Source: Candidatus Oxydemutatoraceae bacterium
Lineage (GTDB): Bacteria; Pseudomonadota; Gammaproteobacteria; Poriferisulfidales; Oxydemutatoraceae
DNA: 64,000 bases
Direction: 5' to 3'
Assembly: GCA_965219575.1 (NCBI GenBank)
Contig: OZ244779.1
Span: forward strand, 396,769 to 460,768
Shown here: positions 1 through 64,000 of the stretch, piece by piece
How the letters are laid out: every line of letters begins with the position of its first letter
How positions within the stretch are numbered: position 1 is the first letter of the stretch
Program-made: the position numbers and the translations under genes
Notes under the pieces: model-generated
The model's database searches: none
Told to the model about the DNA's origin: nothing
Seen by the model: the letters and a program-made list of their open reading frames with translations, nothing else

Positions 1-333
1 TATATCACAACACCGTAAATTTGATATTAAGAATGAAATTGTACAAAATAATGCCAACCTACTTTTGAGACGCTAAACTCTCGGGAATTATATAGCTAAC
101 TTGACAACCCCATTAGACTTCCTCGCCACCCTATTTATTGACGCTTCGCAGACCATAATTGCAATCTCCATGTCCAGCTGTGGTATTTCCAACCCCCGAT
201 CTGCACCCAAGCAAATGTGGAATGGCTGTTATTCGGATAGTTCATACTATATTACAAAATTTCTTTCCTGCGCTTTATTTTTTGCCAAGTTATCTATATA
301 ATTGCCCATAGTTTTACATAGGAGGAATTAAAT

Positions 334-972
334 ATGTACCCCAGAAAAATTTTTATTATGCTCATTTTAGTTGCAACGCTTGCCACAAGTGTCGTAGAGG
401 CTCGGTTCGGTTCGGCACCCGAAGGCTGGCCGTGTGTACAAGGCTATGTTGCCGAAGTCTCGCCAGGTGCATTTTGGACCGGTGAATTGCCCGCTAGCGA
501 AGCCGTAGAAAACAACGAGGCATTAATGAGACTGGTGGAGGAAGCGAGTGATAGGGCTATTTCTTATGAACAAAGCCTCGATAAGATAAAGACTTTCTTA
601 GATCAACTTGAAGGAAGTAGCCCCGAACATAAGCAGGAACAAGCCGCCTTACTAATAGTCGCATTGACCGACTCAATCAACGGCAAACGCGTAAAAGTAT
701 TAAAAGGAATAGACCGCTTCAGTAAACGCCAACAAATGATGATTACACGCATAGAAGACCAAGATAACAAGATAAGGGCTATTAAAAACGGTGAAACTTC
801 GGAGAACGGTTCGGCACTTGCAGATTTAGAGGACCGTCAAATATGGGACATTCGTGTTTTTGAGGAGCGCGAGTTCCAGAAAAATTATCTTTGTGAGCAA
901 GCAGTTTTACTCGAACAAAGATTTTTCTTTTTAGGACGCGATATTGTTGCTTGGCTTAAAGACAACGAGTAA
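334..972 (+). CDS. Exported hypothetical protein (WPCVQ motif), a type seen in PQQ-dehydrogenase clusters
   Basis: 212-aa ORF, GGAGG RBS, N-terminal signal peptide, WPCVQ motif, near a SoxYZ-like carrier gene. Confidence 0.6.
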   Translation: MYPRKIFIMLILVATLATSVVEARFGSAPEGWPCVQGYVAEVSPGAFWTGELPASEAVENNEALMRLVEEASDRAISYEQSLDKIKTFLDQLEGSSPEHKQEQAALLIVALTDSINGKRVKVLKGIDRFSKRQQMMITRIEDQDNKIRAIKNGETSENGSALADLEDRQIWDIRVFEEREFQKNYLCEQAVLLEQRFFFLGRDIVAWLKDNE

Positions 973-1018
973 TTTTCAACGTATAAAATTTTATAGGCGT
1001 ATGATACCGGCCAATTTA

Positions 1019-1501
1019 TTAATTGGATAGCTCTGGTTTGGGGTCATCGCTTGTAGCCGGAGGACACTTTATGCTTTCAAAGCCTACCAAAGCGTTATTA
1101 AATGCCGGGGTTCTTATCGGCACACGATTCTCGTAGAGCCAGTTATACTGTATGTTATACGCTTGCACTTCTCTTGCCTTCCAAGTCAGGCAGTCGTTTG
1201 CCAAAGCCGGTATGTTGCGTTTATACTGCACATAATGAACTAATTCGTGTAGCAAGATACCACGCGCCTCCATGTTGTTTTTAACATCCAGCGTATTTTT
1301 AAGATATACGGTCTGATCCTCATTGGAAAACCAGCCTAGTACATTTCCGCACTTATCAGCACCGCAGGCCTTTGCGGCGATTTGTGTTTGCGGTAAAAAC
1401 CGAACTTCCGGGGCACCAATTGGCGAATCGGTGATATACATGGCAGTATTGATATATACCATCAATGCACTGATGATTGCTTGTAGTGAGGTTACTCCCA
1501 T
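1019..1501 (-). CDS. Hypothetical exported protein with HExxH motif (DUF6647-like)
   Basis: 160 aa, LLHELVHYVQ zincin-like motif, paired Cys, directly downstream of the SoxYZ-like gene. Confidence 0.55.
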   Translation of the reverse strand: MGVTSLQAIISALMVYINTAMYITDSPIGAPEVRFLPQTQIAAKACGADKCGNVLGWFSNEDQTVYLKNTLDVKNNMEARGILLHELVHYVQYKRNIPALANDCLTWKAREVQAYNIQYNWLYENRVPIRTPAFNNALVGFESIKCPPATSDDPKPELSN

Positions 1502-1514
1502 TATTCCGACTCCT

Positions 1515-2324
1515 TTATGCAGTAATTACAGGCCATTGTGATTCGTATATTTTTTTTCTCGAATCTATCGCTTTGGCAAATAATACATCATCGTTTTCGG
1601 TGGCTAGATAAGAGAAATCAAAGCTGGGATTCTCGCTGAAAGATATATCACCTTCAATTGCAAACACGACTTCGTCGAGGCGATTTTTAATCTCCACGCT
1701 TTCAATATAGTGCGGAGGAATAAAAAGCAGTGTTTGCTGGTCTTTTTGCAGACCCGAATAATTAGGATGGGTGATGACAAGATGAAGGTTGCGCATTTTT
1801 GGATTGTCGGGCGCATCGTCTTGTATCAGTTGCATTTTGCCCATAGTCAGTTTAGACATAGGGTCAATTTCCATCGGCGGTGCGGAACACCCGCCGGAGG
1901 CTTTGACAAAAGTCCTAGTCATATAGAGTTTACCGTCGTTGGTTTCCGAGACTACACGAACATTACTATAAGCATTGACACGGATACGAGTTGATACGGT
2001 TGCCGTACCGTTTTTCGGTGATAAAGAAAACTTGGCTGCGACCGGAGACGGGTTCTCATCGACTATCAGGTGGTGAGTTTTAATAAACTGGTCTGTTTGT
2101 TGCGGAAAGCGCGAGGCAATAGTTATCGGCACATCGCCGCCGTTAGGAGGACGCTCGGGTGCTATAACCGACACCCATTGACTTCCGTCATCCACAGGAC
2201 GGTCCTGAAACAGAAAATTGCGAATATCCGTCCATGCTTGTTCTTGTTCTGCCCAGACATCTCCGAACTTGACGGCTATGCCCGTTGCAGCACTACACAT
2301 TAAAAATTTACGTCTGCTGATCAT
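1515..2324 (-). CDS. Quinoprotein dehydrogenase-associated SoxYZ-like carrier (fused)
   Basis: Tat signal SRRKFL; SoxY-like domain ending VKASGGCSAP; SoxZ-like C-terminal half (HPNYSGLQ, ISFSENPSF). Confidence 0.85.
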   Translation of the reverse strand: MISRRKFLMCSAATGIAVKFGDVWAEQEQAWTDIRNFLFQDRPVDDGSQWVSVIAPERPPNGGDVPITIASRFPQQTDQFIKTHHLIVDENPSPVAAKFSLSPKNGTATVSTRIRVNAYSNVRVVSETNDGKLYMTRTFVKASGGCSAPPMEIDPMSKLTMGKMQLIQDDAPDNPKMRNLHLVITHPNYSGLQKDQQTLLFIPPHYIESVEIKNRLDEVVFAIEGDISFSENPSFDFSYLATENDDVLFAKAIDSRKKIYESQWPVITA

Positions 2325-2396
2325 GCTGTTCTCCCTAATTATGTTAAAGTGAATAAAAACTTTTTCAAGTATATCATAAATAAAATGGATAAGGGG

Positions 2397-2663
2397 AGGG
2401 CTGTTGAAAAAGTATCCACGAACTATGGGGACGGTACATTCCCCTCCTCTGGAGGGGTGGCAGGCGTAGCCTGACGGGGTGGTTGTGCCGTGGGGGCCGT
2501 TGAAAAAGTATCTGTCTGCACGAACCCAACCGCTTGCGCCGTGAATTTATAATAACCACCAAGCCGTAGGGGCAGTATAAAGCCGCCGATTGAGCCGGTA
2601 GGTCAATCGGCAATTCCATTGTAGTCCGCCCCTACGGTTCGTGGATACTTTTTCAACAGCCCC
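2397..2663. mobile_element. Mosaic MITE/REP element, copy 1
   Basis: Left end GGGCTGTTGAAAAAGTA; internal second end at 2493; CCCCTCCTCTGGAGGGG hairpin module; GTAG REP with nested GCCGATTGA..TCAATCGGC hairpin; right end TACTTTTTCAACAGCCCC. Confidence 0.85.
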
Positions 2664-2910
2664 GCCGTGTCCGTACGAGGTACAGTGTGGTACATTCCCC
2701 TAAATAGGAGGGGAATTAACTCGTGCAGAACCCCAACATGGATGTGTAAGGCTAGATAGACACATATCAAAAAAGCAATCGCATTCCGATAGTTTGCTAC
2801 AATAACTACTCGGGCCCCTCTTTTGAGTTTCGCACCCGGCAGACTTGAATAATTAATAGGGGGTTTCGTGAAAATATATTTACTTTATCTTGATTACAGG
2901 AGGAAAGATC

Positions 2911-3324
2911 ATGTTGAATAAACACTACAAAATAGTTATAGCCCTAGTTTGTGCTTCTTTGTTATCGGTTGCCTGCATGCATTCCGAAAACAAAAAAACT
3001 ATCCCGAATTTGTACGGAGAGTGGAAAGGAGTCAATCAGACTGTATCCGACGCTAAAGGATATTCGGAATGGGATAAAACGGTGACGATTAGCGAGCAGA
3101 AGGATCGTCGGTTCAAAGGCTACTTTGAATATAGCGAAGGTACTATAAACTTCTCGGGTGTGATTTTCGGTGATAACACATCTTTTGCGTGGACATCCGA
3201 GAATAGCCAAGGCTACAATGTAGGAAGAGTACTCGGAGATAATAAAATCAGTGCGTGTTATGTAGAGTCCGGGGAGCAAGCAACCGCAGGCTGTGCCGAA
3301 CTGACTCGCACCTCCATGCGTTAA
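2911..3324 (+). CDS. Hypothetical lipoprotein
   Basis: ATG after GGAGG RBS, lipobox-like LSVAC, beta-rich sequence. Confidence 0.6.
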   Translation: MLNKHYKIVIALVCASLLSVACMHSENKKTIPNLYGEWKGVNQTVSDAKGYSEWDKTVTISEQKDRRFKGYFEYSEGTINFSGVIFGDNTSFAWTSENSQGYNVGRVLGDNKISACYVESGEQATAGCAELTRTSMR

Positions 3325-3359
3325 CGCAACAACCGAATCCGTATGGAACTACCGTGCAA

Positions 3360-3379
3360 GGGAGGGTGTTAACCCTCCC
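3360..3379. terminator. GC-rich hairpin after the lipoprotein gene
   Basis: GGGAGGGT-GTTA-ACCCTCCC perfect stem; no clear U-tract. Confidence 0.45.
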
Positions 3380-3473
3380 CTACACGCGTTGAGTAACGCA
3401 TATTAGCAATATCGGATTTGAAATAACTGCCGTAGATAAAATACGGTTGATATTCAAAGTGCGATGATAGGGC

Positions 3474-4463
3474 ATGAAGCGTAGAGCATTTCTGAGTGTC
3501 GGGGCGAGCCTACTCATGTTGTCTATGATCGACCTAAAGCGTGGTTTCGGTTCGCCTCGACCCAAAGTCGGCATGGTCTACGATCCGTTATTTTCGGAAG
3601 ATTGGCGCGTACACGACCATCCGGAATCACCTATGCGATACCGGTCGGTGATCGACGGTTTCGAGCAAAACGGCATATTGAGGCAAACTTCAAAAATAGA
3701 ATTATTGGACGAAATCGAGCCTTCATTGCTGACCGTGCATAATAAAAAACATATTGATACGATTAAAAAGTTTTATGTTTATGCGCACGATGTTGCGTCG
3801 GCTGCGGTTGGTGCCGGATTGGCTGCCGTCGATGCAGTTTGTAGCGGTACGCACAATAGTGTTTTTTGTGCCATACGCCCGCCGGGTCATCATGCCTTAA
3901 ATACCGGCAGGGAGGAGGGCTTTTGTTTTTATAACAATGTTGCCATCGCCGCGCGTTATGCACAAAACAAATATAAGCGTGAGAAAGTTTTAATCGTAGA
4001 CTGGGATTACCATCACGGCAACGGCACGGAGGCGGTATTTTACGACGATCCGTCGGTGCTTTTTTTCTCTACACACGATTATCGTGCTTATCCGGGAACC
4101 GGAAATCCGACCAGAGTCGGTGCCGATAAAGGCAAAGGATACAATATCAATGTGCATTTGGATTGCGGCGCAAACGATGAGGACATCATCGGTGCCTTCA
4201 ACGACATATTGCTTCCCGCTGCCCACCGCTTCAAGCCCGACTTGATATTGATATCGGCAGGATTTGATAGTCGCAAGGACGATCTATTGGGTTGCTTCGA
4301 CATTACCGATGAGGGTTTTGCTCGGTTGACGCATATCGTGCGTAACCTTGCGGACGAATACTGCGACGGATGTATGGTATCATTACTGGAAGGGGGGTAT
4401 AGTTTATCGGGATTGTCAAATGCCACGGTTGCACACCTGAAAGCGATGCTTGAGATGTCCTGA
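3474..4463 (+). CDS. Histone deacetylase-family amidohydrolase with Tat-like signal
   Basis: HPE, RPPGHH, GFC, DWDYHHGNGT, SAGFD and LEGGY motifs; N-terminus MKRRAFL. Confidence 0.9.
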   Translation: MKRRAFLSVGASLLMLSMIDLKRGFGSPRPKVGMVYDPLFSEDWRVHDHPESPMRYRSVIDGFEQNGILRQTSKIELLDEIEPSLLTVHNKKHIDTIKKFYVYAHDVASAAVGAGLAAVDAVCSGTHNSVFCAIRPPGHHALNTGREEGFCFYNNVAIAARYAQNKYKREKVLIVDWDYHHGNGTEAVFYDDPSVLFFSTHDYRAYPGTGNPTRVGADKGKGYNINVHLDCGANDEDIIGAFNDILLPAAHRFKPDLILISAGFDSRKDDLLGCFDITDEGFARLTHIVRNLADEYCDGCMVSLLEGGYSLSGLSNATVAHLKAMLEMS

Positions 4464-4565
4464 CTAAATCTGATCGGTGCCTCTTTTCATTGATATATCC
4501 GACTGCCGAACACAACCGCAATGAGAAAATAGTACCGACTTTATAACGCTGATAAAGGAGTAAAG

Positions 4566-6263
4566 ATGAGTAGTTTTTTTTCAAAGGAGCGGATTGTCGC
4601 GAAAGAAGGGTTTAACCGCTGGCGCGTGCCACCGGCATCGATTGCGATACACCTCTGCATCGGTTCGGTGTATGCGTGGAGTATTTACAACCCTGCGTTG
4701 ACTAAAGTCGTCGGTGTCGTTGCCAGTTCCGCCGACGATTGGACCTTAACCGAAGTCGTCTGGATTTTCACCGTTGCTATTCTGGTTTTAGGGCTTGCTG
4801 CGGCGTTTGCCGGCAAATGGCTCGAGGAAGTCGGGCCGCGCACGGTCGGTATCGTTGCCGCCTTTTGCTGGGGCGGCGGTTATCTAGTAGGCAGTCTGGG
4901 CATCTATTTAAATCAAGTATGGCTACTGTATCTCGGCTATGGTGTGATCGGTGGTTGCGGTTTGGGTTTGGGTTATGTATCGCCGGTTAGTACTTTGATC
5001 CGCTGGTTTCCCGACCGGCGCGGAATGGCAACCGGAATGGCAATTATGGGTTTCGGCGGCGGCGCAATGCTGGGAACGCCCCTGAAAGAATATTTCCTTC
5101 AAAAATTTTACCTTGCGCCCGAATATCTAGGTTCAGTCGATAGTTTAGATTTGATTACCGAAGCCGGTAGACGTTTCGTACAGATAGGTGGCGAATTAAA
5201 AGAAGTGGTGGTGGTCGGTGCAAACGAAGTTTCCGGCATGATTGTTCCGGGAGATCCCGGTGTTTATCTACTCGGCACGGGTTCGGTCGGTGCATGGCAA
5301 ACATTTTTGTTTATCGGTTTAATTTATTTTATTGTGATGCTGATCGCAGCGTTGAGCTATCGCATTCCGCCCGAGGGTTGGACTCCCGAAGGTTGGACAC
5401 CACCGAGTAAATCCGTTGCCGATAAGAAAATGATAACGCGCGGCAATGTAGACATAGACCAAGCATTGAAGACACCACAATTTTATCAACTGTGGATCGT
5501 CTTATGTTTCAATGTCACCGCCGGTATCGGTGTTATCGGCGTTGCCAAGACGATGATTACTGACATCTTCGGCTCCGCTTTGCCGGGCATAGTAGACGGT
5601 GCTTTTGCTGCAACTTATGTCTTGATGATCAGCGTGTTTAATATGATCGGCAGGGTATTGTGGGCAGGTTCGTCCGATTTTATCGGGCGCAAAAATACCT
5701 ATTGGATATTTTTTGTCGGTGGCATAGTACTTTATTTGTCTATTCCGTTTGCTGCGCAACAAGTGAGTGTTCATCCCACGGTATTTTGGTTGGTATTTTT
5801 CTATGCGGCAACGATGATTATATTCACATTCTACGGCGGTGGTTTCGCAACCATTCCCGCTTATTTGGCGGATATTTTCGGCACCCACCATGTCGGTGGC
5901 ATCCACGGTAGACTACTAACCTCATGGAGCACCGCCGGCGTATTGGGGCCGCTTGCTATTACAACTTTGCGGCAAAACTCACTCAGCAATTCAATTCACG
6001 ATTTAGCTGCCAAAGTGGATCCTGCAAAATTTGCCGAAACCTTCGGGGCCGGAGTTGATAAACTGGACTTATTGATTGAAAAAAAGACCGTAACGCTTGC
6101 CAAGTTGCTCGAAATCTCGCCACCGGGAACCGTGGATCCCACACCCAGTCTATATAATACGACGATGTATTTGATGGCGTTTCTGTTACTCATAGCACTG
6201 ATATCAAATGCATTTATGAAGCCGGTGCATCCCAAACATCATATGAGTGACGGGGAAACATAG
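4566..6263 (+). CDS. MFS transporter, oxalate/formate antiporter (OFA) family
   Basis: IHLCIGSVYAWS, LGLGYVSPVSTLIRWFPDRRGMATGMAIMGFGGG, YGGGFATIPAYLADIFG. Confidence 0.9.
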   Translation: MSSFFSKERIVAKEGFNRWRVPPASIAIHLCIGSVYAWSIYNPALTKVVGVVASSADDWTLTEVVWIFTVAILVLGLAAAFAGKWLEEVGPRTVGIVAAFCWGGGYLVGSLGIYLNQVWLLYLGYGVIGGCGLGLGYVSPVSTLIRWFPDRRGMATGMAIMGFGGGAMLGTPLKEYFLQKFYLAPEYLGSVDSLDLITEAGRRFVQIGGELKEVVVVGANEVSGMIVPGDPGVYLLGTGSVGAWQTFLFIGLIYFIVMLIAALSYRIPPEGWTPEGWTPPSKSVADKKMITRGNVDIDQALKTPQFYQLWIVLCFNVTAGIGVIGVAKTMITDIFGSALPGIVDGAFAATYVLMISVFNMIGRVLWAGSSDFIGRKNTYWIFFVGGIVLYLSIPFAAQQVSVHPTVFWLVFFYAATMIIFTFYGGGFATIPAYLADIFGTHHVGGIHGRLLTSWSTAGVLGPLAITTLRQNSLSNSIHDLAAKVDPAKFAETFGAGVDKLDLLIEKKTVTLAKLLEISPPGTVDPTPSLYNTTMYLMAFLLLIALISNAFMKPVHPKHHMSDGET

Positions 6264-6318
6264 GGTATACTAGCAATTTTTGATTCAACATACGATAACT
6301 CATGAGGAGAAAAACGAT

Positions 6319-6846
6319 ATGATATTTAGCAATAGCAAACAGCCACTTAAAAATATTCGCCGTTGTTTGATAGCGAGCCACGGATTGCTCATCGCAATAT
6401 TTGCAGCCGTTATATTCGCTTCACCGGCGGCTGCCGATGATCTTGCAAAAGGCGAAAAAACTTTTATCAAGTGCAAGGTGTGTCACGCAGTGGAGAAAGA
6501 TGTAAGCAAAATAGGTCCTAGCTTGTACGGTGTCTACGGACGCAAAGCAGGCAGCTTGGAAAGTTTTGCGAACTACTCCGATGCAATCAAATCGACGGAT
6601 ATAGTTTGGAGCGATGAGACCATACGCGCATTCGTAAAGGCACCGCGCACTTATATCGCCGGTACAAAAATGATTTTTTTAGGTATCAAAGACGATAAGG
6701 AAATAGATAATTTATTGGCTTATCTAAAATCGGTCACCGGGGCCGAAACCGGTTCCGAGACTTCGGATGCCGAGACTTCGAACACCGAGACCTCGGATGC
6801 CGGCTCCGCTGCCGAGATGTCTCCGACCGAAACGACCGTAGAATAA
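6319..6846 (+). CDS. Class I cytochrome c (c2-like) with acidic ETS-repeat tail
   Basis: Signal peptide, CKVCH heme motif, GPSLYGV, GTKM axial Met; start chosen after GAGGAG. Confidence 0.9.
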   Translation: MIFSNSKQPLKNIRRCLIASHGLLIAIFAAVIFASPAAADDLAKGEKTFIKCKVCHAVEKDVSKIGPSLYGVYGRKAGSLESFANYSDAIKSTDIVWSDETIRAFVKAPRTYIAGTKMIFLGIKDDKEIDNLLAYLKSVTGAETGSETSDAETSNTETSDAGSAAEMSPTETTVE

Positions 6847-6875
6847 TTTTTTATTGCTCAGGCGCAAGACCGATG

Positions 6876-6908
6876 ACCGCCGATTGACCTACCGGATCAA
6901 TCGGTGGT
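6876..6908. repeat. Solo copy of the GCCGATTGA..TCAATCGG hairpin module between convergent genes
   Basis: ACCGCCGATTGACCTACCGGATCAATCGGTGGT. Confidence 0.75.
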
Positions 6909-7450
6909 TATCGGTATAGTGGTTCCGTGTATTCGTTTTTAAGCGATACATACATCTCTGCCGAATAAACAAGAAACTCCTTGTCCACTGCGCTGAGTTT
7001 GCGGATTTTCTTTATCGGTGAGCCCAACCATAAATAACCTCCCTCGATTATTTTGCCCGGTGGTACCAAGCTGTTGGCACCTATCATCGCCTCACTGCAA
7101 ACTACGGCACCGTCTAGAACCGTGCTACCCATACCGATCAACGCGGTATCTTCTATGGTACAAGCATGCAATATGCAGCGATGTCCTACCGTGACCTCGT
7201 TGCCTATCGTCAAATGATAACCGTCGGGAACATAAGAACTTTGATTGACGATATGCAAAACACTACCGTCCTGTATGTTAGTACGACTGCCTATCGTGAT
7301 AGTCATATCCATATCACCGCGCACCACGCTTGCATGCCACACCGAACTGTCTTCGCCGATAACGACATTACCGATGATATCGGCACTTTCGGCGATATAC
7401 GAGGACTCGGAAATACGCGGATAAATATTTTTATAAGATCTTATAGGCAT
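6908..7450 (-). CDS. Gamma carbonic anhydrase family protein (YrdA-like)
   Basis: Hexapeptide repeats, RGD, TNIQDGSVLH, VTVGH..LHAC; true start MPIRSY at 7450. Confidence 0.9.
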   Translation of the reverse strand: MPIRSYKNIYPRISESSYIAESADIIGNVVIGEDSSVWHASVVRGDMDMTITIGSRTNIQDGSVLHIVNQSSYVPDGYHLTIGNEVTVGHRCILHACTIEDTALIGMGSTVLDGAVVCSEAMIGANSLVPPGKIIEGGYLWLGSPIKKIRKLSAVDKEFLVYSAEMYVSLKNEYTEPLYR

Positions 7451-7523
7451 ACCTACTATGCTAATGCATAATTTGCGTTGATGCAAAACATTATATGGGG
7501 CTGTAAGCCCAAAGTAGTAATGT

Positions 7524-7784
7524 GGGGCTGTTGAAAAAGTGCGGACATTGCTCAAACCCAATCGCTGTGCGCCATGAACATTTGTAAACCGCCGTAGGGG
7601 CGGACTTGCATGTCCGCCCGTAACGCGTTATGCATGGACGATTTATACATTCATTCATCTGATTTATGGAAACCAAAACCAAATGGCGCAAGCGGTTGGC
7701 ATCGTGCAGAACGGTACTTAAGGGCAGACATCAGAGTTGCCGATTGACCTACCGGCTCAATCGGCGGCTTTATACCGCCCCTAC
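7524..7784. mobile_element. Mosaic MITE/REP element, copy 2 (no right end; overlaps the dsrK stop)
   Basis: GGGGCTGTTGAAAAAGT; REP GTAGGGGCGGACTTGCATGTCCGCCC; ATTTATGGAAACCAAAACC spacer; inverted REP with nested hairpin. Confidence 0.85.
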
Positions 7785-9317
7785 GACTTGGCGGCTGTCT
7801 GATGTCTCTTCCGCTTCCTCGACGGCATCGGGTTCCAGGACGATGGCGTTGCTCACCAGTTGGTGGATACACACGACTTGATCCAGTGTCAGTCCGTAGT
7901 ATGGGAAGATTTTGGTAAATTGGCTCTTGCAGATTGCACAGATTGCTGCCATATGTGTGACACCGCAGTGATCAACGACTTCTTGCAGTGCTTCCATGCG
8001 AGGCAGTGCGCCTTTCACTCTTAGTTCTATCAGGTCGTCGGTTAGCAAGCCACCGCCGCCGCCGCAGCAATAGGTGCCTTCTTTGATTGTTTCCGGCGAC
8101 ATGTCGTAGAAATGGTTGCAACAGGCTTTGATAATCTCGCGGGGTATGGTGAATTGTCCGCCCGGCATATCTCCCATCCGTGAGGCGCGGGCGATATTGC
8201 ACGAATCGTGAAAGGTCAGCACCATATCGTCGTTTTGCGAGGGGTCTAGGGTGAGTTTGTTTTTCTGGATGAGGTCGTGAGTAACCTCGCAGATATGTTG
8301 CGGCACCGGATAATCGGGGTCTAGGAAGTCGAAGGGGCCTGCCAGTGTATTGAGGAAACTGTAGGCGACGCGCCAAGCGTGTCCACATTCGCCGAATATG
8401 ATGCGCCGCACGCCGAGTTTTTGTGCCGCTTCGCGTATTCTCAGTGCGAGTTTTTGCATATTCTCATAGTTGCCGATGAACATACCGAAGTTGGCTGCCT
8501 CGCTGGCATGGGAGCTCAGAGTCCATGATATGCCTGCTTGATGAAATACTTTTGCATAACCGATTAAGCCGTCGACATGGGGTTCGGCAAAAAAATCCGC
8601 CGAAGGGGTCACCAGCAATACTTCGGCACCTGCTTCGTCAAGCGGGAAGCGCACTTTTGCGCCGGTGTCCTCGAAGACTTCCTCTTCCAAGCCTTCGAGT
8701 GTGTCCGCCAATGCCGGTTCGGGCAAGCCTAAGTTGTTGCCGATAACATGGACTTTGCCGATGATTTCGTTGCAGTATTTCTGCCCCTTGCCGATGTGAT
8801 CCATAATCTCTCGGGCTGCCATAGAAATCTCTGCGGTATCTATGCCGTAAGGGCAATATACCGAACAGCGTCGGCATTGCGAGCATTGGTGGAAGTAGCT
8901 ATACCAATCATCGAGCATTTCCTTGTTCATGTCTTCGGCACCGACCAGCCACGGGAAATACTTGCCCGAGAAAGTGTAATAGCGGCGATAGACTTTGCGG
9001 AATAAATCCTGCCGTGCGACCGGCATATTTTTGGGGTCGGTCGTGCCCAGATAGTAATGGCACTTATCGGTACAGGCACCGCACTTGACGCATGAGTCTA
9101 AGAAGACTTGTAGCGAGCGGTATTTGCCGACCAACTCACCCATTTTATCGACCGCAACCTGCTCCCAGTTATCAACCAGTTCGCCCGGAAAGCCTAACGA
9201 TTTCTGAAACTCGGCTTTCGCGGTAAAGGGCTGGCTGTGCTTCATCACATCCTCTTGCAATTTAGGGATCGCTCGGTCTTCTCTATATTTGGGGGTTTTG
9301 AATTCTGTTGTTGCCAT
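7770..9317 (-). CDS. dsrK: DsrK, Fe-S subunit of the DsrMK(JOP) complex
   Basis: CVKCGACTDKC, CSQCRRCSVYCP, GECGH, HDSC, CCGGGGG; start MATTEF after GAGG RBS. Confidence 0.95.
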   Translation of the reverse strand: MATTEFKTPKYREDRAIPKLQEDVMKHSQPFTAKAEFQKSLGFPGELVDNWEQVAVDKMGELVGKYRSLQVFLDSCVKCGACTDKCHYYLGTTDPKNMPVARQDLFRKVYRRYYTFSGKYFPWLVGAEDMNKEMLDDWYSYFHQCSQCRRCSVYCPYGIDTAEISMAAREIMDHIGKGQKYCNEIIGKVHVIGNNLGLPEPALADTLEGLEEEVFEDTGAKVRFPLDEAGAEVLLVTPSADFFAEPHVDGLIGYAKVFHQAGISWTLSSHASEAANFGMFIGNYENMQKLALRIREAAQKLGVRRIIFGECGHAWRVAYSFLNTLAGPFDFLDPDYPVPQHICEVTHDLIQKNKLTLDPSQNDDMVLTFHDSCNIARASRMGDMPGGQFTIPREIIKACCNHFYDMSPETIKEGTYCCGGGGGLLTDDLIELRVKGALPRMEALQEVVDHCGVTHMAAICAICKSQFTKIFPYYGLTLDQVVCIHQLVSNAIVLEPDAVEEAEETSDSRQVVGAV

Positions 9318-9330
9318 AATGTCCTCAGTT

Positions 9331-9535
9331 GGGGCTGTTGAAAAAGTACTGGTGTCGCACAAATCTAACCGCTTGCACTATTTGATTTTGGTTTCCATAA
9401 ATTGTATGGATAAATGTATAAATCATGCGGGCGCAACGCGCTACGGGCGGACATATAAGTCCGCCCCTACGGTAAGTAAACATAAATTGGGTGGGTAAAC
9501 ACATTGTTCTTGCAAAACGGTATTTTTTCAATAGA
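9331..9535. mobile_element. Mosaic MITE/REP element, copy 3 (between dsrM and dsrK)
   Basis: Left end GGGGCTGTTGAAAAAGTA, inverted spacer plus REP, degenerate right end TATTTTTTCAATAG. Confidence 0.8.
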
Positions 9536-9536
9536 T

Positions 9537-10274
9537 CTAGTGCTTTTGTTGTTCCAGTTTTAATGCCCACGCCGCGATATGCCGTTGTTCTCTCGGGTTA
9601 TCCACTTGGTTGCGTGTCGGGCTGAAGAACAAACCCGGTGCATGCAGTAGTTTGCTAAACGGGAATATAATCATCAGCAGGGCGACGAGTGCGAGATGCA
9701 CGACCATCAGTAAGTCCGACGGCAACGGTTGCGGGTCAAGGCGCATCAGCCCTAAAAAGAATATCTTCATTGTCACGATATCCACCGGGTAAAAGAATGT
9801 CATCAAAACGCCGGTTGCACCGATTGCCAATAACAAGATTAGCATCAGGTGGTCGGACGGAGATGAAATATAGCGTACGCGGTCAACGACGATACGCCGC
9901 AACAATAATCCCATCAATCCTATAATCATCATCCAGGACGCATACTTGCCGAAAGGTTGCAACCAATTAACCCAAAACCAAACGGGTTCGGTGAAATAGC
10001 GCAGATGGCGCAGTAAAACCAAGAACAAACCGAAGTGGAATAACCAGCCGAATAACCAAGTCCATTTATTGGACTTGAACAGACTTTCAAAGAAAACGGT
10101 TTCTTTGAACAGACGATAAACGACCCCGCTTTGGGTGGTCGGTGCCGGTGTCGTCGGTATCTTTAGCGGTGCCGGAACTTTCCAATAAAGCCAGATTTTA
10201 TAAGCCAGTCCGCCTATCAATACCGCGGTTGCAATATAAAAGAGCGCGGCATAAGCGATGCTGAGTGCATTCAT
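9537..10274 (-). CDS. dsrM: DsrM, membrane cytochrome b (NarI-like)
   Basis: PLKIPTTPAP, WLFH..LLRHLRYF, FPFSKLLHAPG, PTRNQ; operon position. Confidence 0.95.
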   Translation of the reverse strand: MNALSIAYAALFYIATAVLIGGLAYKIWLYWKVPAPLKIPTTPAPTTQSGVVYRLFKETVFFESLFKSNKWTWLFGWLFHFGLFLVLLRHLRYFTEPVWFWVNWLQPFGKYASWMMIIGLMGLLLRRIVVDRVRYISSPSDHLMLILLLAIGATGVLMTFFYPVDIVTMKIFFLGLMRLDPQPLPSDLLMVVHLALVALLMIIFPFSKLLHAPGLFFSPTRNQVDNPREQRHIAAWALKLEQQKH

Positions 10275-10328
10275 CTGCACGGTCGCTCAAACTTGGGTTG
10301 CCTCAATTCGGCTTAACTCAATCTGTCG

Positions 10329-10661
10329 TCAGACGCAACCTGTGGGCTTAGGCAAGCCGGCGTATTTACACGCTTGTTTGGCGGGACCGTAAGGGAACAG
10401 CTCGTACAAATACTTGCTATTACCTTTTTCCTTGCCCAATCTCTTCCCGATTGCTTTAGTCAAGACTCGAACCGCCGGGGCAATCTGATATTCTTCGTAG
10501 TACTCGCGAAGAAAATTGATGACCTCCCAGTGATTATCCGACAACTCGGCACCGTCGGCCTGTGCCATTGCTTCGGCAAGTTCGGGCTTCCAGTCGTTCA
10601 AGTTGGCAAGATAACCTTCTTCGTCGGTCTCGTATGTTTTACCATCAATATCTAAAGGCAT
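10329..10661 (-). CDS. dsrC: DsrC sulfur carrier
   Basis: C-terminal ACKYAGLPKPTGCV with both conserved Cys. Confidence 0.97.
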   Translation of the reverse strand: MPLDIDGKTYETDEEGYLANLNDWKPELAEAMAQADGAELSDNHWEVINFLREYYEEYQIAPAVRVLTKAIGKRLGKEKGNSKYLYELFPYGPAKQACKYAGLPKPTGCV

Positions 10662-10685
10662 GTTTCTATCTCCTGTTGAATATAT

Positions 10686-10991
10686 CTATAACCATGATTG
10701 TACATTATCGTGATCTGCAACCAGATCGACAAAATCTTCATAGCCGATTAATTTTACACCTTCCAGCACCTGTTTGTCGGAAAAACCGCGTGCTTTAAGG
10801 TCGGGGTTCAGCGCATAAACCGCTAGGTTTCGTTGCATCGCTTGTGTGATCGTATCGGCAAAACGACCACCGGCGGTTGCGCAAACCACGCCGTCTTCTA
10901 TCAGCAACACCGAACCGTCGTCTTGTGCGGTATCTAAACACGACGACAGGGCGTTGCGCTCAAAGGGTGATTTGTTGACGATATGGAGCAT
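10686..10991 (-). CDS. dsrH: DsrH
   Basis: MLHIVNKSPF, LLIEDGV, DLKARG, C-terminal QSWL. Confidence 0.95.
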   Translation of the reverse strand: MLHIVNKSPFERNALSSCLDTAQDDGSVLLIEDGVVCATAGGRFADTITQAMQRNLAVYALNPDLKARGFSDKQVLEGVKLIGYEDFVDLVADHDNVQSWL

Positions 10992-11008
10992 AGACACGAC
11001 GGCATCCC

Positions 11009-11431
11009 TCAAAAACTTAAGATGACATCTTGCTCGGCCATGATCTCGGCTAACTTTTTGCGGTCCACAAAGTGCATCGCACTTTTCTCTTCCCAGTCGT
11101 CGTCTTCGTCCTCGTAGACCAAAGCCTGCAAGTCGTCGGCGGATAGTCCGCGCTCGCTTAACGATTCGGTATCCACATAAATAGTTTTGATATCGTAGTC
11201 GCCCAAAGCACTATAGGTGGGTGAGAAGTTTTTCATTTCTATATCGTCGGTGTCTTGAGATTTCATCAGCTGGTAGACGCCGTCGTCCATAAACACCAAA
11301 CTGACTTGCTGGTCGAAGGCTGCGGCAATCAAGACAACCTCCAGAGATTCCAAAGCATAAATCGTGCCGTAGGGTGCTTTGCGGTTGACATACATAAACT
11401 TCTTAACGGTACCTTCGGGGGCATCACTCAT
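11009..11431 (-). CDS. dsrF: DsrF
   Basis: RKAPYGTIYALESLE, FMDDGVYQL. Confidence 0.95.
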   Translation of the reverse strand: MSDAPEGTVKKFMYVNRKAPYGTIYALESLEVVLIAAAFDQQVSLVFMDDGVYQLMKSQDTDDIEMKNFSPTYSALGDYDIKTIYVDTESLSERGLSADDLQALVYEDEDDDWEEKSAMHFVDRKKLAEIMAEQDVILSF

Positions 11432-11441
11432 GGTTTGTTCC

Positions 11442-11834
11442 TCAATCTCCGAAAGTAATCAGGCGATCCGACTGTATGCCCGCCTCTATCAACTGACCCA
11501 AGCCCGAGATGCGAAAGCCCGGGGCGATATTATCGGTATCCTTGCCACCACGCTTTGCCTCGCCCTCGTCCAGCACACCACGCCGTTGCGCTGCTGCCAC
11601 GCAGACCACTAAATCGAGCTGGTATTTGTCGGCTAACTCCGACCATCGTTGCGATATGTTGCGGTCGTCCTGCGGCGGCACCGATAGGCGGGTGCCGTTA
11701 TAAACCCCGTCGTGATAAAAGAACACTCGGTAAATCTCGTGTCCCTTATCCAGCGCGGCTCTAGTGAACTGGTATGCGGTATCCGACGCTTGGTGCGTAT
11801 AGGGACCTTCGTTTATTAGTACGGAAAACTTCAT
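11442..11834 (-). CDS. dsrE: DsrE
   Basis: FFYHDGV, CVAAAQRRG, SGLGQL. Confidence 0.95.
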   Translation of the reverse strand: MKFSVLINEGPYTHQASDTAYQFTRAALDKGHEIYRVFFYHDGVYNGTRLSVPPQDDRNISQRWSELADKYQLDLVVCVAAAQRRGVLDEGEAKRGGKDTDNIAPGFRISGLGQLIEAGIQSDRLITFGD

Positions 11835-11855
11835 GCCAGTGCCTCAACATTGCGA

Positions 11856-12122
11856 GGGAATGTTGAAAAAGTACTGTTTTCGCTCAACTGCAACCGCTTG
11901 CGCCATGAATATTTACAAACCACCCGTAGGGGTGGGCGGACATGTTAGTCCGCCCCTACTATGTCTGCCCGTACCGTTCGGAATAACCGAAACCGCTTGC
12001 GCCATTTGGTTTTGGTTTCCATAAACTGGATGAATAAATGTGTAAATCGTGCAGGCGCAACGCGTTACGGGCGGACATGCAAGTCCGCCCCTACGGTGCA
12101 TCAAATACTTTTTCAACGGCAC
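11856..12122. mobile_element. Mosaic MITE/REP element, copy 4 (between dsrB and dsrE)
   Basis: Ends GGGAATGTTGAAAAAGTA / TACTTTTTCAACGGCAC, flanked on both sides by TGCGA. Confidence 0.85.
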
Positions 12123-12129
12123 TGCGAGA

Positions 12130-13203
12130 CTAAAAGCGGATATGCGTTGAAGCATTGAGACTCCGGCGGGCACCTAACCAGTTGTCGATATGAAACTTCG
12201 TGAACGGCAGTTCGGTCAGCTCAAAGAAGCGCGGCCAACCGATGCGCTCCACCCAGTCGCTAATTCTTTCCCAGTCCTTGGCATCTTCTTTGTAGGTTTT
12301 CAAAATCTTTTTCACCACCGCAGTCGCCTCGGGCCAGCGCGGCGGGTTGTTCGGTATTCCTGCTGCAACCAATTTTTGGAAAGACGGCTTGCCGCGGGCG
12401 TTGGAATGATTGCCGCCGACCCATATCGCAAGTTTGGTATGCTCGGGGTCGTTGATCTGCATCGGCGGGCAAGGCGGATAACAAGCACCGCAACAGATAC
12501 ACTTCTTCTCGTCGACTTCGAGCGAAGGTTTGCCGTTGACCATCGCCGGGCGTATTGCAGCAACTGGACAACGTGCCACCACCGAAGGTCGTTCGCAGAC
12601 ATTGGAAACCAAGTCGTGGTTGATTTTAGGGGGTTTGGTGTGCTGGACATTGATTGCGATGTCGCCTTGTCCTCCGCAATTAATTTGGCAACACGAAGTG
12701 GTGATGTGTACGCGGTTCGGCATGTTCCAATTCTTAAACTCTTCTATCAGTTCGTCCATCATCGCCTTGACCACACCGGAGGCATCGGTGCCGGGAATGT
12801 CGCAGTGCAACCAGCCTTGGGTATGCGAAATCATTGCCACCGAGTTCTTGGTTCCGCCGACGACAAAGCCGGCATTTTCAAGGGCATCGATGAGCGGCAC
12901 GACTCGCTTCTCGTCGTCGAGCATATACTCTATGTTGCTACGGATCGTAAAACGGACATAGCCGTCGGCATATTTGTCGCCGATATCGCATAGCTTGCGT
13001 AGCGTGAACACATCCAAAATGCGCTGGGTGCCGGCGCGCACCGTCCAGATCGCTTCGCCTTCGTGCGATACATGTTTTAGCACACCGGGACGCGGGTCGT
13101 CGTGGTATGCCCAGTTGCCGTAATTCTTGCGCATCACCGGATGCATATATTGAAACCCGTCGGGACAACCCGACTCAATCGGAGAACGATGCTGTTGTGC
13201 CAT
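12130..13203 (-). CDS. dsrB: Reverse dissimilatory sulfite reductase beta subunit
   Basis: HTQGWLHCD, SCCQINCG, CICCGACYPPCP, NNPPRWPE. Confidence 0.97.
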   Translation of the reverse strand: MAQQHRSPIESGCPDGFQYMHPVMRKNYGNWAYHDDPRPGVLKHVSHEGEAIWTVRAGTQRILDVFTLRKLCDIGDKYADGYVRFTIRSNIEYMLDDEKRVVPLIDALENAGFVVGGTKNSVAMISHTQGWLHCDIPGTDASGVVKAMMDELIEEFKNWNMPNRVHITTSCCQINCGGQGDIAINVQHTKPPKINHDLVSNVCERPSVVARCPVAAIRPAMVNGKPSLEVDEKKCICCGACYPPCPPMQINDPEHTKLAIWVGGNHSNARGKPSFQKLVAAGIPNNPPRWPEATAVVKKILKTYKEDAKDWERISDWVERIGWPRFFELTELPFTKFHIDNWLGARRSLNASTHIRF

Positions 13204-13231
13204 TCTTATTCCTCTATGTTGTGTGTTGATC

Positions 13232-14512
13232 TTAGGCAGTTTCTGCCTGCTTTTCTTCGGACTTTTTCTCGGCTCTGTTCTCGAACCACTTCTTGGCTTC
13301 CTGCTCCCATTCGTCCATGCGAATGTAGGAACTCGTGCGGGGGTCGCTCACCATGTTGGGGTCAACCTCCACGCCGATGCCGTCCAAGAAATTGATCAAG
13401 CCGATACGCTCTATCATCTCGCCGCAGCGCTCGTGTTCGAGACCGTTCTCGGCCCAGAAGTCTATCGTTTCCTCGGCAATCTCAACCAAGCGTTCGTAAT
13501 CCTCTTCGCTTTCCAGCTTCATAAAAGGCACGATGACGGTGCCCATCAAGTCGCCGATTTTCAGCGTGCGCTTGCCGCCGATTAAAATGGAGATGCCGGT
13601 GTCGTCGCCCGGAGATAGAGCTTTGGGCATCACATTCAAGCAATGCATACAGCGGACGCAGTTGCGGTTGTCCACATCCAGCGTGTCGTCGTCTTTCAGC
13701 GACAGTGCTTGGGTCGGACAGCGTGAAATCACATTGTCAACGATATATTGGCGCCCTTTCTTGGCGACATATTCCTTGACTTCGTTTTGATCTACTTTCA
13801 TGTCGTCGCGCCAGGTGCCTATGATGGCAAAATCGGCACGCTCTATGGAATTCATGCAGTCGTTCGGACAACCCGAAACCTTAAACTTGAACTTGTAAGG
13901 TAGCGACGGACGATGCACATCGTCGGTGAAGTTGTTGAGCAAGGTGCGGTGTATACGCATCTCGTCTATGTTGGATTGCTCGCAACGGGCAGCACCTACG
14001 CATGATTGTCCGGTGCGCACGCAGGGACCGGCACCGCCTAGGTCCCAACCGTATTCGTTGATATCGTCAAAAAAGTGTTGTGTGTTTTCGGTGCTGGCAC
14101 CTATAAACATAATGTTGCCGGTCTGACCGTGAAAAGTGACCAAGCCGGAACCCCACTTCTCCCAGCTATCTGCGAGCTTGCGAAGCATGTCGGTCGTATA
14201 GTAATTACCCGACGGCGGCTGCACTCTTAAGGTATGAAATTCTTTGGAAGCAGGGAACGCTGCACCGACTTCCGAAAAGCGCGGGATAATACCGCTACCA
14301 TAACCGAAGACACTCACCGTGCCGCCTTTCCAATAACCCTTGCGGGTCTCGTACGAATGTTCCAGCTGACCCAGTAAGTCGTTTGCTACACCGCTTACGC
14401 GGTCATCTTCGTGTTGATCTCTAAGCCGTTTGATGCCGGAAACAAAACTAGGCCAAGGCCCTTTTTCCAGTTCGTCCAACATCGGTGTGTCATGTGGTTG
14501 TTTTGTTGACAT
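13232..14512 (-). CDS. dsrA: Reverse dissimilatory sulfite reductase alpha subunit
   Basis: GPWPSF, WKGG, CVGAARCE, KFKFKVSGCPNDC, CVRCMHCLN; dsrEFH context indicates the oxidative type. Confidence 0.97.
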   Translation of the reverse strand: MSTKQPHDTPMLDELEKGPWPSFVSGIKRLRDQHEDDRVSGVANDLLGQLEHSYETRKGYWKGGTVSVFGYGSGIIPRFSEVGAAFPASKEFHTLRVQPPSGNYYTTDMLRKLADSWEKWGSGLVTFHGQTGNIMFIGASTENTQHFFDDINEYGWDLGGAGPCVRTGQSCVGAARCEQSNIDEMRIHRTLLNNFTDDVHRPSLPYKFKFKVSGCPNDCMNSIERADFAIIGTWRDDMKVDQNEVKEYVAKKGRQYIVDNVISRCPTQALSLKDDDTLDVDNRNCVRCMHCLNVMPKALSPGDDTGISILIGGKRTLKIGDLMGTVIVPFMKLESEEDYERLVEIAEETIDFWAENGLEHERCGEMIERIGLINFLDGIGVEVDPNMVSDPRTSSYIRMDEWEQEAKKWFENRAEKKSEEKQAETA

Positions 14513-14669
14513 ATTCTTTTACCTCCACTATTTTCTGAAAATTACAATCTTTTATTACCTGAAGCGTTCTACGGTTCTATATGTCTTTTTTAACCAATAA
14601 AAGCTTTATTAGGACATGCTAATATAGCATAGCTTTGCTTTATGTCAAAATTGGAGGGAGGCGCATAGA

Positions 14670-14700
14670 GCCGCCGATTGAGCCAGTAGGTCAATCGGCG
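14670..14700. repeat. Solo hairpin module upstream of dsrA
   Basis: GCCGCCGATTGAGCCAGTAGGTCAATCGGCG. Confidence 0.75.
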
Positions 14701-14746
14701 TAACATTGTACAGAAACTTAGTAGATAATTACAAAGTGTAAAGCCT

Positions 14747-14955
14747 GGGGCTGTTGAAAAAGTGCGGCATCGTACGAATCCAATCACTTGCGCCATTTGG
14801 TTTTGGTTTCCATAAATTGGATGGATGAATGTATAAATCGTGTAGGCACAACGCGTTACGGGCGGACATGCTAGTCCGCCCCTACGGGTGGTTTGCAAAT
14901 ATTCACGGCGCAAGCGGTTACGGTTGCACGCTGACGATACTTTTTCAACAATCCC
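14747..14955. mobile_element. Mosaic MITE/REP element, copy 5, with 5-bp target duplication
   Basis: AGCCT|GGGGCTGTTGAAAAAGT ... ACTTTTTCAACAATCCC|AGCCT. Confidence 0.9.
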
Positions 14956-14973
14956 AGCCTTTCCATGGGGTGG

Positions 14974-15258
14974 TTAGCTACGCTTACTCTTAAAACGATC
15001 AATGAGATCCAAAATTTCATTTAGAAGTTTGACCACAATCCACCCCGCTGCCCCGTATGTAATAATCGTACCCAAAATAGAATCAATCAAACTGCCTGTG
15101 GCAGAGGCTAATTCCGATAAAAATATACCAAATAATCCTACAATTAGGACTGCTAAAAATTCAGAAAAACTAGCAATATTCTTATTTATCATTCTTTTCT
15201 GTGCGTCGACAGAAAAAAGCTGATTTTCTACTCCTATAGGTTCTTTCATTTCTTTCAT
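14974..15258 (-). CDS. Small hypothetical membrane protein (2 TM)
   Basis: 94-aa AT-rich ORF with two hydrophobic segments. Confidence 0.45.
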   Translation of the reverse strand: MKEMKEPIGVENQLFSVDAQKRMINKNIASFSEFLAVLIVGLFGIFLSELASATGSLIDSILGTIITYGAAGWIVVKLLNEILDLIDRFKSKRS

Positions 15259-15472
15259 CTATCGCTATTTCTCTATATTGAGAGTGGCAATAGCATCTCC
15301 ATATACTCTCCCGATTAGTTAATTAGCCCTTCTCGGACATTACTAAGTTACCACCTGAAACTATAGCATAGGTCGCAGTAGCATAGATTCCTCAAACGAT
15401 ACGACACCAAATACTTTTAGCGGTGCAGAGGCTCAATCGGATAAAATAGGTCGCACTGAGTAAATCAAGCAA

Positions 15473-16291
15473 ATGCAACAACGGTTAGAACTTAAACTGC
15501 AACGAGGCGCGATCGGTGTCGAGCAATTAATGGTTGAAATCCATAATCCGAATGCTCTGAGGAATTCGGAACATCGCCGGATTTTGGATAACTGTGAATT
15601 GTATAACCTCAGTTTTTATCGTAGTGTACAGCCTATATCGGACAGTGCCACCTTCAAGGCACTGGCGACGCAACTGGGTCTGCAGAGTCTATGCGATAAT
15701 CCAATGGCGGATACGCATAAAATCAGTCATATAACGGCTAGCCCGAACAGCCGCTATATCCCTTACACCGACCGTGCGCTTTCATGGCATACCGACGGTT
15801 ATTACAATGCCGACGCCGATATCATCAGGGCATTTATGATGCACTGCGTTCAACCGGCACTTGAAGGCGGGGTGAACGAATATTTGGATCACGAAGTGGT
15901 TTATATTCTGCTCTATCGGGAGAACGCAAATTATGTAGAAGCACTAAGACACCCGCACGCATTCACGATACCCGCCAACGAGGGTGAACGCGATGCACGA
16001 AGTTCGCCGGTATTCAGGGATGACCCGATAACAAACAAACTGCTCATGCACTACACCGAACGCTTGCAACACATAAAGTGGCATCCGTCGTGTGAAGAAG
16101 CTCTGGACTGTTTACGCAAACTACTACGCACAAGTCGGTATAAGATTTCTTATAAACTGGCTGCCAACGAAGGTGTGATTTGCAACAACATATTACACAA
16201 TCGCAATGCTTTTGATGACTCCGACGAACTCGCTAAACGATTACTCTATAGAGCCCGTGCTCGCGACCGGGTGGGTGGTTCTGAAACTTAA
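15473..16291 (+). CDS. TauD/TfdA-family dioxygenase-like protein
   Basis: SWHTDGYY (HxD) and NNILHNR motifs; this type is often adjacent to dsrAB in sulfur oxidisers. Confidence 0.8.
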   Translation: MQQRLELKLQRGAIGVEQLMVEIHNPNALRNSEHRRILDNCELYNLSFYRSVQPISDSATFKALATQLGLQSLCDNPMADTHKISHITASPNSRYIPYTDRALSWHTDGYYNADADIIRAFMMHCVQPALEGGVNEYLDHEVVYILLYRENANYVEALRHPHAFTIPANEGERDARSSPVFRDDPITNKLLMHYTERLQHIKWHPSCEEALDCLRKLLRTSRYKISYKLAANEGVICNNILHNRNAFDDSDELAKRLLYRARARDRVGGSET

Positions 16292-16302
16292 GTGTTAGTG
16301 AT

Positions 16303-16368
16303 GCCGATTGACCCACCGGCTCAATCGGCGATTCTATTTCGCCTGCCGCCCCTACAAGGAGGGGAATT
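16303..16368. repeat. Remnant of mosaic element (hairpin plus REP end) upstream of gltD
   Basis: GCCGATTGACCCACCGGCTCAATCGGC...CCGCCCCTACAAGGAGGGGAATT. Confidence 0.7.
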
Positions 16369-16397
16369 ATGGTTTATAATTAAGCAAAACCCTTTAG

Positions 16398-17828
<1,431 letters not shown>

Positions 17829-18890
17829 ATGACTAAAGCGCATTCCAACACCCGCCTCTTGGATGCCATTGCACATCGCGCCGTAGATAGAACCCCGGTG
17901 TGGATTATGCGCCAAGCAGGCCGCTATCTACCGGAGTATCGTCGGGTGCGTGAAAAGGCGGGACATTTTCTGAATCTCTGCAAAACACCCGAACTTGCCT
18001 GCGAAGTCACATTGCAACCCGTTGAACGTTACCCTTTAGATGCGGCGATTATATTCTCGGATATCTTAACCATCCCGGATGCGATGGGGTTGGGACTTGA
18101 TTTTGAAGAGAACCGCGGCCCCTTTTTTAAGCATCCCATACGCAACGAGAAGCAAGCCGATGAGTTACGCATACCCGACGACGAAGACCTAGGTTATGTG
18201 ATGGAAGCCGTATCTATGGTGTGTAGGGAACTGGATGGGCGCATCCCGTTGATCGGCTTTACCGGTAGCCCGTGGACACTGGCAACTTATATGATAGAAG
18301 GCAGAGGCTCGCATAACTTTTCTTTGGTAAAGAAGATGATGCTCGATCATGCCGATTCGTTTAAGCGTATGCTGGATTTGCTTGCAACCGCGGGGGGTTC
18401 GTACCTTGCCGCACAGGCAAAGGCAGGTTGCCGATGCGTGATGGTCTTTGATTCTTGGGGTGGTGTGTTGGCGCACCAACACTATTTGGAATATTCTCTC
18501 GCACCTATGCAGCAGCTGATAACCGCATTTAAGAACCAAGGTTGCTCGGATGTGCCGATTATCTTGTTTACTAAAGGCGGTGGTCTGTGGCTGGAAAAGA
18601 TGGCAGAAACCGGATGCAATGTGATCGGCTTGGATTGGATGGTCGATATCGGTGAAGCGAGGCGCAGAGTGGGGAAACAAGTCGCATTACAAGGTAATCT
18701 AGACCCCTCGATCCTGCTTGCATCCGAACATGCGGTGCGCAGCGAAGTGCTTAAAGTGCTCGATGCCTTCGGGGAAGGCTCGGGACATATCTTTAACTTG
18801 GGACACGGAATTTATCCGGCAACCAATCCCGACAATCTACAAGTGTTAATAGAAACGGTTCACGAGTATTTCGCCGCGCACATATCCTAA
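17829..18890 (+). CDS. hemE: Uroporphyrinogen decarboxylase
   Basis: PVWIMRQAGRYLPEY, FSDIL, HIFNLGHGI. Confidence 0.97.
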   Translation: MTKAHSNTRLLDAIAHRAVDRTPVWIMRQAGRYLPEYRRVREKAGHFLNLCKTPELACEVTLQPVERYPLDAAIIFSDILTIPDAMGLGLDFEENRGPFFKHPIRNEKQADELRIPDDEDLGYVMEAVSMVCRELDGRIPLIGFTGSPWTLATYMIEGRGSHNFSLVKKMMLDHADSFKRMLDLLATAGGSYLAAQAKAGCRCVMVFDSWGGVLAHQHYLEYSLAPMQQLITAFKNQGCSDVPIILFTKGGGLWLEKMAETGCNVIGLDWMVDIGEARRRVGKQVALQGNLDPSILLASEHAVRSEVLKVLDAFGEGSGHIFNLGHGIYPATNPDNLQVLIETVHEYFAAHIS

Positions 18891-18940
18891 CAGTAAAAAC
18901 TTCATGGGTTATTTAATAACCCGATTAGTAGAAATACAAA

Positions 18941-20101
18941 ATGCAAACAATAACGGCACAAGAGTTGAAAAATGCAAGGAGTGTAGGAACAAGTGCACAA
19001 ATCGTAGATGTTAGAACACTCCGTGAATATATTAATTTCAGAATATCCGGGACGGCATTTCTACCGTTAAGACATGTTCATCAGCTAAAGGTGCCCTTAC
19101 ATAAAAATCTGGATGTTTACGCAATATCCGAAAAAGGTCATCGCGCAAAAGAGTTTTGTCAAACATTGGATGCTTTGGGCTATAGTACATTTTATTTAGA
19201 AGGTGGGCTAGAAGCGTGGGGTCGACAAAACTATCCTGTGCAATACTTCTCGAGGACGCGGTCTTTGAAACATCTAATGAACGCAGGATGGCGGCTTTTA
19301 AGAGCTCGGGAATCAAAAAATTCACAATCTCCGGGTGAAATTCAAAATGTGGATTTAAGAATGCCGCCAAAATCCGAGTTGGCATACTATTTCTATCACA
19401 TAATCCTTATTGCTCTGTTTTTCGAGCACTTAGGCATTAATATTAAATTTATATTCGCACCCCGACACAATTACTTTGAAAATTCGATACTTTCAACTTC
19501 GGGAGAGTACCAAGCTCAAAATTCCGTAACTTTTCCTTCCTCCGGATTATACAATCGTGTAATGCTACATCTTTTATTTCGTAAAGAAGACTTCCTCTGG
19601 AGATATGGACATAAGGTAATCTCACAATTATTGATCAGCCGAAGTTTACAAAAACAAGCAGAAAAATGGAGCCGCGAACACCTTGCAGGTAATTGGGTCG
19701 GAGTTCATTATCGGGGAACCGATCAATTGCAAAAAGAAAAATATCGTGCGCGAATTGAAACAGATTCTTATATTGCTTACTTAAAAACAGTTGTAGACGA
19801 AGACTGCAATATTTTTGCGTGTTCGGATCAAGCACAGTTTATAGAGCAACTACATCTCGCATTCCCGGATAGGGTTTTCTGCAGAGACATAACCCGTTCT
19901 TATGATGCACGAAACTTACACACGACTCCTAAATATTCAAGTTTTCAACAACGAAAAGATGCGATGATAGATCTTTTGATTTTGTCGAAAGCTAAGCTGA
20001 TATACAAAACAGGAGGAAACTTCCCATTCATTACTAAGTTCCTAAATCCTAAAATAAAAATTTTTGCGTTACATGAAGGTGGTGTTGTAAAGAACTACTG
20101 A
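18941..20101 (+). CDS. Rhodanese-like domain fused to a NodZ/fucosyltransferase-like GT-B domain
   Basis: N-terminal IVDVR and YLEGGLEAW; C-terminal WVGVHYRGTD, FACSDQ, DAMIDLLILS. Confidence 0.65.
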   Translation: MQTITAQELKNARSVGTSAQIVDVRTLREYINFRISGTAFLPLRHVHQLKVPLHKNLDVYAISEKGHRAKEFCQTLDALGYSTFYLEGGLEAWGRQNYPVQYFSRTRSLKHLMNAGWRLLRARESKNSQSPGEIQNVDLRMPPKSELAYYFYHIILIALFFEHLGINIKFIFAPRHNYFENSILSTSGEYQAQNSVTFPSSGLYNRVMLHLLFRKEDFLWRYGHKVISQLLISRSLQKQAEKWSREHLAGNWVGVHYRGTDQLQKEKYRARIETDSYIAYLKTVVDEDCNIFACSDQAQFIEQLHLAFPDRVFCRDITRSYDARNLHTTPKYSSFQQRKDAMIDLLILSKAKLIYKTGGNFPFITKFLNPKIKIFALHEGGVVKNY

Positions 20102-20208
20102 AAAAAAATCATCTTTGACGATATTCTCGGATGATTGAGCAAATTACACTAACGCCGAAGCGGTTAACGAACAGGCGATTCTACTAAGCGACTGTATAGC
20201 AGATAGTG

Positions 20209-21195
20209 CTATTCCACCGGCCACAGCGGTTCATTTTCAATATACCACTGTGCCATCTTTTGGATGCCCGTTTTCAAATTGGTTTTAGGCTCATAGCCCA
20301 ACGCTTGTATGCGTGCAATATCCGGACAGCGGCGGTCGGTTTCCCCGGAGGGTGAATCGGACGGTATTATGTTGCCCTCCCTACCGAATACTTCCAGCAC
20401 GATAGAGACTACCTCTTTGATTTGCACTTCATCCATCGTGCCGATATGAAAAAAGGAACATTTTTCGGCTTGGGTAAAAGCCGCATAGCATCCTTCGGTG
20501 AAATCATCTACATATACAAAAGCTCGGGTTTGTGCGCCCGATCCACGAATCGGGAAATCGATGGTTTGCCCTTTAGGGGTCTCTCTATCCAACCGAGCGG
20601 CACGCATAATCATCTGCGGTAGAACATGCTCAAAACCCATGTCGGCTCCGTAGACATTGTGGGGGCGTACAATCGCTAATTGCCGGAACGCCTTGCGTCC
20701 ATAATTCACCGCCAGCAATTCGGTTGCGATTTTACCGCCACCGTAGCTATAGCGAGGGTTCAGAACATCGGGGATAATCAGTGCTGCCGTCTCGTCGGTG
20801 GGCACTTTCTTGGCTCGCTGATAAACTTCGGATGAACTCAAAATCCAATAGCGATCTATTTTATGTGCAATACAAGCCTCTATGGTGTTCAAAGCACCTT
20901 TGATGCCGACCTCTAAAATCTGTTCCGGCATGCTATAAAAAAACTCGGTACCGTTGATATAAGCCAAGTGCGCAACTACATCCATCCCTCTGCATGCTTT
21001 TTCAACAACGGCATAATCGCGCACATCGCCGACGATAAAATCAATATCGTCGATCACATCGGCAAGACGCCTCGCATGTCCTCTGGAATTATTATCTAAA
21101 ACGCTTACTTGCCAGCCTTCTCGCAACAGTTTTTTAACCAAAGCACTGCCTAAAAAGCCGCTGCCGCCGGTTACTAAAATTCGCTCGCTCGTCAT
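20209..21195 (-). CDS. NAD-dependent nucleotide-sugar epimerase/dehydratase
   Basis: TGGSGFLG, SSSEVY, YGGGK, RPHNVYG. Confidence 0.9.
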   Translation of the reverse strand: MTSERILVTGGSGFLGSALVKKLLREGWQVSVLDNNSRGHARRLADVIDDIDFIVGDVRDYAVVEKACRGMDVVAHLAYINGTEFFYSMPEQILEVGIKGALNTIEACIAHKIDRYWILSSSEVYQRAKKVPTDETAALIIPDVLNPRYSYGGGKIATELLAVNYGRKAFRQLAIVRPHNVYGADMGFEHVLPQMIMRAARLDRETPKGQTIDFPIRGSGAQTRAFVYVDDFTEGCYAAFTQAEKCSFFHIGTMDEVQIKEVVSIVLEVFGREGNIIPSDSPSGETDRRCPDIARIQALGYEPKTNLKTGIQKMAQWYIENEPLWPVE

Positions 21196-21253
21196 TAATT
21201 CAACTCTATGGATTTTGTACCAACTAATGCAATAAGTGTATAAAACTTTAATA

Positions 21254-22600
21254 TCAACTCGGGTTTGAACCGGAACCGTTGCCCAAGTGCATAAACTTGA
21301 GTTTGTCTTCGGAGTGTAGACCTCTGTAAGCAGGCAACACAGACCATATATCATAAATAGCGGCAGGGGTTGCCATAGACATCGTCAAAGCATCCAGATC
21401 TATCCACTCATATTTTTTATTGTTGTTTGCTACTATTACAACCGATGCACGGTCAAACGCCTGCTTCAGATCCACCGGGGTTATCCCTAGATTGGAAATC
21501 GCCCGACTACCGACGGCAAAATCGTGTCCACAAATCGTCGCTTCGGGATATCGCTGCCTCAAACATGCAACAATATCCAAACTCGACGAGGCACGAGTAT
21601 CATCGGTTTCGGGTCGTCCTTTGAATGCCATACCCAAAATACTTATTTTAGTGTCTTTACCTTTATGCGGAATAATTCCGGTGTGGTCAAGACGATCACA
21701 TACATAGCCGGGAAGAGATTCGTTCAGGGCTCTGCCCTGTTTAATCAACTGTGGCACATAATCATAAGCCTTCAGAGAGGCTTGCAGAATATGTGGGTCT
21801 TTATAGAGACAAGGCCCGCCTACAAAACCGGGATCCGAAATCTGTGTCCTCGCATAACCTATGTTTGCAGCCTTAATAATTTCCCTACTGTCTAACCCCG
21901 CTGCCTCACATAATAATGCAACTTCATTCCCTATCGCAAAATTTAAATCTCTATAACTGTTATCCAACAATTTAATAATCTCGGCACTCTCAAGAGAGGA
22001 AACCATAATAACCGTCGGCGTTATTCTTCTAAAGACCGCCTCTGCTTGCAATGCCGACGCTTCCGTCAAGCCACCGATAATTTGCGGTAAAACAGCTAGT
22101 TCGGCCATTGCATTGCCCTCGATGGTACGCTCGGGGCAATAGGCGAGGCCGAATTGTTTACCACTTTGCTCCAGAGTCTTTTTAACGATTTTACGGGTGG
22201 TGCCTAGTTGCACGGTCGAGCGCAATATGACCAGTGCATCGTCGCTCATATGATTTGCAATCTCTTTTGATACCGACTCTATCATATCCATACGAGGATA
22301 ACCTTCATCGCTAAGCGGCGTACCCACCGTGATGATATAAACCAAAGGTTTTTGTCTATCGTTATCGAGTTCGGATACTTTGGATAAAAAATGCAGTCTG
22401 CCTGCATTCAAGCCACCTTTGATGCGAGGTTCAAAACCTTTTTCTAAAAAGTGTGGTTTGCCTTGCATAAGCATTTTTAATATATCCGAATTTTTCTCTA
22501 CCCCCCAAACATCAAAGCCCCGATCGGACATAATCGCAGCTAAGGTTAGACCGACATAGCCCATACCCACAATACATATTTTTCTATGTTCTATTACCAT
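21254..22600 (-). CDS. UDP-glucose/GDP-mannose family nucleotide-sugar dehydrogenase (WecC-like)
   Basis: GMGYVG, ITVGTP, RSTV, CPER, GGPCLYKDP, GMAFK. Confidence 0.9.
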   Translation of the reverse strand: MVIEHRKICIVGMGYVGLTLAAIMSDRGFDVWGVEKNSDILKMLMQGKPHFLEKGFEPRIKGGLNAGRLHFLSKVSELDNDRQKPLVYIITVGTPLSDEGYPRMDMIESVSKEIANHMSDDALVILRSTVQLGTTRKIVKKTLEQSGKQFGLAYCPERTIEGNAMAELAVLPQIIGGLTEASALQAEAVFRRITPTVIMVSSLESAEIIKLLDNSYRDLNFAIGNEVALLCEAAGLDSREIIKAANIGYARTQISDPGFVGGPCLYKDPHILQASLKAYDYVPQLIKQGRALNESLPGYVCDRLDHTGIIPHKGKDTKISILGMAFKGRPETDDTRASSSLDIVACLRQRYPEATICGHDFAVGSRAISNLGITPVDLKQAFDRASVVIVANNNKKYEWIDLDALTMSMATPAAIYDIWSVLPAYRGLHSEDKLKFMHLGNGSGSNPS

Positions 22601-22865
22601 AGTTTTATCCTTAAAGTATCAATAAAAAATTTCGGCTTTTCAGGAAAATCAATCGCATATATTGTATAGATAATTTCGATTTTCCGGCATCATCATACTA
22701 ATAGATATAGAACACGGAACTCTCTCCTGTTCATAATAGGGAGCATTATATGCTTTCTGCCTGTCTACTTCAATTTATAGTGTCATTTGTTCGTACAATG
22801 TCGCTAGAAATATGGTAAACTATGAGTTTCGTAACCCCCTCATAAATTTACAAGGAGATGTAATT

Positions 22866-23417
22866 ATGAACCAAAACTTCAAACTCAAAAAGTCCATCAG
22901 ATTGATAACCGCTATTTTAGCAGGAAGCATGATGATGGCGGGAGCCGTATCTGCTGACGACTGCAAAATGCGCTCGGCACAGAAAATGTCCGGCGACTAT
23001 ATAATGGCAGCTGGCCACATGAAAGGTGAAGATCATCATCACGGTGATGGCATGATGAAAGATGCCGATCATGGCGATGGCATGATGAAAGATGCCGATC
23101 ATGGCGATGGCATGATGAAAGATGCCGATCATGGCGATGGCATGATGAAAGATGCCGGACACGGCGATGGCATGATGAAAGATGCCGGACACGGCGATGG
23201 CATGATGAAAGATGCCGGACACGGCGATGGCATGATGAAAGATGCCGGACACGGCGATGGCATGATGAAAGATGCCGGACACGGTGACGGCATGATGAAA
23301 GATGCCGGACACGGTGACGGCATGATGAAAGATGCCGGACACGGTGACGGCATGATGAAAGATGCCGGACACGGTGACGGCATGATGAAAGATGCCGGAA
23401 GCATGAAAAAGTATTAA
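22866..23417 (+). CDS. Secreted His/Met-rich tandem-repeat protein (paralog of the downstream HvfA-like precursor)
   Basis: AAGGAG RBS; signal peptide MNQNFKLKKSIRL..AGAVSA; 12 x HGDGMMKDA(D/G). Confidence 0.8.
   Translation: MNQNFKLKKSIRLITAILAGSMMMAGAVSADDCKMRSAQKMSGDYIMAAGHMKGEDHHHGDGMMKDADHGDGMMKDADHGDGMMKDADHGDGMMKDAGHGDGMMKDAGHGDGMMKDAGHGDGMMKDAGHGDGMMKDAGHGDGMMKDAGHGDGMMKDAGHGDGMMKDAGHGDGMMKDAGSMKKY
23040..23399 (+). repeat. Coding tandem repeat, 12 x 30 bp
   Basis: CAYGGYGAYGGCATGATGAAAGATGCCG(AT/GA) repeated head to tail. Confidence 0.95.
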
Positions 23418-23440
23418 AAACCTTTAATCTGCTAACAGGT

Positions 23441-23471
23441 ATAGGGGTGGGTCACATACCCACCCCCTATA
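23441..23471 (+). terminator. Putative terminator hairpin
   Basis: ATAGGGGTGGGT-CACAT-ACCCACCCCCTAT. Confidence 0.6.
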
Positions 23472-23770
23472 TCATGCGCCTGTTGAATGATTGCCACAAT
23501 CAAAACATTTCGACTTAATTGCGATACCCACCCGCAGGGTCGGCCCCTCTACTATTAAGCAAGGGGATACTAGCTCTCCCCTACAACACATATTTCTCTA
23601 GGCTCTGTTGCCATAGTTTTATCTTTCAAATATCAATAGAAAAATTTCGGTTGTTATCAAGAAAATCAACTGATATATTTTATAAATAATTGCGATTTTC
23701 AAATGTCGCTAGAGATATGATAGACTAGGGTTCTAAAAAACCCCTATAATCATATTAAGGAGACGTAATC

Positions 23771-24271
23771 ATGAACAAAAACTTCAAACTCAAAAAATCC
23801 ATCAGATTGGTAACCGCTACTTTGGCGGGAAGTATGACGATGGCGGGAGCTGTGTCTGCCGAAAGCAACATTTTCTCGGTGCAAGAACTACCCGGCGGCT
23901 ACATGCTGGCAGGTTCTCACATGGAGGGTAAATGTGGTGAAGGGCACTGCGGTGAAGGCATGAAAGGTGCCGAAGGGCAATGTGGTGAAGGCAGTTGCGG
24001 TGAAGGCATGAAAGGTGCCGAAGGGCAATGTGGTGAAGGCACTTGCGGTGAAGGCATGAAAGGTGCCGAAGGGCAATGTGGTGAAGGCACTTGCGGTGAA
24101 GGTATGAAAGATGCCGAAGGGCAATGTGGTGAAGGTCAGTGTGGTGGATCCATGAAAGATGCCGAAGGGCAATGTGGTGAAGGTCAGTGTGGTGGATCCA
24201 TGAAAGATGCCGAAGGGCAATGTGGTGAAGGTCAGTGTGGCGGATCTATGAAAAATGCCGAAAGGCGGTAA
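23771..24271 (+). CDS. HvfA-like (EGKCG-repeat) secreted RiPP precursor / metal-binding peptide
   Basis: Signal peptide, F..QELPGGYML linker, 14 EGxCG motifs, six 16-aa (48-bp) units MK(G/D)AEGQCGEGxCG(EG/GS). Confidence 0.8.
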   Translation: MNKNFKLKKSIRLVTATLAGSMTMAGAVSAESNIFSVQELPGGYMLAGSHMEGKCGEGHCGEGMKGAEGQCGEGSCGEGMKGAEGQCGEGTCGEGMKGAEGQCGEGTCGEGMKDAEGQCGEGQCGGSMKDAEGQCGEGQCGGSMKDAEGQCGEGQCGGSMKNAERR

Positions 24272-24306
24272 ATAGAGACTTTTAGCATACTTGCTTAGTC
24301 CGCATA

Positions 24307-24338
24307 GGGGTGGATATTCGGTCCACCCCTGATTTTTT
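24307..24338 (+). terminator. Rho-independent terminator
   Basis: GGGGTGGA-TATTCGG-TCCACCCC followed by TGATTTTTT. Confidence 0.7.
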
Positions 24339-24366
24339 GCGAAACACTCTATAAGAAATAGGCTGA

Positions 24367-25023
24367 TTATTGGTAGCGTAGTTCTACCCGCCTGTTCATG
24401 GCATTCGCATAGGCACTATCTCCCTCTACAGCCAGTTCGCTTTTACCACGACTCTCTGTGCTGATACTGGAAGGAGAGACTCCCATTTGAACCAATATCT
24501 CGGCGACGGCTTGTGCTCTTCTTAAGGCAAGTTCCTGGTTATAACGACTGGACGCTATCGCATCGGAATGTCCCACTAAAATAACGGAAGCACCACTGTT
24601 GATTAGATATTGAGAATGTAACTGCAACAAATTAAGGCTCGTTGCCGGAACGATAATACTTTTATAATCAAAATAGACAATAGCGCGTGGTAGAGCAGAC
24701 CCGGGCGAAGGTCTTCTGACCGGCTCATCCCCATATTCCTCACCGAACTCATCTTCAAATTCCTCTGCGAACTCCTCGTCGAACTCGTCTTCAAATTCCT
24801 CTGCGAACTCTTCATCGAATTCGTCGGCGAATTCTTCGTCAAATGCTTCGTCAAACTCTTCATCGAATTCGTCGGCGAATTCTTCATCCATTTCCTCTTC
24901 CATGGAAATTTCAACGACTTCCTCGTCGTCTTCAAAAAACCAATCCCATGTATTAGACATGGTAGAACAGCCGGACAAAGCGAATACTGCCGATAGACCG
25001 ATTAAAAATAGCTTCAATTTCAT
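24367..25023 (-). CDS. OmpA/Pal-like peptidoglycan-binding lipoprotein with acidic repeat linker
   Basis: Lipobox LSGC; EEFADEFD repeats; YFDY, GHSD..YNQELALRRA, NRRVEL. Confidence 0.85.
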   Translation of the reverse strand: MKLKLFLIGLSAVFALSGCSTMSNTWDWFFEDDEEVVEISMEEEMDEEFADEFDEEFDEAFDEEFADEFDEEFAEEFEDEFDEEFAEEFEDEFGEEYGDEPVRRPSPGSALPRAIVYFDYKSIIVPATSLNLLQLHSQYLINSGASVILVGHSDAIASSRYNQELALRRAQAVAEILVQMGVSPSSISTESRGKSELAVEGDSAYANAMNRRVELRYQ

Positions 25024-25320
25024 TTTATTTCCTTCCCGATAAGTCTGTTTCCCTGCTGGATCGGTCAACCGACCGATTCAAATTATAGGCGATAGTATAA
25101 CATCTATTTTTGTATTCTATAAAAGGCGGGAATTATATAGTTAACTTGACAAAGGAATGTTAAATTAAATCAAGCGACAGTGGCAACACAAGTCGGTCAA
25201 TGAAGCGTCAAAAAGATAGGGTGGGCAAGGCAGGTTCAAAGTCTGTCAAGTTACCCATATAATTCCCCAAAAGGCAAATGATGTTTCCCCTGTGCTATAA
25301 TCCGTGCAAAAGTAAGCCCG

Positions 25321-25980
25321 ATGAGACTGGAAATCCCTGATAATAACCGCATTTTTGTAGTGTCTGCGCCATCGGGTAGCGGTAAAACCAGTCTAATCAA
25401 AAAGGCACTGGCAGAGTTAAAAAGTCTAAAATTATCTATATCACACACAACTCGCCCTCCTAGACCCGATGAAATAGAGGGGCAAGATTATTATTTTGTC
25501 GATAAAAATACCTTTAGAGCGATGATTGCACGGAGCGATTTTATTGAATATGCGCTGGTCTACAATGAATACTATGGTACATCAAAATCCTACATAGAAA
25601 ACACATTAGACCGAGGATACACTATCGTAATGGAAATAGATTGGCAGGGTGCGAGACAAATAAGAACTTATTATGACAATATTTTTTCTATATTCATTTT
25701 GCCTCCTTCGTTGCCGACTCTGCGCACACGTCTGGAGAAACGCGCACAAGATACGATAGCAGTGATCGATGCACGCATGGAACGAGCGATTTCCGAAGCA
25801 GCACATTTCAACGAATACAACTATACTATTGTCAACGATGACTTTGTGCGTGCCGGTGCCGAGTTTATCGCTGTTTTAGCCGGGTGCATAAACCAAACCG
25901 AGATTACGGCATCAAGAAAGTTGCTCCGCAAAACGATTTCGGCATTAAATTTGAACGACGAAGGAACGAACGATGAGTAG
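25321..25980 (+). CDS. gmk: Guanylate kinase
   Basis: APSGSGKTS, SHTTRPPR, YYGT, EIDWQGA. Confidence 0.95.
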   Translation: MRLEIPDNNRIFVVSAPSGSGKTSLIKKALAELKSLKLSISHTTRPPRPDEIEGQDYYFVDKNTFRAMIARSDFIEYALVYNEYYGTSKSYIENTLDRGYTIVMEIDWQGARQIRTYYDNIFSIFILPPSLPTLRTRLEKRAQDTIAVIDARMERAISEAAHFNEYNYTIVNDDFVRAGAEFIAVLAGCINQTEITASRKLLRKTISALNLNDEGTNDE

Positions 25981-26311
25981 AGACGACAACATTATAAAAA
26001 TCACCGATATTGCGGCGCAACAAATACGGAAAGCTATAAAACCGGACGAGGCGAAAACGGTAAGTCTAAGATTGGCGGTGATGCGCAATGCGGACGGCAG
26101 TTTTCACTACGCAATGGGTATAGACGATCAAAACTACGAAGACGATCTTAAGTTGCAAAGTAATAATATCAATATCGTCGTCAATAGTGCCATGCTCGGC
26201 ATGATCAAGAATATGACCTTAGATTATGTGGAATTGGAAAAAGGACAATACAACTTTATCTTTCTAAACCCCAACGACCCGTCCTACGTGCCGCCGACCG
26301 ATATGGATTAG
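25973..26311 (+). CDS. dsrR: DsrR (Cys-lacking IscA/HesB-like protein)
   Basis: IscA-like pattern without Cys; LRLA...DGS..Y.MG.DD and TLDYVELE.GQ..FIFLNPNDP, as recalled for Chromatiales DsrR. Confidence 0.8.
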   Translation: MSRDDNIIKITDIAAQQIRKAIKPDEAKTVSLRLAVMRNADGSFHYAMGIDDQNYEDDLKLQSNNINIVVNSAMLGMIKNMTLDYVELEKGQYNFIFLNPNDPSYVPPTDMD

Positions 26312-26376
26312 CTTGCCGCATTTCGGGCCGACCATTCCTTGTCATGGGAGGCGGCTTTCGTAAATAGGTGAATAAC

Positions 26377-26715
26377 CTAGAAGTAGTGCTTTCTATGTTT
26401 ACGCCGAGTGCCCGCTCGTTGTGTAACGACACCTTTGATGTTCGGCTTATCGGTTATATCCAATGTAGGATAACCGGGGTTTAATGCTTTAATAAGATAT
26501 TTTCCTTCCTCTATGCAAAGCTGCCTAAAAATAAATTCCCCCTTCACTTCGGCAATAACATAATTGCCATCCTGCGCGTTATCGGCGGGGTCTATGATAA
26601 TAATAGAACCATCCGGAAACTCGGGGGACATACTGTCTCCCAAGACGCGCAAAGCAAACGGCTCGCTTACTTCGCATCCGCTACCCTCTAGTGGAATTTT
26701 AGGTACATCGCTCAT
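26377..26715 (-). CDS. S24 family peptidase domain protein (no HTH)
   Basis: FALRVLGDSMSPEFPDGSIIIIDP; the usual catalytic Lys position appears as FRQL. Confidence 0.8.
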   Translation of the reverse strand: MSDVPKIPLEGSGCEVSEPFALRVLGDSMSPEFPDGSIIIIDPADNAQDGNYVIAEVKGEFIFRQLCIEEGKYLIKALNPGYPTLDITDKPNIKGVVTQRAGTRRKHRKHYF

Positions 26716-26784
26716 CTATGTGTTCCTCTCCTTAGTTATCCGTTCGTTATCCCGACTGCGATTGAAATTTCGTGTGCTTACTTT

Positions 26785-27402
26785 CTAGGCAAACACGATC
26801 CAAGTCGTAGCAATGTATTTTACACCCTTCTGCAAAATCACACCTCTATGTTCGTGGGTCCAAAAAGGAGGAAATAAAAGTAATTTGCCTTGCTCGGGTT
26901 TGATGCGAACTTGTTGAATCAGAAACTCGGTCTCGCCGCCGGGTCCCGGCACATCGTTCAAGTACCAAATAGCAACCAGTTGACGATTGCTGAAATCATG
27001 GCTGCCGCCGTCTATATGCCAATGGTAGTATTCGTCGTTGCGGGTGCGCTGCATACCGTAACCCATATCCTTGAAGCGACCGGAAAAATAAGGGAATGTA
27101 GCCCTAAATTCTCTCATTGCGCAAGCCAAGGATTGAAACAATGCTCGATCTATATCTTTCCATTGTTGTTTGCCGCTAATCAACAAGTCGGTTGACCGTT
27201 TGACGGCTGAATTTTGCACCGCAACTTGACCGACGCATCCGACGAATTGCTCGTCGGTGCTTTCTTCAAAACGATGAATCATCTGCTCGCATAACGATCC
27301 CGAAAGCGCGTTATGCTTCTCAAAAATAAAGGAATTGGGTTTGACCTCGGATAGGGTTTTGAGCGGTATTATAGTTTTTTGACTACACATCGTATGAGGC
27401 AC
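26785..27402 (-). CDS. 2OG-Fe(II) oxygenase (prolyl-hydroxylase-like)
   Basis: HWHID, YLND, GGETEF, FPPFWTHEHRG, KY. Confidence 0.85.
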   Translation of the reverse strand: MPHTMCSQKTIIPLKTLSEVKPNSFIFEKHNALSGSLCEQMIHRFEESTDEQFVGCVGQVAVQNSAVKRSTDLLISGKQQWKDIDRALFQSLACAMREFRATFPYFSGRFKDMGYGMQRTRNDEYYHWHIDGGSHDFSNRQLVAIWYLNDVPGPGGETEFLIQQVRIKPEQGKLLLFPPFWTHEHRGVILQKGVKYIATTWIVFA

Positions 27403-28448
27403 TAGAAAGCGTATCGGGTTATTAAATCTTCGGTGTTTTGCTTGTTTCTATTATTTCCCTCTGCGGATAATTCTAATAGATCGCACACTTTCTCCTGCCA
27501 ATGCTTCTTCGCCGGTAACAATGATGACTCTAATAATGAAAAGTCATTGCTTTGTGTCCAGTTTCGATAGGCATCTATCAACACCGGGCATAACGCTTTG
27601 CGCATAACACTCATGTTCGCTATATAAAAATGTATAGAGGCCGACTTTTGTTGCGAGACTAATGCGGGTAACAGCGCAATGCTGTCGGCTAAATTGTCCT
27701 TCATTGCGCGGATTAGCGGTTCCATTCTCGAGGCACTGCATCGGTGCAATATCCGATGCCAGCCGTCGGGAAGATAACGGTGTGCTTCTAGTTCCCCTAT
27801 CTCGTGCAAAAGAACCGTTTCTGTTTCAACCTCGGTCATCCGCTCGAGGGCATCTTCCAGATTATTGTCAAAATCGTAATACGAGAGTGCCGCCGCCATC
27901 GCATTTTGGGGACGATTCCAGTACCATTCGTTGAGCTTCTCCCAAATCATTCTTTTAAGTGACTCTTTTCTGATGAAAATTGTCTTTGCCAAAGACATGC
28001 CGGGTGGCGCAGTTAGATCCCGGGCGTATTCCTTCGAGGATATCAGCACTCGATAATCTTTATAAAAACTTTGAGATTCATACTCGGCAATAAAAAAGTG
28101 CGGTATTGATTTTGCCCCTATACCACCCGAATAGATATAGCCTTGAGAGAGTAAATGCTCGTTAATCGCCTCGGTATCGAAGGGGTTGAATGTTCGATCG
28201 TTGATACACAAAGGTTGAAAATCTTCATGTTTGATAGACTCCCATTCGGTCTCCCGGCTACATAGCCACGCACCTAACTCCGATTGATCCAGAGATGTAT
28301 CGAAACCGTAGCCTTTCTCCCAACGAAAGTACTCTCGCATTTTCAAAAGATAAACACACATCGTGTAAGTGCCGGCATAACACGCATCGGAGATGTCGCA
28401 GTTATGCTGCACGACATCGCGCAGATTTTTAATAGAGTGATCCATCAT
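27402..28448 (-). CDS. Conserved hypothetical protein (Sfum_1244-like)
   Basis: VQHNCDISDA..CVYLLKMREYFRWE N-terminus, LLHEIGE motif. Confidence 0.65.
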   Translation of the reverse strand: MMDHSIKNLRDVVQHNCDISDACYAGTYTMCVYLLKMREYFRWEKGYGFDTSLDQSELGAWLCSRETEWESIKHEDFQPLCINDRTFNPFDTEAINEHLLSQGYIYSGGIGAKSIPHFFIAEYESQSFYKDYRVLISSKEYARDLTAPPGMSLAKTIFIRKESLKRMIWEKLNEWYWNRPQNAMAAALSYYDFDNNLEDALERMTEVETETVLLHEIGELEAHRYLPDGWHRILHRCSASRMEPLIRAMKDNLADSIALLPALVSQQKSASIHFYIANMSVMRKALCPVLIDAYRNWTQSNDFSLLESSLLPAKKHWQEKVCDLLELSAEGNNRNKQNTEDLITRYAF

Positions 28449-28549
28449 CCCGTAAAGAATTGATAAAAAGTTTATATAATATCTCTGTGTTCATCAAACA
28501 TGGTGATCTAAAGGTCGGAAAAAACTTATAATACTTTATTTTTGAAAGA

Positions 28550-29110
28550 ATGGTTGTTAGATTAAAAACTAATTGGAACTTGGACAGAGGTGTTAGAACG
28601 CACCGCGAGACCGCAAGTGTTATCAGCACCAATATATGGCGCATTATCACCGAGTCATTGTTGAACATGGAAAACGAGGGGTTTGCTACCGAAAGTAACT
28701 CGCAACGACTGGATATACTCTGCGAATTTGCAGCGTATGCCATTCATTTATTGGATAGATATATGTATAATTCGTCACAAGTAGCCGAAAGACAAAAAAT
28801 GGTATCTCAAACCGCACAACATTTAGCAGGAATTATTCAAGATAATCGTCTAGATGCAAAAGCTACAATAAACGGAAAGATGCCTTTCATGACATTGTTG
28901 AACGATCGGACGGATAATTATTCCGAATGTAAATACGACCGAGAACCCGGCTTTGACATGCGGCGTGTATTAGGAGACTATGTGAGCGAAATAATGCGCA
29001 GTGCGCATCGCAGGTGGACTGCTACCTATATATTGGATATAGCGGCTTATAACATACACTCTAATCTGCTAAAGGTTTTGAACAATTTTCTCTCCGATCC
29101 AAGGTCATAA
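28550..29110 (+). CDS. Hypothetical protein
   Basis: 186-aa ORF, co-oriented with and 8 bp upstream of the sulfotransferase gene. Confidence 0.6.
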   Translation: MVVRLKTNWNLDRGVRTHRETASVISTNIWRIITESLLNMENEGFATESNSQRLDILCEFAAYAIHLLDRYMYNSSQVAERQKMVSQTAQHLAGIIQDNRLDAKATINGKMPFMTLLNDRTDNYSECKYDREPGFDMRRVLGDYVSEIMRSAHRRWTATYILDIAAYNIHSNLLKVLNNFLSDPRS

Positions 29111-29118
29111 ATTCTAAG

Positions 29119-29862
29119 ATGAGTACGAATATAAACAAACTGGTGTTTACGGCTAAATCGGTTCTAAAGTCGCGAAACCCTACGCAATCGATGAAAATTG
29201 CTACCTACTCGGATCAATATCGACTGATATACTATTCGGTCCCTAAGGTGGCTTGCACGACGATTAAAACATGTATGGCAAAATTGGACAATGTAGAAAC
29301 CAAAGACTTAGGCGTACACCAAAAAAACACGGCAATAAAACGCCTCACTATAAAGGCATCGAATGCAGCTTGTTATGCCGATTATTACCGCTTCTCTTTT
29401 GTCAGAAACCCATGGGATCGGCTATTCTCTTGTTATAAAAATAAAGTTTACGACCCCCCGAGATTTTTCCCGAAAAGTAATCCGTACTATAACGAGAAGG
29501 GAGAGTTCAAGGATTTCATAAGACGATACGGTAACTTAAAATTCAAGGATATGCAATTTGAGGATTTTGTCGATTTTGTAATAGGAATACCGGATTATCG
29601 GTGCGATCCGCACTTTCTACCTCAGCATTATTTTTTTGAATTGAAAAAACTCGACTTTATAGGAAGATTTGAGAATTTTCAATCGGACATGCGCATCGTT
29701 CTTAAAAGAATAGCCCCGGATTTTGATGCCTCGGAAATTATCTCCGAAAAAAAACAGCGTAGTAGTCCCGGCAATTATAAAGACGCTTACGACGACCAAA
29801 CGCGCAAACTTGTAGCCCAAAAATACGAACAGGACATCGAGCTATTCGGCTATACTTTCTAA
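29119..29862 (+). CDS. Sulfotransferase family 2 protein
   Basis: 5'-PSB loop VPKVACTT; 3'-PB motif FVRNPWDRLFSCY; HFLPQ; FIGRFE; DIELFGY. Confidence 0.85.
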   Translation: MSTNINKLVFTAKSVLKSRNPTQSMKIATYSDQYRLIYYSVPKVACTTIKTCMAKLDNVETKDLGVHQKNTAIKRLTIKASNAACYADYYRFSFVRNPWDRLFSCYKNKVYDPPRFFPKSNPYYNEKGEFKDFIRRYGNLKFKDMQFEDFVDFVIGIPDYRCDPHFLPQHYFFELKKLDFIGRFENFQSDMRIVLKRIAPDFDASEIISEKKQRSSPGNYKDAYDDQTRKLVAQKYEQDIELFGYTF

Positions 29863-29897
29863 ATAAAACCGCCGAGTGAACATTGTGCAGAGCCGCG

Positions 29898-30148
29898 GCG
29901 ACTGTTGAAAAAGTATCCACGAACCGTAGGGGCGGACTTCAATTGAATTGCCGATTGACCTACTGGCTCAATCGGCGGCTCTATTCTGCCCGTAGCGCGT
30001 TGGTCGGCACGATTTATACATTCATCCACCCGATTTATGGAAACCAAAACCATACGGCGCAAGCGGTTCCAGCCGTGCAGAACGGTGCTTTAGGGCAGAC
30101 ATGCAAGTCCGCCTCTACCACTCTATGAAATACTTTTTCAACAGCCCC
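29898..30148. mobile_element. Mosaic MITE/REP element, copy 6
   Basis: GACTGTTGAAAAAGTATCCACGAAC, REP with nested hairpin, spacer, inverted REP, TACTTTTTCAACAGCCCC. Confidence 0.85.
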
Positions 30149-30170
30149 AAGTCTATCCGAAGACTGAAGC

Positions 30171-30362
30171 CTACAACCAAGACGAAAAATTATCTAAAGA
30201 TTTTTCCGAACCGTCTTTATAACCCGCCGTATAAGCATCGCTTGCGCGCTGCTCTTCGCGCTCGGGATGTCCCAAATAACCGATTTGCCAGCCGATGATA
30301 TAGTCGGGTTGAACACCTGCTTCCTCCATTTTAGCCGTAGCTTCTCTATAAAACTTGTCCAT
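30171..30362 (-). CDS. Small sulfur-oxidiser protein (Alvin_2107-like)
   Basis: 63 aa, AGGAG RBS, ME..GV..DYIIGW..GYL.HP.REEQR...AY.AGY.DG pattern. Confidence 0.65.
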   Translation of the reverse strand: MDKFYREATAKMEEAGVQPDYIIGWQIGYLGHPEREEQRASDAYTAGYKDGSEKSLDNFSSWL

Positions 30363-30379
30363 GTTTCTCCTTTTTTATA

Positions 30380-31492
30380 TTAATCAAGTGCCGCCTTAAA
30401 ACGAGCGTATGCCTCGCCGTTGTCGATTTGTTTAGCAATCGTTTTTGCAGCTTCGTTCAAAGATGTCTGCTTGCGCAAGTGAGACAATATAATAGCACCT
30501 CCGTAGATTAAGCTGTCAAGTGCTATGCCTTTTTCACCTTCTAAGGCACGGATGCCGACTTTTGCGGTAATCGCTGCCATGCTGTCTACGTCCAAAGCGG
30601 CACCGATATCGTCGCTCTGCACCGTTGCCTTAGGCAAATCGTCCGGAACCGGAACCGCTCTGACATTTTGTTTCCGCCCGCAACTATCGGGATCCAGATC
30701 CCGAGATTGTATCTCTGCATCCCCGTGATACTCGAACAGACGCGACGGCTGTTTTAACGAGGGTATGATTCCTCCCTCGTTGCCCTTCACCACCGCTGCA
30801 GAATCAAAAGACAAAAAGCGTGCTAAATCTAGATAGACGGGCGGGTATGCTTTATGAACATACCCGGTAACATAATGCGTTTTTTCCTTCCCTCTAATCG
30901 GACTTAGCAGAACTTCTATCGTCGTTAGCAGAGGACGTTTGACAATTCTGCTGCGTAGCGATTCGAGCTTATGCAGTGCGGGACAAAATTGACTCTGGTC
31001 AACATAAGCCCAACCCACATCGCCTAATAATTCGGCGGCATCGCGCGTCGTCCGATCGGTTTTTATGCCCGCAGCTCTCAAAATTTTAGCGTATGTTACA
31101 CCGTATTTGGGACCCACCAACTCTATGCCGTGAGCAAAAGTGGGGATTTCGCACGAGGCCAGCACCGCAGGCAAAAAAGGCGACATCGGCAAATGCCGCA
31201 GAAATCCATCGTACGGATCGGCAATATCCAAAACGGTTTTAACGCGAGCCGGAACAATATCCATTGTTTCTCGAATGGCTTGCAATGCACCTTTGTTCTC
31301 GTCTTGGGTTTCTCGCTTCATTCTCAGCGCAATCAAAAAAACACCCGCCTGCACCGGGTCTACCGCATCATCCAGTATTTGCCTCATTGCCGAATACGAC
31401 TCTTCAAAGTTCAAATCTTTGCTATATTCGGGACCTGTTGCAACCTTCTGGATGCAATGCCGCAAGGTTATTTCGGAAGTTTGTGTCGTCAT
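30380..31492 (-). CDS. Anthranilate phosphoribosyltransferase-like protein (glycosyltransferase family 3, YbiB/TrpD2-like)
   Basis: IQKVATGPEYSKDL, FLIALRMKRET, DPYDG, GYVHKAY, KGNEG. Confidence 0.75.
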   Translation of the reverse strand: MTTQTSEITLRHCIQKVATGPEYSKDLNFEESYSAMRQILDDAVDPVQAGVFLIALRMKRETQDENKGALQAIRETMDIVPARVKTVLDIADPYDGFLRHLPMSPFLPAVLASCEIPTFAHGIELVGPKYGVTYAKILRAAGIKTDRTTRDAAELLGDVGWAYVDQSQFCPALHKLESLRSRIVKRPLLTTIEVLLSPIRGKEKTHYVTGYVHKAYPPVYLDLARFLSFDSAAVVKGNEGGIIPSLKQPSRLFEYHGDAEIQSRDLDPDSCGRKQNVRAVPVPDDLPKATVQSDDIGAALDVDSMAAITAKVGIRALEGEKGIALDSLIYGGAIILSHLRKQTSLNEAAKTIAKQIDNGEAYARFKAALD

Positions 31493-31527
31493 CTTTAATC
31501 TCTAAAACTTGTTAATTTCTCTACACG

Positions 31528-32316
31528 CTAAACACTTTTGAGCATGCTTATTTTTGCCAAAATGGTCTTAAACAGCTTTGCGTTCGCAGCCAATATGTTA
31601 CCAGAGCTTAAATGTTTTACACCCCCGCTGGTTTCCCCCACCAAGCCGCCCGCCTCTTTGACGATAATTTCTCCGGCGGCGATATCCCACGGCGATAAAC
31701 CAAACTCCCAAAATCCGTCGAAACGTCCGCAAGCGACATAAGCCATGTCCAAAGCGGCAGCCCCTGCACGACGCACATGCACATTTTCCTTCAGTAGCGT
31801 GTTCAGCACTTCTATATCGTGTTCTACATTTTGATCCAGCCTAAAAGGAAGACCGGTTCCCAACATCGCTCCTGCCAACCGTGTATGGTCGGAAACACGT
31901 ATCCTCCGTCTATTCAGGGTTGCACCCTCACCTTTTGCCGCTGCAAATAATTCATTCTTAAACGGATCGTATATTACACCCAGAATTACCAAGTCCTTAT
32001 GCTTTAAGGCGATAGACACCGCACAATGCGGGAAGCCTCTGATAAAGTTGGTCGTGCCGTCTAGAGGATCTACCACCCACTGCCATTGCGGATCGTTATC
32101 CAATAAACCGCTCTCCTCGGTCATCATTGAATGTTCCGGATAGGCTTTTTGGATAATCTTTATGATTTCCTGCTCGCAAGCGAGGTCTACGCTACTGACC
32201 GGATTGTTGACCGCTTTATGCCTGATATCAATTTTGTTTATGAAATTAGCATTGCGAGCAATAATGCTGCCGGCGGCAAGTGCCGCTTTCTCGGCAATAT
32301 GAAGTTGTGAAGACAT
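31528..32316 (-). CDS. suhB: Inositol monophosphatase family protein SuhB
   Basis: WVVDPLDGTTNF, RRAGAAALD, WDIAAG. Confidence 0.92.
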   Translation of the reverse strand: MSSQLHIAEKAALAAGSIIARNANFINKIDIRHKAVNNPVSSVDLACEQEIIKIIQKAYPEHSMMTEESGLLDNDPQWQWVVDPLDGTTNFIRGFPHCAVSIALKHKDLVILGVIYDPFKNELFAAAKGEGATLNRRRIRVSDHTRLAGAMLGTGLPFRLDQNVEHDIEVLNTLLKENVHVRRAGAAALDMAYVACGRFDGFWEFGLSPWDIAAGEIIVKEAGGLVGETSGGVKHLSSGNILAANAKLFKTILAKISMLKSV

Positions 32317-32348
32317 TTATTTAGCGTAAGAGTCCAATTAGATTATGT

Positions 32349-32396
32349 GGGGCTATTGAAAAAGTATTGGCATCGCACAACAGAACCGACACTTGT
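32349..32396. repeat. Isolated left end of mosaic element
   Basis: GGGGCTATTGAAAAAGTATTGGCATCGCAC; no partner end found nearby. Confidence 0.65.
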
Positions 32397-32518
32397 GCTA
32401 CTGCAACAAAAAACGATTATTCGGAACAAGTAGCAGGGTTACTCGGCAATAGTCGGCGATTCAATAGCTCCTCTCTGCAATTCTGCGAAGACATTATTCA
32501 TTAAAACCACAACCAGGA

Positions 32519-32773
32519 TTACTTTAACAAACCAACAACGGAGAAAATTACCGCAGATAGTCCTAAAAATATGGCGACATTCATGCCTACAACCCATACG
32601 ATCATTGTGTTTTTTGCATCCGCTATTTTTTCTATTAATCGCGCCTCCTGTTTTGCCAAGTCCGACTTAGTTGCTACTTCTTTGGAACCGACAACATCGG
32701 CCACAGCTTTTTCCGCTCCCTCGTGCTTGACACCTAACTTTGTTAGTACATTGTATAGGGCTATGTTTGACAT
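32519..32773 (-). CDS. DUF1640/CCDC90-like membrane-anchored coiled-coil protein, paralog 1
   Basis: LTKLG..A head, VATKSDL neck, short coiled coil, C-terminal TM. Confidence 0.7.
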   Translation of the reverse strand: MSNIALYNVLTKLGVKHEGAEKAVADVVGSKEVATKSDLAKQEARLIEKIADAKNTMIVWVVGMNVAIFLGLSAVIFSVVGLLK

Positions 32774-33083
32774 TGATATTCCTCAAGATTAAAATTTCAT
32801 TATCTCATAAAAACCCTAATTGACATCAAACGATTTAAGTCCCTTAACGTTGACATTCTCCCTAAATTTAGAACCAATGCTAAAGTTGGTTTTTCCATAA
32901 AAATGCGACGGATTTCTTTATAAACTTTACTACTGATATGAGAAGTTGAAAATCTATAAACTGAGATTATAACAAATACCGATTGACTTATAGGTTAATT
33001 GCTCGCCGGTGCGGATGACCTAGACTACCCAACAAAAATTACTAAATCTTGCTTCTCTATTATTACCGTCGTAAGTTTTGAAA

Positions 33084-33350
33084 CTAGAGATATTTAATTA
33101 CTCCAATAATTGCTACGCCTAATATAACTATTTTCCATGTCATACGCGTCTCTAGCTTTGCTATAGCGGCATCTATGTATGTTTTAGTTGCCATATCTTT
33201 GACATCTGCTTTCGTTTCTGCTTTTAGTTCTATTATATCTGTTTTAGTTGCTACATTTTTTGAGCTGGCAACATCGGCCACGGCTTCCTTCGCTTCGTCG
33301 TGCTTCAGTCCTAATTTAGTCAATGCGTTGTATAGTGCGATTTCTGACAT
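33084..33350 (-). CDS. DUF1640/CCDC90-like membrane-anchored coiled-coil protein, paralog 2
   Basis: Near-identical N-terminus to paralog 1; VATKTDI, ETKADV and MATKTYI necks; C-terminal TM; AGGAG RBS. Confidence 0.7.
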   Translation of the reverse strand: MSEIALYNALTKLGLKHDEAKEAVADVASSKNVATKTDIIELKAETKADVKDMATKTYIDAAIAKLETRMTWKIVILGVAIIGVIKYL

Positions 33351-33569
33351 CTTTATTTACTCCTATATTTATAGTGCTTGCTATTATAGCCATTATAGCT
33401 GAGAAATCGTAATCTTAAATCAACCCCCTAGTGTATTTGCGGGGGCAACGGCATGAAAACCAAGTCTGCAGATGGTCCTAAAAATGGAGGAACTTTGCCC
33501 TTAACTTCATACTGATTTGATGCGCTTGTAAGGTACAATATCACCCTATTCAATTAGTTAAACTTCATT

Positions 33570-34169
33570 ATGACTGATCAAAAACCTGTTATCGTACTGG
33601 CTTCCGGTTCTAAATCCCGCTATCAGCTGTTGAAACGTCTAAAACTCGACTTTATAACCCATGCAGCGGATATTGACGAGACGGCGTATCACGGCGAACA
33701 GCCTACGGAACTGGCAGAGCGTCTTTCGTGTGCCAAAGCGCGCGCCGTAGCCAATGGTTATCAAAACGCCTTAATCATAGGCTCCGATCAATGCGGCGAG
33801 GTCGACGGTCATATCATCGGCAAACCCGACAATGCCGAACAAGCGTGTAAGCAACTTGCGATGTGTTCCGGCAAAGAGGTTATATTTCATACCGGCTTGT
33901 GCTTGCTCAATACCGAAAACCGACACCACCAATACGAGCGCGTGCCGACCCGCATACACTACCGCGCTTTTAGCACCGAACAAGCAGAGGCTTATGTGCG
34001 TATAGAACAACCCTTTGATTGTTGCGGTAGCCATCGCTCCGAAGGTTTGGGAATCACGCTATGCGAGCGAATGGAAAGCACCGACCCGAGTGCGATGTTG
34101 GGACTACCCTTGATTACGCTCTCTCGAATGTTAGAGCAGAACGGCGTGCCGTTATTAGTCGCATCTTAA
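33570..34169 (+). CDS. maf: Maf-family nucleotide pyrophosphatase (YceF-like)
   Basis: VLASGS, DIDET, IIGSDQ, GKP, SEGLG, GLPL. Confidence 0.9.
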   Translation: MTDQKPVIVLASGSKSRYQLLKRLKLDFITHAADIDETAYHGEQPTELAERLSCAKARAVANGYQNALIIGSDQCGEVDGHIIGKPDNAEQACKQLAMCSGKEVIFHTGLCLLNTENRHHQYERVPTRIHYRAFSTEQAEAYVRIEQPFDCCGSHRSEGLGITLCERMESTDPSAMLGLPLITLSRMLEQNGVPLLVAS

Positions 34170-35149
34170 TATAAAGACGGCGTTTGAAATTGCCATAACA
34201 GCCTGTTGCCGATCTGGGTACCGAGTCTGCCGACAACCCTATCTAGAAGATTCTGCTGCGGCTGATAGACCACGATTTTTTCAACCCCGACGACTTCTCT
34301 GGCAACTTGCTGGGCGGATGCGAAATTATCTATCAAACCCAATTCTTTGGCTTCCTCGCCCGTCCATATCAAACCCGAAAATAATTGGCTGCCGGTTACG
34401 AGCTTGTCGCCTCGGCCTTGCTTGACACGGCTGATAAATTGTTGATGCACTTGATCCAATAACTTCTGCATATGCGCTTTTACAATCGGATTGGTATCCG
34501 CAAAAGGATCGAGCATATCTTTATATTCTCCCGCCTTCTGCACGCGCCGTTCTATGCCCAACTTATTGATTGCGTCGACCAAACCGAAGCCGTTAAAAAT
34601 AACACCGATAGAACCAATCAAACTTGCCTTATCGGCATAAATCCCGTCGGCAGCTGCGGCGACATAATAAGCACCTGATGCCCCGATATCGGTAATGACC
34701 ACATAGCACGGCTTGTCGGTATATTCGGAACGCAAGCGTAGAATCTCATCGCTGATTTGAGCACTCTGCACGGGGCTACCGCCCGGACTGTTAATCTGCA
34801 AGATAACGGCTCGGGCATTTTCAGTTTCGTATGCTTCCTGCAAAGTCTCTATGATATCGTTTGCCGCAGCCGGTGTGCCCTCGATAATCGGTCCCTCCAG
34901 TTTGACGAGCGCAGTATGTTCCTCCAGTATCGTCGGTTGTATACCCTTAGGCGGCTCCACCGACACAATCAATGCAACAACGATACCGACGATTAGTAGC
35001 CTATAAAAAATACGCCACCGCCTCGCCCGCCGTTGCTCTTGTAAGTGATCGTCAAGCAACGAACGCAATGTGTTTTGCGCCCACCGCTCGTTATCGGAAG
35101 ACGGATTGGTGCCTTCCGAGGAAGTGTTTGATTGGTCTTTGATATCCAT
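34166..35149 (-). CDS. sppA: Signal peptide peptidase SppA (S49)
   Basis: INSPGGS, ASGAYYVA, GSIGV, AGEYKD. Confidence 0.9.
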   Translation of the reverse strand: MDIKDQSNTSSEGTNPSSDNERWAQNTLRSLLDDHLQEQRRARRWRIFYRLLIVGIVVALIVSVEPPKGIQPTILEEHTALVKLEGPIIEGTPAAANDIIETLQEAYETENARAVILQINSPGGSPVQSAQISDEILRLRSEYTDKPCYVVITDIGASGAYYVAAAADGIYADKASLIGSIGVIFNGFGLVDAINKLGIERRVQKAGEYKDMLDPFADTNPIVKAHMQKLLDQVHQQFISRVKQGRGDKLVTGSQLFSGLIWTGEEAKELGLIDNFASAQQVAREVVGVEKIVVYQPQQNLLDRVVGRLGTQIGNRLLWQFQTPSLY

Positions 35150-35221
35150 TTTGAACCTCTATAATGTTTATTGATTTACTGCTACGATATGTCTCGCATC
35201 AACCGGTTTTATCATTTTATA

Positions 35222-36148
35222 TTAAAACGAGGTTCTATCTAACCGCTCTATGAGTTTTTGCAGAGGCTCGGGTAGCGGGGCTTCAAACGACAACACCTTC
35301 TCATGCCACTTAAACGATACCTTGTGAGCATGTAAAAAAATACGCTTGAGTCCCAACCGAGTGAGCTTACGGTTGTTTGAAAAGTCCCCGTATTTGTTAT
35401 CGCCGGCAACGGGGTGCCGGCAATGCGCCGCATGGACACGGATCTGATGGGTGCGTCCGGTAATCAGTGATACCGACATCAAGCTATAGTCTTTGAACGA
35501 ACGGATGACGGTGAAATCGGTGACGGCATACTTGCCGTTGTCGGCTACCGTTTGCTTCTGCACCGCACGACGCAGAGGCGTGGAAACACGGCGCGATTGC
35601 TGCCATCGCCCGACCACTAAAACTTGATAGATTTTCTCGACTTGTGATTCGCGAAACAACTTTTGCAAACGAAGCAAGACATCGCGAGATTTTGCAACGA
35701 TAAGACAGCCGCTGGTATCCTTATCGAGACGATGGACAAGGCCTACATCATCGGAGTATTTATGTTTGAGCAAATCTATCAAACCGAAGCTGTGCGCAGT
35801 GCCGGTGTGAACCGCAAGATGCGCAGGCTTATCGATAACCAACACCTCGTCATCTTCGTAAATAATACACTTCAAGAGGACATCGGCATCGGCATCCGAC
35901 AAACGAGGAGGCGCAGGGGATGTGTTTGCCACCGGCGGTATTCGTATGCGATCGCCCGCAGATAGCTTATAAGAAGGTGGCACGCGCCCGCTATTGACGC
36001 GCAATTCACCCGAGCGAATGACCCGGTAAATATAACTCTTGGGTACATTCTTATATTCTCTAAACAAGAAGTTATCAATCCGCTGCCCGCCGTATGCCTC
36101 CGGCACTTTGATATAACGAACACTTTGTTTTTTAGATGAAACTGCCAT
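35222..36148 (-). CDS. rluC: 23S rRNA pseudouridine synthase RluC
   Basis: S4 domain GQRIDNFL, HRLDKDTSG, TGRTHQIRVH, FLHA. Confidence 0.9.
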   Translation of the reverse strand: MAVSSKKQSVRYIKVPEAYGGQRIDNFLFREYKNVPKSYIYRVIRSGELRVNSGRVPPSYKLSAGDRIRIPPVANTSPAPPRLSDADADVLLKCIIYEDDEVLVIDKPAHLAVHTGTAHSFGLIDLLKHKYSDDVGLVHRLDKDTSGCLIVAKSRDVLLRLQKLFRESQVEKIYQVLVVGRWQQSRRVSTPLRRAVQKQTVADNGKYAVTDFTVIRSFKDYSLMSVSLITGRTHQIRVHAAHCRHPVAGDNKYGDFSNNRKLTRLGLKRIFLHAHKVSFKWHEKVLSFEAPLPEPLQKLIERLDRTSF

Positions 36149-36187
36149 AGTTAGGATATTCTACTAAAACCTGAGACCGGAAATTTT

Positions 36188-36349
36188 AGACTGTTGAAAA
36201 AGTGTCCACGAACTATAGGACGGTACATTCCCCTCCTCTGGAGGGGTGGCAGGCGCAGCCTGACGGGATGGTCGCTGCGTGGGGCTGTTGAAAATAGGAA
36301 AGTCGATTGACCTACCGGCTCAATCGGCGGCTCTATCCTGCCCCTACAG
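36188..36349. mobile_element. Left part of mosaic element (two left ends) adjoining the Rpn gene
   Basis: GACTGTTGAAAAAGT plus CCCCTCCTCTGGAGGGG module; second end GGGGCTGTTGAAAA at 36281; hairpin plus CCCCTAC. Confidence 0.8.
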
Positions 36350-36365
36350 GTATCAATCAGCAATA

Positions 36366-36662
36366 CTACTCGGTGGTTTCGTTCTTTAGCTGTTTAATCT
36401 CGTCAGCAGATAAACCTGTCAATTTTGAAATCTCAGAAACCTCATAATTTTCTTGCAACATGTTCAAAGCAATTTCGTGCTCTCTTTTTACTTTACCTTC
36501 TGCCAACCCTTTAGCTAACCCTTTGGCTAACCCTTTAGCCTTGACTTCTTCCATAATCTCTTGCTTTCTCACATGGCGTTCCCACTCTTGTCTTTCTAAC
36601 AATATAGCGTTCCAATACTCTCTATTCTCTTTTGATACTTTCTCTAAATGTTTTAATGCCAT
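36366..36662 (-). CDS. C-terminal small Rpn protein (RpnS-like), intact
   Basis: Own RBS (GGAG about 8 nt upstream of ATG), AKGL repeats, EIALNML..ISKLTGLSADEI. Confidence 0.65.
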   Translation of the reverse strand: MALKHLEKVSKENREYWNAILLERQEWERHVRKQEIMEEVKAKGLAKGLAKGLAEGKVKREHEIALNMLQENYEVSEISKLTGLSADEIKQLKNETTE

Positions 36663-37325
36663 CTTCGTCTCTCCGTCTTGTGATAAATGCTTTACTTGCT
36701 AAGCCGTCAATTCCGCCGAGTGCTTGATAATATAGCACCACCTATCCGTCATATCAACCAACTCAAGGTAGTTCTTGTTGAACTTGCTCAATTCCACTAT
36801 CACCAACCCAAAATCCTTAGTCAATTCTTTATGCCGATGCTTACGCAGAGTGATTATTGTCTCGTTTATATAGTCCTCTTCATCAAACACCGTGAACCGA
36901 GTAAACACCAGTAAGTGGCTCGGATCAATCCGACTAAACTTTTGTCCACGCTTCATACCATAAGAGTGCAACTGCACCCAATAAGCCAACATTCTACTAA
37001 AGAAGTCCTTTTGAGAATAGCCCTGCATCTCTATGTCGATATTCTCACCGCTATTTAATTTGACATGGAGGTCTAGCACAACTTGTTTGCCACCCGGTGT
37101 GTCCGGTGGGATAGAGCTATCCTGCAGATGTAGCATATCGCCCGATTGGTTTTGTTGATTTGCGGTTTCGGATGCAGGGTTGAGTATCATCATATCCGGC
37201 GCATTATCGGAGGTCGGCAGGAAGCTCTTAATCAACGAGAACAATACTTGCTTATTGATCGAGAAGTATCGCTTAAAGGAAATATCTTTTGTCAAGTCTA
37301 AGTATCCGAGATGTTTTTCATTCAT
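36366..37325 (-). pseudogene. Rpn-family (PD-(D/E)XK nuclease / putative transposase) gene interrupted by one in-frame TAG
   Basis: DISFKRYF, LDLHV, IDIEMQ, IVELSKF, W.Y.IK motifs; TAG at 36699-36701 is in frame with the downstream AKGL-repeat/HTH part. Confidence 0.8.
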
Positions 37326-37490
37326 AGTAAATCTCCTATAAATTGGGTGTAAAACATCTACCCTAAACCCGGTATTGAGTAGGAGGAGAGACAAATGGAT
37401 GAACGGTAGTAAATACATGTTGAACGGTATATTAGAGGGTGATATTCCCTTGCAAAGGAGGGGAATATCCACCCTAAAGGTGCCTTAAGA

Positions 37491-37563
37491 ATACTTTTTC
37501 AACAGCCCCGCCCCGAAAGTATCTGCGCAACGTCACGCCGATTGACCTACCGGCTCAATCGGA
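37491..37563. mobile_element. Right end of mosaic element plus hairpin, upstream of the Rpn gene
   Basis: ATACTTTTTCAACAGCCCC, then GCCGATTGACCTACCGGCTCAATCGG. Confidence 0.8.
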
Positions 37564-37570
37564 GGTTCTA

Positions 37571-38080
37571 TCATAGTTTCCTAGAATCGTAAGCCCAATG
37601 CAACAATGCTTGCCGTTGTCGAGGACGACAATTTATATCGCCGCGTCTGCAATTTTTTTCGACGGCACTTACGTGCCGCTTGATCGCACGCCATCGTTTG
37701 ATCTGTCTTATATCTTCCGAAGGAATACGCCGCCCCATATAATAGCGGCAATACCATTGAAACCAACCGCGCGGGTCGTAAGGATAAATCCAACCTTTCT
37801 TTCTCCATTCTCGCAACGGTAAAGAAGCGTCCACCTTGAAGTAATTTAATGTCGGGTCTTTATGCAGTAGTGCGAGTTTGGCATTCTCGAACCAAGTGTG
37901 CGGAAATTCGTCTTGGCAGTCACACATATATTTGCCGCCGAAAATTCCCAGCTTCAATAACTCTTTAGGGCTGAGTTGCGGTTTGAAATCGTCGTCGAAA
38001 TTACGACCTACCGGTTCCACCAAGTAATAGACATAATTTCTCTGCATCTTGTCGTTGACCACGACTTTTTTCCGTGTCAT
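37571..38080 (-). CDS. Conserved hypothetical basic protein
   Basis: P.ELL.LG.FGGKY, DPRGWFQWYCRYY.GRR, RQI.RW, RQALLHW motifs. Confidence 0.7.
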   Translation of the reverse strand: MTRKKVVVNDKMQRNYVYYLVEPVGRNFDDDFKPQLSPKELLKLGIFGGKYMCDCQDEFPHTWFENAKLALLHKDPTLNYFKVDASLPLREWRKKGWIYPYDPRGWFQWYCRYYMGRRIPSEDIRQIKRWRAIKRHVSAVEKNCRRGDINCRPRQRQALLHWAYDSRKL

Positions 38081-38110
38081 ATATGATCCCAACGTATCGT
38101 GCGCATGTAG

Positions 38111-38463
38111 AAGGCTGTTGAAAAGTACTGTTTTTGCACAACTGCAACCGCTTGCGCCGTGAATATCTACAAACCACCCGTAAGGGCGGACTCACATGTC
38201 CGCCCGCCCCTACGGTTCGTGGATACTTTTTCAACAATCCCTGCGTATCTGCACAATTTTTACCCGATTTATGGAAACCAAAACCACACGGCGCAAGCGA
38301 TTACAGCTGTGCAGAACGACACTTTAGGGCGGACATCAAAATTGCCGATTGACCTACTGGCTCAATCGGCGGCTTTGTTCTGCCCCCACGGCTTGGTGGT
38401 TATTATAAATTCACGGCGCAAGCGGTTACGGTTGCACGCTGACGATACTTTTTCAACAGTCCC
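38111..38463. mobile_element. Mosaic MITE/REP element, composite copy 8 (one left end, two right ends)
   Basis: GGCTGTTGAAAAGTA ... TACTTTTTCAACAATCCC (38241) ... TACTTTTTCAACAGTCCC. Confidence 0.85.
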
Positions 38464-38476
38464 TCGCGCGTGAACG

Positions 38477-39358
38477 CTACCGATATTTCTCGCCGATCTT
38501 CCAAACCTCTCTTTCCCGAAACGCAGCGATAGTCTGGCGGCGGGCAGCGTTGGTTACCGCCGATGGAGAAAGGTTGTTTTGCGCGATGTGTTCGGATAAG
38601 CGGATAATATTTTCTCCTCGTAAATAAGCGATGCGCTTATGCAATGCTTCCATGATGCCTAAAGCTACAATATTCTCCATTGTTCTGGTTCGCTTTTGAG
38701 GGCGATATTCATCGAACGCTTGATAGTATGTGCGCTTCGTTCTGTTGCGAATAATAATTCCAGGGAACCCCAGTTCCAATAAATGGAAGTTAATAATGAC
38801 TCGTCCTATGCGGCCGTTGCCGTCGCAAAACGGATGTATAGTCTCAAACTCCAGATGGAATCGGGCAATTTTATCGAGAAAATAACTGTCTATGTCGTTC
38901 TCGTAAATAAACAGGCTGTGTTCAATCATCCTTTCCACATGTTCGGGTGGAGGTGCTATATGCGTACCGACCCGAACATACTCACCTTGCCGCCGGAAAC
39001 GGCCGGCAATGGCATCGTTAATACCACCCATAAGCATGCGATGAAAAAGCAGAATGATATCTTTCGTCAGAGGCACTTTGCCCGCTTTGTCTCGCTTATA
39101 TGCAATAACCCGATGCAAATTCTTTGCTTCGAACAACTCGCGCACCGATACACGACGGGATAATTCCATCTCCAGCAAAATTTTCTCGGTTTCTTTTAAG
39201 GTCAGCGTTGAATTTTCGATAGCATTAGAGTTATAAACATTCTCCGGCACCTCTGCTTTGTCGATTAAAGCCAAAAGAGCCTCCTTACCTCCTTTCAAAG
39301 AGGCATATTCTTCGCGCAAGGCATGAATTTTTTTTCTATAAGATTGGGTAATAGCCAT
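38477..39358 (-). CDS. Fic family protein
   Basis: Canonical HPFCDGNGRIGR motif; N-terminal SNAIEN inhibitory-type motif. Confidence 0.92.
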   Translation of the reverse strand: MAITQSYRKKIHALREEYASLKGGKEALLALIDKAEVPENVYNSNAIENSTLTLKETEKILLEMELSRRVSVRELFEAKNLHRVIAYKRDKAGKVPLTKDIILLFHRMLMGGINDAIAGRFRRQGEYVRVGTHIAPPPEHVERMIEHSLFIYENDIDSYFLDKIARFHLEFETIHPFCDGNGRIGRVIINFHLLELGFPGIIIRNRTKRTYYQAFDEYRPQKRTRTMENIVALGIMEALHKRIAYLRGENIIRLSEHIAQNNLSPSAVTNAARRQTIAAFREREVWKIGEKYR

Positions 39359-39449
39359 TCTCTTATTATATCAATTCACTAATATATGCAATAAAAAAGT
39401 GAATATATCCTAAAAACTGGGTATATTTACTTATTTTTAATGTTGTATA

Positions 39450-40118
39450 ATGAACTTTTTTCTGTATATAAGGACGACGCAATTGGATATTAAGAATACA
39501 AAAGAGTATTACGGGCTAGGGGCTATTGCTCTGCACTGGATTGTCGCACTGGGTTTTCTCGGTTCTTATGTGGCAGTATATTATCGCCATTGGTTCACCG
39601 ACAATTCATTCAGTCAAACCGGAGAGTTGACACCCAGTATGATCGCCTTACATATGCACCTGTCATTCGGGATAACGATTGCTGTCTTTGTTGCTTTGCG
39701 CGTTGTATGGAAATTGCTTAACAAAACACCCGACAAGGTTCCGGGAACCAAGTTTGAACATTCTGCAGCCCGTATCGTACACCGGCTACTCTACGCAGCA
39801 ATGATCATCATGCCGATAACCGGTTATATGGGAACAAAACTAGACGCGAACTATTTTCTGTTGGTGGATATTCCGAAATTTTCCGATACCGCCCTCTATT
39901 CGTTGCTGGTGGAACAATGGCTGGGCATGGACTGGGAAAGTTTTGAACCCATCATGGATTTCGTTCACAAAGAAAGTGGTGCTTACATAATCTGGGTTTT
40001 AATTGGATTGCACGCCGGTGCCGCACTCTATCATCACTTCATAAAAAAAGACCAAACATTAAGACGCATGACAACTTTAGCCCTATCCAAAAGTGCATAT
40101 TCCTCACATAAAGTTTAG
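39450..40118 (+). CDS. Cytochrome b561 (YceJ/CybB-like)
   Basis: Four TM segments with His ligands LHW, HLSFG, VHRLLY, LHAGAALYHHF; the start may be TTG at 39483. Confidence 0.88.
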   Translation: MNFFLYIRTTQLDIKNTKEYYGLGAIALHWIVALGFLGSYVAVYYRHWFTDNSFSQTGELTPSMIALHMHLSFGITIAVFVALRVVWKLLNKTPDKVPGTKFEHSAARIVHRLLYAAMIIMPITGYMGTKLDANYFLLVDIPKFSDTALYSLLVEQWLGMDWESFEPIMDFVHKESGAYIIWVLIGLHAGAALYHHFIKKDQTLRRMTTLALSKSAYSSHKV

Positions 40119-40133
40119 TGCCGGTACAGATGT

Positions 40134-40430
40134 GGGACTGTTGAAAAAGTACCGCTCTGCACGAATTCAACCGCTTTGCACCACATGTATGATAACCACA
40201 AAGTCGTAGGGGCAGACCTGTGTGTCTGCCCAAAACGATACCGTTCTGCACAGCCGTAACCGCTTGCGCCATTTAGTTTTGGTTTCCATAAATTGGATGA
40301 ATGAATGTATAAATTGTGCAGGCACAACGCGTTACGGGCAGAACAGAGCCGCCGATTGAGCCAGTAGGTCAATCGGCAATTTAATGAAGTCCGCCCCTAC
40401 CACTCTATGAAATACTTTTTCAACAGCCCC
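40134..40430. mobile_element. Mosaic MITE/REP element, copy 9, with 4-bp flanking duplication
   Basis: ATGT|GGGACTGTTGAAAAAGTA ... TACTTTTTCAACAGCCCC|ATGT. Confidence 0.88.
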
Positions 40431-40483
40431 ATGTAACCGCAGTCTGTCGAGAACTATTTTCCAACCACTTGCTATTCACTAAC

Positions 40484-41536
40484 TTAACCGGGAACTTGAT
40501 TTTTACCACGCTTCCGATTTTTAAGTAACATTGAAGCCTTAGGAACCGGAATAAAGTTATCGACTTTCTGATGATACTTAAATCTCACCCATAATAATTG
40601 AAAAGAAACAATTTTGATTGAAGGATTAAAAAATCTAACTATTTCTGAAAACCACGACCCGGTAGTATAGATTAACTGAGTTCTCGATAGAATCAAGAGA
40701 TCCATTAGTGCATCCTCTATTCGTTGTTTATCATAGAATTCTCGTTTGTGTAAGGGCCTATTGTCGTAAGACCGCTTAATTTCTGTAGAGAAAACTCTGC
40801 CGGGGAATGCCTCCTTTATTTGCTCAATGAATTGCGCCTGATCGGAACAGGCAAAGATATTATAACGATCATCCAAAACCTCTTTTAGATAAGCAATATA
40901 GGACTCTATGCTTATTAATCGGTATCCCCCCCCTGTTATTTTAAGATCGGTACCTCTATAGTGAATACCTACCCAATCGCCTTGTGGCTTGCTATTAAAC
41001 CACTCGTCGGCTTGCTCTCTAAAATCTGCTTTGATTGCTAGCTTGGAAATTATTTTGTATCCGAACTCGGCTGGAACTGCAAATTTTGCATAATTCTCCC
41101 ATAACCTAATCTTTCTAAGATACGATGCGCGATCTTTATGCAAGTTTTTTGGCGAATTTATTAGATCAAAATTGTCGAAAATACTTTCTAAGTCAGGACA
41201 ACCAACCTTGATATTCATATTCATTTTTTCACCAAACCACGCAACTCCGATTATTGCAAAAATATGGGTTGATATAGAACTACCTGTGCGTTTTTTGCTA
41301 TCAAATTTAATATTCCTGGAATGAGCAACTCTCATAGAGTTCACGGTAGACTTTAAGTTATACGCGGTAAAACATCGGCCTCTTTTTAATTTTTCCCAGT
41401 ATAGCGGGAACAAGAGGACTTCTTTATAAGGTGTCCTTTTCTTGTAATATCCGGCAAGTACAACATGAAGCGCACCAACAGCCACTATCAAAGCTTTCAA
41501 GCGATACCAAAGATTATGGGCAACCGTTCTGATCAT
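40484..41536 (-). CDS. NodZ/fucosyltransferase-like protein, paralog of 18941-20101
   Basis: WVGIHYRGTD, SYIAYLKEV, IFACSDQAQFIEQ, DALMDLLILS; AT-rich. Confidence 0.65.
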   Translation of the reverse strand: MIRTVAHNLWYRLKALIVAVGALHVVLAGYYKKRTPYKEVLLFPLYWEKLKRGRCFTAYNLKSTVNSMRVAHSRNIKFDSKKRTGSSISTHIFAIIGVAWFGEKMNMNIKVGCPDLESIFDNFDLINSPKNLHKDRASYLRKIRLWENYAKFAVPAEFGYKIISKLAIKADFREQADEWFNSKPQGDWVGIHYRGTDLKITGGGYRLISIESYIAYLKEVLDDRYNIFACSDQAQFIEQIKEAFPGRVFSTEIKRSYDNRPLHKREFYDKQRIEDALMDLLILSRTQLIYTTGSWFSEIVRFFNPSIKIVSFQLLWVRFKYHQKVDNFIPVPKASMLLKNRKRGKNQVPG

Positions 41537-41751
41537 TGTGTTGATTTTTTCTTTATTTTTAAGGATAAAACTTAAATGAAGTCTTTATTATAAGGCACTT
41601 TTATTCTAAGTACTGAAAACCTTGATAAGCTAGATTTCCAAGGTTGCATTCCGATGTCGGTCGGTTATTCCGGCTATGAGGGCAACCCTCGGTTGTGCGA
41701 TGAATCAAACATATAACCTTTATGTCATATAATTAGCCACAAGGATTTCTC

Positions 41752-43113
41752 ATGAACAGAAAAAAAGAAAAGTTTTTAGTTGTCGGAGCAGGCGGGCGCG
41801 AAAGTGCCTTTGCATCAAAACTCAACGAAGAAGGCAATATCTGTCTGTATGCCGTTATCGACCATGAGAACCCGACAATGATTGATTGTATCGAAGAATC
41901 GGGGGGAGAATATCTAGTTGAAAACACCACCAATACCGATGCCATTGCAAAATTTGCCGGCAAACACAACATAGATTACGCCTTTGTTAATGCCGACGCA
42001 CCGTTAGCGACCGGTGTCGTTGACGAGTTGTTAAAGCATAAAATTAAGGCGGTAGGCGGAACCCAAGCAGCAACACGAATTGAATGGGACAAGGTTTATG
42101 CCATGCAATTAATGAAGCAGAACTGTCCCGAATTCACACCATTTCATAGAACTATTTCTTCCGAGGGGGAGCTTGAAAGTGCCATTAAGGAATTTAAGAA
42201 GAGGAAGCTTTTAGTTGTTGTCAAGCCTCAGGGATTAACCGGGGGGAAAGGTGTTAAGGTCATGCGCGAACATTTGAAAACTTATCGGGATAGTGCCGAT
42301 TATGCCTCTTTGCTACTAAAGCGAAACAAAGGAGAAAAAGTCCTCTTGGTGGAGAAACTCGACGGAATAGAGTTTACCGTTATGGGTTTTACCGACGGAG
42401 ATAATCTGGTCATGGCACCGGCGAGTTATGACTATCCGTATAGATTTGAAAATGATAAGGGTGCGGGCACCGGCGGCATGGGATGTTTTACCCACTCTAA
42501 AAAGTTATTACCTTTTATGGACGATAAAGATTTTAGAGGTTGCCGAAAAATTATGCAAAAGATAATCGATGCGATGAGGCATGATGGCTTGGATTTTAGA
42601 GGCGTTCTCAACGGGGGATTTTTTAAGACCAAAAAAGGCATACAGTTTATGGAATTCAACGGGCGGTTCGGCGATCCCGAAGCACTTAACATATTGACGG
42701 TCTTAAAAACACCGTTTTCTCAAGTCATAAAAGACCTCTGGCATCGACGACTTGGTAGCGACCGAATAAAATTCACCAACAAAGCGAGTGTCATAAAATA
42801 TCTAGTTGCCAAAGAATATCCCGATAAAAGTCGCCGCGCGACACGATTTCAAATAGACGAACAAGCCATTAGAGATATGGGAATAAAAATATACTACGCG
42901 TCATGTGTCCGAAAAGGAAATGGTTATGCGACGCTCAAAAAATCGCGTGTTTTTGCCCTCGGCAAAGTAGCAAAGAACATTGAAAAGGCTTCCGAGTCAA
43001 TCAATCACGCGATTGATAACTATGTGAAGGGCAGTCTGGAGTATCGCAAGGATATCGGTTCATCGAATAATTTGCGCAAGCTGGCTAGATTAAGCGACCA
43101 TCTGCGTAGTTAA
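41752..43113 (+). CDS. purD: Phosphoribosylamine-glycine ligase
   Basis: GAGGRE, ATP-grasp VVKPQGLTGGKGV, TGGMG, EFNGRFGDPE, YRKDIG. Confidence 0.9.
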   Translation: MNRKKEKFLVVGAGGRESAFASKLNEEGNICLYAVIDHENPTMIDCIEESGGEYLVENTTNTDAIAKFAGKHNIDYAFVNADAPLATGVVDELLKHKIKAVGGTQAATRIEWDKVYAMQLMKQNCPEFTPFHRTISSEGELESAIKEFKKRKLLVVVKPQGLTGGKGVKVMREHLKTYRDSADYASLLLKRNKGEKVLLVEKLDGIEFTVMGFTDGDNLVMAPASYDYPYRFENDKGAGTGGMGCFTHSKKLLPFMDDKDFRGCRKIMQKIIDAMRHDGLDFRGVLNGGFFKTKKGIQFMEFNGRFGDPEALNILTVLKTPFSQVIKDLWHRRLGSDRIKFTNKASVIKYLVAKEYPDKSRRATRFQIDEQAIRDMGIKIYYASCVRKGNGYATLKKSRVFALGKVAKNIEKASESINHAIDNYVKGSLEYRKDIGSSNNLRKLARLSDHLRS

Positions 43114-43118
43114 AGCAT

Positions 43119-43760
43119 CGGGCTGTTGAAAAAGTATCCACGAACTGTAAGGACGGTACATTCCCCTCCTTCGGAGGGGTAGCAGGCGCAGCCTGACGGG
43201 GTGGTTGCGGAAGTGGGGCTGTTGAAAAAGTATCCACGAACTGTAAGGACGGTACATTCCCCTCCTTTGGAGGGGTGGCAGGCGCAGCCTGACGGGGTGG
43301 TCGCTGGGGTCTTGCACAATGTCACGCCGATTCACCTACTCGCTCAATCGGCGGCTCTGTTCTACCCGTAACTTGTTGCGCCTGTACAATTTATACATTT
43401 ATTCATCCAATTTATGGAAACCAAAGCCATACGGCGTAAGCGATTACGGCTGTGCAGAACGACACTTAAGGGCAGACACACAGGTCTGCCCCTACGGCTT
43501 GGTGGTTATTATAAATTCATGGCACAAGCGGTTACGGTTGCAAGCTGACGATACTTTTTCAACAGCCCCGTCGTATCTGTACTATTTACTCATTCATCCA
43601 ATTTATGGAAACCAAAGCCATACGGCGTAAGCGATTACGGCTGTGCAGAACGACACTTAAGGGCAGACACACAGGTCTGCCCCTACGGCTTGGTGGTTAT
43701 TATAAATTCATGGCGCAAGCGGTTACGGTTGCAAGCTGACGATACTTTTTCAACAGCCCC
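43119..43760. mobile_element. Mosaic MITE/REP element, large composite copy 10
   Basis: Two tandem left-end/CCCCTCC modules (43119, 43215); two near-identical right arms of about 169 bp (43401-43569, 43592-43760). Confidence 0.9.
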
Positions 43761-43770
43761 ACTATCGTGT

Positions 43771-45837
43771 TCATACATCGGCATAGTGTATAGATTGACC
43801 GAGCCAACGGTCAATTAACTTATCTACGGTTTCGGGTGATTGCTCGAGGAGGTGGTCGGCGACGGTGTAGGTTTTTTTCATTAGTTCTCTATCGCGCGTG
43901 AGGTCGGCAACCCTAAAGTAAGTCTGTCCGGTTTGTCGGGTGCCGAGTATCTCGCCCGAACCGCGTTGCCGCAGATCTTCTTTGGCAATCTCAAATCCGT
44001 CGTTGGTCCTGCGCATCACTTTAATGCGCGCCTCGGCATTCTCCGATAAAGGCGGGTGATATATCAACACACAGGTGCTCTGTTTTTCACCTCTGCCGAC
44101 GCGTCCGCGCAGCTGGTGTAGTTGTGCCAAACCCAAACGCTCGGCATTTTCTATGACCATCAGGGTTGCGTTCGGAACATCCACACCGACTTCTATCACG
44201 GTGGTAGCGACAAGTAATTGGATGCGCTGTTCCCTAAATGCCTGCATCGCTTGTTCTTTCATCTGAGCCTTCATTCCACCGTGAACCAATCCTATTGCTA
44301 TGTCCGGCATCGCCGTTTTGAGAAATTCATAACTGTTTTCGGCAGCTTGATAACCCAGAGTCTTGGATTCTTCTATTAAGGTGCAAACCCAATATACCTG
44401 ACTGCCTTGACGGCATGCCGAATGCACGCGTGCCACAACTTCGTCTCTACGCTCGTCGGATACCGCGACGGTTTTGATTTCTTGGCGCCCCGGCGGTAGC
44501 GTATCGATAACCGAGTAATCAAGGTCGGCATACATCGTCATTGCCAAACTACGCGGAATAGGTGTTGCGGTCATAATCAATTGATGGGGTTGGTAGTCTC
44601 TTCGCTCACCTTTTTGCTTCAGCAACAATCGCTGATGCACGCCGAAACGATGCTGTTCGTCAACCACGACAACCGCCAATTTATCGAAACTGACCGTCTC
44701 TTGAAATAATGCGTGCGTGCCGATGACGATCTGCGAAACCCCGTGTCTGATATGCCTCAATATCGCACGCTTCTCGGTCACCTTTTGATTACCCAATAGC
44801 AGACTGATACGCACCTCTAAAGGTTCCAGAATAGTGCGAAGATTGGTATAGTGCTGTTCGGCTAGAATTTCCGTAGGCACCATCATCGCCGCCTGATAAC
44901 CTGCCGACACCGCTTTTAGCATTGCGGCAACGGCAACTATCGTTTTCCCCGATCCCACATCACCCTGCACCAGACGCATCATCGCCTCCGATTTAGACAA
45001 ATCGTCGGTTATTTCGGCAACCACTCGATGTTGTGCGGCAGTCAAATCAAACGGCAGTAACGACAACAAACGCTTAAACAAAAAATCTTCACCCTGTAAG
45101 TTTGCGGCTCTTTCCACACGGTTCTGTAAGCGTAGTTTCTTTAAGCTAACGACATTAGCCAGCAGTTCCTCAAACGCCAGACGCCGCCGAGCAACATGTT
45201 CACCTTCGAGCAACGCATCCAAATCGGTGTCCGGAGGTGGACGATGTATCAAGCCTATCGCATCCGCCAAACTAATGTCGTAAGCCCATTTTGCAGGCAG
45301 CAACTCCTCTAAAAAATCGGGCGAATCGGCCAGCCACTGCAAGGATTTATCGATATAACGATACAAACTCGCTTGCTTTAAGTCGGCGGTTGTCGGATAA
45401 ATCGGGGTGTAGAAAGACTGCACCGGCACCGGTTCGTGATCCTTGATAAAGCGATATTCCGGATGAACCATTTCATACCTTACTTTGCGCGCAAGCCTGA
45501 CCTCTCCGTAGGCGTATAGACGCGCACCGGGCTTAAAAAAAAACCTTTGTCGTTCGGAAAAATGAAAAAAGCGAAATTGCAGGGTCGCACCGCTTGTATC
45601 TCTGACCACGGCGATCAAAACCCTACGCCCTTCGTAAGCGACGCGAGCCGACTCCAGCACACCCTCTATCAAAGCCTCGTCGCCTATGCGCAGTTCGTCG
45701 ATCCGTCTGACGCGGGTTTTATCTTTATACCGTAGCGGAAAATGAAACAGCAAATCCTCGATACAATTTATACCCAGCTTATTCAACGATGCCTCGGCTA
45801 CAGACCCAATGCCACGCAATGCGGTAAGTGCCGTCAT
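43771..45837 (-). CDS. recG: ATP-dependent DNA helicase RecG
   Basis: QGDVGSGKT, DEQHRFG, MTATPIPR, QLHQLRGRVGRG. Confidence 0.97.
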   Translation of the reverse strand: MTALTALRGIGSVAEASLNKLGINCIEDLLFHFPLRYKDKTRVRRIDELRIGDEALIEGVLESARVAYEGRRVLIAVVRDTSGATLQFRFFHFSERQRFFFKPGARLYAYGEVRLARKVRYEMVHPEYRFIKDHEPVPVQSFYTPIYPTTADLKQASLYRYIDKSLQWLADSPDFLEELLPAKWAYDISLADAIGLIHRPPPDTDLDALLEGEHVARRRLAFEELLANVVSLKKLRLQNRVERAANLQGEDFLFKRLLSLLPFDLTAAQHRVVAEITDDLSKSEAMMRLVQGDVGSGKTIVAVAAMLKAVSAGYQAAMMVPTEILAEQHYTNLRTILEPLEVRISLLLGNQKVTEKRAILRHIRHGVSQIVIGTHALFQETVSFDKLAVVVVDEQHRFGVHQRLLLKQKGERRDYQPHQLIMTATPIPRSLAMTMYADLDYSVIDTLPPGRQEIKTVAVSDERRDEVVARVHSACRQGSQVYWVCTLIEESKTLGYQAAENSYEFLKTAMPDIAIGLVHGGMKAQMKEQAMQAFREQRIQLLVATTVIEVGVDVPNATLMVIENAERLGLAQLHQLRGRVGRGEKQSTCVLIYHPPLSENAEARIKVMRRTNDGFEIAKEDLRQRGSGEILGTRQTGQTYFRVADLTRDRELMKKTYTVADHLLEQSPETVDKLIDRWLGQSIHYADV

Positions 45838-45865
45838 AAAACTAAAGAATGTCGGGGGTGGTTAT

Positions 45866-46116
45866 GGGACTGTTGAAAAAGTATCCACGAACCGTAGGGG
45901 CGGACTTGCATGTCCGCCCGTGACGCGTTGGTCGGCACGATTTATACATTCATCCACCCGATTTATGGAAACCAAAACCATACAGCGCAAGCGGTTACAG
46001 TTGTGCAGAACGGTACTTTAGGGCGGACATGCAAGTCCGCCCCTACAAATGGTTTGCGTAATTGAGGGGCGCAAGCGGTTACGGTTGCACGCTGACGATA
46101 CTTTTTTAACAGCCCT
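45866..46116. mobile_element. Mosaic MITE/REP element, copy 11 (between ridA and recG)
   Basis: GGGACTGTTGAAAAAGTATCCACGAAC, two inverted GTAG REPs around the spacer, TACTTTTTTAACAGCCC. Confidence 0.88.
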
Positions 46117-46122
46117 CTATTT

Positions 46123-46506
46123 TTAAGGCAAATGCATGATGGCATCAATTTCTATGTCCACGCCTTTGGGCAACGCCGAGACTTGCACCGCCGCACGCGC
46201 CGGGTACGGTTCGGAGAAATATTCCGCCATCACTTCGTTTATCTCGGCAAAATGACTTAAGTCGCAAAGATAAACATTTAATTTGACGATGTCCGCCAAA
46301 GAGCCTCCGGCGGCGGTTGCCACCGCACTCAGATTATCAAACACCGTGCGTGTGTGCACCGTGATATCGCCGGCGACGACTTCCATCGTTTCGGGAAATA
46401 GCGGGATCTGTCCCGACAAATAAACGGTTTGTCCAACCTTGACCGCCTGAGAATAAGTCCCTATGGCTTCGGGAGCATGGTCTGTTTTTATAATTTCTTT
46501 GGTCAT
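46123..46506 (-). CDS. ridA: RidA family enamine/imine deaminase
   Basis: [28 protein letters not shown]. Confidence 0.92.
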
Positions 46507-46564
46507 CAATCACCTCCGTTAAAAATGTTTCTAAAAGATCATTCTAGCCGAGCGGACAGGGGGC

Positions 46565-48733
46565 TTAATGAGATTTAACTCTGGACACGCTAACATCTTC
46601 GAATGCTTGGCTGATGCGCCTCATTATTCTATCCAATTGATTTGTATCGCGTACGCTGAGCACGAAAGTAACCGCCGCACTGCCGACACCCTGCTCGTCT
46701 AAAGAAACATTCTTTATGTTGGAACCGGTTTGCGCTATCTTTGACGCCAAGGTTGCCAACACACCGCTTTGATGTGGCACGACGATACGAATAGCGGCGG
46801 AATATTCCGATAGGGTATTCGGCTTGTCCGCCCAACTAAGTAAAATTCTCTGCATCTTCTTAGCGCGTATATTGGAACAATTTTTGCGGTGTATCACCAA
46901 ACCTTTGCCCGGGCTCATCGTTCCGATAATCGAGTCACCGGGAACAGGATAACAACACTTGGCACAGACCACAGCCATGCCTTCGGCACCTTTGATAATA
47001 GCCTCGGGTTCTATCTCCAAGCTAAGTTGCGCATCGGCTTGAGAAACATCGGTCAAAAGCACGACAACCAATGAGGGAAGTTGCCGACCCAATCCTATCT
47101 CTTTGAACAATTCGTCGACATCTCTTAGTTTTAAGGACTCCAGAACTTCTGTCATACGCGATTTAGATATATCCGATAAATGCCGTTGGCAACTTGCCAG
47201 AGCCTGCTTTAACAAATAACGCCCCAGTTCTACCGCTTCGTACGACTCTATCTGTTTTAAGTACTGCACTATCGCCGTACGGGCTTTGGCGGTTGCCACA
47301 AACTCCAGCCACCTAGAATCGGGTGCGACATTATCTGCGGTAATGACCTCTACCGTTTGTCCACTTTGTAGCTTAAAGTTCAGAGCTTCTATATGACCGT
47401 TGACACGAACCTTCGCAGTAGAAAGCCCCAAATCGGTATGGATAGCAAAAGCAAAATCAAGTGCGGTTGCATTACGCGGTAAAACAATAATTTTTCCTTG
47501 CGGTGTGAAAACATAGACCTCCGCAGGGAAGAGCTGGGTTTTTAGGCTTTCCATATACTCGGCCGAGTTGTTTCCGGTCTTTTGTTGCAAACCTATGAGA
47601 TTTTGCATCCAACGGCGCGCCATCGTCGACCGATTGGATTCACCGGTCTTATAAAGCGCATGGGCGGCGATACCGCTCTCGGCAATTTCCTCCATCTCTT
47701 GCGTTCTAATCTGCACTTCCAATTTGATCCCTTGCGAGCCGACTACAACCGTATGCAGCGATTGATAACCATTGGGCTTGGGCAATGCAATGTAATCCTT
47801 GAAGCGACCGGGCACCGGCTTGAATAAATTATGCAATAATCCGAGCATGCGGTAGCAATGATCTACATTCGAGACAATGATGCGAATTGCATAAATATCA
47901 AAGATTTGATTTAGGGAATGTCCACGCTCTTTCATCTTTCGGTAGATGCTGTAAAGGTGCTTGCTGCGCCCGTACATGCGACATGAAAACTCGGCAGATT
48001 CCAAATGCACGCGAAAGATTTGTAGCATCTTCTCTACCAGATCCCTGCGCTTATCGTATCTGCGCACCGCCCTCTCGAGTGACCTATAGCGCAACGGATA
48101 CAAGGCTTTGAACGACAAGTCTTCCAACTCCAAGCGGATCCTGTCTATGCCTAAGCACTGCGCCAACGGTGCGTATATCTCGAGCGTCTCTTGCGCGATC
48201 CTTTTTTGTTTGGGAAAAGGCAAATAGTAAATCGTCCGCATATTGTGTAGGCGGTCGGATAGCTTGACTAGTATGACACGCGGGTCTTTGGCCATCGCCA
48301 ATAGCATCTTTTGAAAGTTTTTAGCTTGACCGATCTCTTTGCTTTCAAATTCCAGTTTGGGCAATTTACTTACCCCGTCGACAACCTCGGCAACCGCCTT
48401 GCCGAAGTGCTCGGACAACTGGTTTTTAGTAATATCGGTGTCCTCCAATACATCGTGCAACAACCCTGCAGAAATAGTGACTGCATCCAAACGCAGTTCC
48501 GCCATTATTTGCGCAACTTGTATGGGATGATAAATATAAGGATCCCCCGAGATGCGCTTTTGATCCAAATGCGCCTCGGCACCGAATAAATAAGCATTAT
48601 GAACACGATGGACTTCCTCGGCAGTCATATAACGACTCACGGCATCGTGCAATTTATCCAGTGCCGTGCTGTGTACCGGAAGTTTGCCACGTCTGCTATG
48701 AAAATCCCCCACAAAGGTTTTTGACGCTTCCAT
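46565..48733 (-). CDS. spoT: Bifunctional (p)ppGpp synthetase/hydrolase
   Basis: HD domain LLHDVLED, DRLHNMRT, KPNGYQSLHT, TGS and ACT domains. Confidence 0.95.
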   Translation of the reverse strand: MEASKTFVGDFHSRRGKLPVHSTALDKLHDAVSRYMTAEEVHRVHNAYLFGAEAHLDQKRISGDPYIYHPIQVAQIMAELRLDAVTISAGLLHDVLEDTDITKNQLSEHFGKAVAEVVDGVSKLPKLEFESKEIGQAKNFQKMLLAMAKDPRVILVKLSDRLHNMRTIYYLPFPKQKRIAQETLEIYAPLAQCLGIDRIRLELEDLSFKALYPLRYRSLERAVRRYDKRRDLVEKMLQIFRVHLESAEFSCRMYGRSKHLYSIYRKMKERGHSLNQIFDIYAIRIIVSNVDHCYRMLGLLHNLFKPVPGRFKDYIALPKPNGYQSLHTVVVGSQGIKLEVQIRTQEMEEIAESGIAAHALYKTGESNRSTMARRWMQNLIGLQQKTGNNSAEYMESLKTQLFPAEVYVFTPQGKIIVLPRNATALDFAFAIHTDLGLSTAKVRVNGHIEALNFKLQSGQTVEVITADNVAPDSRWLEFVATAKARTAIVQYLKQIESYEAVELGRYLLKQALASCQRHLSDISKSRMTEVLESLKLRDVDELFKEIGLGRQLPSLVVVLLTDVSQADAQLSLEIEPEAIIKGAEGMAVVCAKCCYPVPGDSIIGTMSPGKGLVIHRKNCSNIRAKKMQRILLSWADKPNTLSEYSAAIRIVVPHQSGVLATLASKIAQTGSNIKNVSLDEQGVGSAAVTFVLSVRDTNQLDRIMRRISQAFEDVSVSRVKSH

Positions 48734-48773
48734 AGCAGACTAAAACCCGATTAAAAAGTCTGCCGTAGCGGTA

Positions 48774-49151
48774 TTAGGCTTCGCCTGTTTTAGGCTCGTC
48801 ATCCTCCGATTCTGCCTCTTGCGCCGGTGCATCATCTTCGCCTTCTACTTCGTTCATGTCACCGTAGTTTTCTATATCCGGAATAACCTCTCCTAAATCG
48901 TCGGACTGCGCCAATAAACCTTGTTCTTGTTCCCAAGGCTCTTTCTCGCCTAAAGGCTTGCTGAGCACCCCTTCGTCTATCTTGCCCTCGGCAATCTCCC
49001 GCAATGCGATGACTACCGGCTTATCTCCCTCCTTATCAACCATAGGCTTCGCACCTAATTCCAGCTGGTGCGCCCGGTGGGACGCTATCTGGACTACCCT
49101 GAAATGACTGCCGACTTTTTCAATGCAGTCTTCTATTGTAACTCTTGCCAT
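48774..49151 (-). CDS. rpoZ: RNA polymerase omega subunit
   Basis: MARVTIEDC, DKPVVIALREIAEG, acidic tail. Confidence 0.95.
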   Translation of the reverse strand: MARVTIEDCIEKVGSHFRVVQIASHRAHQLELGAKPMVDKEGDKPVVIALREIAEGKIDEGVLSKPLGEKEPWEQEQGLLAQSDDLGEVIPDIENYGDMNEVEGEDDAPAQEAESEDDEPKTGEA

Positions 49152-49334
49152 AATGCCTCTCTTTATGATGGGTGAAAATAATCCGCCTCATATCAAGGCG
49201 AAATGCAATTATACCCTAGCTACGGGCAAGTTCAAAGCGAAGGGGCGGGTAGAAATGCCGGTCTTTGAGGACAATAGCATGAAAACTCACTTTGCTGGCG
49301 GTTCTAAAAATAGAGGAAGGTCAAATAGAATACC

Positions 49335-51698
49335 TCATAATCGCGCCCCTTCTCCAAATCTTACAATTAAGGAAAGAATACAAGGTGCTATGGCATCTGA
49401 GGATCCTCGCGACTTTTCTTGAGCCTTCTCTTCATTTTCATTATAATGCTTATGAATAGCAAAAGTCAGGAGGCCAAGACATATTCTAAAACGAGTTTCA
49501 TTTAGTTGACGCCTTGCTTCATCTTTTTCTTGTCTACGCATTTTTTCCAGAACTTCATGATGATAGTTGACATAAATTGTTGGATTGTTTTCCACACCTG
49601 CTACGACAACAGCACCTGACTTTTCATCAAAGTTGTAATCATCCCAATTTTCTTTATAAAGCCATTGGGTTGGATCGGCAAATGACTTATCTTTTTTATT
49701 TGCAACACCGGAAGAGGATGTTCCACTAGGATTTTTCTTAGTTTTTTGCTCTTCAATAAATCTAATTGTTAAATTAAATTCCAGAGGCTTACCTCGCTGT
49801 ATATCGTCATCGTCAAAACCAATATCGAACGATAATTTGTCACCAACATTGGGAGGTTGTTTAGATGAAGAAGATAGGGTAAAAGTGGCTATACCATTAT
49901 TTAAACTAGTTTTTATATTAACTTGGGAAGGACGATTGGGTAAATATATTCGCCCGGGACTATGATTTCTTATTAAATAATCGTTTGCCGCATCTGTTTC
50001 ACATATTATCTTGCGAAAGGTGTTAATGGGTAATTCTTTGAAAAAACTGTTATCAATTGTCTTTATATTAAGAGGTTTCAAGAATGTTGGAAATTGTTTT
50101 CCTCCTTCCCACGGGTCAGGCCCTCTCCCTGTTTGAGATTCACCAAAAACAGTATCACCAGGTCCTAACAGTTGTCTCATTGCTGGATCTTGATTAAAGT
50201 AGTCTTCCAACAATTTTTTGGTTTCCTCATCCTCTTCAATGATTTTTGATACTCTTCTAGCTCGGATAATATTGACGTATTCTTTTAATTTCTTATCTTC
50301 CTTTAAATTCTTTTTTACTATTTTCTTTAGTTGTCTTGATAGCCTATTATCTGCTATTTTTTCTCTGTTTCCCATAAATATGGTGGATAGTGCTGTTTTA
50401 TCCATTCTTTCGCACTGAACATCAATAACGACATGATTTTCCAGTTCACCTAAGCCTACATCTTTAAGATTTAAAAAACTGGCATTCTCGGTTGCATGCG
50501 TTTGCCCATTTATCGTATAGAAAATACGCTTTTTGCTCTCTCTCAAATAGATGGGATGTTTACTGGATCCAACAGCTATTATTTTTATTTCTCCAATTTC
50601 ATTATCATTATATTGGGATACTAAATGTATAAATTCTGTTGTCTCTTCATTAGGTTTTTCGGAGTTGAGCGGGGGATCTTGATTCGAAATATCGGCAGGC
50701 TTGTCACAAAGTTTCACTTGCATACCTGTAAATGTTCTATCAATTATACCTCTGCCTCTCAATCGGTTTATCTCTGGGTTTATTTGTGCATCAAAGTCGT
50801 ATATCCTAATAGGCAATGCACAGTCCAGCAAATTTAATGTAAGTGCATTATCTAGACCAAAATCTACCTGATGTGCTTTACCCCCAACATCGTAGTCAAA
50901 TAATTTGATAACCGAACCTTGTTCTATCACTCCAATCTCATTATCATTAAATGCACGAATTGATTTGGACTCAAACGATGGAATCTCGCCGTTAGGAGCT
51001 AGATATTTTACGATCGGCAATTCTCTACCTTGTTCTACTTGTGCCACCTTGATTAAAGTCCAACCCCATGACGATTTAAGGTCATAGCGTTTACTTATGA
51101 TAAGTTTATAATGTCCTTTGGTGATGTCTGACTTAGTGCAAAAACGTATAGAACCGGTAGATCCCATATTAAATTTGCCTTGAACAAAACCGACACCCTC
51201 TTTATTGTTCTCACTTAAACTGAGAAATGTTTTCTTAAATTTTTGTGGTTCCTGTCCTTCTCCGAAATCAACAATAGTTATTGTCGGCGTGGTTGATCTC
51301 CTTGTCTTACGCTTCACTCCTATTAAAATACTTTCTTTAGCCAACTTGGTACGCTCTTTTGTTTCAAGGCTGGATAATTTTCCTTCGGAGACGTTATAAC
51401 AATGACGGACGGCATCGTGCATTGATTTAGGAGCCTCATCGCTAGATAAATCTTTGATGCCACTTTCATATACTTTTCTAGATAAAACAGCATCAATTGA
51501 GTTAGTAATAAGTTCGGTTAAGGCACCAATTGCATTGCTCTGCTGATTAGAAACTGTATCCCAGTTTTTAGATCGACCACCGTAGTTAGACCAGTCTGCG
51601 TCTGAAATATTATATCGCCCGAGAACTTTATCTACTTCATCTGTTGAGAATGATGACAGTAATTCAGACAAAAACTCTTTAGATTGTTGTTTATCCAT
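49335..51698 (-). CDS. Large GHKL (HATPase/MORC-like) ATPase
   Basis: N-box ELITNSIDA, G1 box DFGEG, G2 box GKFNMGSTG; long unassigned C-terminal region. Confidence 0.75.
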   Translation of the reverse strand: MDKQQSKEFLSELLSSFSTDEVDKVLGRYNISDADWSNYGGRSKNWDTVSNQQSNAIGALTELITNSIDAVLSRKVYESGIKDLSSDEAPKSMHDAVRHCYNVSEGKLSSLETKERTKLAKESILIGVKRKTRRSTTPTITIVDFGEGQEPQKFKKTFLSLSENNKEGVGFVQGKFNMGSTGSIRFCTKSDITKGHYKLIISKRYDLKSSWGWTLIKVAQVEQGRELPIVKYLAPNGEIPSFESKSIRAFNDNEIGVIEQGSVIKLFDYDVGGKAHQVDFGLDNALTLNLLDCALPIRIYDFDAQINPEINRLRGRGIIDRTFTGMQVKLCDKPADISNQDPPLNSEKPNEETTEFIHLVSQYNDNEIGEIKIIAVGSSKHPIYLRESKKRIFYTINGQTHATENASFLNLKDVGLGELENHVVIDVQCERMDKTALSTIFMGNREKIADNRLSRQLKKIVKKNLKEDKKLKEYVNIIRARRVSKIIEEDEETKKLLEDYFNQDPAMRQLLGPGDTVFGESQTGRGPDPWEGGKQFPTFLKPLNIKTIDNSFFKELPINTFRKIICETDAANDYLIRNHSPGRIYLPNRPSQVNIKTSLNNGIATFTLSSSSKQPPNVGDKLSFDIGFDDDDIQRGKPLEFNLTIRFIEEQKTKKNPSGTSSSGVANKKDKSFADPTQWLYKENWDDYNFDEKSGAVVVAGVENNPTIYVNYHHEVLEKMRRQEKDEARRQLNETRFRICLGLLTFAIHKHYNENEEKAQEKSRGSSDAIAPCILSLIVRFGEGARL

Positions 51699-51776
51699 GA
51701 AGTCAAATATGCGTCAAATTAAAAAGTAATTAATAAAAGATAGGTGTTCTCTTCAAATGGTAGACAGTCTCCAGTC

Positions 51777-52445
51777 CTAAGCAAAATTTCCCCCCAGCCA
51801 TTTCTTAACCACATCAACTTTAATTAATTCTGACAAGAAAAATACTATATTCTCTTCCGCATGAATTTTGCGGGCTTCTACTATTTCATCATAATCCAGT
51901 TCTAACAAGTGGCAAAATTCTCTGCCTGTCATTGCTTCTTCCATAGTAATCTTGTTCTTGAAACCTTTAACAATCTCTTCTCTGTTATCCTTGTTAAAGG
52001 CACAAAAGTGTGCAGATACTGTATAAGGTAAATTTTTTGCATTCTTGCTTATAAATGCATGCATTTGCTGATGTTCTGCTGCAGCTTTTTTAGTATCAAA
52101 GCTGTGTCCATCTTTTAACTCAACAATATGGCATTGTTGCTTTCCGTCTTTGCGCCTAAAAATAATAAAGTCTGGTTCTGCACCTGCGAAATCTAGTGTT
52201 TTACATTTTTTAATTTTTGATTTATGAACCAAAACCACACCATCAGCCATAATCTCTTGTTTTAGGAACTCATCCAGGTCATCAATGGTTTTAGTTTTAT
52301 CTCTAATTATTCTCTCAAGCTCTTTCCCCGACTTTATGACCGTACTATGAATCCTACTAAAAATTGTTCCAAGTTCTAAGTTATTAAATACCCTGATGTA
52401 TCCTCCTGACACATCCTTTGGTTTTGTGTCTTCGATACGCGCCAT
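51777..52445 (-). CDS. Putative type II restriction endonuclease (PD-(D/E)XK)
   Basis: PD..IVELKDG motif; 1 bp downstream of the methyltransferase gene. Confidence 0.7.
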   Translation of the reverse strand: MARIEDTKPKDVSGGYIRVFNNLELGTIFSRIHSTVIKSGKELERIIRDKTKTIDDLDEFLKQEIMADGVVLVHKSKIKKCKTLDFAGAEPDFIIFRRKDGKQQCHIVELKDGHSFDTKKAAAEHQQMHAFISKNAKNLPYTVSAHFCAFNKDNREEIVKGFKNKITMEEAMTGREFCHLLELDYDEIVEARKIHAEENIVFFLSELIKVDVVKKWLGGNFA

Positions 52446-52446
52446 A

Positions 52447-53199
52447 TTAGCCGTTTATGTCACAACCTAAAAAATTGCGCCCACACAGTCTACAAGACTC
52501 CATAACCGAAAAACTGCCACTAGCAGGGTCTATAACAATATCTCCTGAATTAGAAACAGATGCAATGAGTTCTTTTTGCAATTCTACGGGCTTTTTATGT
52601 GTAAATCCATTCCTATTTACCTCCTCTAACCATACATCGGGTATATTGTGTAACTTCCAAACACCTTTCGCTTTGCGCGGCGATTTCTGCAGTATGATTA
52701 AATGTTCGCTTCTTCGCCTCGTTCTATAACCCATTCCGATTTTGCCTTTATCCCAAGTTAGCATATCCACAACTTCTAGATTAGTGCCGTCTAACCAATC
52801 CAAAAAACCGGTGCATAAATGAAACTTATCCATCCATAGAAACAAATGCCCGCTTGGGATCAAAGTCTTATCTATGCCTTGTACAAACTTTTTTATTACT
52901 TCCTCCGTCATTTGTGGCAAACTTGCTCTCGCTTTCCCTCGTTGCTCTCCTTCATTACCATAACTTAATTTATCCAATATCCCGCGATACTGCGGGTCAA
53001 AGAATGCCACAGGTATTGTTTTTTCTTGTATCTTTGATAGGAACTTTAGCCCATCCATTTTAAGGCGTTTATTGAGACCTAAACTTTTTGGTAATTTCAA
53101 GTTAGGCGATTTTATATTACGCTCATTTGAGAAAACATTCGTTATGGTGGTGTTGTCCACTATGTCTATTGATTTTATTTTTTTTGCAGGTCTTGCCAT
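52447..53199 (-). CDS. N6-adenine/N4-cytosine DNA methyltransferase (beta class)
   Basis: Motif IV variant DPQY, H.KP, motif I variant DPASGSFS. Confidence 0.85.
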   Translation of the reverse strand: MARPAKKIKSIDIVDNTTITNVFSNERNIKSPNLKLPKSLGLNKRLKMDGLKFLSKIQEKTIPVAFFDPQYRGILDKLSYGNEGEQRGKARASLPQMTEEVIKKFVQGIDKTLIPSGHLFLWMDKFHLCTGFLDWLDGTNLEVVDMLTWDKGKIGMGYRTRRRSEHLIILQKSPRKAKGVWKLHNIPDVWLEEVNRNGFTHKKPVELQKELIASVSNSGDIVIDPASGSFSVMESCRLCGRNFLGCDING

Positions 53200-53419
53200 T
53201 ATTATTTTACTAATTTTTTGTATCTTAATTGATTATCGATTATAGCTCGCACATATTTGTTAATATCGCTCTCTATCACTAAATGAGGTCACTCCGGTTC
53301 TAAAAATTCTTTTACAATCTGATAAGCTAGAAAATTACATTCTTAAGTCGCCCTGATTTTATCATAGCCTTTAACATGTTCCTCCATTTAATTGGCAATA
53401 TGTATAATAGTTGTATCTT

Positions 53420-55456
53420 ATGACCGACAAAAGAGAAATCCTTGTAACCAGTGCTTTGCCGTACGCAAACGGGCCGATCCATATCGGTCATCTGGTGGAA
53501 TATATACAAACCGATATTTGGGCGCGTTTTCAGCGGTTGGTCGGGAACAGTTGCTACTACATCTGTGCCGACGATGCACACGGCACGCCGGTCATGCTCA
53601 AGGCGCAAGATGACGGTATAGATCCCGAGCAGTTGATTGCCGAAATGCGCAAGGCGCATATCAGGGATTTCAAGACTTTTCATATTCGGTTTGATAATTA
53701 CCATTCCACACACTCAAAAGAAAACCAAGCCATCAGCAACCATATCTATCAATGCGCCAAAGAGAAGGGTTATATAGAAAAGCGTACTATTCGTCAAGCC
53801 TACGACGAGAGCGCAAAGATGTTTCTGCCCGACCGTTATATCCGCGGCGAGTGTCCGCGGTGCGGTGCCAAAGACCAGTACGGAGATTGTTGCGAGGTAT
53901 GCGGTGCCACTTACAATTCCTCGGAGTTGATCAACCCGCACTCGGTAATCTCCGGCGACAAGCCCGTGCTACGCGAGTCGGAGCATTATTTCTTCAAACT
54001 CGGCATGCTTAAGGAACACCTAAAGTCATGGCTGTCGTCCGATCGCGTCCAGCAAGAAATCAAAAACAAACTGGACGAATGGTTTTCGGCAGGGTTACAA
54101 GATTGGGATATTTCGCGCGATGCGCCGTACTTCGGGTTTGAAATACCCGACCATCCGAACAAGTATTTCTATGTGTGGCTGGACGCACCCATAGGCTATA
54201 TTGCGAGCTTCAAGAATTACTGCGATCGCAAGGGTCTCGATTACAAGCGTTTTTGGGATGCCGACAGCAATACCGAACTGCATCATTTCATAGGCAAGGA
54301 CATCGCCTATTTTCACACTCTGTTTTGGCCGGCACTGCTCGACAGTGCAAATCTGAGACTGCCGACCCGAATCTATAGTCATGGCTTTCTGACGGTAGAC
54401 GGCGCAAAAATGTCTAAATCGCGCGGCACTTTTATCAAAGCCGAGACTTACGCAAAGCATCTGAACCCCGAATATCTGCGTTATTACTTCGCCGCCAAAC
54501 TAGGTTCGGGCATAGACGATATAGACCTCAATATGAAAGATTTCGTTCTGCGCGTGAATAGCGACCTAGTCGGCAAAGTTATCAACATCGCCGGGCGCTG
54601 CGCAAGTTTTATAGCGAAATACTTTGACAACCGAATAATCTGTTCCGAACAGCTACTCAAACATCCATGCTATAAGAAATTTAGGGAAGCGGAAGCGGAG
54701 ATTTGCCGAAACTATGAAAAGGTGGAATACGCCGCTGCGATGCGTTTGATTATGTCGCTTGCCGACGAAGCCAATCGCCTAATTGACCGGCACAAACCAT
54801 GGGCGATAGCAAAGGAACAAGGTGCCTCAACCGAACTGCACGAGATATGTAGTTTAGGGTTACTGCTGTTTAGCCGTTTATGTCTATACCTCAAACCGGT
54901 CTTGCCGGTGATGACCGAACAAGCCGAGAAATTCCTCAATATCTCGGTGGCACATTGGGATGACGCACCCTTTGAAGCAAAAGACCATCACACCATAGGT
55001 CGGTTCAAGCCTCTGATGACTCGTGTCGAGCCGAAGACGGTAGAGGCAATGATCGCAGACGAGGCGGCAAGTCAACAGGCAAAAGATAAATCTACCGACA
55101 AAACGACAACCGCATCGTCATCCGATGCCGAGACTATTACGCTTGCCGACTTTCAGAAACTGGACTTGCGTGTTGCGCGCATCGTTGCTGCCGAAGAAGT
55201 GGACGGTGCCGATAAGCTATTGGAACTCTCGGTGGATTTGGGAGAAAAAGAACCTCGCAAGATCTTGGCAGGAATCAAAAGTGCTTATCGCAGTGCCGAT
55301 TTAGTCGGCAAACATGTCGTCGTCGTCGCCAATCTAGAACCTAAAAAGATGCGCTTCGGCACCTCGCACGGCATGGTTCTGGCAGCGGGAGACGGCACCG
55401 ATTTATTTTTATTGGCACCCGACCCGGGTGCGGAAGCCGGATTGAAAATTAAATAG
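53420..55456 (+). CDS. metG: Methionine--tRNA ligase
   Basis: [11 protein letters not shown], Zn knuckle, KMSKS, C-terminal tRNA-binding domain. Confidence 0.97.
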
Positions 55457-55469
55457 AACCTTGTCCGCC

Positions 55470-56051
55470 ATGCAAGACTACATATTAATCGTCATCAATG
55501 TCGCGCTCATCAACAATTTCATACTTGCCAAGTTTTTGGGGCTATGCCCGTTGCTAGGCACCTCACGGCGTATTGACAGCGCAATCGGCATGTCGCTTGC
55601 CACGCTATTCGTACTGACGCTGGCATCGGTGCTCAGTTATCTAGTGCAACATTATTTACTGATGCCGTACCAGCTGGAATATCTGAACGCTTTGGTGTTC
55701 ATATTATTGATCGCGGTTGTAGTTCAATTAACCGAAATGACGATACATAAAATGAACCCGCTGATACATAACATGCTCGGCATTTATTTGCCTTTGATTA
55801 CTACGAATTGTGCGGTGCTTGCGGTTACTCTGCTCAACAGTCGCAATGCCGAAAGTTTTATGGAAGCATTGTTTATGGGTTTCGGCACAGCGATAGGCTT
55901 TGCCGTCGTGCTAATTATTTTTGCGAGCCTTAGAGAAAAGCTGGAACACGCCGATGTGCCGACTCCCTTCAAAGGTGCCGGCATTGCAATGATTACTGCC
56001 GGCATTATGTCTATAGCATTTATGGGCTTTAGCGGATTAGATAGCGGTTGA
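55470..56051 (+). CDS. rnfA: Rnf/Rsx electron transport subunit A
   Basis: [27 protein letters not shown]. Confidence 0.92.
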
Positions 56052-56941
56052 TGATTATGGCGATACTGATCTTCGGTGCCACCGCACTGTTGATAGGGTA
56101 TGCGGTAGAACGCTTGGCTGCCTACCTTGCCCCCACCGACGACAGCCTAGTCTCTAAGGTCAATGCCTTGTTGCCGCAAACACAATGTGCGCAGTGCGGC
56201 TATCCGGGCTGTAGACCTTATGCTCAAGCCATCGTGGAAAAAAATGCACCCATAGATCAATGTCCGCCCGGTGGACAAACCACCACCGTCGCATTAAGCC
56301 GATTATTAGGGCGCGAAACCCCGAATAGGCAACCTATCGCAGAGGCAGCCGCGCTCGTCGCCCGTATTAGAGAAGCCGATTGCATCGGTTGCACCTTATG
56401 CATCAAAGCATGTCCGGTAGATGCCATCGTCGGCGCGCACGAATACATGCACAGTGTTATAGGGCAATACTGCACCGGTTGCGAGCTATGCGTAGCACCG
56501 TGTCCGATGGACTGCATAGAAATGATAGAAGCCAAGCCCGACAAGAACACCGACCGACCTGCCAAAGTAGAAACAGCTTGCATCCACTGCGATCGCTGCA
56601 ACGATATATGCCCGGTGGATTTGCCCGCCCACAGCCTCTATCAACTGATACGAGCCTGCAACATGGATGATGCAATTAGCGAAGGCTTAGCCGACTGTAT
56701 ATTGTGCGGTTCGTGCGATGTCGTTTGCCCGAGCCATATTCCGCTCACTCAAATATACCGCAACGCCAAACATCAATACCACAAGCTATCCAAACAACGC
56801 CGGCACGCCGCACAAGCACAATCGCGCTATGAAATACACAATACCCGATTGCTACAACAAGAACTCAAAGACCGACAAAGCCAACAAACCCAAAAAGAAT
56901 TACTCAAAGCACAAATCAAATCTCAACAGACACCCCGATAA
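56048..56941 (+). CDS. rnfB: RnfB fused to an RnfC-like C-terminal 2[4Fe-4S]/coiled-coil region
   Basis: [38 protein letters not shown], then [30 protein letters not shown]. Confidence 0.8.
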
Positions 56942-56967
56942 ACGACTGTACTTCGTACAGACACGGC

Positions 56968-57342
56968 GGGGCTGTTGAAAAAGTACGGACATCACACAAA
57001 TCCAACCGCTGTGCGCCATGAACATTTGCAAACCACCTGTAGGGGCAGTATAAAGCCGCCGATTGAGCCGGTAGGTCAATCGGCAACTCTGATGTCTGCC
57101 CTTAAGTACCGTTCGGCACGACACCAACCGCTTGCGCCATGAATATTTACAAACCACCCGTAGGGGCGGACTGGCATGTCCGCCCTAAAGTTCTGTTCTG
57201 AACAGCCGCAACCGCTTGCGCCGTATGGTTTTGGTTTCTATAAATTGAATGGATGAATGTATAAATCGTGCCGGCCAACGCGTTACGGGCGGACATGCAA
57301 GTCCGCCCCTACAACTTTATGAAATACTTTTTCAACAGTCCC
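56968..57342. mobile_element. Mosaic MITE/REP element, copy 12
   Basis: GGGGCTGTTGAAAAAGTA ... three REPs ... TACTTTTTCAACAGTCCC. Confidence 0.88.
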
Positions 57343-57503
57343 ATACTTCCAGCCACATAAAGCCGACCCGACAGGAGAGATAAACTTTTTATTAACGTAT
57401 TGTTAAATAAAATTTAAGTAAAATGAAGCAATAACAAGTCACTAATTTCGTAGTTTTGCTATAATTTAACATTTTATAACCAAATTTATAGGAGGTATAC
57501 ATT

Positions 57504-59015
57504 ATGAATGTAGCTGCTGAAAAGTTTGAACTGGATACATCGGTTCAACAATTCATACATGAGCAAAGAAAAATGCTCATTGACGGCAAATGGGTACCGT
57601 CGTTATCCGGTAAGACATTGGAAGTTGTTAATCCGGCAACCGAAGAGGTTGTTGCGCATGTTGCAGAAGGCGACAAAGCAGATGTTGACATGGCTGTTAA
57701 AGCTGCACGAAGGGCGTTTGAAAGCGGGCGTTGGCCGGCGATGTCGCCTTCCGAGCGTAGCAGAATGATAGCCAAGATCGGCGATCTAATTTTAGATAAT
57801 CTAGATGAGCTTGCCGAGATAGAATCGCTGGATAACGGTAAGCCCGTCACCGTAGCGCGAGTAGCCGATGTACCTTTGGCAGCCGACATATTCCATTATA
57901 TGTCGGGGTGGGCAACGAAAATGCACGGAGATACACTTTCTCTATCGGTGCCTTACACTCCCGGTGCACAATATCACTCATACACACTGAGAGAGCCCAT
58001 CGGTGTAGTAGGACAAATAATTCCATGGAATTTTCCGCTACTGATGGCAGCTTGGAAATTAGCTCCGGCACTGGCAACCGGTTGCACTATAGTCCTTAAA
58101 TTGGCGGAAGAAACGCCGCTATCGGGACTCAGGCTCGGAGAAATTATACAAGAGGCGGGAGTTCCGGACGGCGTGGTTAATATCATCACCGGTTATGGAG
58201 AAACCGCAGGTGCATCGCTCGCATCTCATCCGGATGTAGATAAAGTTGCTTTCACCGGTTCAACCGAAGTCGGCAAGTTGATCGTACAAGCTGCGGCAAA
58301 CGACCTGAAAAAAGTTTCGCTTGAGCTCGGAGGAAAATCTCCGAACATCGTACTGGACGATGCCGATATGGAAGTCGCTATTCAAGGTACGGCGAATGCT
58401 ATTTTCTTTAATCACGGACAGTGCTGCTGTGCCGGCTCGCGTATATACGCCGACACCAAAGTCTTCGACAAGATTGTCGAGGGTGTCTCCGATATGGCGT
58501 CTAAGATCAAATTGGGTCCGGGATTGGATCCAAACACCGAGATGGGGCCTATGGTATCCAAAATCCAACACGAGCGAGTCTCGGGTTATTTGGATTCGGG
58601 GCTAAGCGACGGTGCCGAAGCAGTCGTCGGTGGAAAGAAAAAAGACGGTTCGGGTTATTTCGTCGAACCGACGGTACTGGTTAACACCAAGCAAGACATG
58701 AAAGTTAACCAGGAAGAAATTTTCGGCCCGGTGGTCACTATGATGCCGTTCGAGCAACTCGACGACGACATAATCAAAAATGCCAACGACACAATCTACG
58801 GATTGGCAGCCGGTATATGGACTAGAGATCTCGGTAGAGCACATCGTTTGGCAGCTCGTTTGAGAGCCGGCACGGTGTGGATAAATTGCTACAACGTCTT
58901 TGATGCTGCATTGCCTTTCGGCGGTTACAAGCAATCCGGCTGGGGGCGTGAAATGGGTGAAGCGGTATTGGAAAACTATACCGAACTCAAGGCTGTTACG
59001 GTTAATATCTCTTAA
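57504..59015 (+). CDS. NAD-dependent aldehyde dehydrogenase
   Basis: IIPWNFP, FTGSTEVG, LELGGKSP, GQCCCAGS, EEIFGPV, PFGGYKQSG. Confidence 0.95.
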   Translation: MNVAAEKFELDTSVQQFIHEQRKMLIDGKWVPSLSGKTLEVVNPATEEVVAHVAEGDKADVDMAVKAARRAFESGRWPAMSPSERSRMIAKIGDLILDNLDELAEIESLDNGKPVTVARVADVPLAADIFHYMSGWATKMHGDTLSLSVPYTPGAQYHSYTLREPIGVVGQIIPWNFPLLMAAWKLAPALATGCTIVLKLAEETPLSGLRLGEIIQEAGVPDGVVNIITGYGETAGASLASHPDVDKVAFTGSTEVGKLIVQAAANDLKKVSLELGGKSPNIVLDDADMEVAIQGTANAIFFNHGQCCCAGSRIYADTKVFDKIVEGVSDMASKIKLGPGLDPNTEMGPMVSKIQHERVSGYLDSGLSDGAEAVVGGKKKDGSGYFVEPTVLVNTKQDMKVNQEEIFGPVVTMMPFEQLDDDIIKNANDTIYGLAAGIWTRDLGRAHRLAARLRAGTVWINCYNVFDAALPFGGYKQSGWGREMGEAVLENYTELKAVTVNIS

Positions 59016-59031
59016 GCGTAGTAAGTGCTTT

Positions 59032-59076
59032 AATGCCTGCCGATAGATAATTCACTATCGGCGGGCATTCTCTTTG
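59032..59076 (+). terminator. Hairpin/terminator between the aldehyde dehydrogenase gene and acs
   Basis: AATGCCTGCCGATAG..CTATCGGCGGGCATT followed by CTCTTT. Confidence 0.6.
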
Positions 59077-59095
59077 ATAACAAAGCGTAGGTTAA

Positions 59096-61039
59096 ATGCC
59101 CTCTTCTTTATATCCGGTACCCGAAACGATCGCCGAAAACACACTTATCGATTCAGAGGCTTATCGGCATCTATATAATGAATCCATTAATAACCCCGAA
59201 AAATTCTGGGGTGATCAAGCGCAGCGATTTATTAGCTGGTCTCGCCCTTGGTCTCGAGTACTCGAGTGGGACTACCATAAAGGACTGATACGCTGGTTCG
59301 ACGATGCTCGGTTGAATGTTTGCTATAACTGTCTAGACCGTCATTTGGATAAACACGGCGATCGCACTGCAATCATTTGGGAGAGCGACGATCCGAATGT
59401 TTCCAAGACTTTCAGTTATCGCGAATTGCACCGCCTTGTATGCCGCTTTGCCAACGCATTAAAAGCCGACGGCGTACGCAAAGGTGATCGGGTTTGCATC
59501 TATATGCCGATGATCGTAGAAGCCGTTGTTGCGATGCTGGCGTGCGCTCGTATCGGTGCCGTGCATTCGGTGGTATTCGGTGGCTTCTCGTCGGAGTCGT
59601 TGCGCAGTCGTATCCTAGATTCGGATTGTCGCGTTGTTATTACCGCCGATCAAGGTGTACGCGGTGGCAAGCCGATTCCCTTAAAAGCCAATGTTGACGA
59701 AGCCTTGACGCAATGCCCGAATGTTCGCCGTGTAATCGTTGTTAAGCATGTCGGCGAGGAAATATCTTTTATCGGCGAGCGCGATGCCTGGTTTCACGAA
59801 CTCTGTGCCGAGGTAGATACCGATTGTCCCGCCGAGGCGATGGATGCCGAGGATCCTTTATTCATACTTTATACTTCGGGTTCCACCGGAAAACCCAAAG
59901 GGGTTTTGCACACTATGGGTGGCTACTTGCTCTATGCCGCAATAACCCATAAATACAGCTTTGATTACCACGACGGAGAAATCTATTGGTGCACCGCAGA
60001 TATCGGCTGGATTACCGGCCACTCCTATATTGTTTACGGCCCACTTGCCAACGCCGCCACGACACTGGTGTTCGAGGGTGTCCCGACTTATCCCGACGCT
60101 TCGCGCTTTTGGCAAGTCGTGGACAAACATCGCGTTAATATCTTTTACACCGCACCGACCGCGATACGCGCGTTGATGCGTTTGGGAGACGCGCCGCTAC
60201 ATAAAACCGACCGCAGTAGTCTACGCCTCCTCGCCACGGTGGGCGAACCGATTAATCCCGAAGCGTGGCAGTGGTACTACAAAGCAGTCGGAGATCAACG
60301 TTGCCCGATTGTAGATACGTGGTGGCAAACGGAAACCGGCGGTCACATGATTACGCCGCTACCCGGTGCAACCGCACTAAAACCGGGTTCTGCAACACGG
60401 CCTTTTTTCGGCATTTGTCCGGCGATAGTAGACGATAAAGGAAACGAACTCGAGGGTGCTTGCGAAGGCAATCTGGTTATTACTAAACCATGGCCGGGTC
60501 AGATGCGTACCGTATACGGCGATCACCGGCGGTTCGTAGACACCTACTTCAGTACTTTCCCCGGCAAATACTTCAGCGGCGACGGGTGTCGTAGAGACGA
60601 AGACGGTTATTACTGGATTACCGGACGCGTCGACGACATTATTAATGTATCGGGGCATCGCTTGGGTACCGCCGAAATTGAAAGCGCACTGGTTGAACAC
60701 GATAAGGTTGCCGAAGCTGCCGTAGTTGCGTATCCACACGACATCAAGGGACAAGGCATCTATGCTTATGTGACTCTAATGGAAGGCACTGTCGGGGACG
60801 ATGCAATAAAGCAAGAATTATTCGAATTAGTACGCCGGCAAATCGGTGCAATCGCAATTCCCGACATTATCCAGTGGGCTCCCAATTTACCGAAAACACG
60901 CTCGGGCAAGATTATGCGCCGTATTCTACGCAAAATTGCCAGCGACGATACCGATGACCTCGGCGACATCTCTACGCTGGCCGACCCGTCGAGCATCAAA
61001 GATATTATTGCCGAGAAAGCGGCAGCGGTGGTAAACTAA
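59096..61039 (+). CDS. acs: Acetyl-CoA synthetase
   Basis: [37 protein letters not shown]. Confidence 0.96.
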
Positions 61040-61067
61040 CGATTTTCCAAAAACATTTGAGGGAGTT

Positions 61068-62042
61068 GTGATGAAGAAATTTATAACGCCGACTTTGTTC
61101 GTACTGATAACGCTGATTAGCGGTATCATCAACGCAGCCGAAACGGTACGTGTCGGAACACTACAATTCGGTACGGTCAATTGGGAACTCGATACTGCAC
61201 GGCATTACGGTCTCGATACCGAACAAGACATTCGTATCGAAGTCATGTCGTATGCAAATAAGCAAGCCGTACATATTATCTTCCAGAGTAAGGAAGTAGA
61301 TATGATTGTAACCGACTGGGTCTGGGTATCGCGCAAACGTGCCGAAGGGGATGACTTTAGTTTTATTCCTTACTCCTCGTCGTTGGGCGCGGTGATGGTG
61401 CCACCCGATTCGAATGTCGAGTCGTTGTCCGATTTACGCGATTTGAGGCTCGGTGTTGCCGGCGGCGCACACGATAAAAGTTGGTTGTTATTGCAAGCCT
61501 GGGGAAACAAGGAACATGACTTTGAGTTGTCCGACAGTGTTGACGTTAATTATGCGGCACCGCCGCTATTGAACGGCCAAATAGAACGAAACAACCTAGA
61601 TGCAGTTTTGAATTTTTGGCACTACAGTGCTCGTTTGGAAGCTATAAACTATAGTTCCCTAGTGAAAATGTCTGATGTAATGAAGGATTTGGGCATAGAC
61701 CCGATACCGATGGTAGGCTACACTTTCCGCAACGATTGGGCAAAGCAACATGACGGGCTGGTCGTGAGATTCAATAATGCGATACGCAATGCTCGAGAGC
61801 TTTTGCGCAGCGACGACGAAGCATGGAACAGATTGCGACCGATGATGCGCGCAGAGAACGAAGCAACATTCATCGCGCTACGCGATCACTATCGCAAGGG
61901 CATCCCGTTACAGTGGGGAGAAACCGATCGAAAGAGTGCAATACAACTGATGGCGATATTGTCCGAAATCGGTGGCAGAGAAGCGGTCGGTAACAGTACT
62001 CAACTCATGCCCGGAACTTTTTGGTCGCAAGGATACTTCTAA
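61068..62042 (+). CDS. ABC transporter substrate-binding protein of the type found in PQQ/lanthanide alcohol dehydrogenase clusters
   Basis: Signal peptide, GTVNWEL, DWVWVSR, AGG..DKSW, APPLL, LNFWH; adjacent to xoxF. Confidence 0.75.
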   Translation: MMKKFITPTLFVLITLISGIINAAETVRVGTLQFGTVNWELDTARHYGLDTEQDIRIEVMSYANKQAVHIIFQSKEVDMIVTDWVWVSRKRAEGDDFSFIPYSSSLGAVMVPPDSNVESLSDLRDLRLGVAGGAHDKSWLLLQAWGNKEHDFELSDSVDVNYAAPPLLNGQIERNNLDAVLNFWHYSARLEAINYSSLVKMSDVMKDLGIDPIPMVGYTFRNDWAKQHDGLVVRFNNAIRNARELLRSDDEAWNRLRPMMRAENEATFIALRDHYRKGIPLQWGETDRKSAIQLMAILSEIGGREAVGNSTQLMPGTFWSQGYF

Positions 62043-62172
62043 AAATTTTTAGGAATTATATACTTAAATACATAACTGATTAATGAAAGCTATATAACTC
62101 AAGGGTTATTTAAGGTTTTATTTATTTTAATTTTGTGACACAATGATACATAAATAACCTATGGAGATAAAC

Positions 62173-63120
62173 ATGAAAAGACGAGCTAAAACAATCGGCA
62201 TACTAGAGTTGCAAAAGATGTTTTCCACTGAATACAAAGCGAGTAAATGGTTTGAAGCTGTGCGTTGGAACGGCACCCCAGTATGTCCTAAATGCAATGC
62301 AGAGGATAACATAGTTAAGCGCAGAGATAAGCAACACCAGCACGCTTATTGCTGTAATTCGTGTAGTCCACAATACACATTTACGGTCAAAACTGGGACG
62401 CTAATGCATGCTTCAAAATTGCCTTTAGCAAAATGGGCGATTGTTTGTTATTTAATTCTAACGGCGCGTAAAGGTGTATCGTCTTTACAGCTATCAAAGG
62501 AATTAAGCATTACTCAAAAGTCGGCTTGGTTTATGCTACAGCGTGTCCGTGAGGCATGCCAGCAAGGTGCTTTTAAGCTATCGGGTTCAGTGGAAATAGA
62601 CGAAACCTATATTGGTGGTAAGGAAAGGAACAAGCACGAGAACAAGCAGTTGAAATCTGGCCGAGGTGTCGTTGGGAAATCTATCATACTCGGCATGCGC
62701 GAGAGATGCGGTAGAACTAAAGCGATGCCAGTTGCAAACACCAAGCAACCTACACTACACAGAGCAATAACTAGCAATGTAGAAATCGGTAGCCAATTAT
62801 ATACTGATGAACATTCAGGTTATTTGAGTGTCAGTGGTATGCTCTACAAACATGATACAGTCAATCATTTGGCGAAGGAATATGTCAATGGCATGATACA
62901 TACCAACGGCATAGAAAGCGTATGGGCTTTGCTTAAGCGCGGATTAAGCGGAACTTATCATCATGTCAGCATAAAGCATTTGCCGAGATATGTAGATGAG
63001 TTTTCTTTTAGATTGAACAAAGGAAACTGTCAAGTAGATACCCTAGAGCGCATGGCAGCACTAGCTAAAGGCTTTTTGGGTAAGCGATTAAGTTATAAAG
63101 AACTCACCGACAGTAATTAA
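62173..63120 (+). CDS. IS1595-family transposase
   Basis: Zn ribbon CPKC..CNSC, VEIDETYIGG, TDE, HTNGIESVW, YVDEFSFR. Confidence 0.93.
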   Translation: MKRRAKTIGILELQKMFSTEYKASKWFEAVRWNGTPVCPKCNAEDNIVKRRDKQHQHAYCCNSCSPQYTFTVKTGTLMHASKLPLAKWAIVCYLILTARKGVSSLQLSKELSITQKSAWFMLQRVREACQQGAFKLSGSVEIDETYIGGKERNKHENKQLKSGRGVVGKSIILGMRERCGRTKAMPVANTKQPTLHRAITSNVEIGSQLYTDEHSGYLSVSGMLYKHDTVNHLAKEYVNGMIHTNGIESVWALLKRGLSGTYHHVSIKHLPRYVDEFSFRLNKGNCQVDTLERMAALAKGFLGKRLSYKELTDSN

Positions 63121-63213
63121 AGTGGATAGCTTGGAGCGGTTTCATAACACAGCTGCAATCGCCAACAAGTATGTTGCCAGCGTTGTCAAGTGAAGTAAGC
63201 GAAAGTTTAAGAA

Positions 63214-63372
63214 ATGAACCCTAAAGATCATAAACCAATAAACGAAAGGGATTTTAAGGAAGCTATAAAAGAGGTGTTGCTAAAGCCTACCCCTAATCGC
63301 ACAAAGTATCAGAGCAAAAACCCCACAAATAAGGAGCTAAATACTCGCTTTAAGCTAGAAAAGCGAGAGTGA
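63214..63372 (+). CDS. 52-aa passenger ORF inside IS1595
   Basis: MNPKDHKPINERDFKEAIKEVLLKPTPNRTKYQSKNPTNKELNTRFKLEKRE; stop abuts the right TIR. Confidence 0.45.
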   Translation: MNPKDHKPINERDFKEAIKEVLLKPTPNRTKYQSKNPTNKELNTRFKLEKRE

Positions 63373-63736
63373 TTTATGTATTTAAGTATATAATTCCCAA
63401 ATTTTTGATGTCCCGACGGGCATTATCGCATTTATTTTATCTAATTCATTTATTTATTTATTTAAATCCGCTTAGCAAAGCATTATATAGCTTATGTTTT
63501 ATGGCTATTTGAAAATGTTTTAGTACGGCTTTGATTGATAAAATTATTCTTTACAAAAAGGACAATATACTATCTTTCTGCTATAGTCACACACATCACG
63601 GAGAGGAGGTGGAAGCTTTTTCTCTGCAGAAGAGAAAAGTCTATCCGTGAAGGACATGAGGTCCGATAAATTTTATGGATATGAAATTTTTGAGTTGAAT
63701 GGATTCTATTTTCTTTTGTACAAAAGGGAGGAAGAA

Positions 63737-64000
63737 ATGAGATTATTATCTACATTCTTTATGGCAACATTAGTTGCACTGGTCGGGACTTCCAGTCTAC
63801 ATGCTAACAGCATGTTGATGAAGATGTCCGAAGACCCCAATCAGTGGGTTATGCCCACTGGTAACTATGCCAACCATAGATACTCCGCATTAGACCAAAT
63901 TACTTCGGATAATGTCGGTGATCTAAAAGTTGCGTGGACCTTCTCTACAGGCGTTCTTAGAGGACACGAAGGTAACCCGCTGGTGGTTGGTGATATGATG
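63737..64000 (+). CDS. xoxF: PQQ-dependent methanol dehydrogenase, XoxF type (5' part; runs off the window)
   Basis: GGGAGG RBS; hand translation gives a signal peptide, then QWVMPTGNYANHRYSALDQI..VAWTFSTGVLRGHEGNPLVVGDMM. Confidence 0.8.
   Translation, partial: MRLLSTFFMATLVALVGTSSLHANSMLMKMSEDPNQWVMPTGNYANHRYSALDQITSDNVGDLKVAWTFSTGVLRGHEGNPLVVGDMM

Follow-up and report, generated by a model that had tools for sequence, protein, structure and literature searches.

The composite repeats in the stretch of DNA analysed here (64,000 nt, hereafter the window) are probably MITEs bounded by the ends of an IS1182-family insertion sequence (IS), moved in trans and carrying hairpins as cargo, which in sister genomes come to be nested through targeting of ACAT in the loop of a REP. 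Ends identical to those of a full IS, target duplications, hairpins that are split and restorable, nesting, fixed element families and identical IS copies carry this reading. The host of the window is a sulfur-oxidising gammaproteobacterium near 'Candidatus Porisulfidus', and the sister genomes are two congeneric 'Candidatus Porisulfidus' genomes, CBDAVG01 and OZ241323. The comparison set comprised at least 109 loci chosen for containing the terminal repeat, module A, and this choice biases how often hairpins without A are counted; 29 of the 109 have less than 2000 bases of flank.

Modules A to F were counted on both strands of the window and against 100 dinucleotide shuffles per module, and all six are far commoner than in the shuffles: A has 25 matches at up to three mismatches (shuffle mean 0.02), B 16 at up to one mismatch (0.06), C 11 (0.00), D1 9 (0.13), D2 11 (0.04), E 12 (0.00) and F 4 (0.00). 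The original prediction of composite repeats is thereby borne out, as are the span it gave, with the first A beginning at 2397 and the last finishing at 57342, and the intergenic placement, every cluster lying between long ORFs. Matches fall into 16 clusters of 18-642 bp each, 12 of them with at least one A; together they take up 6.0% of the window (3820 bp). Inverted copies of A form nine short pairs (171-642 bp). The claim that A is the outermost repeated sequence does not always hold, since the repeat found by self-BLAST runs to 2686 in the first cluster, 23 nt past A, and begins at 56945 in the last, 23 nt ahead of A; an outer flank of GTRCAGAYACG type is common to about 8 window A ends.

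The module C hairpin consists of a GTAG tag and an 8-bp stem, and all 17 REP stems of the window lie within composite clusters. Single hairpins fold strongly (z -3.1 to -6.0), the GTAG REP palindrome at -10.1 kcal/mol (z -3.1). A third hairpin inside the REP had also been proposed and is real, since 6 of the 10 window copies of E detected under strict matching sit between the two arms of a GTAG hairpin; E takes either orientation relative to GTAG and also occurs solo and within the end of the F-type MITE. The usual complete window copy reads A, spacer, B with AT-rich sequence and a GTAG hairpin, then B with D2, D1 and an inverted hairpin, spacer, A, and is found in either overall orientation. 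Module order is much more constrained than claimed, the copies forming a few fixed-length families, and "shuffled" overstates the variation from copy to copy.

The first cluster (2397..2686, no strand assigned) joins an A-F unit (2397-2492) to a 171-bp A..A element (2493-2663) with E in its GTAG hairpin loop, followed by the repeated outer flank. A solo E hairpin (6879..6905, minus strand; DNA fold -13.3 kcal/mol, z -6.0) has two convergent genes either side of it, and an E hairpin with a single surviving REP arm occupies 16303..16355 (minus). Two 251-bp MITEs on the minus strand have REPIN-like cores: one at 29898..30148, with E in one hairpin loop, and the canonical copy at 45866..46116, in which A, 10 nt, the doublet (45894-46046), 52 nt and A follow one another. 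Lesser clusters are a solo A end (32349..32366, plus), a degenerate composite of an A-like end, F, an A stub, E and one REP arm (36189..36351, plus), and an A end with adjoining E beside a PD-(D/E)XK (Rpn-type) gene (37491..37572, minus). At 38113..38467 (no strand assigned) two elements abut, one of about 129 bp whose left A is degenerate (to 38241) and one of about 222 bp with an A end at 38463; E lies in a REP loop of this cluster. A 297-bp A..A MITE (40134..40430, plus) has identical 4-bp flanks (ATGT) and E in its second hairpin loop. The largest composite (43119..43763, plus) contains two tandem 96-bp A-F units, E, and a D1-D2-hairpin-B-A segment in tandem duplicate with a period of 191 bp; the last cluster (56945..57345, plus) is a 375-bp A..A MITE (56968-57342) that has a further hairpin unit containing E, together with the 23-nt repeated outer flank.

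Module A is the 18-bp terminal inverted repeat (TIR) of an IS1182-family IS. At least five copies of a full A-bounded IS occur in the two sister genomes, each a single ORF between 18-bp ends, with lengths of 1650-1827 bp (within the length range of the IS1182 family), a transposase of 521-580 aa and a 4-bp target duplication, the 4-bp flanks being identical in five copies. The copies at positions 2001-3815 of loci L065 and L022 are 1815 bp long, with A inverted at both ends and one 576-aa ORF, and two 1815-bp copies of one genome are 100% identical. The transposase scores 379 and 373 bits with the NCBIfam IS1182 model NF033551 and also matches Pfam DUF772 and DDE_Tnp_1_6. An earlier guess at IS5/IS1182-type ends is therefore settled as IS1182, at 379 bits against a cutoff of 270. 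The expected full IS ending in A was found in the sister genomes and not within the window, where none of 59 ORFs is an IS1182 transposase; in OZ244052.1, the nearest relative of the window among the compared genomes (95.4% identity over 549 nt), none of the 12 A ends among the loci listed is an IS end. Because A forms the ends of full IS copies in sister genomes, the short A-bounded elements are probably MITEs. Past the 18-bp ends they have nothing in common with the IS interior, a comparison that gives no support to descent by internal deletion.

In the window and the loci listed together, 67 A-bounded pairs shorter than 3 kb were found. They include a class of about 251 bp with a REPIN-like doublet, in which B, D1 and D2 lie between or beside the two inverted GTAG hairpins, a class of about 141 bp in which module F is present, often together with E, and shorter forms; among the loci listed, one genome has 11 pairs of about 250 bp besides 6 of 138-152 bp, and another has 8 of 138-152 bp. 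The prediction of GTAG REPIN-like cores stands, the hairpins forming inverted doublets at a fixed spacing of 103-106 bp in 17/17 tail-to-tail cases in the sequences examined. An A end lies 10-12 or 49-53 nt from 16 of these 17 doublets; the other (L061, 141-294) has no A at up to four mismatches, yet a degenerate A-like right end. Stems occur as the compensatory variants GGGCGGAC, GGGCAGAC, GGGCGGAT and GGGAGGGC, each with a matching 3' arm.

Target duplication is commoner than expected: in the window and the loci listed together, the 4-bp flanks are identical in 29 of 69 A>..A< pairs and not in the other 40, whereas 1000 trials of random re-pairing gave 10.0 such pairs on average and never more than 18. 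The REP variant used as a target in the sister genomes has the stem GGGAGGGC and the loop TAACAT. Among the loci listed, A ends abut a REP arm in 45/108 cases in CBDAVG01 and 21/47 in OZ241323 (66/155 together), and the last four bases outside A are ACAT or ATGT in 59/108 and 26/47, respectively. Junctions of the A-bounded elements are base-precise, and when the element and one ACAT duplicate are taken out, the hairpin becomes whole again at 15 of the 25 insertions with a duplication among the loci listed from the two sister genomes. REPs carried by A-bounded elements also serve as landing sites for other elements in these genomes, and an unrelated IS110-family IS inserts in the same REP loop there. 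Of the 67 pairs from all sequences examined, 6 are enclosed by another pair, and the REP loop adjoining an A end is occupied by a second A end in six cases. The number of units is also altered by recombination. One pair of orthologous sites is distinguished by a hairpin unit and a one-ended element; in a second pair, one genome has a 537-bp nest and the other a relic of about 90 bp.

We propose that the MITEs are short non-coding derivatives keeping the 18-bp TIR of the IS, and infer that an IS1182-type DDE transposase would move them in trans, duplicating 4 bp of target. In the sister genomes this transposase would prefer ACAT in the TAACAT loop. The target hairpin lies beside the own end of many MITEs, and each insertion would therefore add landing sites, so that elements would land in or beside each other, while the duplicated ACAT would permit back-to-back insertions at a single site. 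Recombination or slippage among repeated hairpin units could then change unit number and produce tandem arrays and deletions. The manner in which the hairpin cargo first came between IS ends may be pictured as a capture: a REPIN-like GTAG doublet would have been taken up between IS1182-family (DDE) ends, REPs thereafter spreading as MITE cargo without a RAYT, and every insertion would seed landing pads because the same transposase prefers the REP loop, giving a self-reinforcing nest that spares genes. We offer this fuller version only tentatively and consider it doubtful.

The claim that elements target one another thus stands for the two sister genomes, through REP-loop insertions, but not for the window, where 0/25 A ends abut a REP arm. 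In the window the REP loop is TTGCAT, which lacks ACAT, and this variant is unused as a target. Only 2 of the 9 short window pairs have identical 4-bp flanks (the GCGA element at 11856-12123 and the ATGT element at 40134-40430), and the window copies are more diverged than those of the sister genomes, so they look like older insertions; the present state of activity in the window's genome is likewise inferred.

BIMEs of Escherichia coli are mosaics of palindromic units and linker motifs, with REPs that alternate regularly in orientation and are joined by head-to-head and tail-to-tail linkers. The arrays described here resemble BIMEs (mentioned in PMC2817692) as REP-hairpin mosaics with few recurring linker motifs set by the side of the hairpin faced. 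They differ in being bounded by IS ends with target duplications and in lacking regular alternation, the 37 adjacent hairpin pairs in the sequences examined comprising 17 tail-to-tail, 20 tandem and 0 head-to-head. There is precedent for ISs that target REPs, for BIMEs and for nested MITEs, and the statement that such an architecture had not been described was too strong: ISs from five families have been reported to insert into REPs (PMC1525189), and the literature also has REP dimers and REPs with loops as long as 27 bp, self-complementary in their inner part (PMC3733652). REP-loop-specific ISs include IS1397 and ISKpn1 (IS3 family) and IS621, ISPpu9 and ISPpu10 (IS110 family); the survey by Tobes and Pareja 2006 (PMC1525189) covers the families IS3, IS110, IS4, IS256 and IS5 and has no occurrence of the terms IS1182 and MITE. 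As in that survey, insertion occurs at a fixed point at or near the REP symmetry axis, with a short direct repeat, a reconstructable REP and several IS families involved, an IS110-family IS doing so in our sister genomes too. A fixed point and a reconstructable target were found in the sister genomes (66/155 and 15/25 among the loci listed) and not in the window (0/25). The system here differs in belonging to the IS1182 family and in having non-autonomous derivatives that share the target and carry it as cargo, which leads to nesting. Known MITEs of bacteria, among them Correia/NEMIS, RUP, ERIC, Nezha and MITEAba12 (named in PMC3733652; see also PMC6382973), are likewise non-coding, intergenic and co-transcribed elements of 70-300 bp with TIRs, target duplication and a parent IS with the same ends; in contrast, several families with unrelated interiors here have one common 18-bp end, and the interior is a REPIN-like doublet or a hairpin array. 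If correct, our reading would link REP/REPIN hairpins and TIR-bounded MITEs, usually treated apart, through one transposase family that both carries and aims at hairpins, would add IS1182 to the IS families known for REP-loop targeting, and would give a simple account of mosaic repeat-cluster growth in a symbiont-type genome by targeted nested insertion and unit recombination.

An alternative, the one originally put forward, is that the GTAG hairpins and doublets represent genuine REPINs, moved by a RAYT (HUH/Y1) encoded elsewhere and inserted into pre-existing TIR elements, so that two enzyme systems are at work. The GTAG tag with its 8-bp stem, the inverted doublets with fixed spacer and the compensatory variants with matching 3' arms (GGGAGGGC to GGGCGGAT) are all REPIN-like, and two inverted GTAG hairpins at a fixed distance, extragenic and in high copy number, also characterise the REPIN-RAYT systems (Bertels and Rainey 2011, PMC3116915). 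E in loops in both orientations relative to GTAG resembles the product of a separate insertion process, and IS110 is a demonstrated case of another enzyme family using these hairpins. In Di Nocera et al. 2013 (PMC3733652), GTAG REPs have loops of up to 27 bp whose inner region is self-complementary with GC-rich termini, an arrangement resembling E within module C; a difference is that E here also occurs outside REPs and in either orientation to GTAG. Against two enzyme systems, a RAYT/Y1 transposase was found among none of the 59 window ORFs (NCBIfam; 16 also against Pfam) and none of 169 locus ORFs (Pfam), a search of ORFs of at least 100 aa in about 263 kb (the window plus loci totalling about 199 kb) out of about 7.6 Mb, so that a RAYT may still lie elsewhere. 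The doublets here lie between DDE-type TIRs, and their fixed distances to A in 16/17 cases are what integral cargo predicts, unlike independent insertions; the REP stems of the window are all inside composite clusters, and even the sole doublet without A keeps an A-like right end. We consider this alternative unlikely. That the repeats were mis-joined during metagenome assembly is scarcely credible: every genome involved is a MAG, but the window has its modules, junctions and duplications in common with three separate assemblies, of which two are labelled chromosomes, overlapping loci are identical base for base once merged, and junctions are precise to the base.

The location of some clusters raises the further possibility that they are mainly host-serving, BIME-like structures, terminators or mRNA stabilisers in operons, kept by selection and diversified by recombination and not by transposition. 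The dsr operon contains or adjoins four clusters, and one supplies the stop codon of dsrK, so that the elements would be co-transcribed with core metabolic genes; they are also relevant to the annotation and assembly of such genomes. A one-TIR element (7524..7791, plus) reads A, a B-like segment, GTAG hairpin, D1, D2, B and a hairpin whose loop contains E; the right end of the element forms the 3' end of the dsrK ORF, which as listed has its last six codons and stop at 7770-7790. Another one-TIR element (9331..9470, plus; A, B-like, D2, D1, inverted GTAG hairpin) occupies the dsrM-dsrK gap, and at 14673..14955 (plus) a solo E (14673-14699) precedes a 209-bp A..A MITE (14747-14955) upstream of dsrA, with AGCCT either side. 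The strong folds of single hairpins, compensatory stem changes and unit-number differences between orthologous sites also favour a host role. It is nevertheless improbable as the main explanation, given target duplications far over the shuffled expectation, split hairpins that can be restored, IS copies and MITE copies that are 100% identical, and an Rfam search that returned no matches at gathering thresholds; any host use would come on top of mobility, not instead of it. The dsrB-dsrE gap contains a 268-bp A..A MITE (11856..12123, plus), flanked by GCGA on both sides and with an RNA fold at z -4.1. As a side observation, one hairpin apparently lies within another at about 11927-11970 of this element.

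All of the modules proposed for this repeat system recur in the window, each far above the level found in shuffled sequence. Module A, an 18-bp terminal inverted repeat, has 25 matches with at most 3 mismatches (shuffle mean 0.02), and at the same tolerance the GTAG REP hairpin C has 11 and the further hairpin E has 12 (shuffle mean 0.00 for both). Among the remaining inner parts, F has 4 matches (0.00) and D2 has 11 (0.04) with at most 3 mismatches, B has 16 with at most 1 mismatch (0.06), and D1 has 9 with at most 2 (0.13). The matches group into 16 clusters, 18-642 bp in length, and at least one A is present in 12 of them; copies of A range from 2397 (start of the first) to 57342 (end of the last). 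Located between long ORFs, the clusters add up to 3820 bp (6.0% of the window). All 17 REP stems lie inside them, and self-BLAST of the window revealed no additional member of the system outside the 16 clusters, the remaining repeats being unrelated. Searches of the whole window returned no Rfam match at gathering thresholds and no tRNA or tmRNA gene.

Window genes for DsrABEFHCMK, a SoxYZ-like carrier and Rnf subunits, present alongside housekeeping genes, identify the host as a sulfur-oxidising gammaproteobacterium. Relatives were sampled by a pattern scan of genome contigs with module A, with one R in the pattern, which yielded at least 109 loci (numbered L001 onward). At least 73 of these derive from three ‘Candidatus Porisulfidus’ assemblies, namely CBDAVG010000002.1 (at least 46; here CBDAVG01), OZ241323.1 (at least 21) and OZ244052.1 (at least 6). 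At least 36 derive from unrelated organisms, with one match each where positions are given; by our own calculation an 18-mer with one two-fold position is expected about 35 times by chance in 596 Gb, which fits the 36 unrelated loci among those listed. The 73 listed Porisulfidus loci merge into 61 stretches (198,869 bp). Among the loci listed, the window overlaps only L070 of OZ244052.1 (549 nt, 95.4% identical), which makes its source a close relative of that genome. A literature search for ‘Porisulfidus’ found no paper on repeats by title or abstract.

The original prediction, that A resembles the ends of IS5/IS1182-type elements, is borne out by full insertion sequences (ISs) ending in A, of which CBDAVG01 and OZ241323 hold at least five copies. 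In L065 and L022, two inverted copies of A, spaced 1815 bp, enclose one ORF of 576 aa (619 aa if read from a GTG upstream), and the transposases score 379 and 373 bits against the NCBIfam IS1182-family model (cutoff 270) and match Pfam DUF772 and DDE_Tnp_1_6. Identical 4-bp flanks surround at least five IS copies among the loci listed: 1815-bp copies at L008/L094 and L065 in CBDAVG01 and at L022 in OZ241323, a 1827-bp copy at L023 in OZ241323, and a 1650-bp variant at L072 in CBDAVG01, whose 521-aa transposase is 55 residues shorter than the 576-aa form. The two 1815-bp copies of CBDAVG01 are 100% identical, which points to recent activity there. Between its DUF772 and DDE regions the transposase carries an internal tandem repeat of ~40-55 residues (KLERRE...VKDEKQQS...; L065 2022-3752, L072 346-1908). 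Its nine best clusters in a large protein database share 69-87% identity with it over the full length; for lower-ranked relatives, most of ~450-490 aa, the best local alignments span a third to half of the query, or reach 33-36% identity over nearly all of it. Judged by these comparisons, the transposase represents a lineage-specific branch of the IS1182 family that has an internal repeat region. Neither the 25 A ends of the window nor the 12 A ends of the OZ244052.1 loci listed include an IS end. An IS1595-family IS does lie in the window (62048-63401), with a transposase ORF at 62161-63120 (NCBIfam 194 bits, cutoff 75; Pfam DDE_Tnp_IS1595 plus zinc ribbon) and a 68% identical copy at L058; it was rejected as the parent of A, as its inverted 28-bp ends (62048-62075 and 63374-63401) are unrelated to A.

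The short non-coding A-bounded elements are probably MITEs that use the ends of this IS1182-family IS. Pairing each A with the next inverted copy by nesting gave 70 pairs in the window and the listed loci, 69 of them scorable, and identical 4-bp flanks surround 29 of the 69, compared with a mean of 10.0 and a maximum of 18 in 1000 trials of random re-pairing. For pairs below 3 kb, the fractions among the listed loci are 18/36 in CBDAVG01, 7/16 in OZ241323 and 2/4 in OZ244052, and 2/9 in the window, at 11856-12123 (GCGA) and 40134-40430 (ATGT); a further window element, at 14747-14955, has AGCCT on either side and falls outside the count of the 4-mer test. Element lengths are discontinuous, with 11 pairs of ~250 bp and 6 of 138-152 bp in the CBDAVG01 loci listed and 8 of 138-152 bp in those of OZ241323, and some pairs are 100% identical to each other. 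Between the MITEs and the IS interior nothing is common beyond the 18-bp ends.

In the two IS-bearing genomes, the preferred target of these ends is the loop of the REP hairpin. Among scorable ends of the listed loci, A adjoins half of a REP hairpin at 45 of 108 ends (CBDAVG01) and at 21 of 47 (OZ241323); the half is either the 5' arm with the loop or the 3' arm of the variant whose stem is GGGAGGGC and whose loop is TAACAT. The four bases adjoining A on the outside are ACAT or ATGT at 59 of the 108 and 26 of the 47 ends, respectively. Excising the element together with one duplicate regains an intact hairpin in 15 of 25 duplication-bearing insertions in these two genomes; the remaining 10 include several back-to-back insertions, where the ACAT duplicated by a first element served as target for a second one next to it (e.g. 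L008 at the IS end, and L106). Targets other than REPs occur as well (GAAT twice, ATTT, GCGA, and ACAT/ATGT outside hairpins), and beside the frequent REP halves they indicate a preference that is strong, not absolute. An unrelated IS110-family IS also sits in the loop of the REP hairpin used by the IS1182-type elements (transposases L016:2554-3552 and L037:554-1678), in line with the behaviour described for the IS110 family (PMC1525189). Its copies at L016 2282-3637, within an outer A-bounded element, and L037 460-1827 share 73% identity across 1390 bp; another IS110-family transposase ORF, the third, lies at L051:2619-3743, and the comparison of flanks and alignments covers L016 and L037 only. 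In several copies A is directly bordered on its outer side by a conserved stretch of ~23 nt with a small palindrome, CTGTAC/GTACAG (window 56945-56967 and 2664-2686; L076 near 2256), so A is not always the outermost repeated base; the stretch could represent an additional module or a second preferred target.

GTAG hairpins also occur in the cargo of the MITEs. With a strict hairpin detector, the window and listed loci contain 17 tail-to-tail pairs of GTAG hairpins, all spaced 103-106 bp, 20 tandem pairs, mostly spaced 56-60 bp, and no head-to-head pair. A BIME-like alternating arrangement, as in the REP mosaics of E. coli, is therefore rejected, and the hairpins are arranged in the manner of a REPIN, an inverted doublet. 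An A end lies 10-12 nt to one side or 49-53 nt to the other in 16 of the 17 doublets, and at both distances in 9; the single doublet without A at up to 4 mismatches has a degenerate A-like right end. These distances define a canonical element of 251 bp: A, ~11 nt, a doublet of ~154 bp, ~50 nt, and A. Most complete window copies follow this grammar in either orientation; what varies among them is an extra hairpin unit, E in a loop, or tandem A-F units. The modules had been described as shuffled, which overstates the variation, although the differences do exceed a single consensus with deletions. Module E is a hairpin with a 9-bp stem and a conserved loop containing GTAG, and its stem variants in the sister genomes carry compensatory changes. 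Among 10 strictly detected window copies, E is flanked by both arms of module C in 6, by one in 3 and by none in 1, and it can face either way with respect to the GTAG tag; E within C folds into one hairpin nested inside another (-15.9 kcal/mol, z -4.1). Some GTAG REP families are known to have large, self-complementary loops (PMC3733652). In the sister genomes, E also forms part of one end of an F-type MITE of ~141-150 bp. Variants of module B (window 11892-11904; L042 near 2025) keep a 3-bp stem by changes on both sides, CGC..GCG in most and CAC..GTG in others, which suggests a small conserved hairpin inside this module too.

Since many MITE ends carry the targeted hairpin ~10 nt inside A, the elements land in one another. 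In the window and listed loci, 6 of the 67 pairs are enclosed by another pair, and at 6 A ends the adjacent REP loop already holds another A end; L073 is a 537-bp nest of three elements, and at the orthologous site L070 has ~90 bp, in which an F-like relic is the only part of the system. Repeated units also recombine with one another, as a second process: at a site orthologous between the two, L064 equals L078 plus one hairpin unit and a one-ended F element, and L020 holds eight tandem hairpin-plus-B units. Four orthologous pairs occur in the sample, of which three were aligned; the sites are rearranged, and none is a clean filled-versus-empty comparison.

The window elements are read as older members of the same system. 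None of the 25 A ends in the window adjoins a REP arm, the window hairpin loop is TTGCAT, without ACAT, and six complete copies align at a mean identity of 52% with gaps counted, because their architectures differ. A RAYT (Y1/HUH) transposase had been proposed alongside a DDE enzyme. No Y1_Tnp/RAYT was found among 59 window ORFs searched with NCBIfam (16 of them also against Pfam) or among 169 locus ORFs (minimum length 100 aa; Pfam, 1e-6 and 1e-5), a search scope of ~263 kb of window and listed loci. A 257-aa PD-(D/E)XK protein annotated as Rpn family recombination-promoting nuclease/putative transposase (36699-37472), encoded between the clusters at 36189-36351 and 37491-37572, was also considered as a mobilising enzyme and showed no connection with the ends of the elements.

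Prior work already covers ISs that target REP loops, MITEs that have a parent IS, doublets of the REPIN type, REPs with complex loops, and repeat clusters of mosaic structure. A keyword search of open-access text returned no title or abstract on REP/REPIN cargo bounded by terminal inverted repeats or on IS1182 MITEs targeting REPs. Relative to the open-access titles and abstracts searched, an IS1182-family member with a REP-loop target is apparently new, as are MITE families whose REPIN-like doublet cargo is their own target.

The dsrK reading frame enters a repeat element at 7770-7791, where its last six codons (QVVGAV) and stop derive from a REP arm and the flank of E; the DsrK family match stops 11 residues before the ORF end. 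An internally repetitive gene pair occupies 22569-24266, in which 23771-24271 matches the HvfA oxazolone/thioamide RiPP metallophore family, with KCGExKCG repeats, and has repeats in common with 22812-23417 and its upstream region. On the minus strand, two paralogous small ORFs (32519-32773 and 33084-33350; 84 and 88 aa) with N-termini MSNIALYNVLTKLG and MSEIALYNALTKLG and a hydrophobic C-terminus explain a direct repeat of 107-114 nt in an otherwise ORF-poor 1.2-kb stretch.

Follow-up and report, generated by a model that had tools for sequence, protein, structure and literature searches.

A gene for an HvfA-type peptide precursor has been tandemly duplicated in a sulfur-oxidising marine bacterium (Candidatus Oxydemutatoraceae), leaving two adjacent paralogues of common descent with the HvfA family that now differ in their most characteristic feature. 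In this family, also called captophorins, the defining cysteine residues are turned into copper ligands by an iron enzyme; the modification is carried out by the MNIO HvfB/FonB and a DUF2063-type partner, HvfC/FonC. The downstream copy (gene 2) retains such cysteines, whereas the upstream copy (gene 1) has had all its cysteine motifs swapped for twelve His/Met repeats and is therefore probably independent of modification. The reading we favour, and hold tentatively, is that gene 2 stayed a normal precursor while gene 1 came to encode an exported, disordered copper sponge that works without modification. As this proposal comes from the sequence of one genome, we offer it as a generator of hypotheses rather than as a discovery.

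Tandem duplication of an HvfA-type gene

The window, by which we mean the whole 64-kb stretch of DNA analysed, carries the pair between two genes that run on the other strand. To the left lies a divergent gene for an NDP-sugar dehydrogenase (21254..22600, minus strand; TIGR03026, 330 bits), the N terminus of which reads MVIEHRKICIVGMGY. To the right is a convergent gene for an OmpA/Pal-like lipoprotein (24367..25068, minus strand; PF00691, 60.9 bits), which bears an acidic E/D/F repeat tract according to the tandem-repeat scan and, being a conserved flank in all four genomes compared for synteny, marks the boundary of the locus. Gene 1 is an open reading frame for 183 amino acids (22866..23417, plus strand) and gene 2 one for 166 (23771..24271, plus strand).

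The original prediction had pointed to a shared signal peptide, linker, ribosome-binding site and downstream hairpin, and all four hold up. An AAGGAG ribosome-binding site stands 8 nt before the ATG in both genes (22852-22857 and 23757-23762). The signal peptides, MNQNFKLKKSIRLITAILAGSMMMAGAVSA in gene 1 and MNKNFKLKKSIRLVTATLAGSMTMAGAVSA in gene 2, are identical at 26 of 30 residues and lead into the linkers SGDYIMAAGHMKGE and GGYMLAGSHMEGK, respectively; the 5′ regions of the two genes align with 78% mean column identity over 477 columns of DNA, and BLASTP matches the proteins with an E value of 1e-22 across residues 1-63. The hairpin after gene 1 (23436..23473, plus strand, ends approximate) has a folding energy of -27.4 kcal/mol (z -3.9), and that after gene 2 (24305..24341, plus strand), which resembles an intrinsic terminator with 11 pairs, 6 of them G-C, has one of -30.5 kcal/mol (z -5.5); in neither case was any of 200 shuffles as good, and a T run follows only the hairpin of gene 2, that of gene 1 not being called as a terminator. 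Within the hairpin region of gene 1, a 27-nt stretch is 96% identical to sequence downstream of the single gene at locus L002.

The duplicated unit reaches into the dehydrogenase gene, the first ~34 nt of which (about 22567-22600) fall inside it in the DNA alignment. A dead copy of this 5′ end, MATEPREICVV (11 codons), lies ahead of gene 2 (23581..23614, minus strand), where its frame hits a stop after 14 codons; the intact dehydrogenase genes of relatives begin MATEHRKICIVGMGY. Between the copies, the alignment leaves a spacer of ~107 nt (23474..23580, without strand) that has no partner in copy 2. A 27-mer drawn from this spacer occurs once in the window, and 17 nt of it match locus L003.

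The alignments also settle which copy kept the older surroundings. The full ancestral upstream region is preserved before gene 1 (22601..22865, plus strand), including a 111-nt segment (about 22685-22795) that is common to three relatives and missing from the region upstream of gene 2 (23615..23770, plus strand). Each region holds an inverted repeat, GGAAAATC N27 GATTTTCC at 22643-22685 before gene 1 and GAAAATC N26 GATTTTC at 23661-23700 before gene 2. The promoter scan, the total of which (3 sites against a mean of 5.0 in shuffles) is lower than chance would give, called a sigma-70-like site before gene 2 (23721-23750), none before gene 1, and one on the minus strand (22773-22745) that lies inside the 111-nt segment and faces the dehydrogenase gene.

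Each of the three related loci found, from genomes of uncultured Ca. Porisulfidus, has a single HvfA-type gene (168, 163 and 143 aa) in a syntenic setting; the duplication is therefore confined to the present lineage. Genes 1 and 2 share derived synonymous states relative to the three relatives, and dS across their signal-peptide codons is 0.49, lower than the 0.79-1.40 that separates gene 2 from the relatives. The ancestor would have been a stand-alone HvfA-type (Buf_EGKCG/oxazolin/captophorin) gene set between the genes for the NDP-sugar dehydrogenase and the OmpA-like lipoprotein, which was duplicated in tandem as a unit of ~0.9 kb plus the ~107-nt spacer.

By its sequence, gene 2 is a precursor of the HvfA/Buf_EGKCG ('oxazolin', 'captophorin') family. 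The profile search bears out this part of the original prediction, with 88.1 bits for NF050137 (KCGExKCG_twice), above its cut-off of 19.5; NF050188, an equivalog of narrower scope, is just missed (89.4 bits, cut-off 95), and 184 homologues were found. Motif counts agree with the 14 EGxCG motifs first reported, and the 14 cysteines are spread over seven units of 16 residues (23924-24259, plus strand), which Tandem Repeats Finder describes as period 48, 6.4 copies, 94% matches and score 450. The residue before the cysteine is mostly Gln rather than Lys (10 EGQCG against 1 EGKCG). A signal peptide, judged by eye, and the N.F....L..GY motif are both present, and gene 2 has N33, F35, L40, G43 and Y44, positions at which 90% or more of the 40 sequences in a family alignment agree.

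The literature agrees with the original premise that the family is modified at cysteine by MNIO enzymes and binds copper (PMC11252979, PMC13097082), and the modification itself, earlier described as oxazolone/thioamide, is now assigned as 5-thiooxazole (bioRxiv 10.64898/2026.06.05.730506). In the available text of PMC13097082, FonBC processed no variant at the cysteine position and, at position 3, where the tested set did not include Gln, accepted Ala, Arg and Thr. A DUF692/DUF2063 pair had been assumed as well, of which none was found in the window: MNIO, DUF2063 and DoxX were recognised by NCBIfam in none of its 60 ORFs of 100 aa or longer, by Pfam in none of the 22 of these 60 that were re-scanned, and in none of 50 ORFs lying up to 10 kb from the three related loci. 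Among complete genomes with such a precursor, 67 of 2583 are reported to be without any MNIO, as far as the available text of the literature states. We envisage that the downstream copy remained a normal precursor, with its Sec signal peptide, N-terminal motif and full set of EGxCG motifs, and that its cysteines would become copper-binding 5-thiooxazoles through an MNIO/partner pair whose genes lie in another part of the genome.

Divergence of the upstream copy

Gene 1 begins with a Sec-type signal peptide (codons 1-30, 22866-22955), followed by a diverged linker and then by the repeats. These comprise twelve 30-nt units encoding HGDGMMKDA(D/G) (23040..23399, plus strand), the number given originally, and Tandem Repeats Finder reports period 30, 12.0 copies, 97% matches and score 594. 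Variation among the units is synonymous at CAT/CAC, GGC/GGT and GAT/GAC, and exchanges Asp for Gly at GAT/GGA. The mature part of 153 residues (G 36, D 31, M 29, K 17, A 15, H 15, C 1) is 19% Met, 10% His and 20% Asp, with 32 acidic and 18 basic residues.

The alignment confirms this gene as a duplicated sibling that has lost every cysteine motif: it has no GxCG motif and a single cysteine, C33, outside the repeats, against a minimum of 2 and a median of 7 among the 120 family matches listed. At the conserved N-terminal positions, N has become K, F has become R, L has become M and G has become D, with Tyr alone kept (1 of 5); among the 120 family matches listed, the N.F....L..GY motif is present in 71 by a strict and in 94 by a relaxed definition. 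Neither HvfA model matches gene 1 at E≤1 in the NCBIfam scan. Lacking both the cysteine motif and a match to a family model, gene 1 cannot receive the HvfA-family modification. The homologues that had seemed worth seeking did not appear in protein sequence searches, which leave gene 1 a singleton for whose function conservation cannot vouch. Both AlphaFold2 models are of low confidence (47.8 and 45.1), and structural support is thus absent; for gene 1, AlphaFold2 gives a helix at residues 3-22 and low confidence elsewhere.

Within the ancestral repeat, the apparent source of the decapeptide HGDGMMKDA(D/G) is the stretch EGHCG-EGMK(D/G)A, with EDHHHGDGMMKDA in gene 1 standing where gene 2 has EGHC-GEGM-KGA. 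Intermediate forms are present in two relatives: P0004 has EGHHDHGEGMKDG units, and in P0005 a single EGKCG precedes 4 x GESMKDAD. The original alignment of the two units is refined in that the expanded unit aligns best with the EGHCG-EGMKGA half of the first repeat of gene 2; its His may thus have been inherited instead of replacing a Cys. One Cys-free unit would then have expanded through slippage into 12 near-identical decapeptides. Met-rich tracts also occur in the family members P0041, P0073, P0099, P0025, P0033 and P0044.

Substitution rates, each based on only ~15-20 synonymous sites per segment, differ along the gene. Between genes 1 and 2, codons 1-30 give a dN of 0.059 and a dS of 0.488 (4 non-synonymous and 7 synonymous differences), and codons 31-55 a dN of 0.45 and a dS of 0.52, or a dN/dS of about 0.87, against about 0.08-0.2 for the same codons of gene 2 and the relatives. 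The linker value, near 0.9, fits relaxed selection as well as functional change.

Possible functions of gene 1

We infer that gene 1 is expressed and its product exported; this product probably binds metal, or else absorbs oxidants, with no need of the customary enzymatic modification. In the sequence of events that we favour, the upstream copy retained its ribosome-binding site and an export signal that would still be under purifying selection, and lost the conserved N-terminal motif and all cysteine motifs. Every unit of its exported, disordered product would present a His and a pair of Met alongside Asp, a composition that suggests metal binding. The product could act as a sponge in the periplasm that takes up soft metal ions, above all Cu(I)/Cu(II), with encoded ligands taking over from enzymatically installed ones. 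SilE, a disordered periplasmic sponge, and its homologue PcoE coordinate Ag(I)/Cu through His/Met motifs, and CusF relies on His, Met and Trp (PMC5008109). NCBIfam and Pfam scans of the window recognised no copper-homeostasis gene.

The composition of gene 1 would fit a methionine-based oxidant sink equally well, a serious rival that the original prediction did not include. Gene 1 would in that case resemble MrpX/BcrX, sacrificial proteins whose periplasmic Met is oxidised by HOCl or other oxidants and re-reduced by MsrPQ. We regard this as unlikely, but several findings speak for it. The MMKDA of each of the twelve units fits the M-x-K-D-x pentapeptide, and 29 of the 153 mature residues are Met. 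Of the three NCBIfam models that match gene 1 at E≤1, TIGR02953 is the only one for a family of small secreted peptides; it scores 20.2 bits (E 4e-4), half of its curated cut-off of 41, and a cluster auto-named 'Pentapeptide MXKDX repeat protein' came third in the Atlas search with 0.81, which, at less than 0.9, is a lead only. The oxidored_molyb and ferric-reductase domains are presumably the families of MsrP and MsrQ, the link to MsrPQ being one that we draw here. Genes with these domains occur in a few Buf_EGKCG clusters (PMC12452194), and the MXKDX proteins, the Met-rich BcrX and MrpX, act with MsrQP homologues to scavenge HOCl (PMC8315932). However, the ancestry of gene 1 leads to an HvfA-type gene and not to MrpX, neither an MsrP nor an MsrQ gene was recognised in the window by NCBIfam and Pfam scans, and a sink has no need of the His conserved in every unit, which the MKDA-type units of P0005 and P0041 lack.

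Rather unlikely, too, is that gene 1 has no function and drifts as a redundant duplicate, its array a product of neutral slippage. Units of 30 nt cannot shift the frame, so such an array stays open, and the opposite strand of this one is open as well (151 aa), which indicates that an open frame is cheap in repeats of this kind. Drift would also accommodate a singleton whose relatives were not found, a linker dN/dS of about 0.87, the disappearance of the conserved family motif and the lack of a called promoter-like site before the gene. It sits poorly with the preponderance of synonymous (7) over non-synonymous (4) differences in the signal peptide, and with a start, ribosome-binding site and 183-codon frame that are all intact and, given a dS of ~0.5, long-lived. 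Further, the 57 codons of the non-repeat 5′ part are free of stops and frameshifts, three of the four codons that vary between repeat blocks do so synonymously, and it is gene 1, not gene 2, that has the complete ancestral upstream region.

A role in binding hard cations (Ca2+, Mg2+, Fe or Zn), or some other envelope role based on acidic charge, in place of copper handling is improbable for gene 1. The excess of acidic over basic residues in the mature part and the DxD and GDG spacing in every unit are compatible with such a role, as are the fusion of P0042, P0065, P0086 and P0114 to Ca-binding EF-hand domains (also PMC12452194) and the conserved neighbouring lipoprotein with its acidic tract. 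Yet gene 1 matches no EF-hand or RTX model in the NCBIfam and Pfam scans, the residues that it gained are Met and His, whose character as ligands is soft or borderline, and the ancestral family is a copper binder. Finally, while duplication and cysteine loss stand from the original interpretation, its other suggestion, that gene 1 is a new class of substrate modified at His/Asp by an MNIO (or other oxygenase) beside a Cys-type parent, is very improbable: some MNIO enzymes do act on Asp, Asn or Phe, and the retained family signal peptide might aid recognition, a role suggested for that of Buf1 (both PMC12452194), but non-Cys MNIOs form small, separate enzyme clusters (PMC12452194), the Cys position is indispensable in FonBC, the one tested enzyme of the group (PMC13097082), four of five conserved N-terminal residues are lost, and no MNIO, DUF2063 or DoxX gene was recognised in the window or up to 10 kb away from the three related loci.

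The locus places parent and derivative side by side, with intermediates in relatives, and one of its copies dropped the cysteine chemistry and kept the export signal. If gene 1 binds copper unaided, it would represent an enzyme-dependent metallophore evolving into an enzyme-independent one, and would point to the Met-rich tracts of several family members as a second ligand system; the copper-sponge reading, if true, describes a RiPP precursor escaping its modifying enzyme, with installed ligands replaced by encoded His and Met. The term 'methionine-rich' was absent from the MNIO, bufferin or oxazolin papers found in our literature search, as far as their available text goes. If gene 1 is instead a methionine sink, copper and oxidant defence would be joined in one gene lineage.

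Comparison with known systems

Gene 2 resembles the precursors of HvfA, Buf_EGKCG/oxazolins and fontiphorins in its predicted Sec signal peptide, its N.F....L..GY motif and its paired EGxCG motifs in 16-aa units, and departs from the HvfA/Buf_EGKCG pattern, in which MNIO, DUF2063 and often DoxX genes are neighbours, in that none of these adjoins it. Gene 1 has its ancestry, signal peptide and locus in common with that family, and both the cysteine motif and the match to a family model are missing. With MrpX/BcrX (TIGR02953), it has in common a small, secreted (for gene 1, predicted) peptide with M-x-K-D-x repeats; it differs in its ten-residue period, which includes an extra HGDG half, and in having no msrPQ nearby.

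Another resemblance is to the decapeptide repeat region of DotG/IcmE (PF25296), with which gene 1 shares a period of 10 and an xKDAG core. PDB chain 7muc_AG matches gene 1 in phmmer with an E value of 6e-27, and the PF25296 model gives 23.8 bits in Pfam, short of its cut-off of 45. Protein, size and context are unrelated, and only ~4-5 of 10 positions match per unit, the score accumulating over many units; we treat the likeness as a resemblance at the level of the repeats and not as homology.

SilE and PcoE offer a functional parallel, although Pfam, NCBIfam and PDB sequence searches at E≤1 found no homology between them and gene 1. They are secreted, as gene 1 is predicted to be, and like it they repeat His and Met, residues through which they bind Cu(I)/Ag(I) without modification. 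SilE is disordered when metal-free, and gene 1 is predicted by AlphaFold2, at low confidence, to have no fixed fold. The ligands are arranged differently, as MxxH/HxxM motifs that turn helical in SilE and with HGDGMM spacing in a Gly/Asp-rich chain in gene 1, and, unlike SilE and PcoE, gene 1 comes from a RiPP precursor.

Sequence divergence within a tandem pair

Gene 2 (23771-24271, plus strand, 166 aa) is, by its sequence, a typical representative of a family whose biology is already known. Its product passes the NCBIfam model NF050137, titled 'HvfA family oxazolone/thioamide-modified RiPP metallophore', at 88.1 bits (cut-off 19.5), falls narrowly below the equivalog model NF050188 (89.4, cut-off 95) and has 184 homologues at E<=0.001, 120 of which were listed. 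It contains seven 16-aa units with 14 Cys and the 14 EGxCG motifs counted in the original prediction; Tandem Repeats Finder reports the array at period 48 with 6.4 copies and a score of 450. HvfA is described as a signal peptide followed by AEGKCGEGKCG repeats, with six Cys modified by HvfBC, a pair comprising an MNIO (a DUF692 enzyme) and a DUF2063-type partner, and the data are reported to fit binding of about one Cu(I) for every two modifications (PMC11252979). The HvfA modification has been reassigned and is now given as 5-thiooxazole (bioRxiv 10.64898/2026.06.05.730506), the modification described for the 'captophorin' class (PMC13097082).

Two points about gene 2 are unusual. First, the residue before Cys is mostly Gln, with ten EGQCG motifs versus one EGKCG. 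Second, no modification gene was found near it: MNIO, DUF2063 and DoxX were absent from the 60 window open reading frames (ORFs) of at least 100 aa searched with NCBIfam, from 22 of these 60, mainly those that NCBIfam left unnamed, re-scanned with Pfam, and from 50 ORFs lying up to 10 kb from the three related loci. An MNIO is reportedly lacking altogether from 67 of the 2583 complete genomes that encode a precursor of this type (PMC12452194). In several HvfA-family proteins (P0041, P0073, P0099, P0025, P0033 and P0044) the Cys motifs are accompanied by tracts rich in Met, for example EGMKKGMDEGMKKGM and KMHMRMRMMEQKIDKMMMMME. The term 'methionine-rich' occurs in none of the listed papers on MNIOs, bufferins or oxazolins.

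Gene 1 (22866-23417, plus strand, 183 aa) diverges from an NDP-sugar dehydrogenase gene (21254-22600, minus strand), and gene 2 converges on a gene for an OmpA/Pal-like lipoprotein (24367-25068, minus strand). AAGGAG lies 8 nt upstream of the ATG in both copies, and a hairpin lies 3' of each (-27.4 kcal/mol for gene 1 and -30.5 kcal/mol for gene 2, each equalled by 0 of 200 shuffles), with a T run and a terminator-like call setting the gene 2 hairpin apart from that of gene 1. Aligned over their 5' regions, the copies have a mean column identity of 78%. The duplicated unit begins within the dehydrogenase gene: the minus strand at 23581-23614, before gene 2, reads MATEPREICVV with a stop after 14 codons, a defunct duplicate of the start of the dehydrogenase gene (which is MVIEHRKICIVGMGY in the live gene and MATEHRKICIVGMGY in the relatives). 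Homology between the copies stops just past the hairpins, and the spacer between them (23474-23580, about 107 nt) is not a repeated element, having one match within the window. The region before gene 2 lacks a 111-nt segment (about 22685-22795) that precedes gene 1 and, in all three relatives, the single gene. Within this segment is a promoter-like site pointing towards the dehydrogenase gene; the promoter scan that called it carries no weight, having found fewer sites than in shuffles. An inverted repeat, GAAAATC N26-27 GATTTTC, occurs upstream of both copies (22643-22685 and 23661-23700) and may be an operator or a chance occurrence in AT-rich DNA.

A search of genome contigs matched 85 stretches, three of which encode a relative. 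All three are metagenome-assembled genomes (MAGs) of uncultured candidatus Porisulfidus with a single HvfA-type gene (168, 163 and 143 aa) and common locus synteny, the right flank of one locus (L002) being a transposase. Gene 1 and gene 2 have derived synonymous states in common against these relatives, and over the signal-peptide codons dS between the copies is 0.49, and gene 2 compared with the relatives gives 0.79-1.40, rough figures from about 15-20 synonymous sites per segment. The duplication thus took place in this lineage, though not recently. The original prediction of a duplicated precursor with one copy Cys-free is supported and sharpened, and all the sequence elements that it had listed are present at the locus.

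The surrounding region

The lipoprotein encoded at 24367-25068 has an N-terminal half made up of a long, acidic tract of E/D/F repeats (EEFDEEFDEAFDEEF...). An OmpA/Pal-like lipoprotein gene adjoins the HvfA-type gene in the window and in two of the related loci, L001 (10832-11500) and L003 (10751-11425), and a transposase gene takes its place in L002. A different transposase lies near the HvfA-type gene in each of the three loci, and the window itself holds mobile or selfish elements at 36699-39358 and 62161-63120 (an Rpn-family nuclease/transposase, a Fic-domain protein and an IS1595 transposase), which makes this a region liable to rearrangement. The genes for a 2OG-Fe(II) oxygenase (PF13640) and a DUF6866/Sfum_1244-family protein form a pair at 26785-28448 (minus strand), some 2.5 kb away; because the same pair is found in L001 and L003, which have no gene 1, it has no specific link to gene 1.

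A cluster for reverse-type dissimilatory sulfite reductase (dsrA, B, E, F, H, C, M and K; 7770-14512, minus strand) and a fused SoxYZ-like carrier (1515-2324, minus strand) identify the organism as sulfur-oxidising. Three adjacent genes at 49335-53199 (minus strand), encoding proteins of 787 aa (weak HATPase_c_3 match), 222 aa (no known family) and 250 aa (DNA methylase-like), may form a restriction or defence island. No ORF reaching 100 aa lies in a 1.25-kb stretch at 32317-33569. Rfam and tRNA scans were blank there, as they were across the whole window.

Gene 1 and the origin of its repeat

Gene 1 and gene 2 agree at 26 of their first 30 residues. By eye this stretch resembles a Sec signal peptide: its N-region is basic, its core hydrophobic, and VSA precedes the cut. 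Across this segment dN is 0.059 and dS 0.488, and across the next 25 codons dN is 0.45 and dS 0.52, whereas gene 2 versus its relatives gives dN/dS of about 0.08-0.2 over those 25 codons, all again rough values from about 15-20 synonymous sites per segment. Low dN followed by high dN suggests that predicted export has been preserved and the precursor-marking part rewritten. Of five post-signal residues conserved at 90% or more in a 40-sequence alignment (N33, F35, L40, G43 and Y44), gene 1 retains the Tyr alone. It has no GxCG motif and a single Cys, outside the repeats; family proteins have at least 2 Cys, with a median of 7, among the 120 matches listed. HvfA models do not match gene 1 at E<=1, and in all but descent it has left the family. 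AlphaFold2 models of both proteins (mean pLDDT 47.8 for gene 1 alone; 45.1 for gene 2, supplied with an alignment of 40 sequences) are of too low a quality for fold searching; that of gene 1 has a helix at residues 3-22, and neither low-confidence model reproduces the beta-helix described for a mid-size family member.

The array comprises twelve 10-aa units, HGDGMMKDA(D/G), in agreement with the predicted number, and Tandem Repeats Finder scores it at 594, with 97% matches over 12.0 copies of period 30. The 12 copies vary only at CAT/CAC, GGC/GGT and GAT/GAC, which are synonymous, and at GAT/GGA (Asp/Gly). In codon tables the array start, EDHHHGDGMMKDA, pairs with EGHC-GEGM-KGA of the first gene 2 unit. 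The unit alignment originally proposed closely matches this one; the Cys-to-His replacement that came with it need not be assumed, as the pairing allows the His to be a residue inherited from before the Cys. Two homologues with the same signal peptide have intermediate forms: P0004 carries EGHHDHGEGMKDG and EGHCGHHGEGMKDG units, and in P0005 a single EGKCG precedes four GESMKDAD units that have no Cys. Expansion of a single Cys-free unit would then have produced the gene 1 array.

Searches for homologues, the check proposed for gene 1, found no relative. A word-indexed search of proteins of 100-321 aa yielded none with the whole protein (0 of 35 candidates scored) or with residues 1-62 (0 of 11 candidates scored). 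Full phmmer against 1.84 billion representatives gave 457 matches at E<=0.001; among the 150 listed, no best stretch begins before residue 29, and the nine inspected were unrelated proteins with periodic repeats and were rejected as homologues. This search also missed known N-terminal relatives of the P0001-P0005 type and is therefore insensitive to the short non-repeat part of gene 1. We attribute a PDB match to DotG/IcmE (E 6e-27) to repeat periodicity and reject it, the resemblance being a sub-threshold one of a common xKDAG core and a period of 10. TIGR02953 MXKDX (20.2 bits, cut-off 41) and Pfam 'Decapeptide' (23.8 bits, cut-off 45) are likewise sub-threshold, and the best ESM Atlas score, 0.83, is a lead only. 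The exact sequences of gene 1 and gene 2 are both absent from a 15-billion protein collection. Gene 1 is, as far as these searches extend, a singleton with a single occurrence.

Possible roles of the gene 1 product

Gene 1 encodes a putatively periplasmic, His/Met-rich repeat peptide of unusual origin. The mature 153-aa peptide (G 36, D 31, M 29, K 17, A 15, H 15) is predicted, with low confidence, to have no fixed fold, and from its composition a function as a metal binder is plausible. We tentatively favour a secreted copper sponge that would work without modification, a reading we hold at a little under an even chance. The strongest rival, itself unlikely, is a methionine sink for HOCl-like oxidants of the MrpX/BcrX type, the known role of MXKDX peptides (PMC8315932). 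That gene 1 is a functionless, drifting duplicate would fit its being a singleton, and we consider this slightly more doubtful again. A hard-cation or other charge-based role is improbable. A His/Asp-directed MNIO substrate, one of the two outcomes originally envisaged, is very improbable, because the Cys position is described as indispensable for FonBC, another MNIO and partner pair (PMC13097082), non-Cys-acting MNIOs are described as separate small groups (PMC12452194) and gene 1 has lost the family N-terminal motif.

The locus is a neat natural experiment, seen once. The copper-sponge reading is favoured by the copper-binding parent family, by the Met-rich tracts within that family and by the one His and two Met in each gene 1 unit. 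CusF uses His, Met and Trp as ligands, and SilE, a disordered periplasmic silver/copper sponge, and its homologue PcoE use His and Met (PMC5008109); like SilE and PcoE, gene 1 would offer His and Met as possible ligands.
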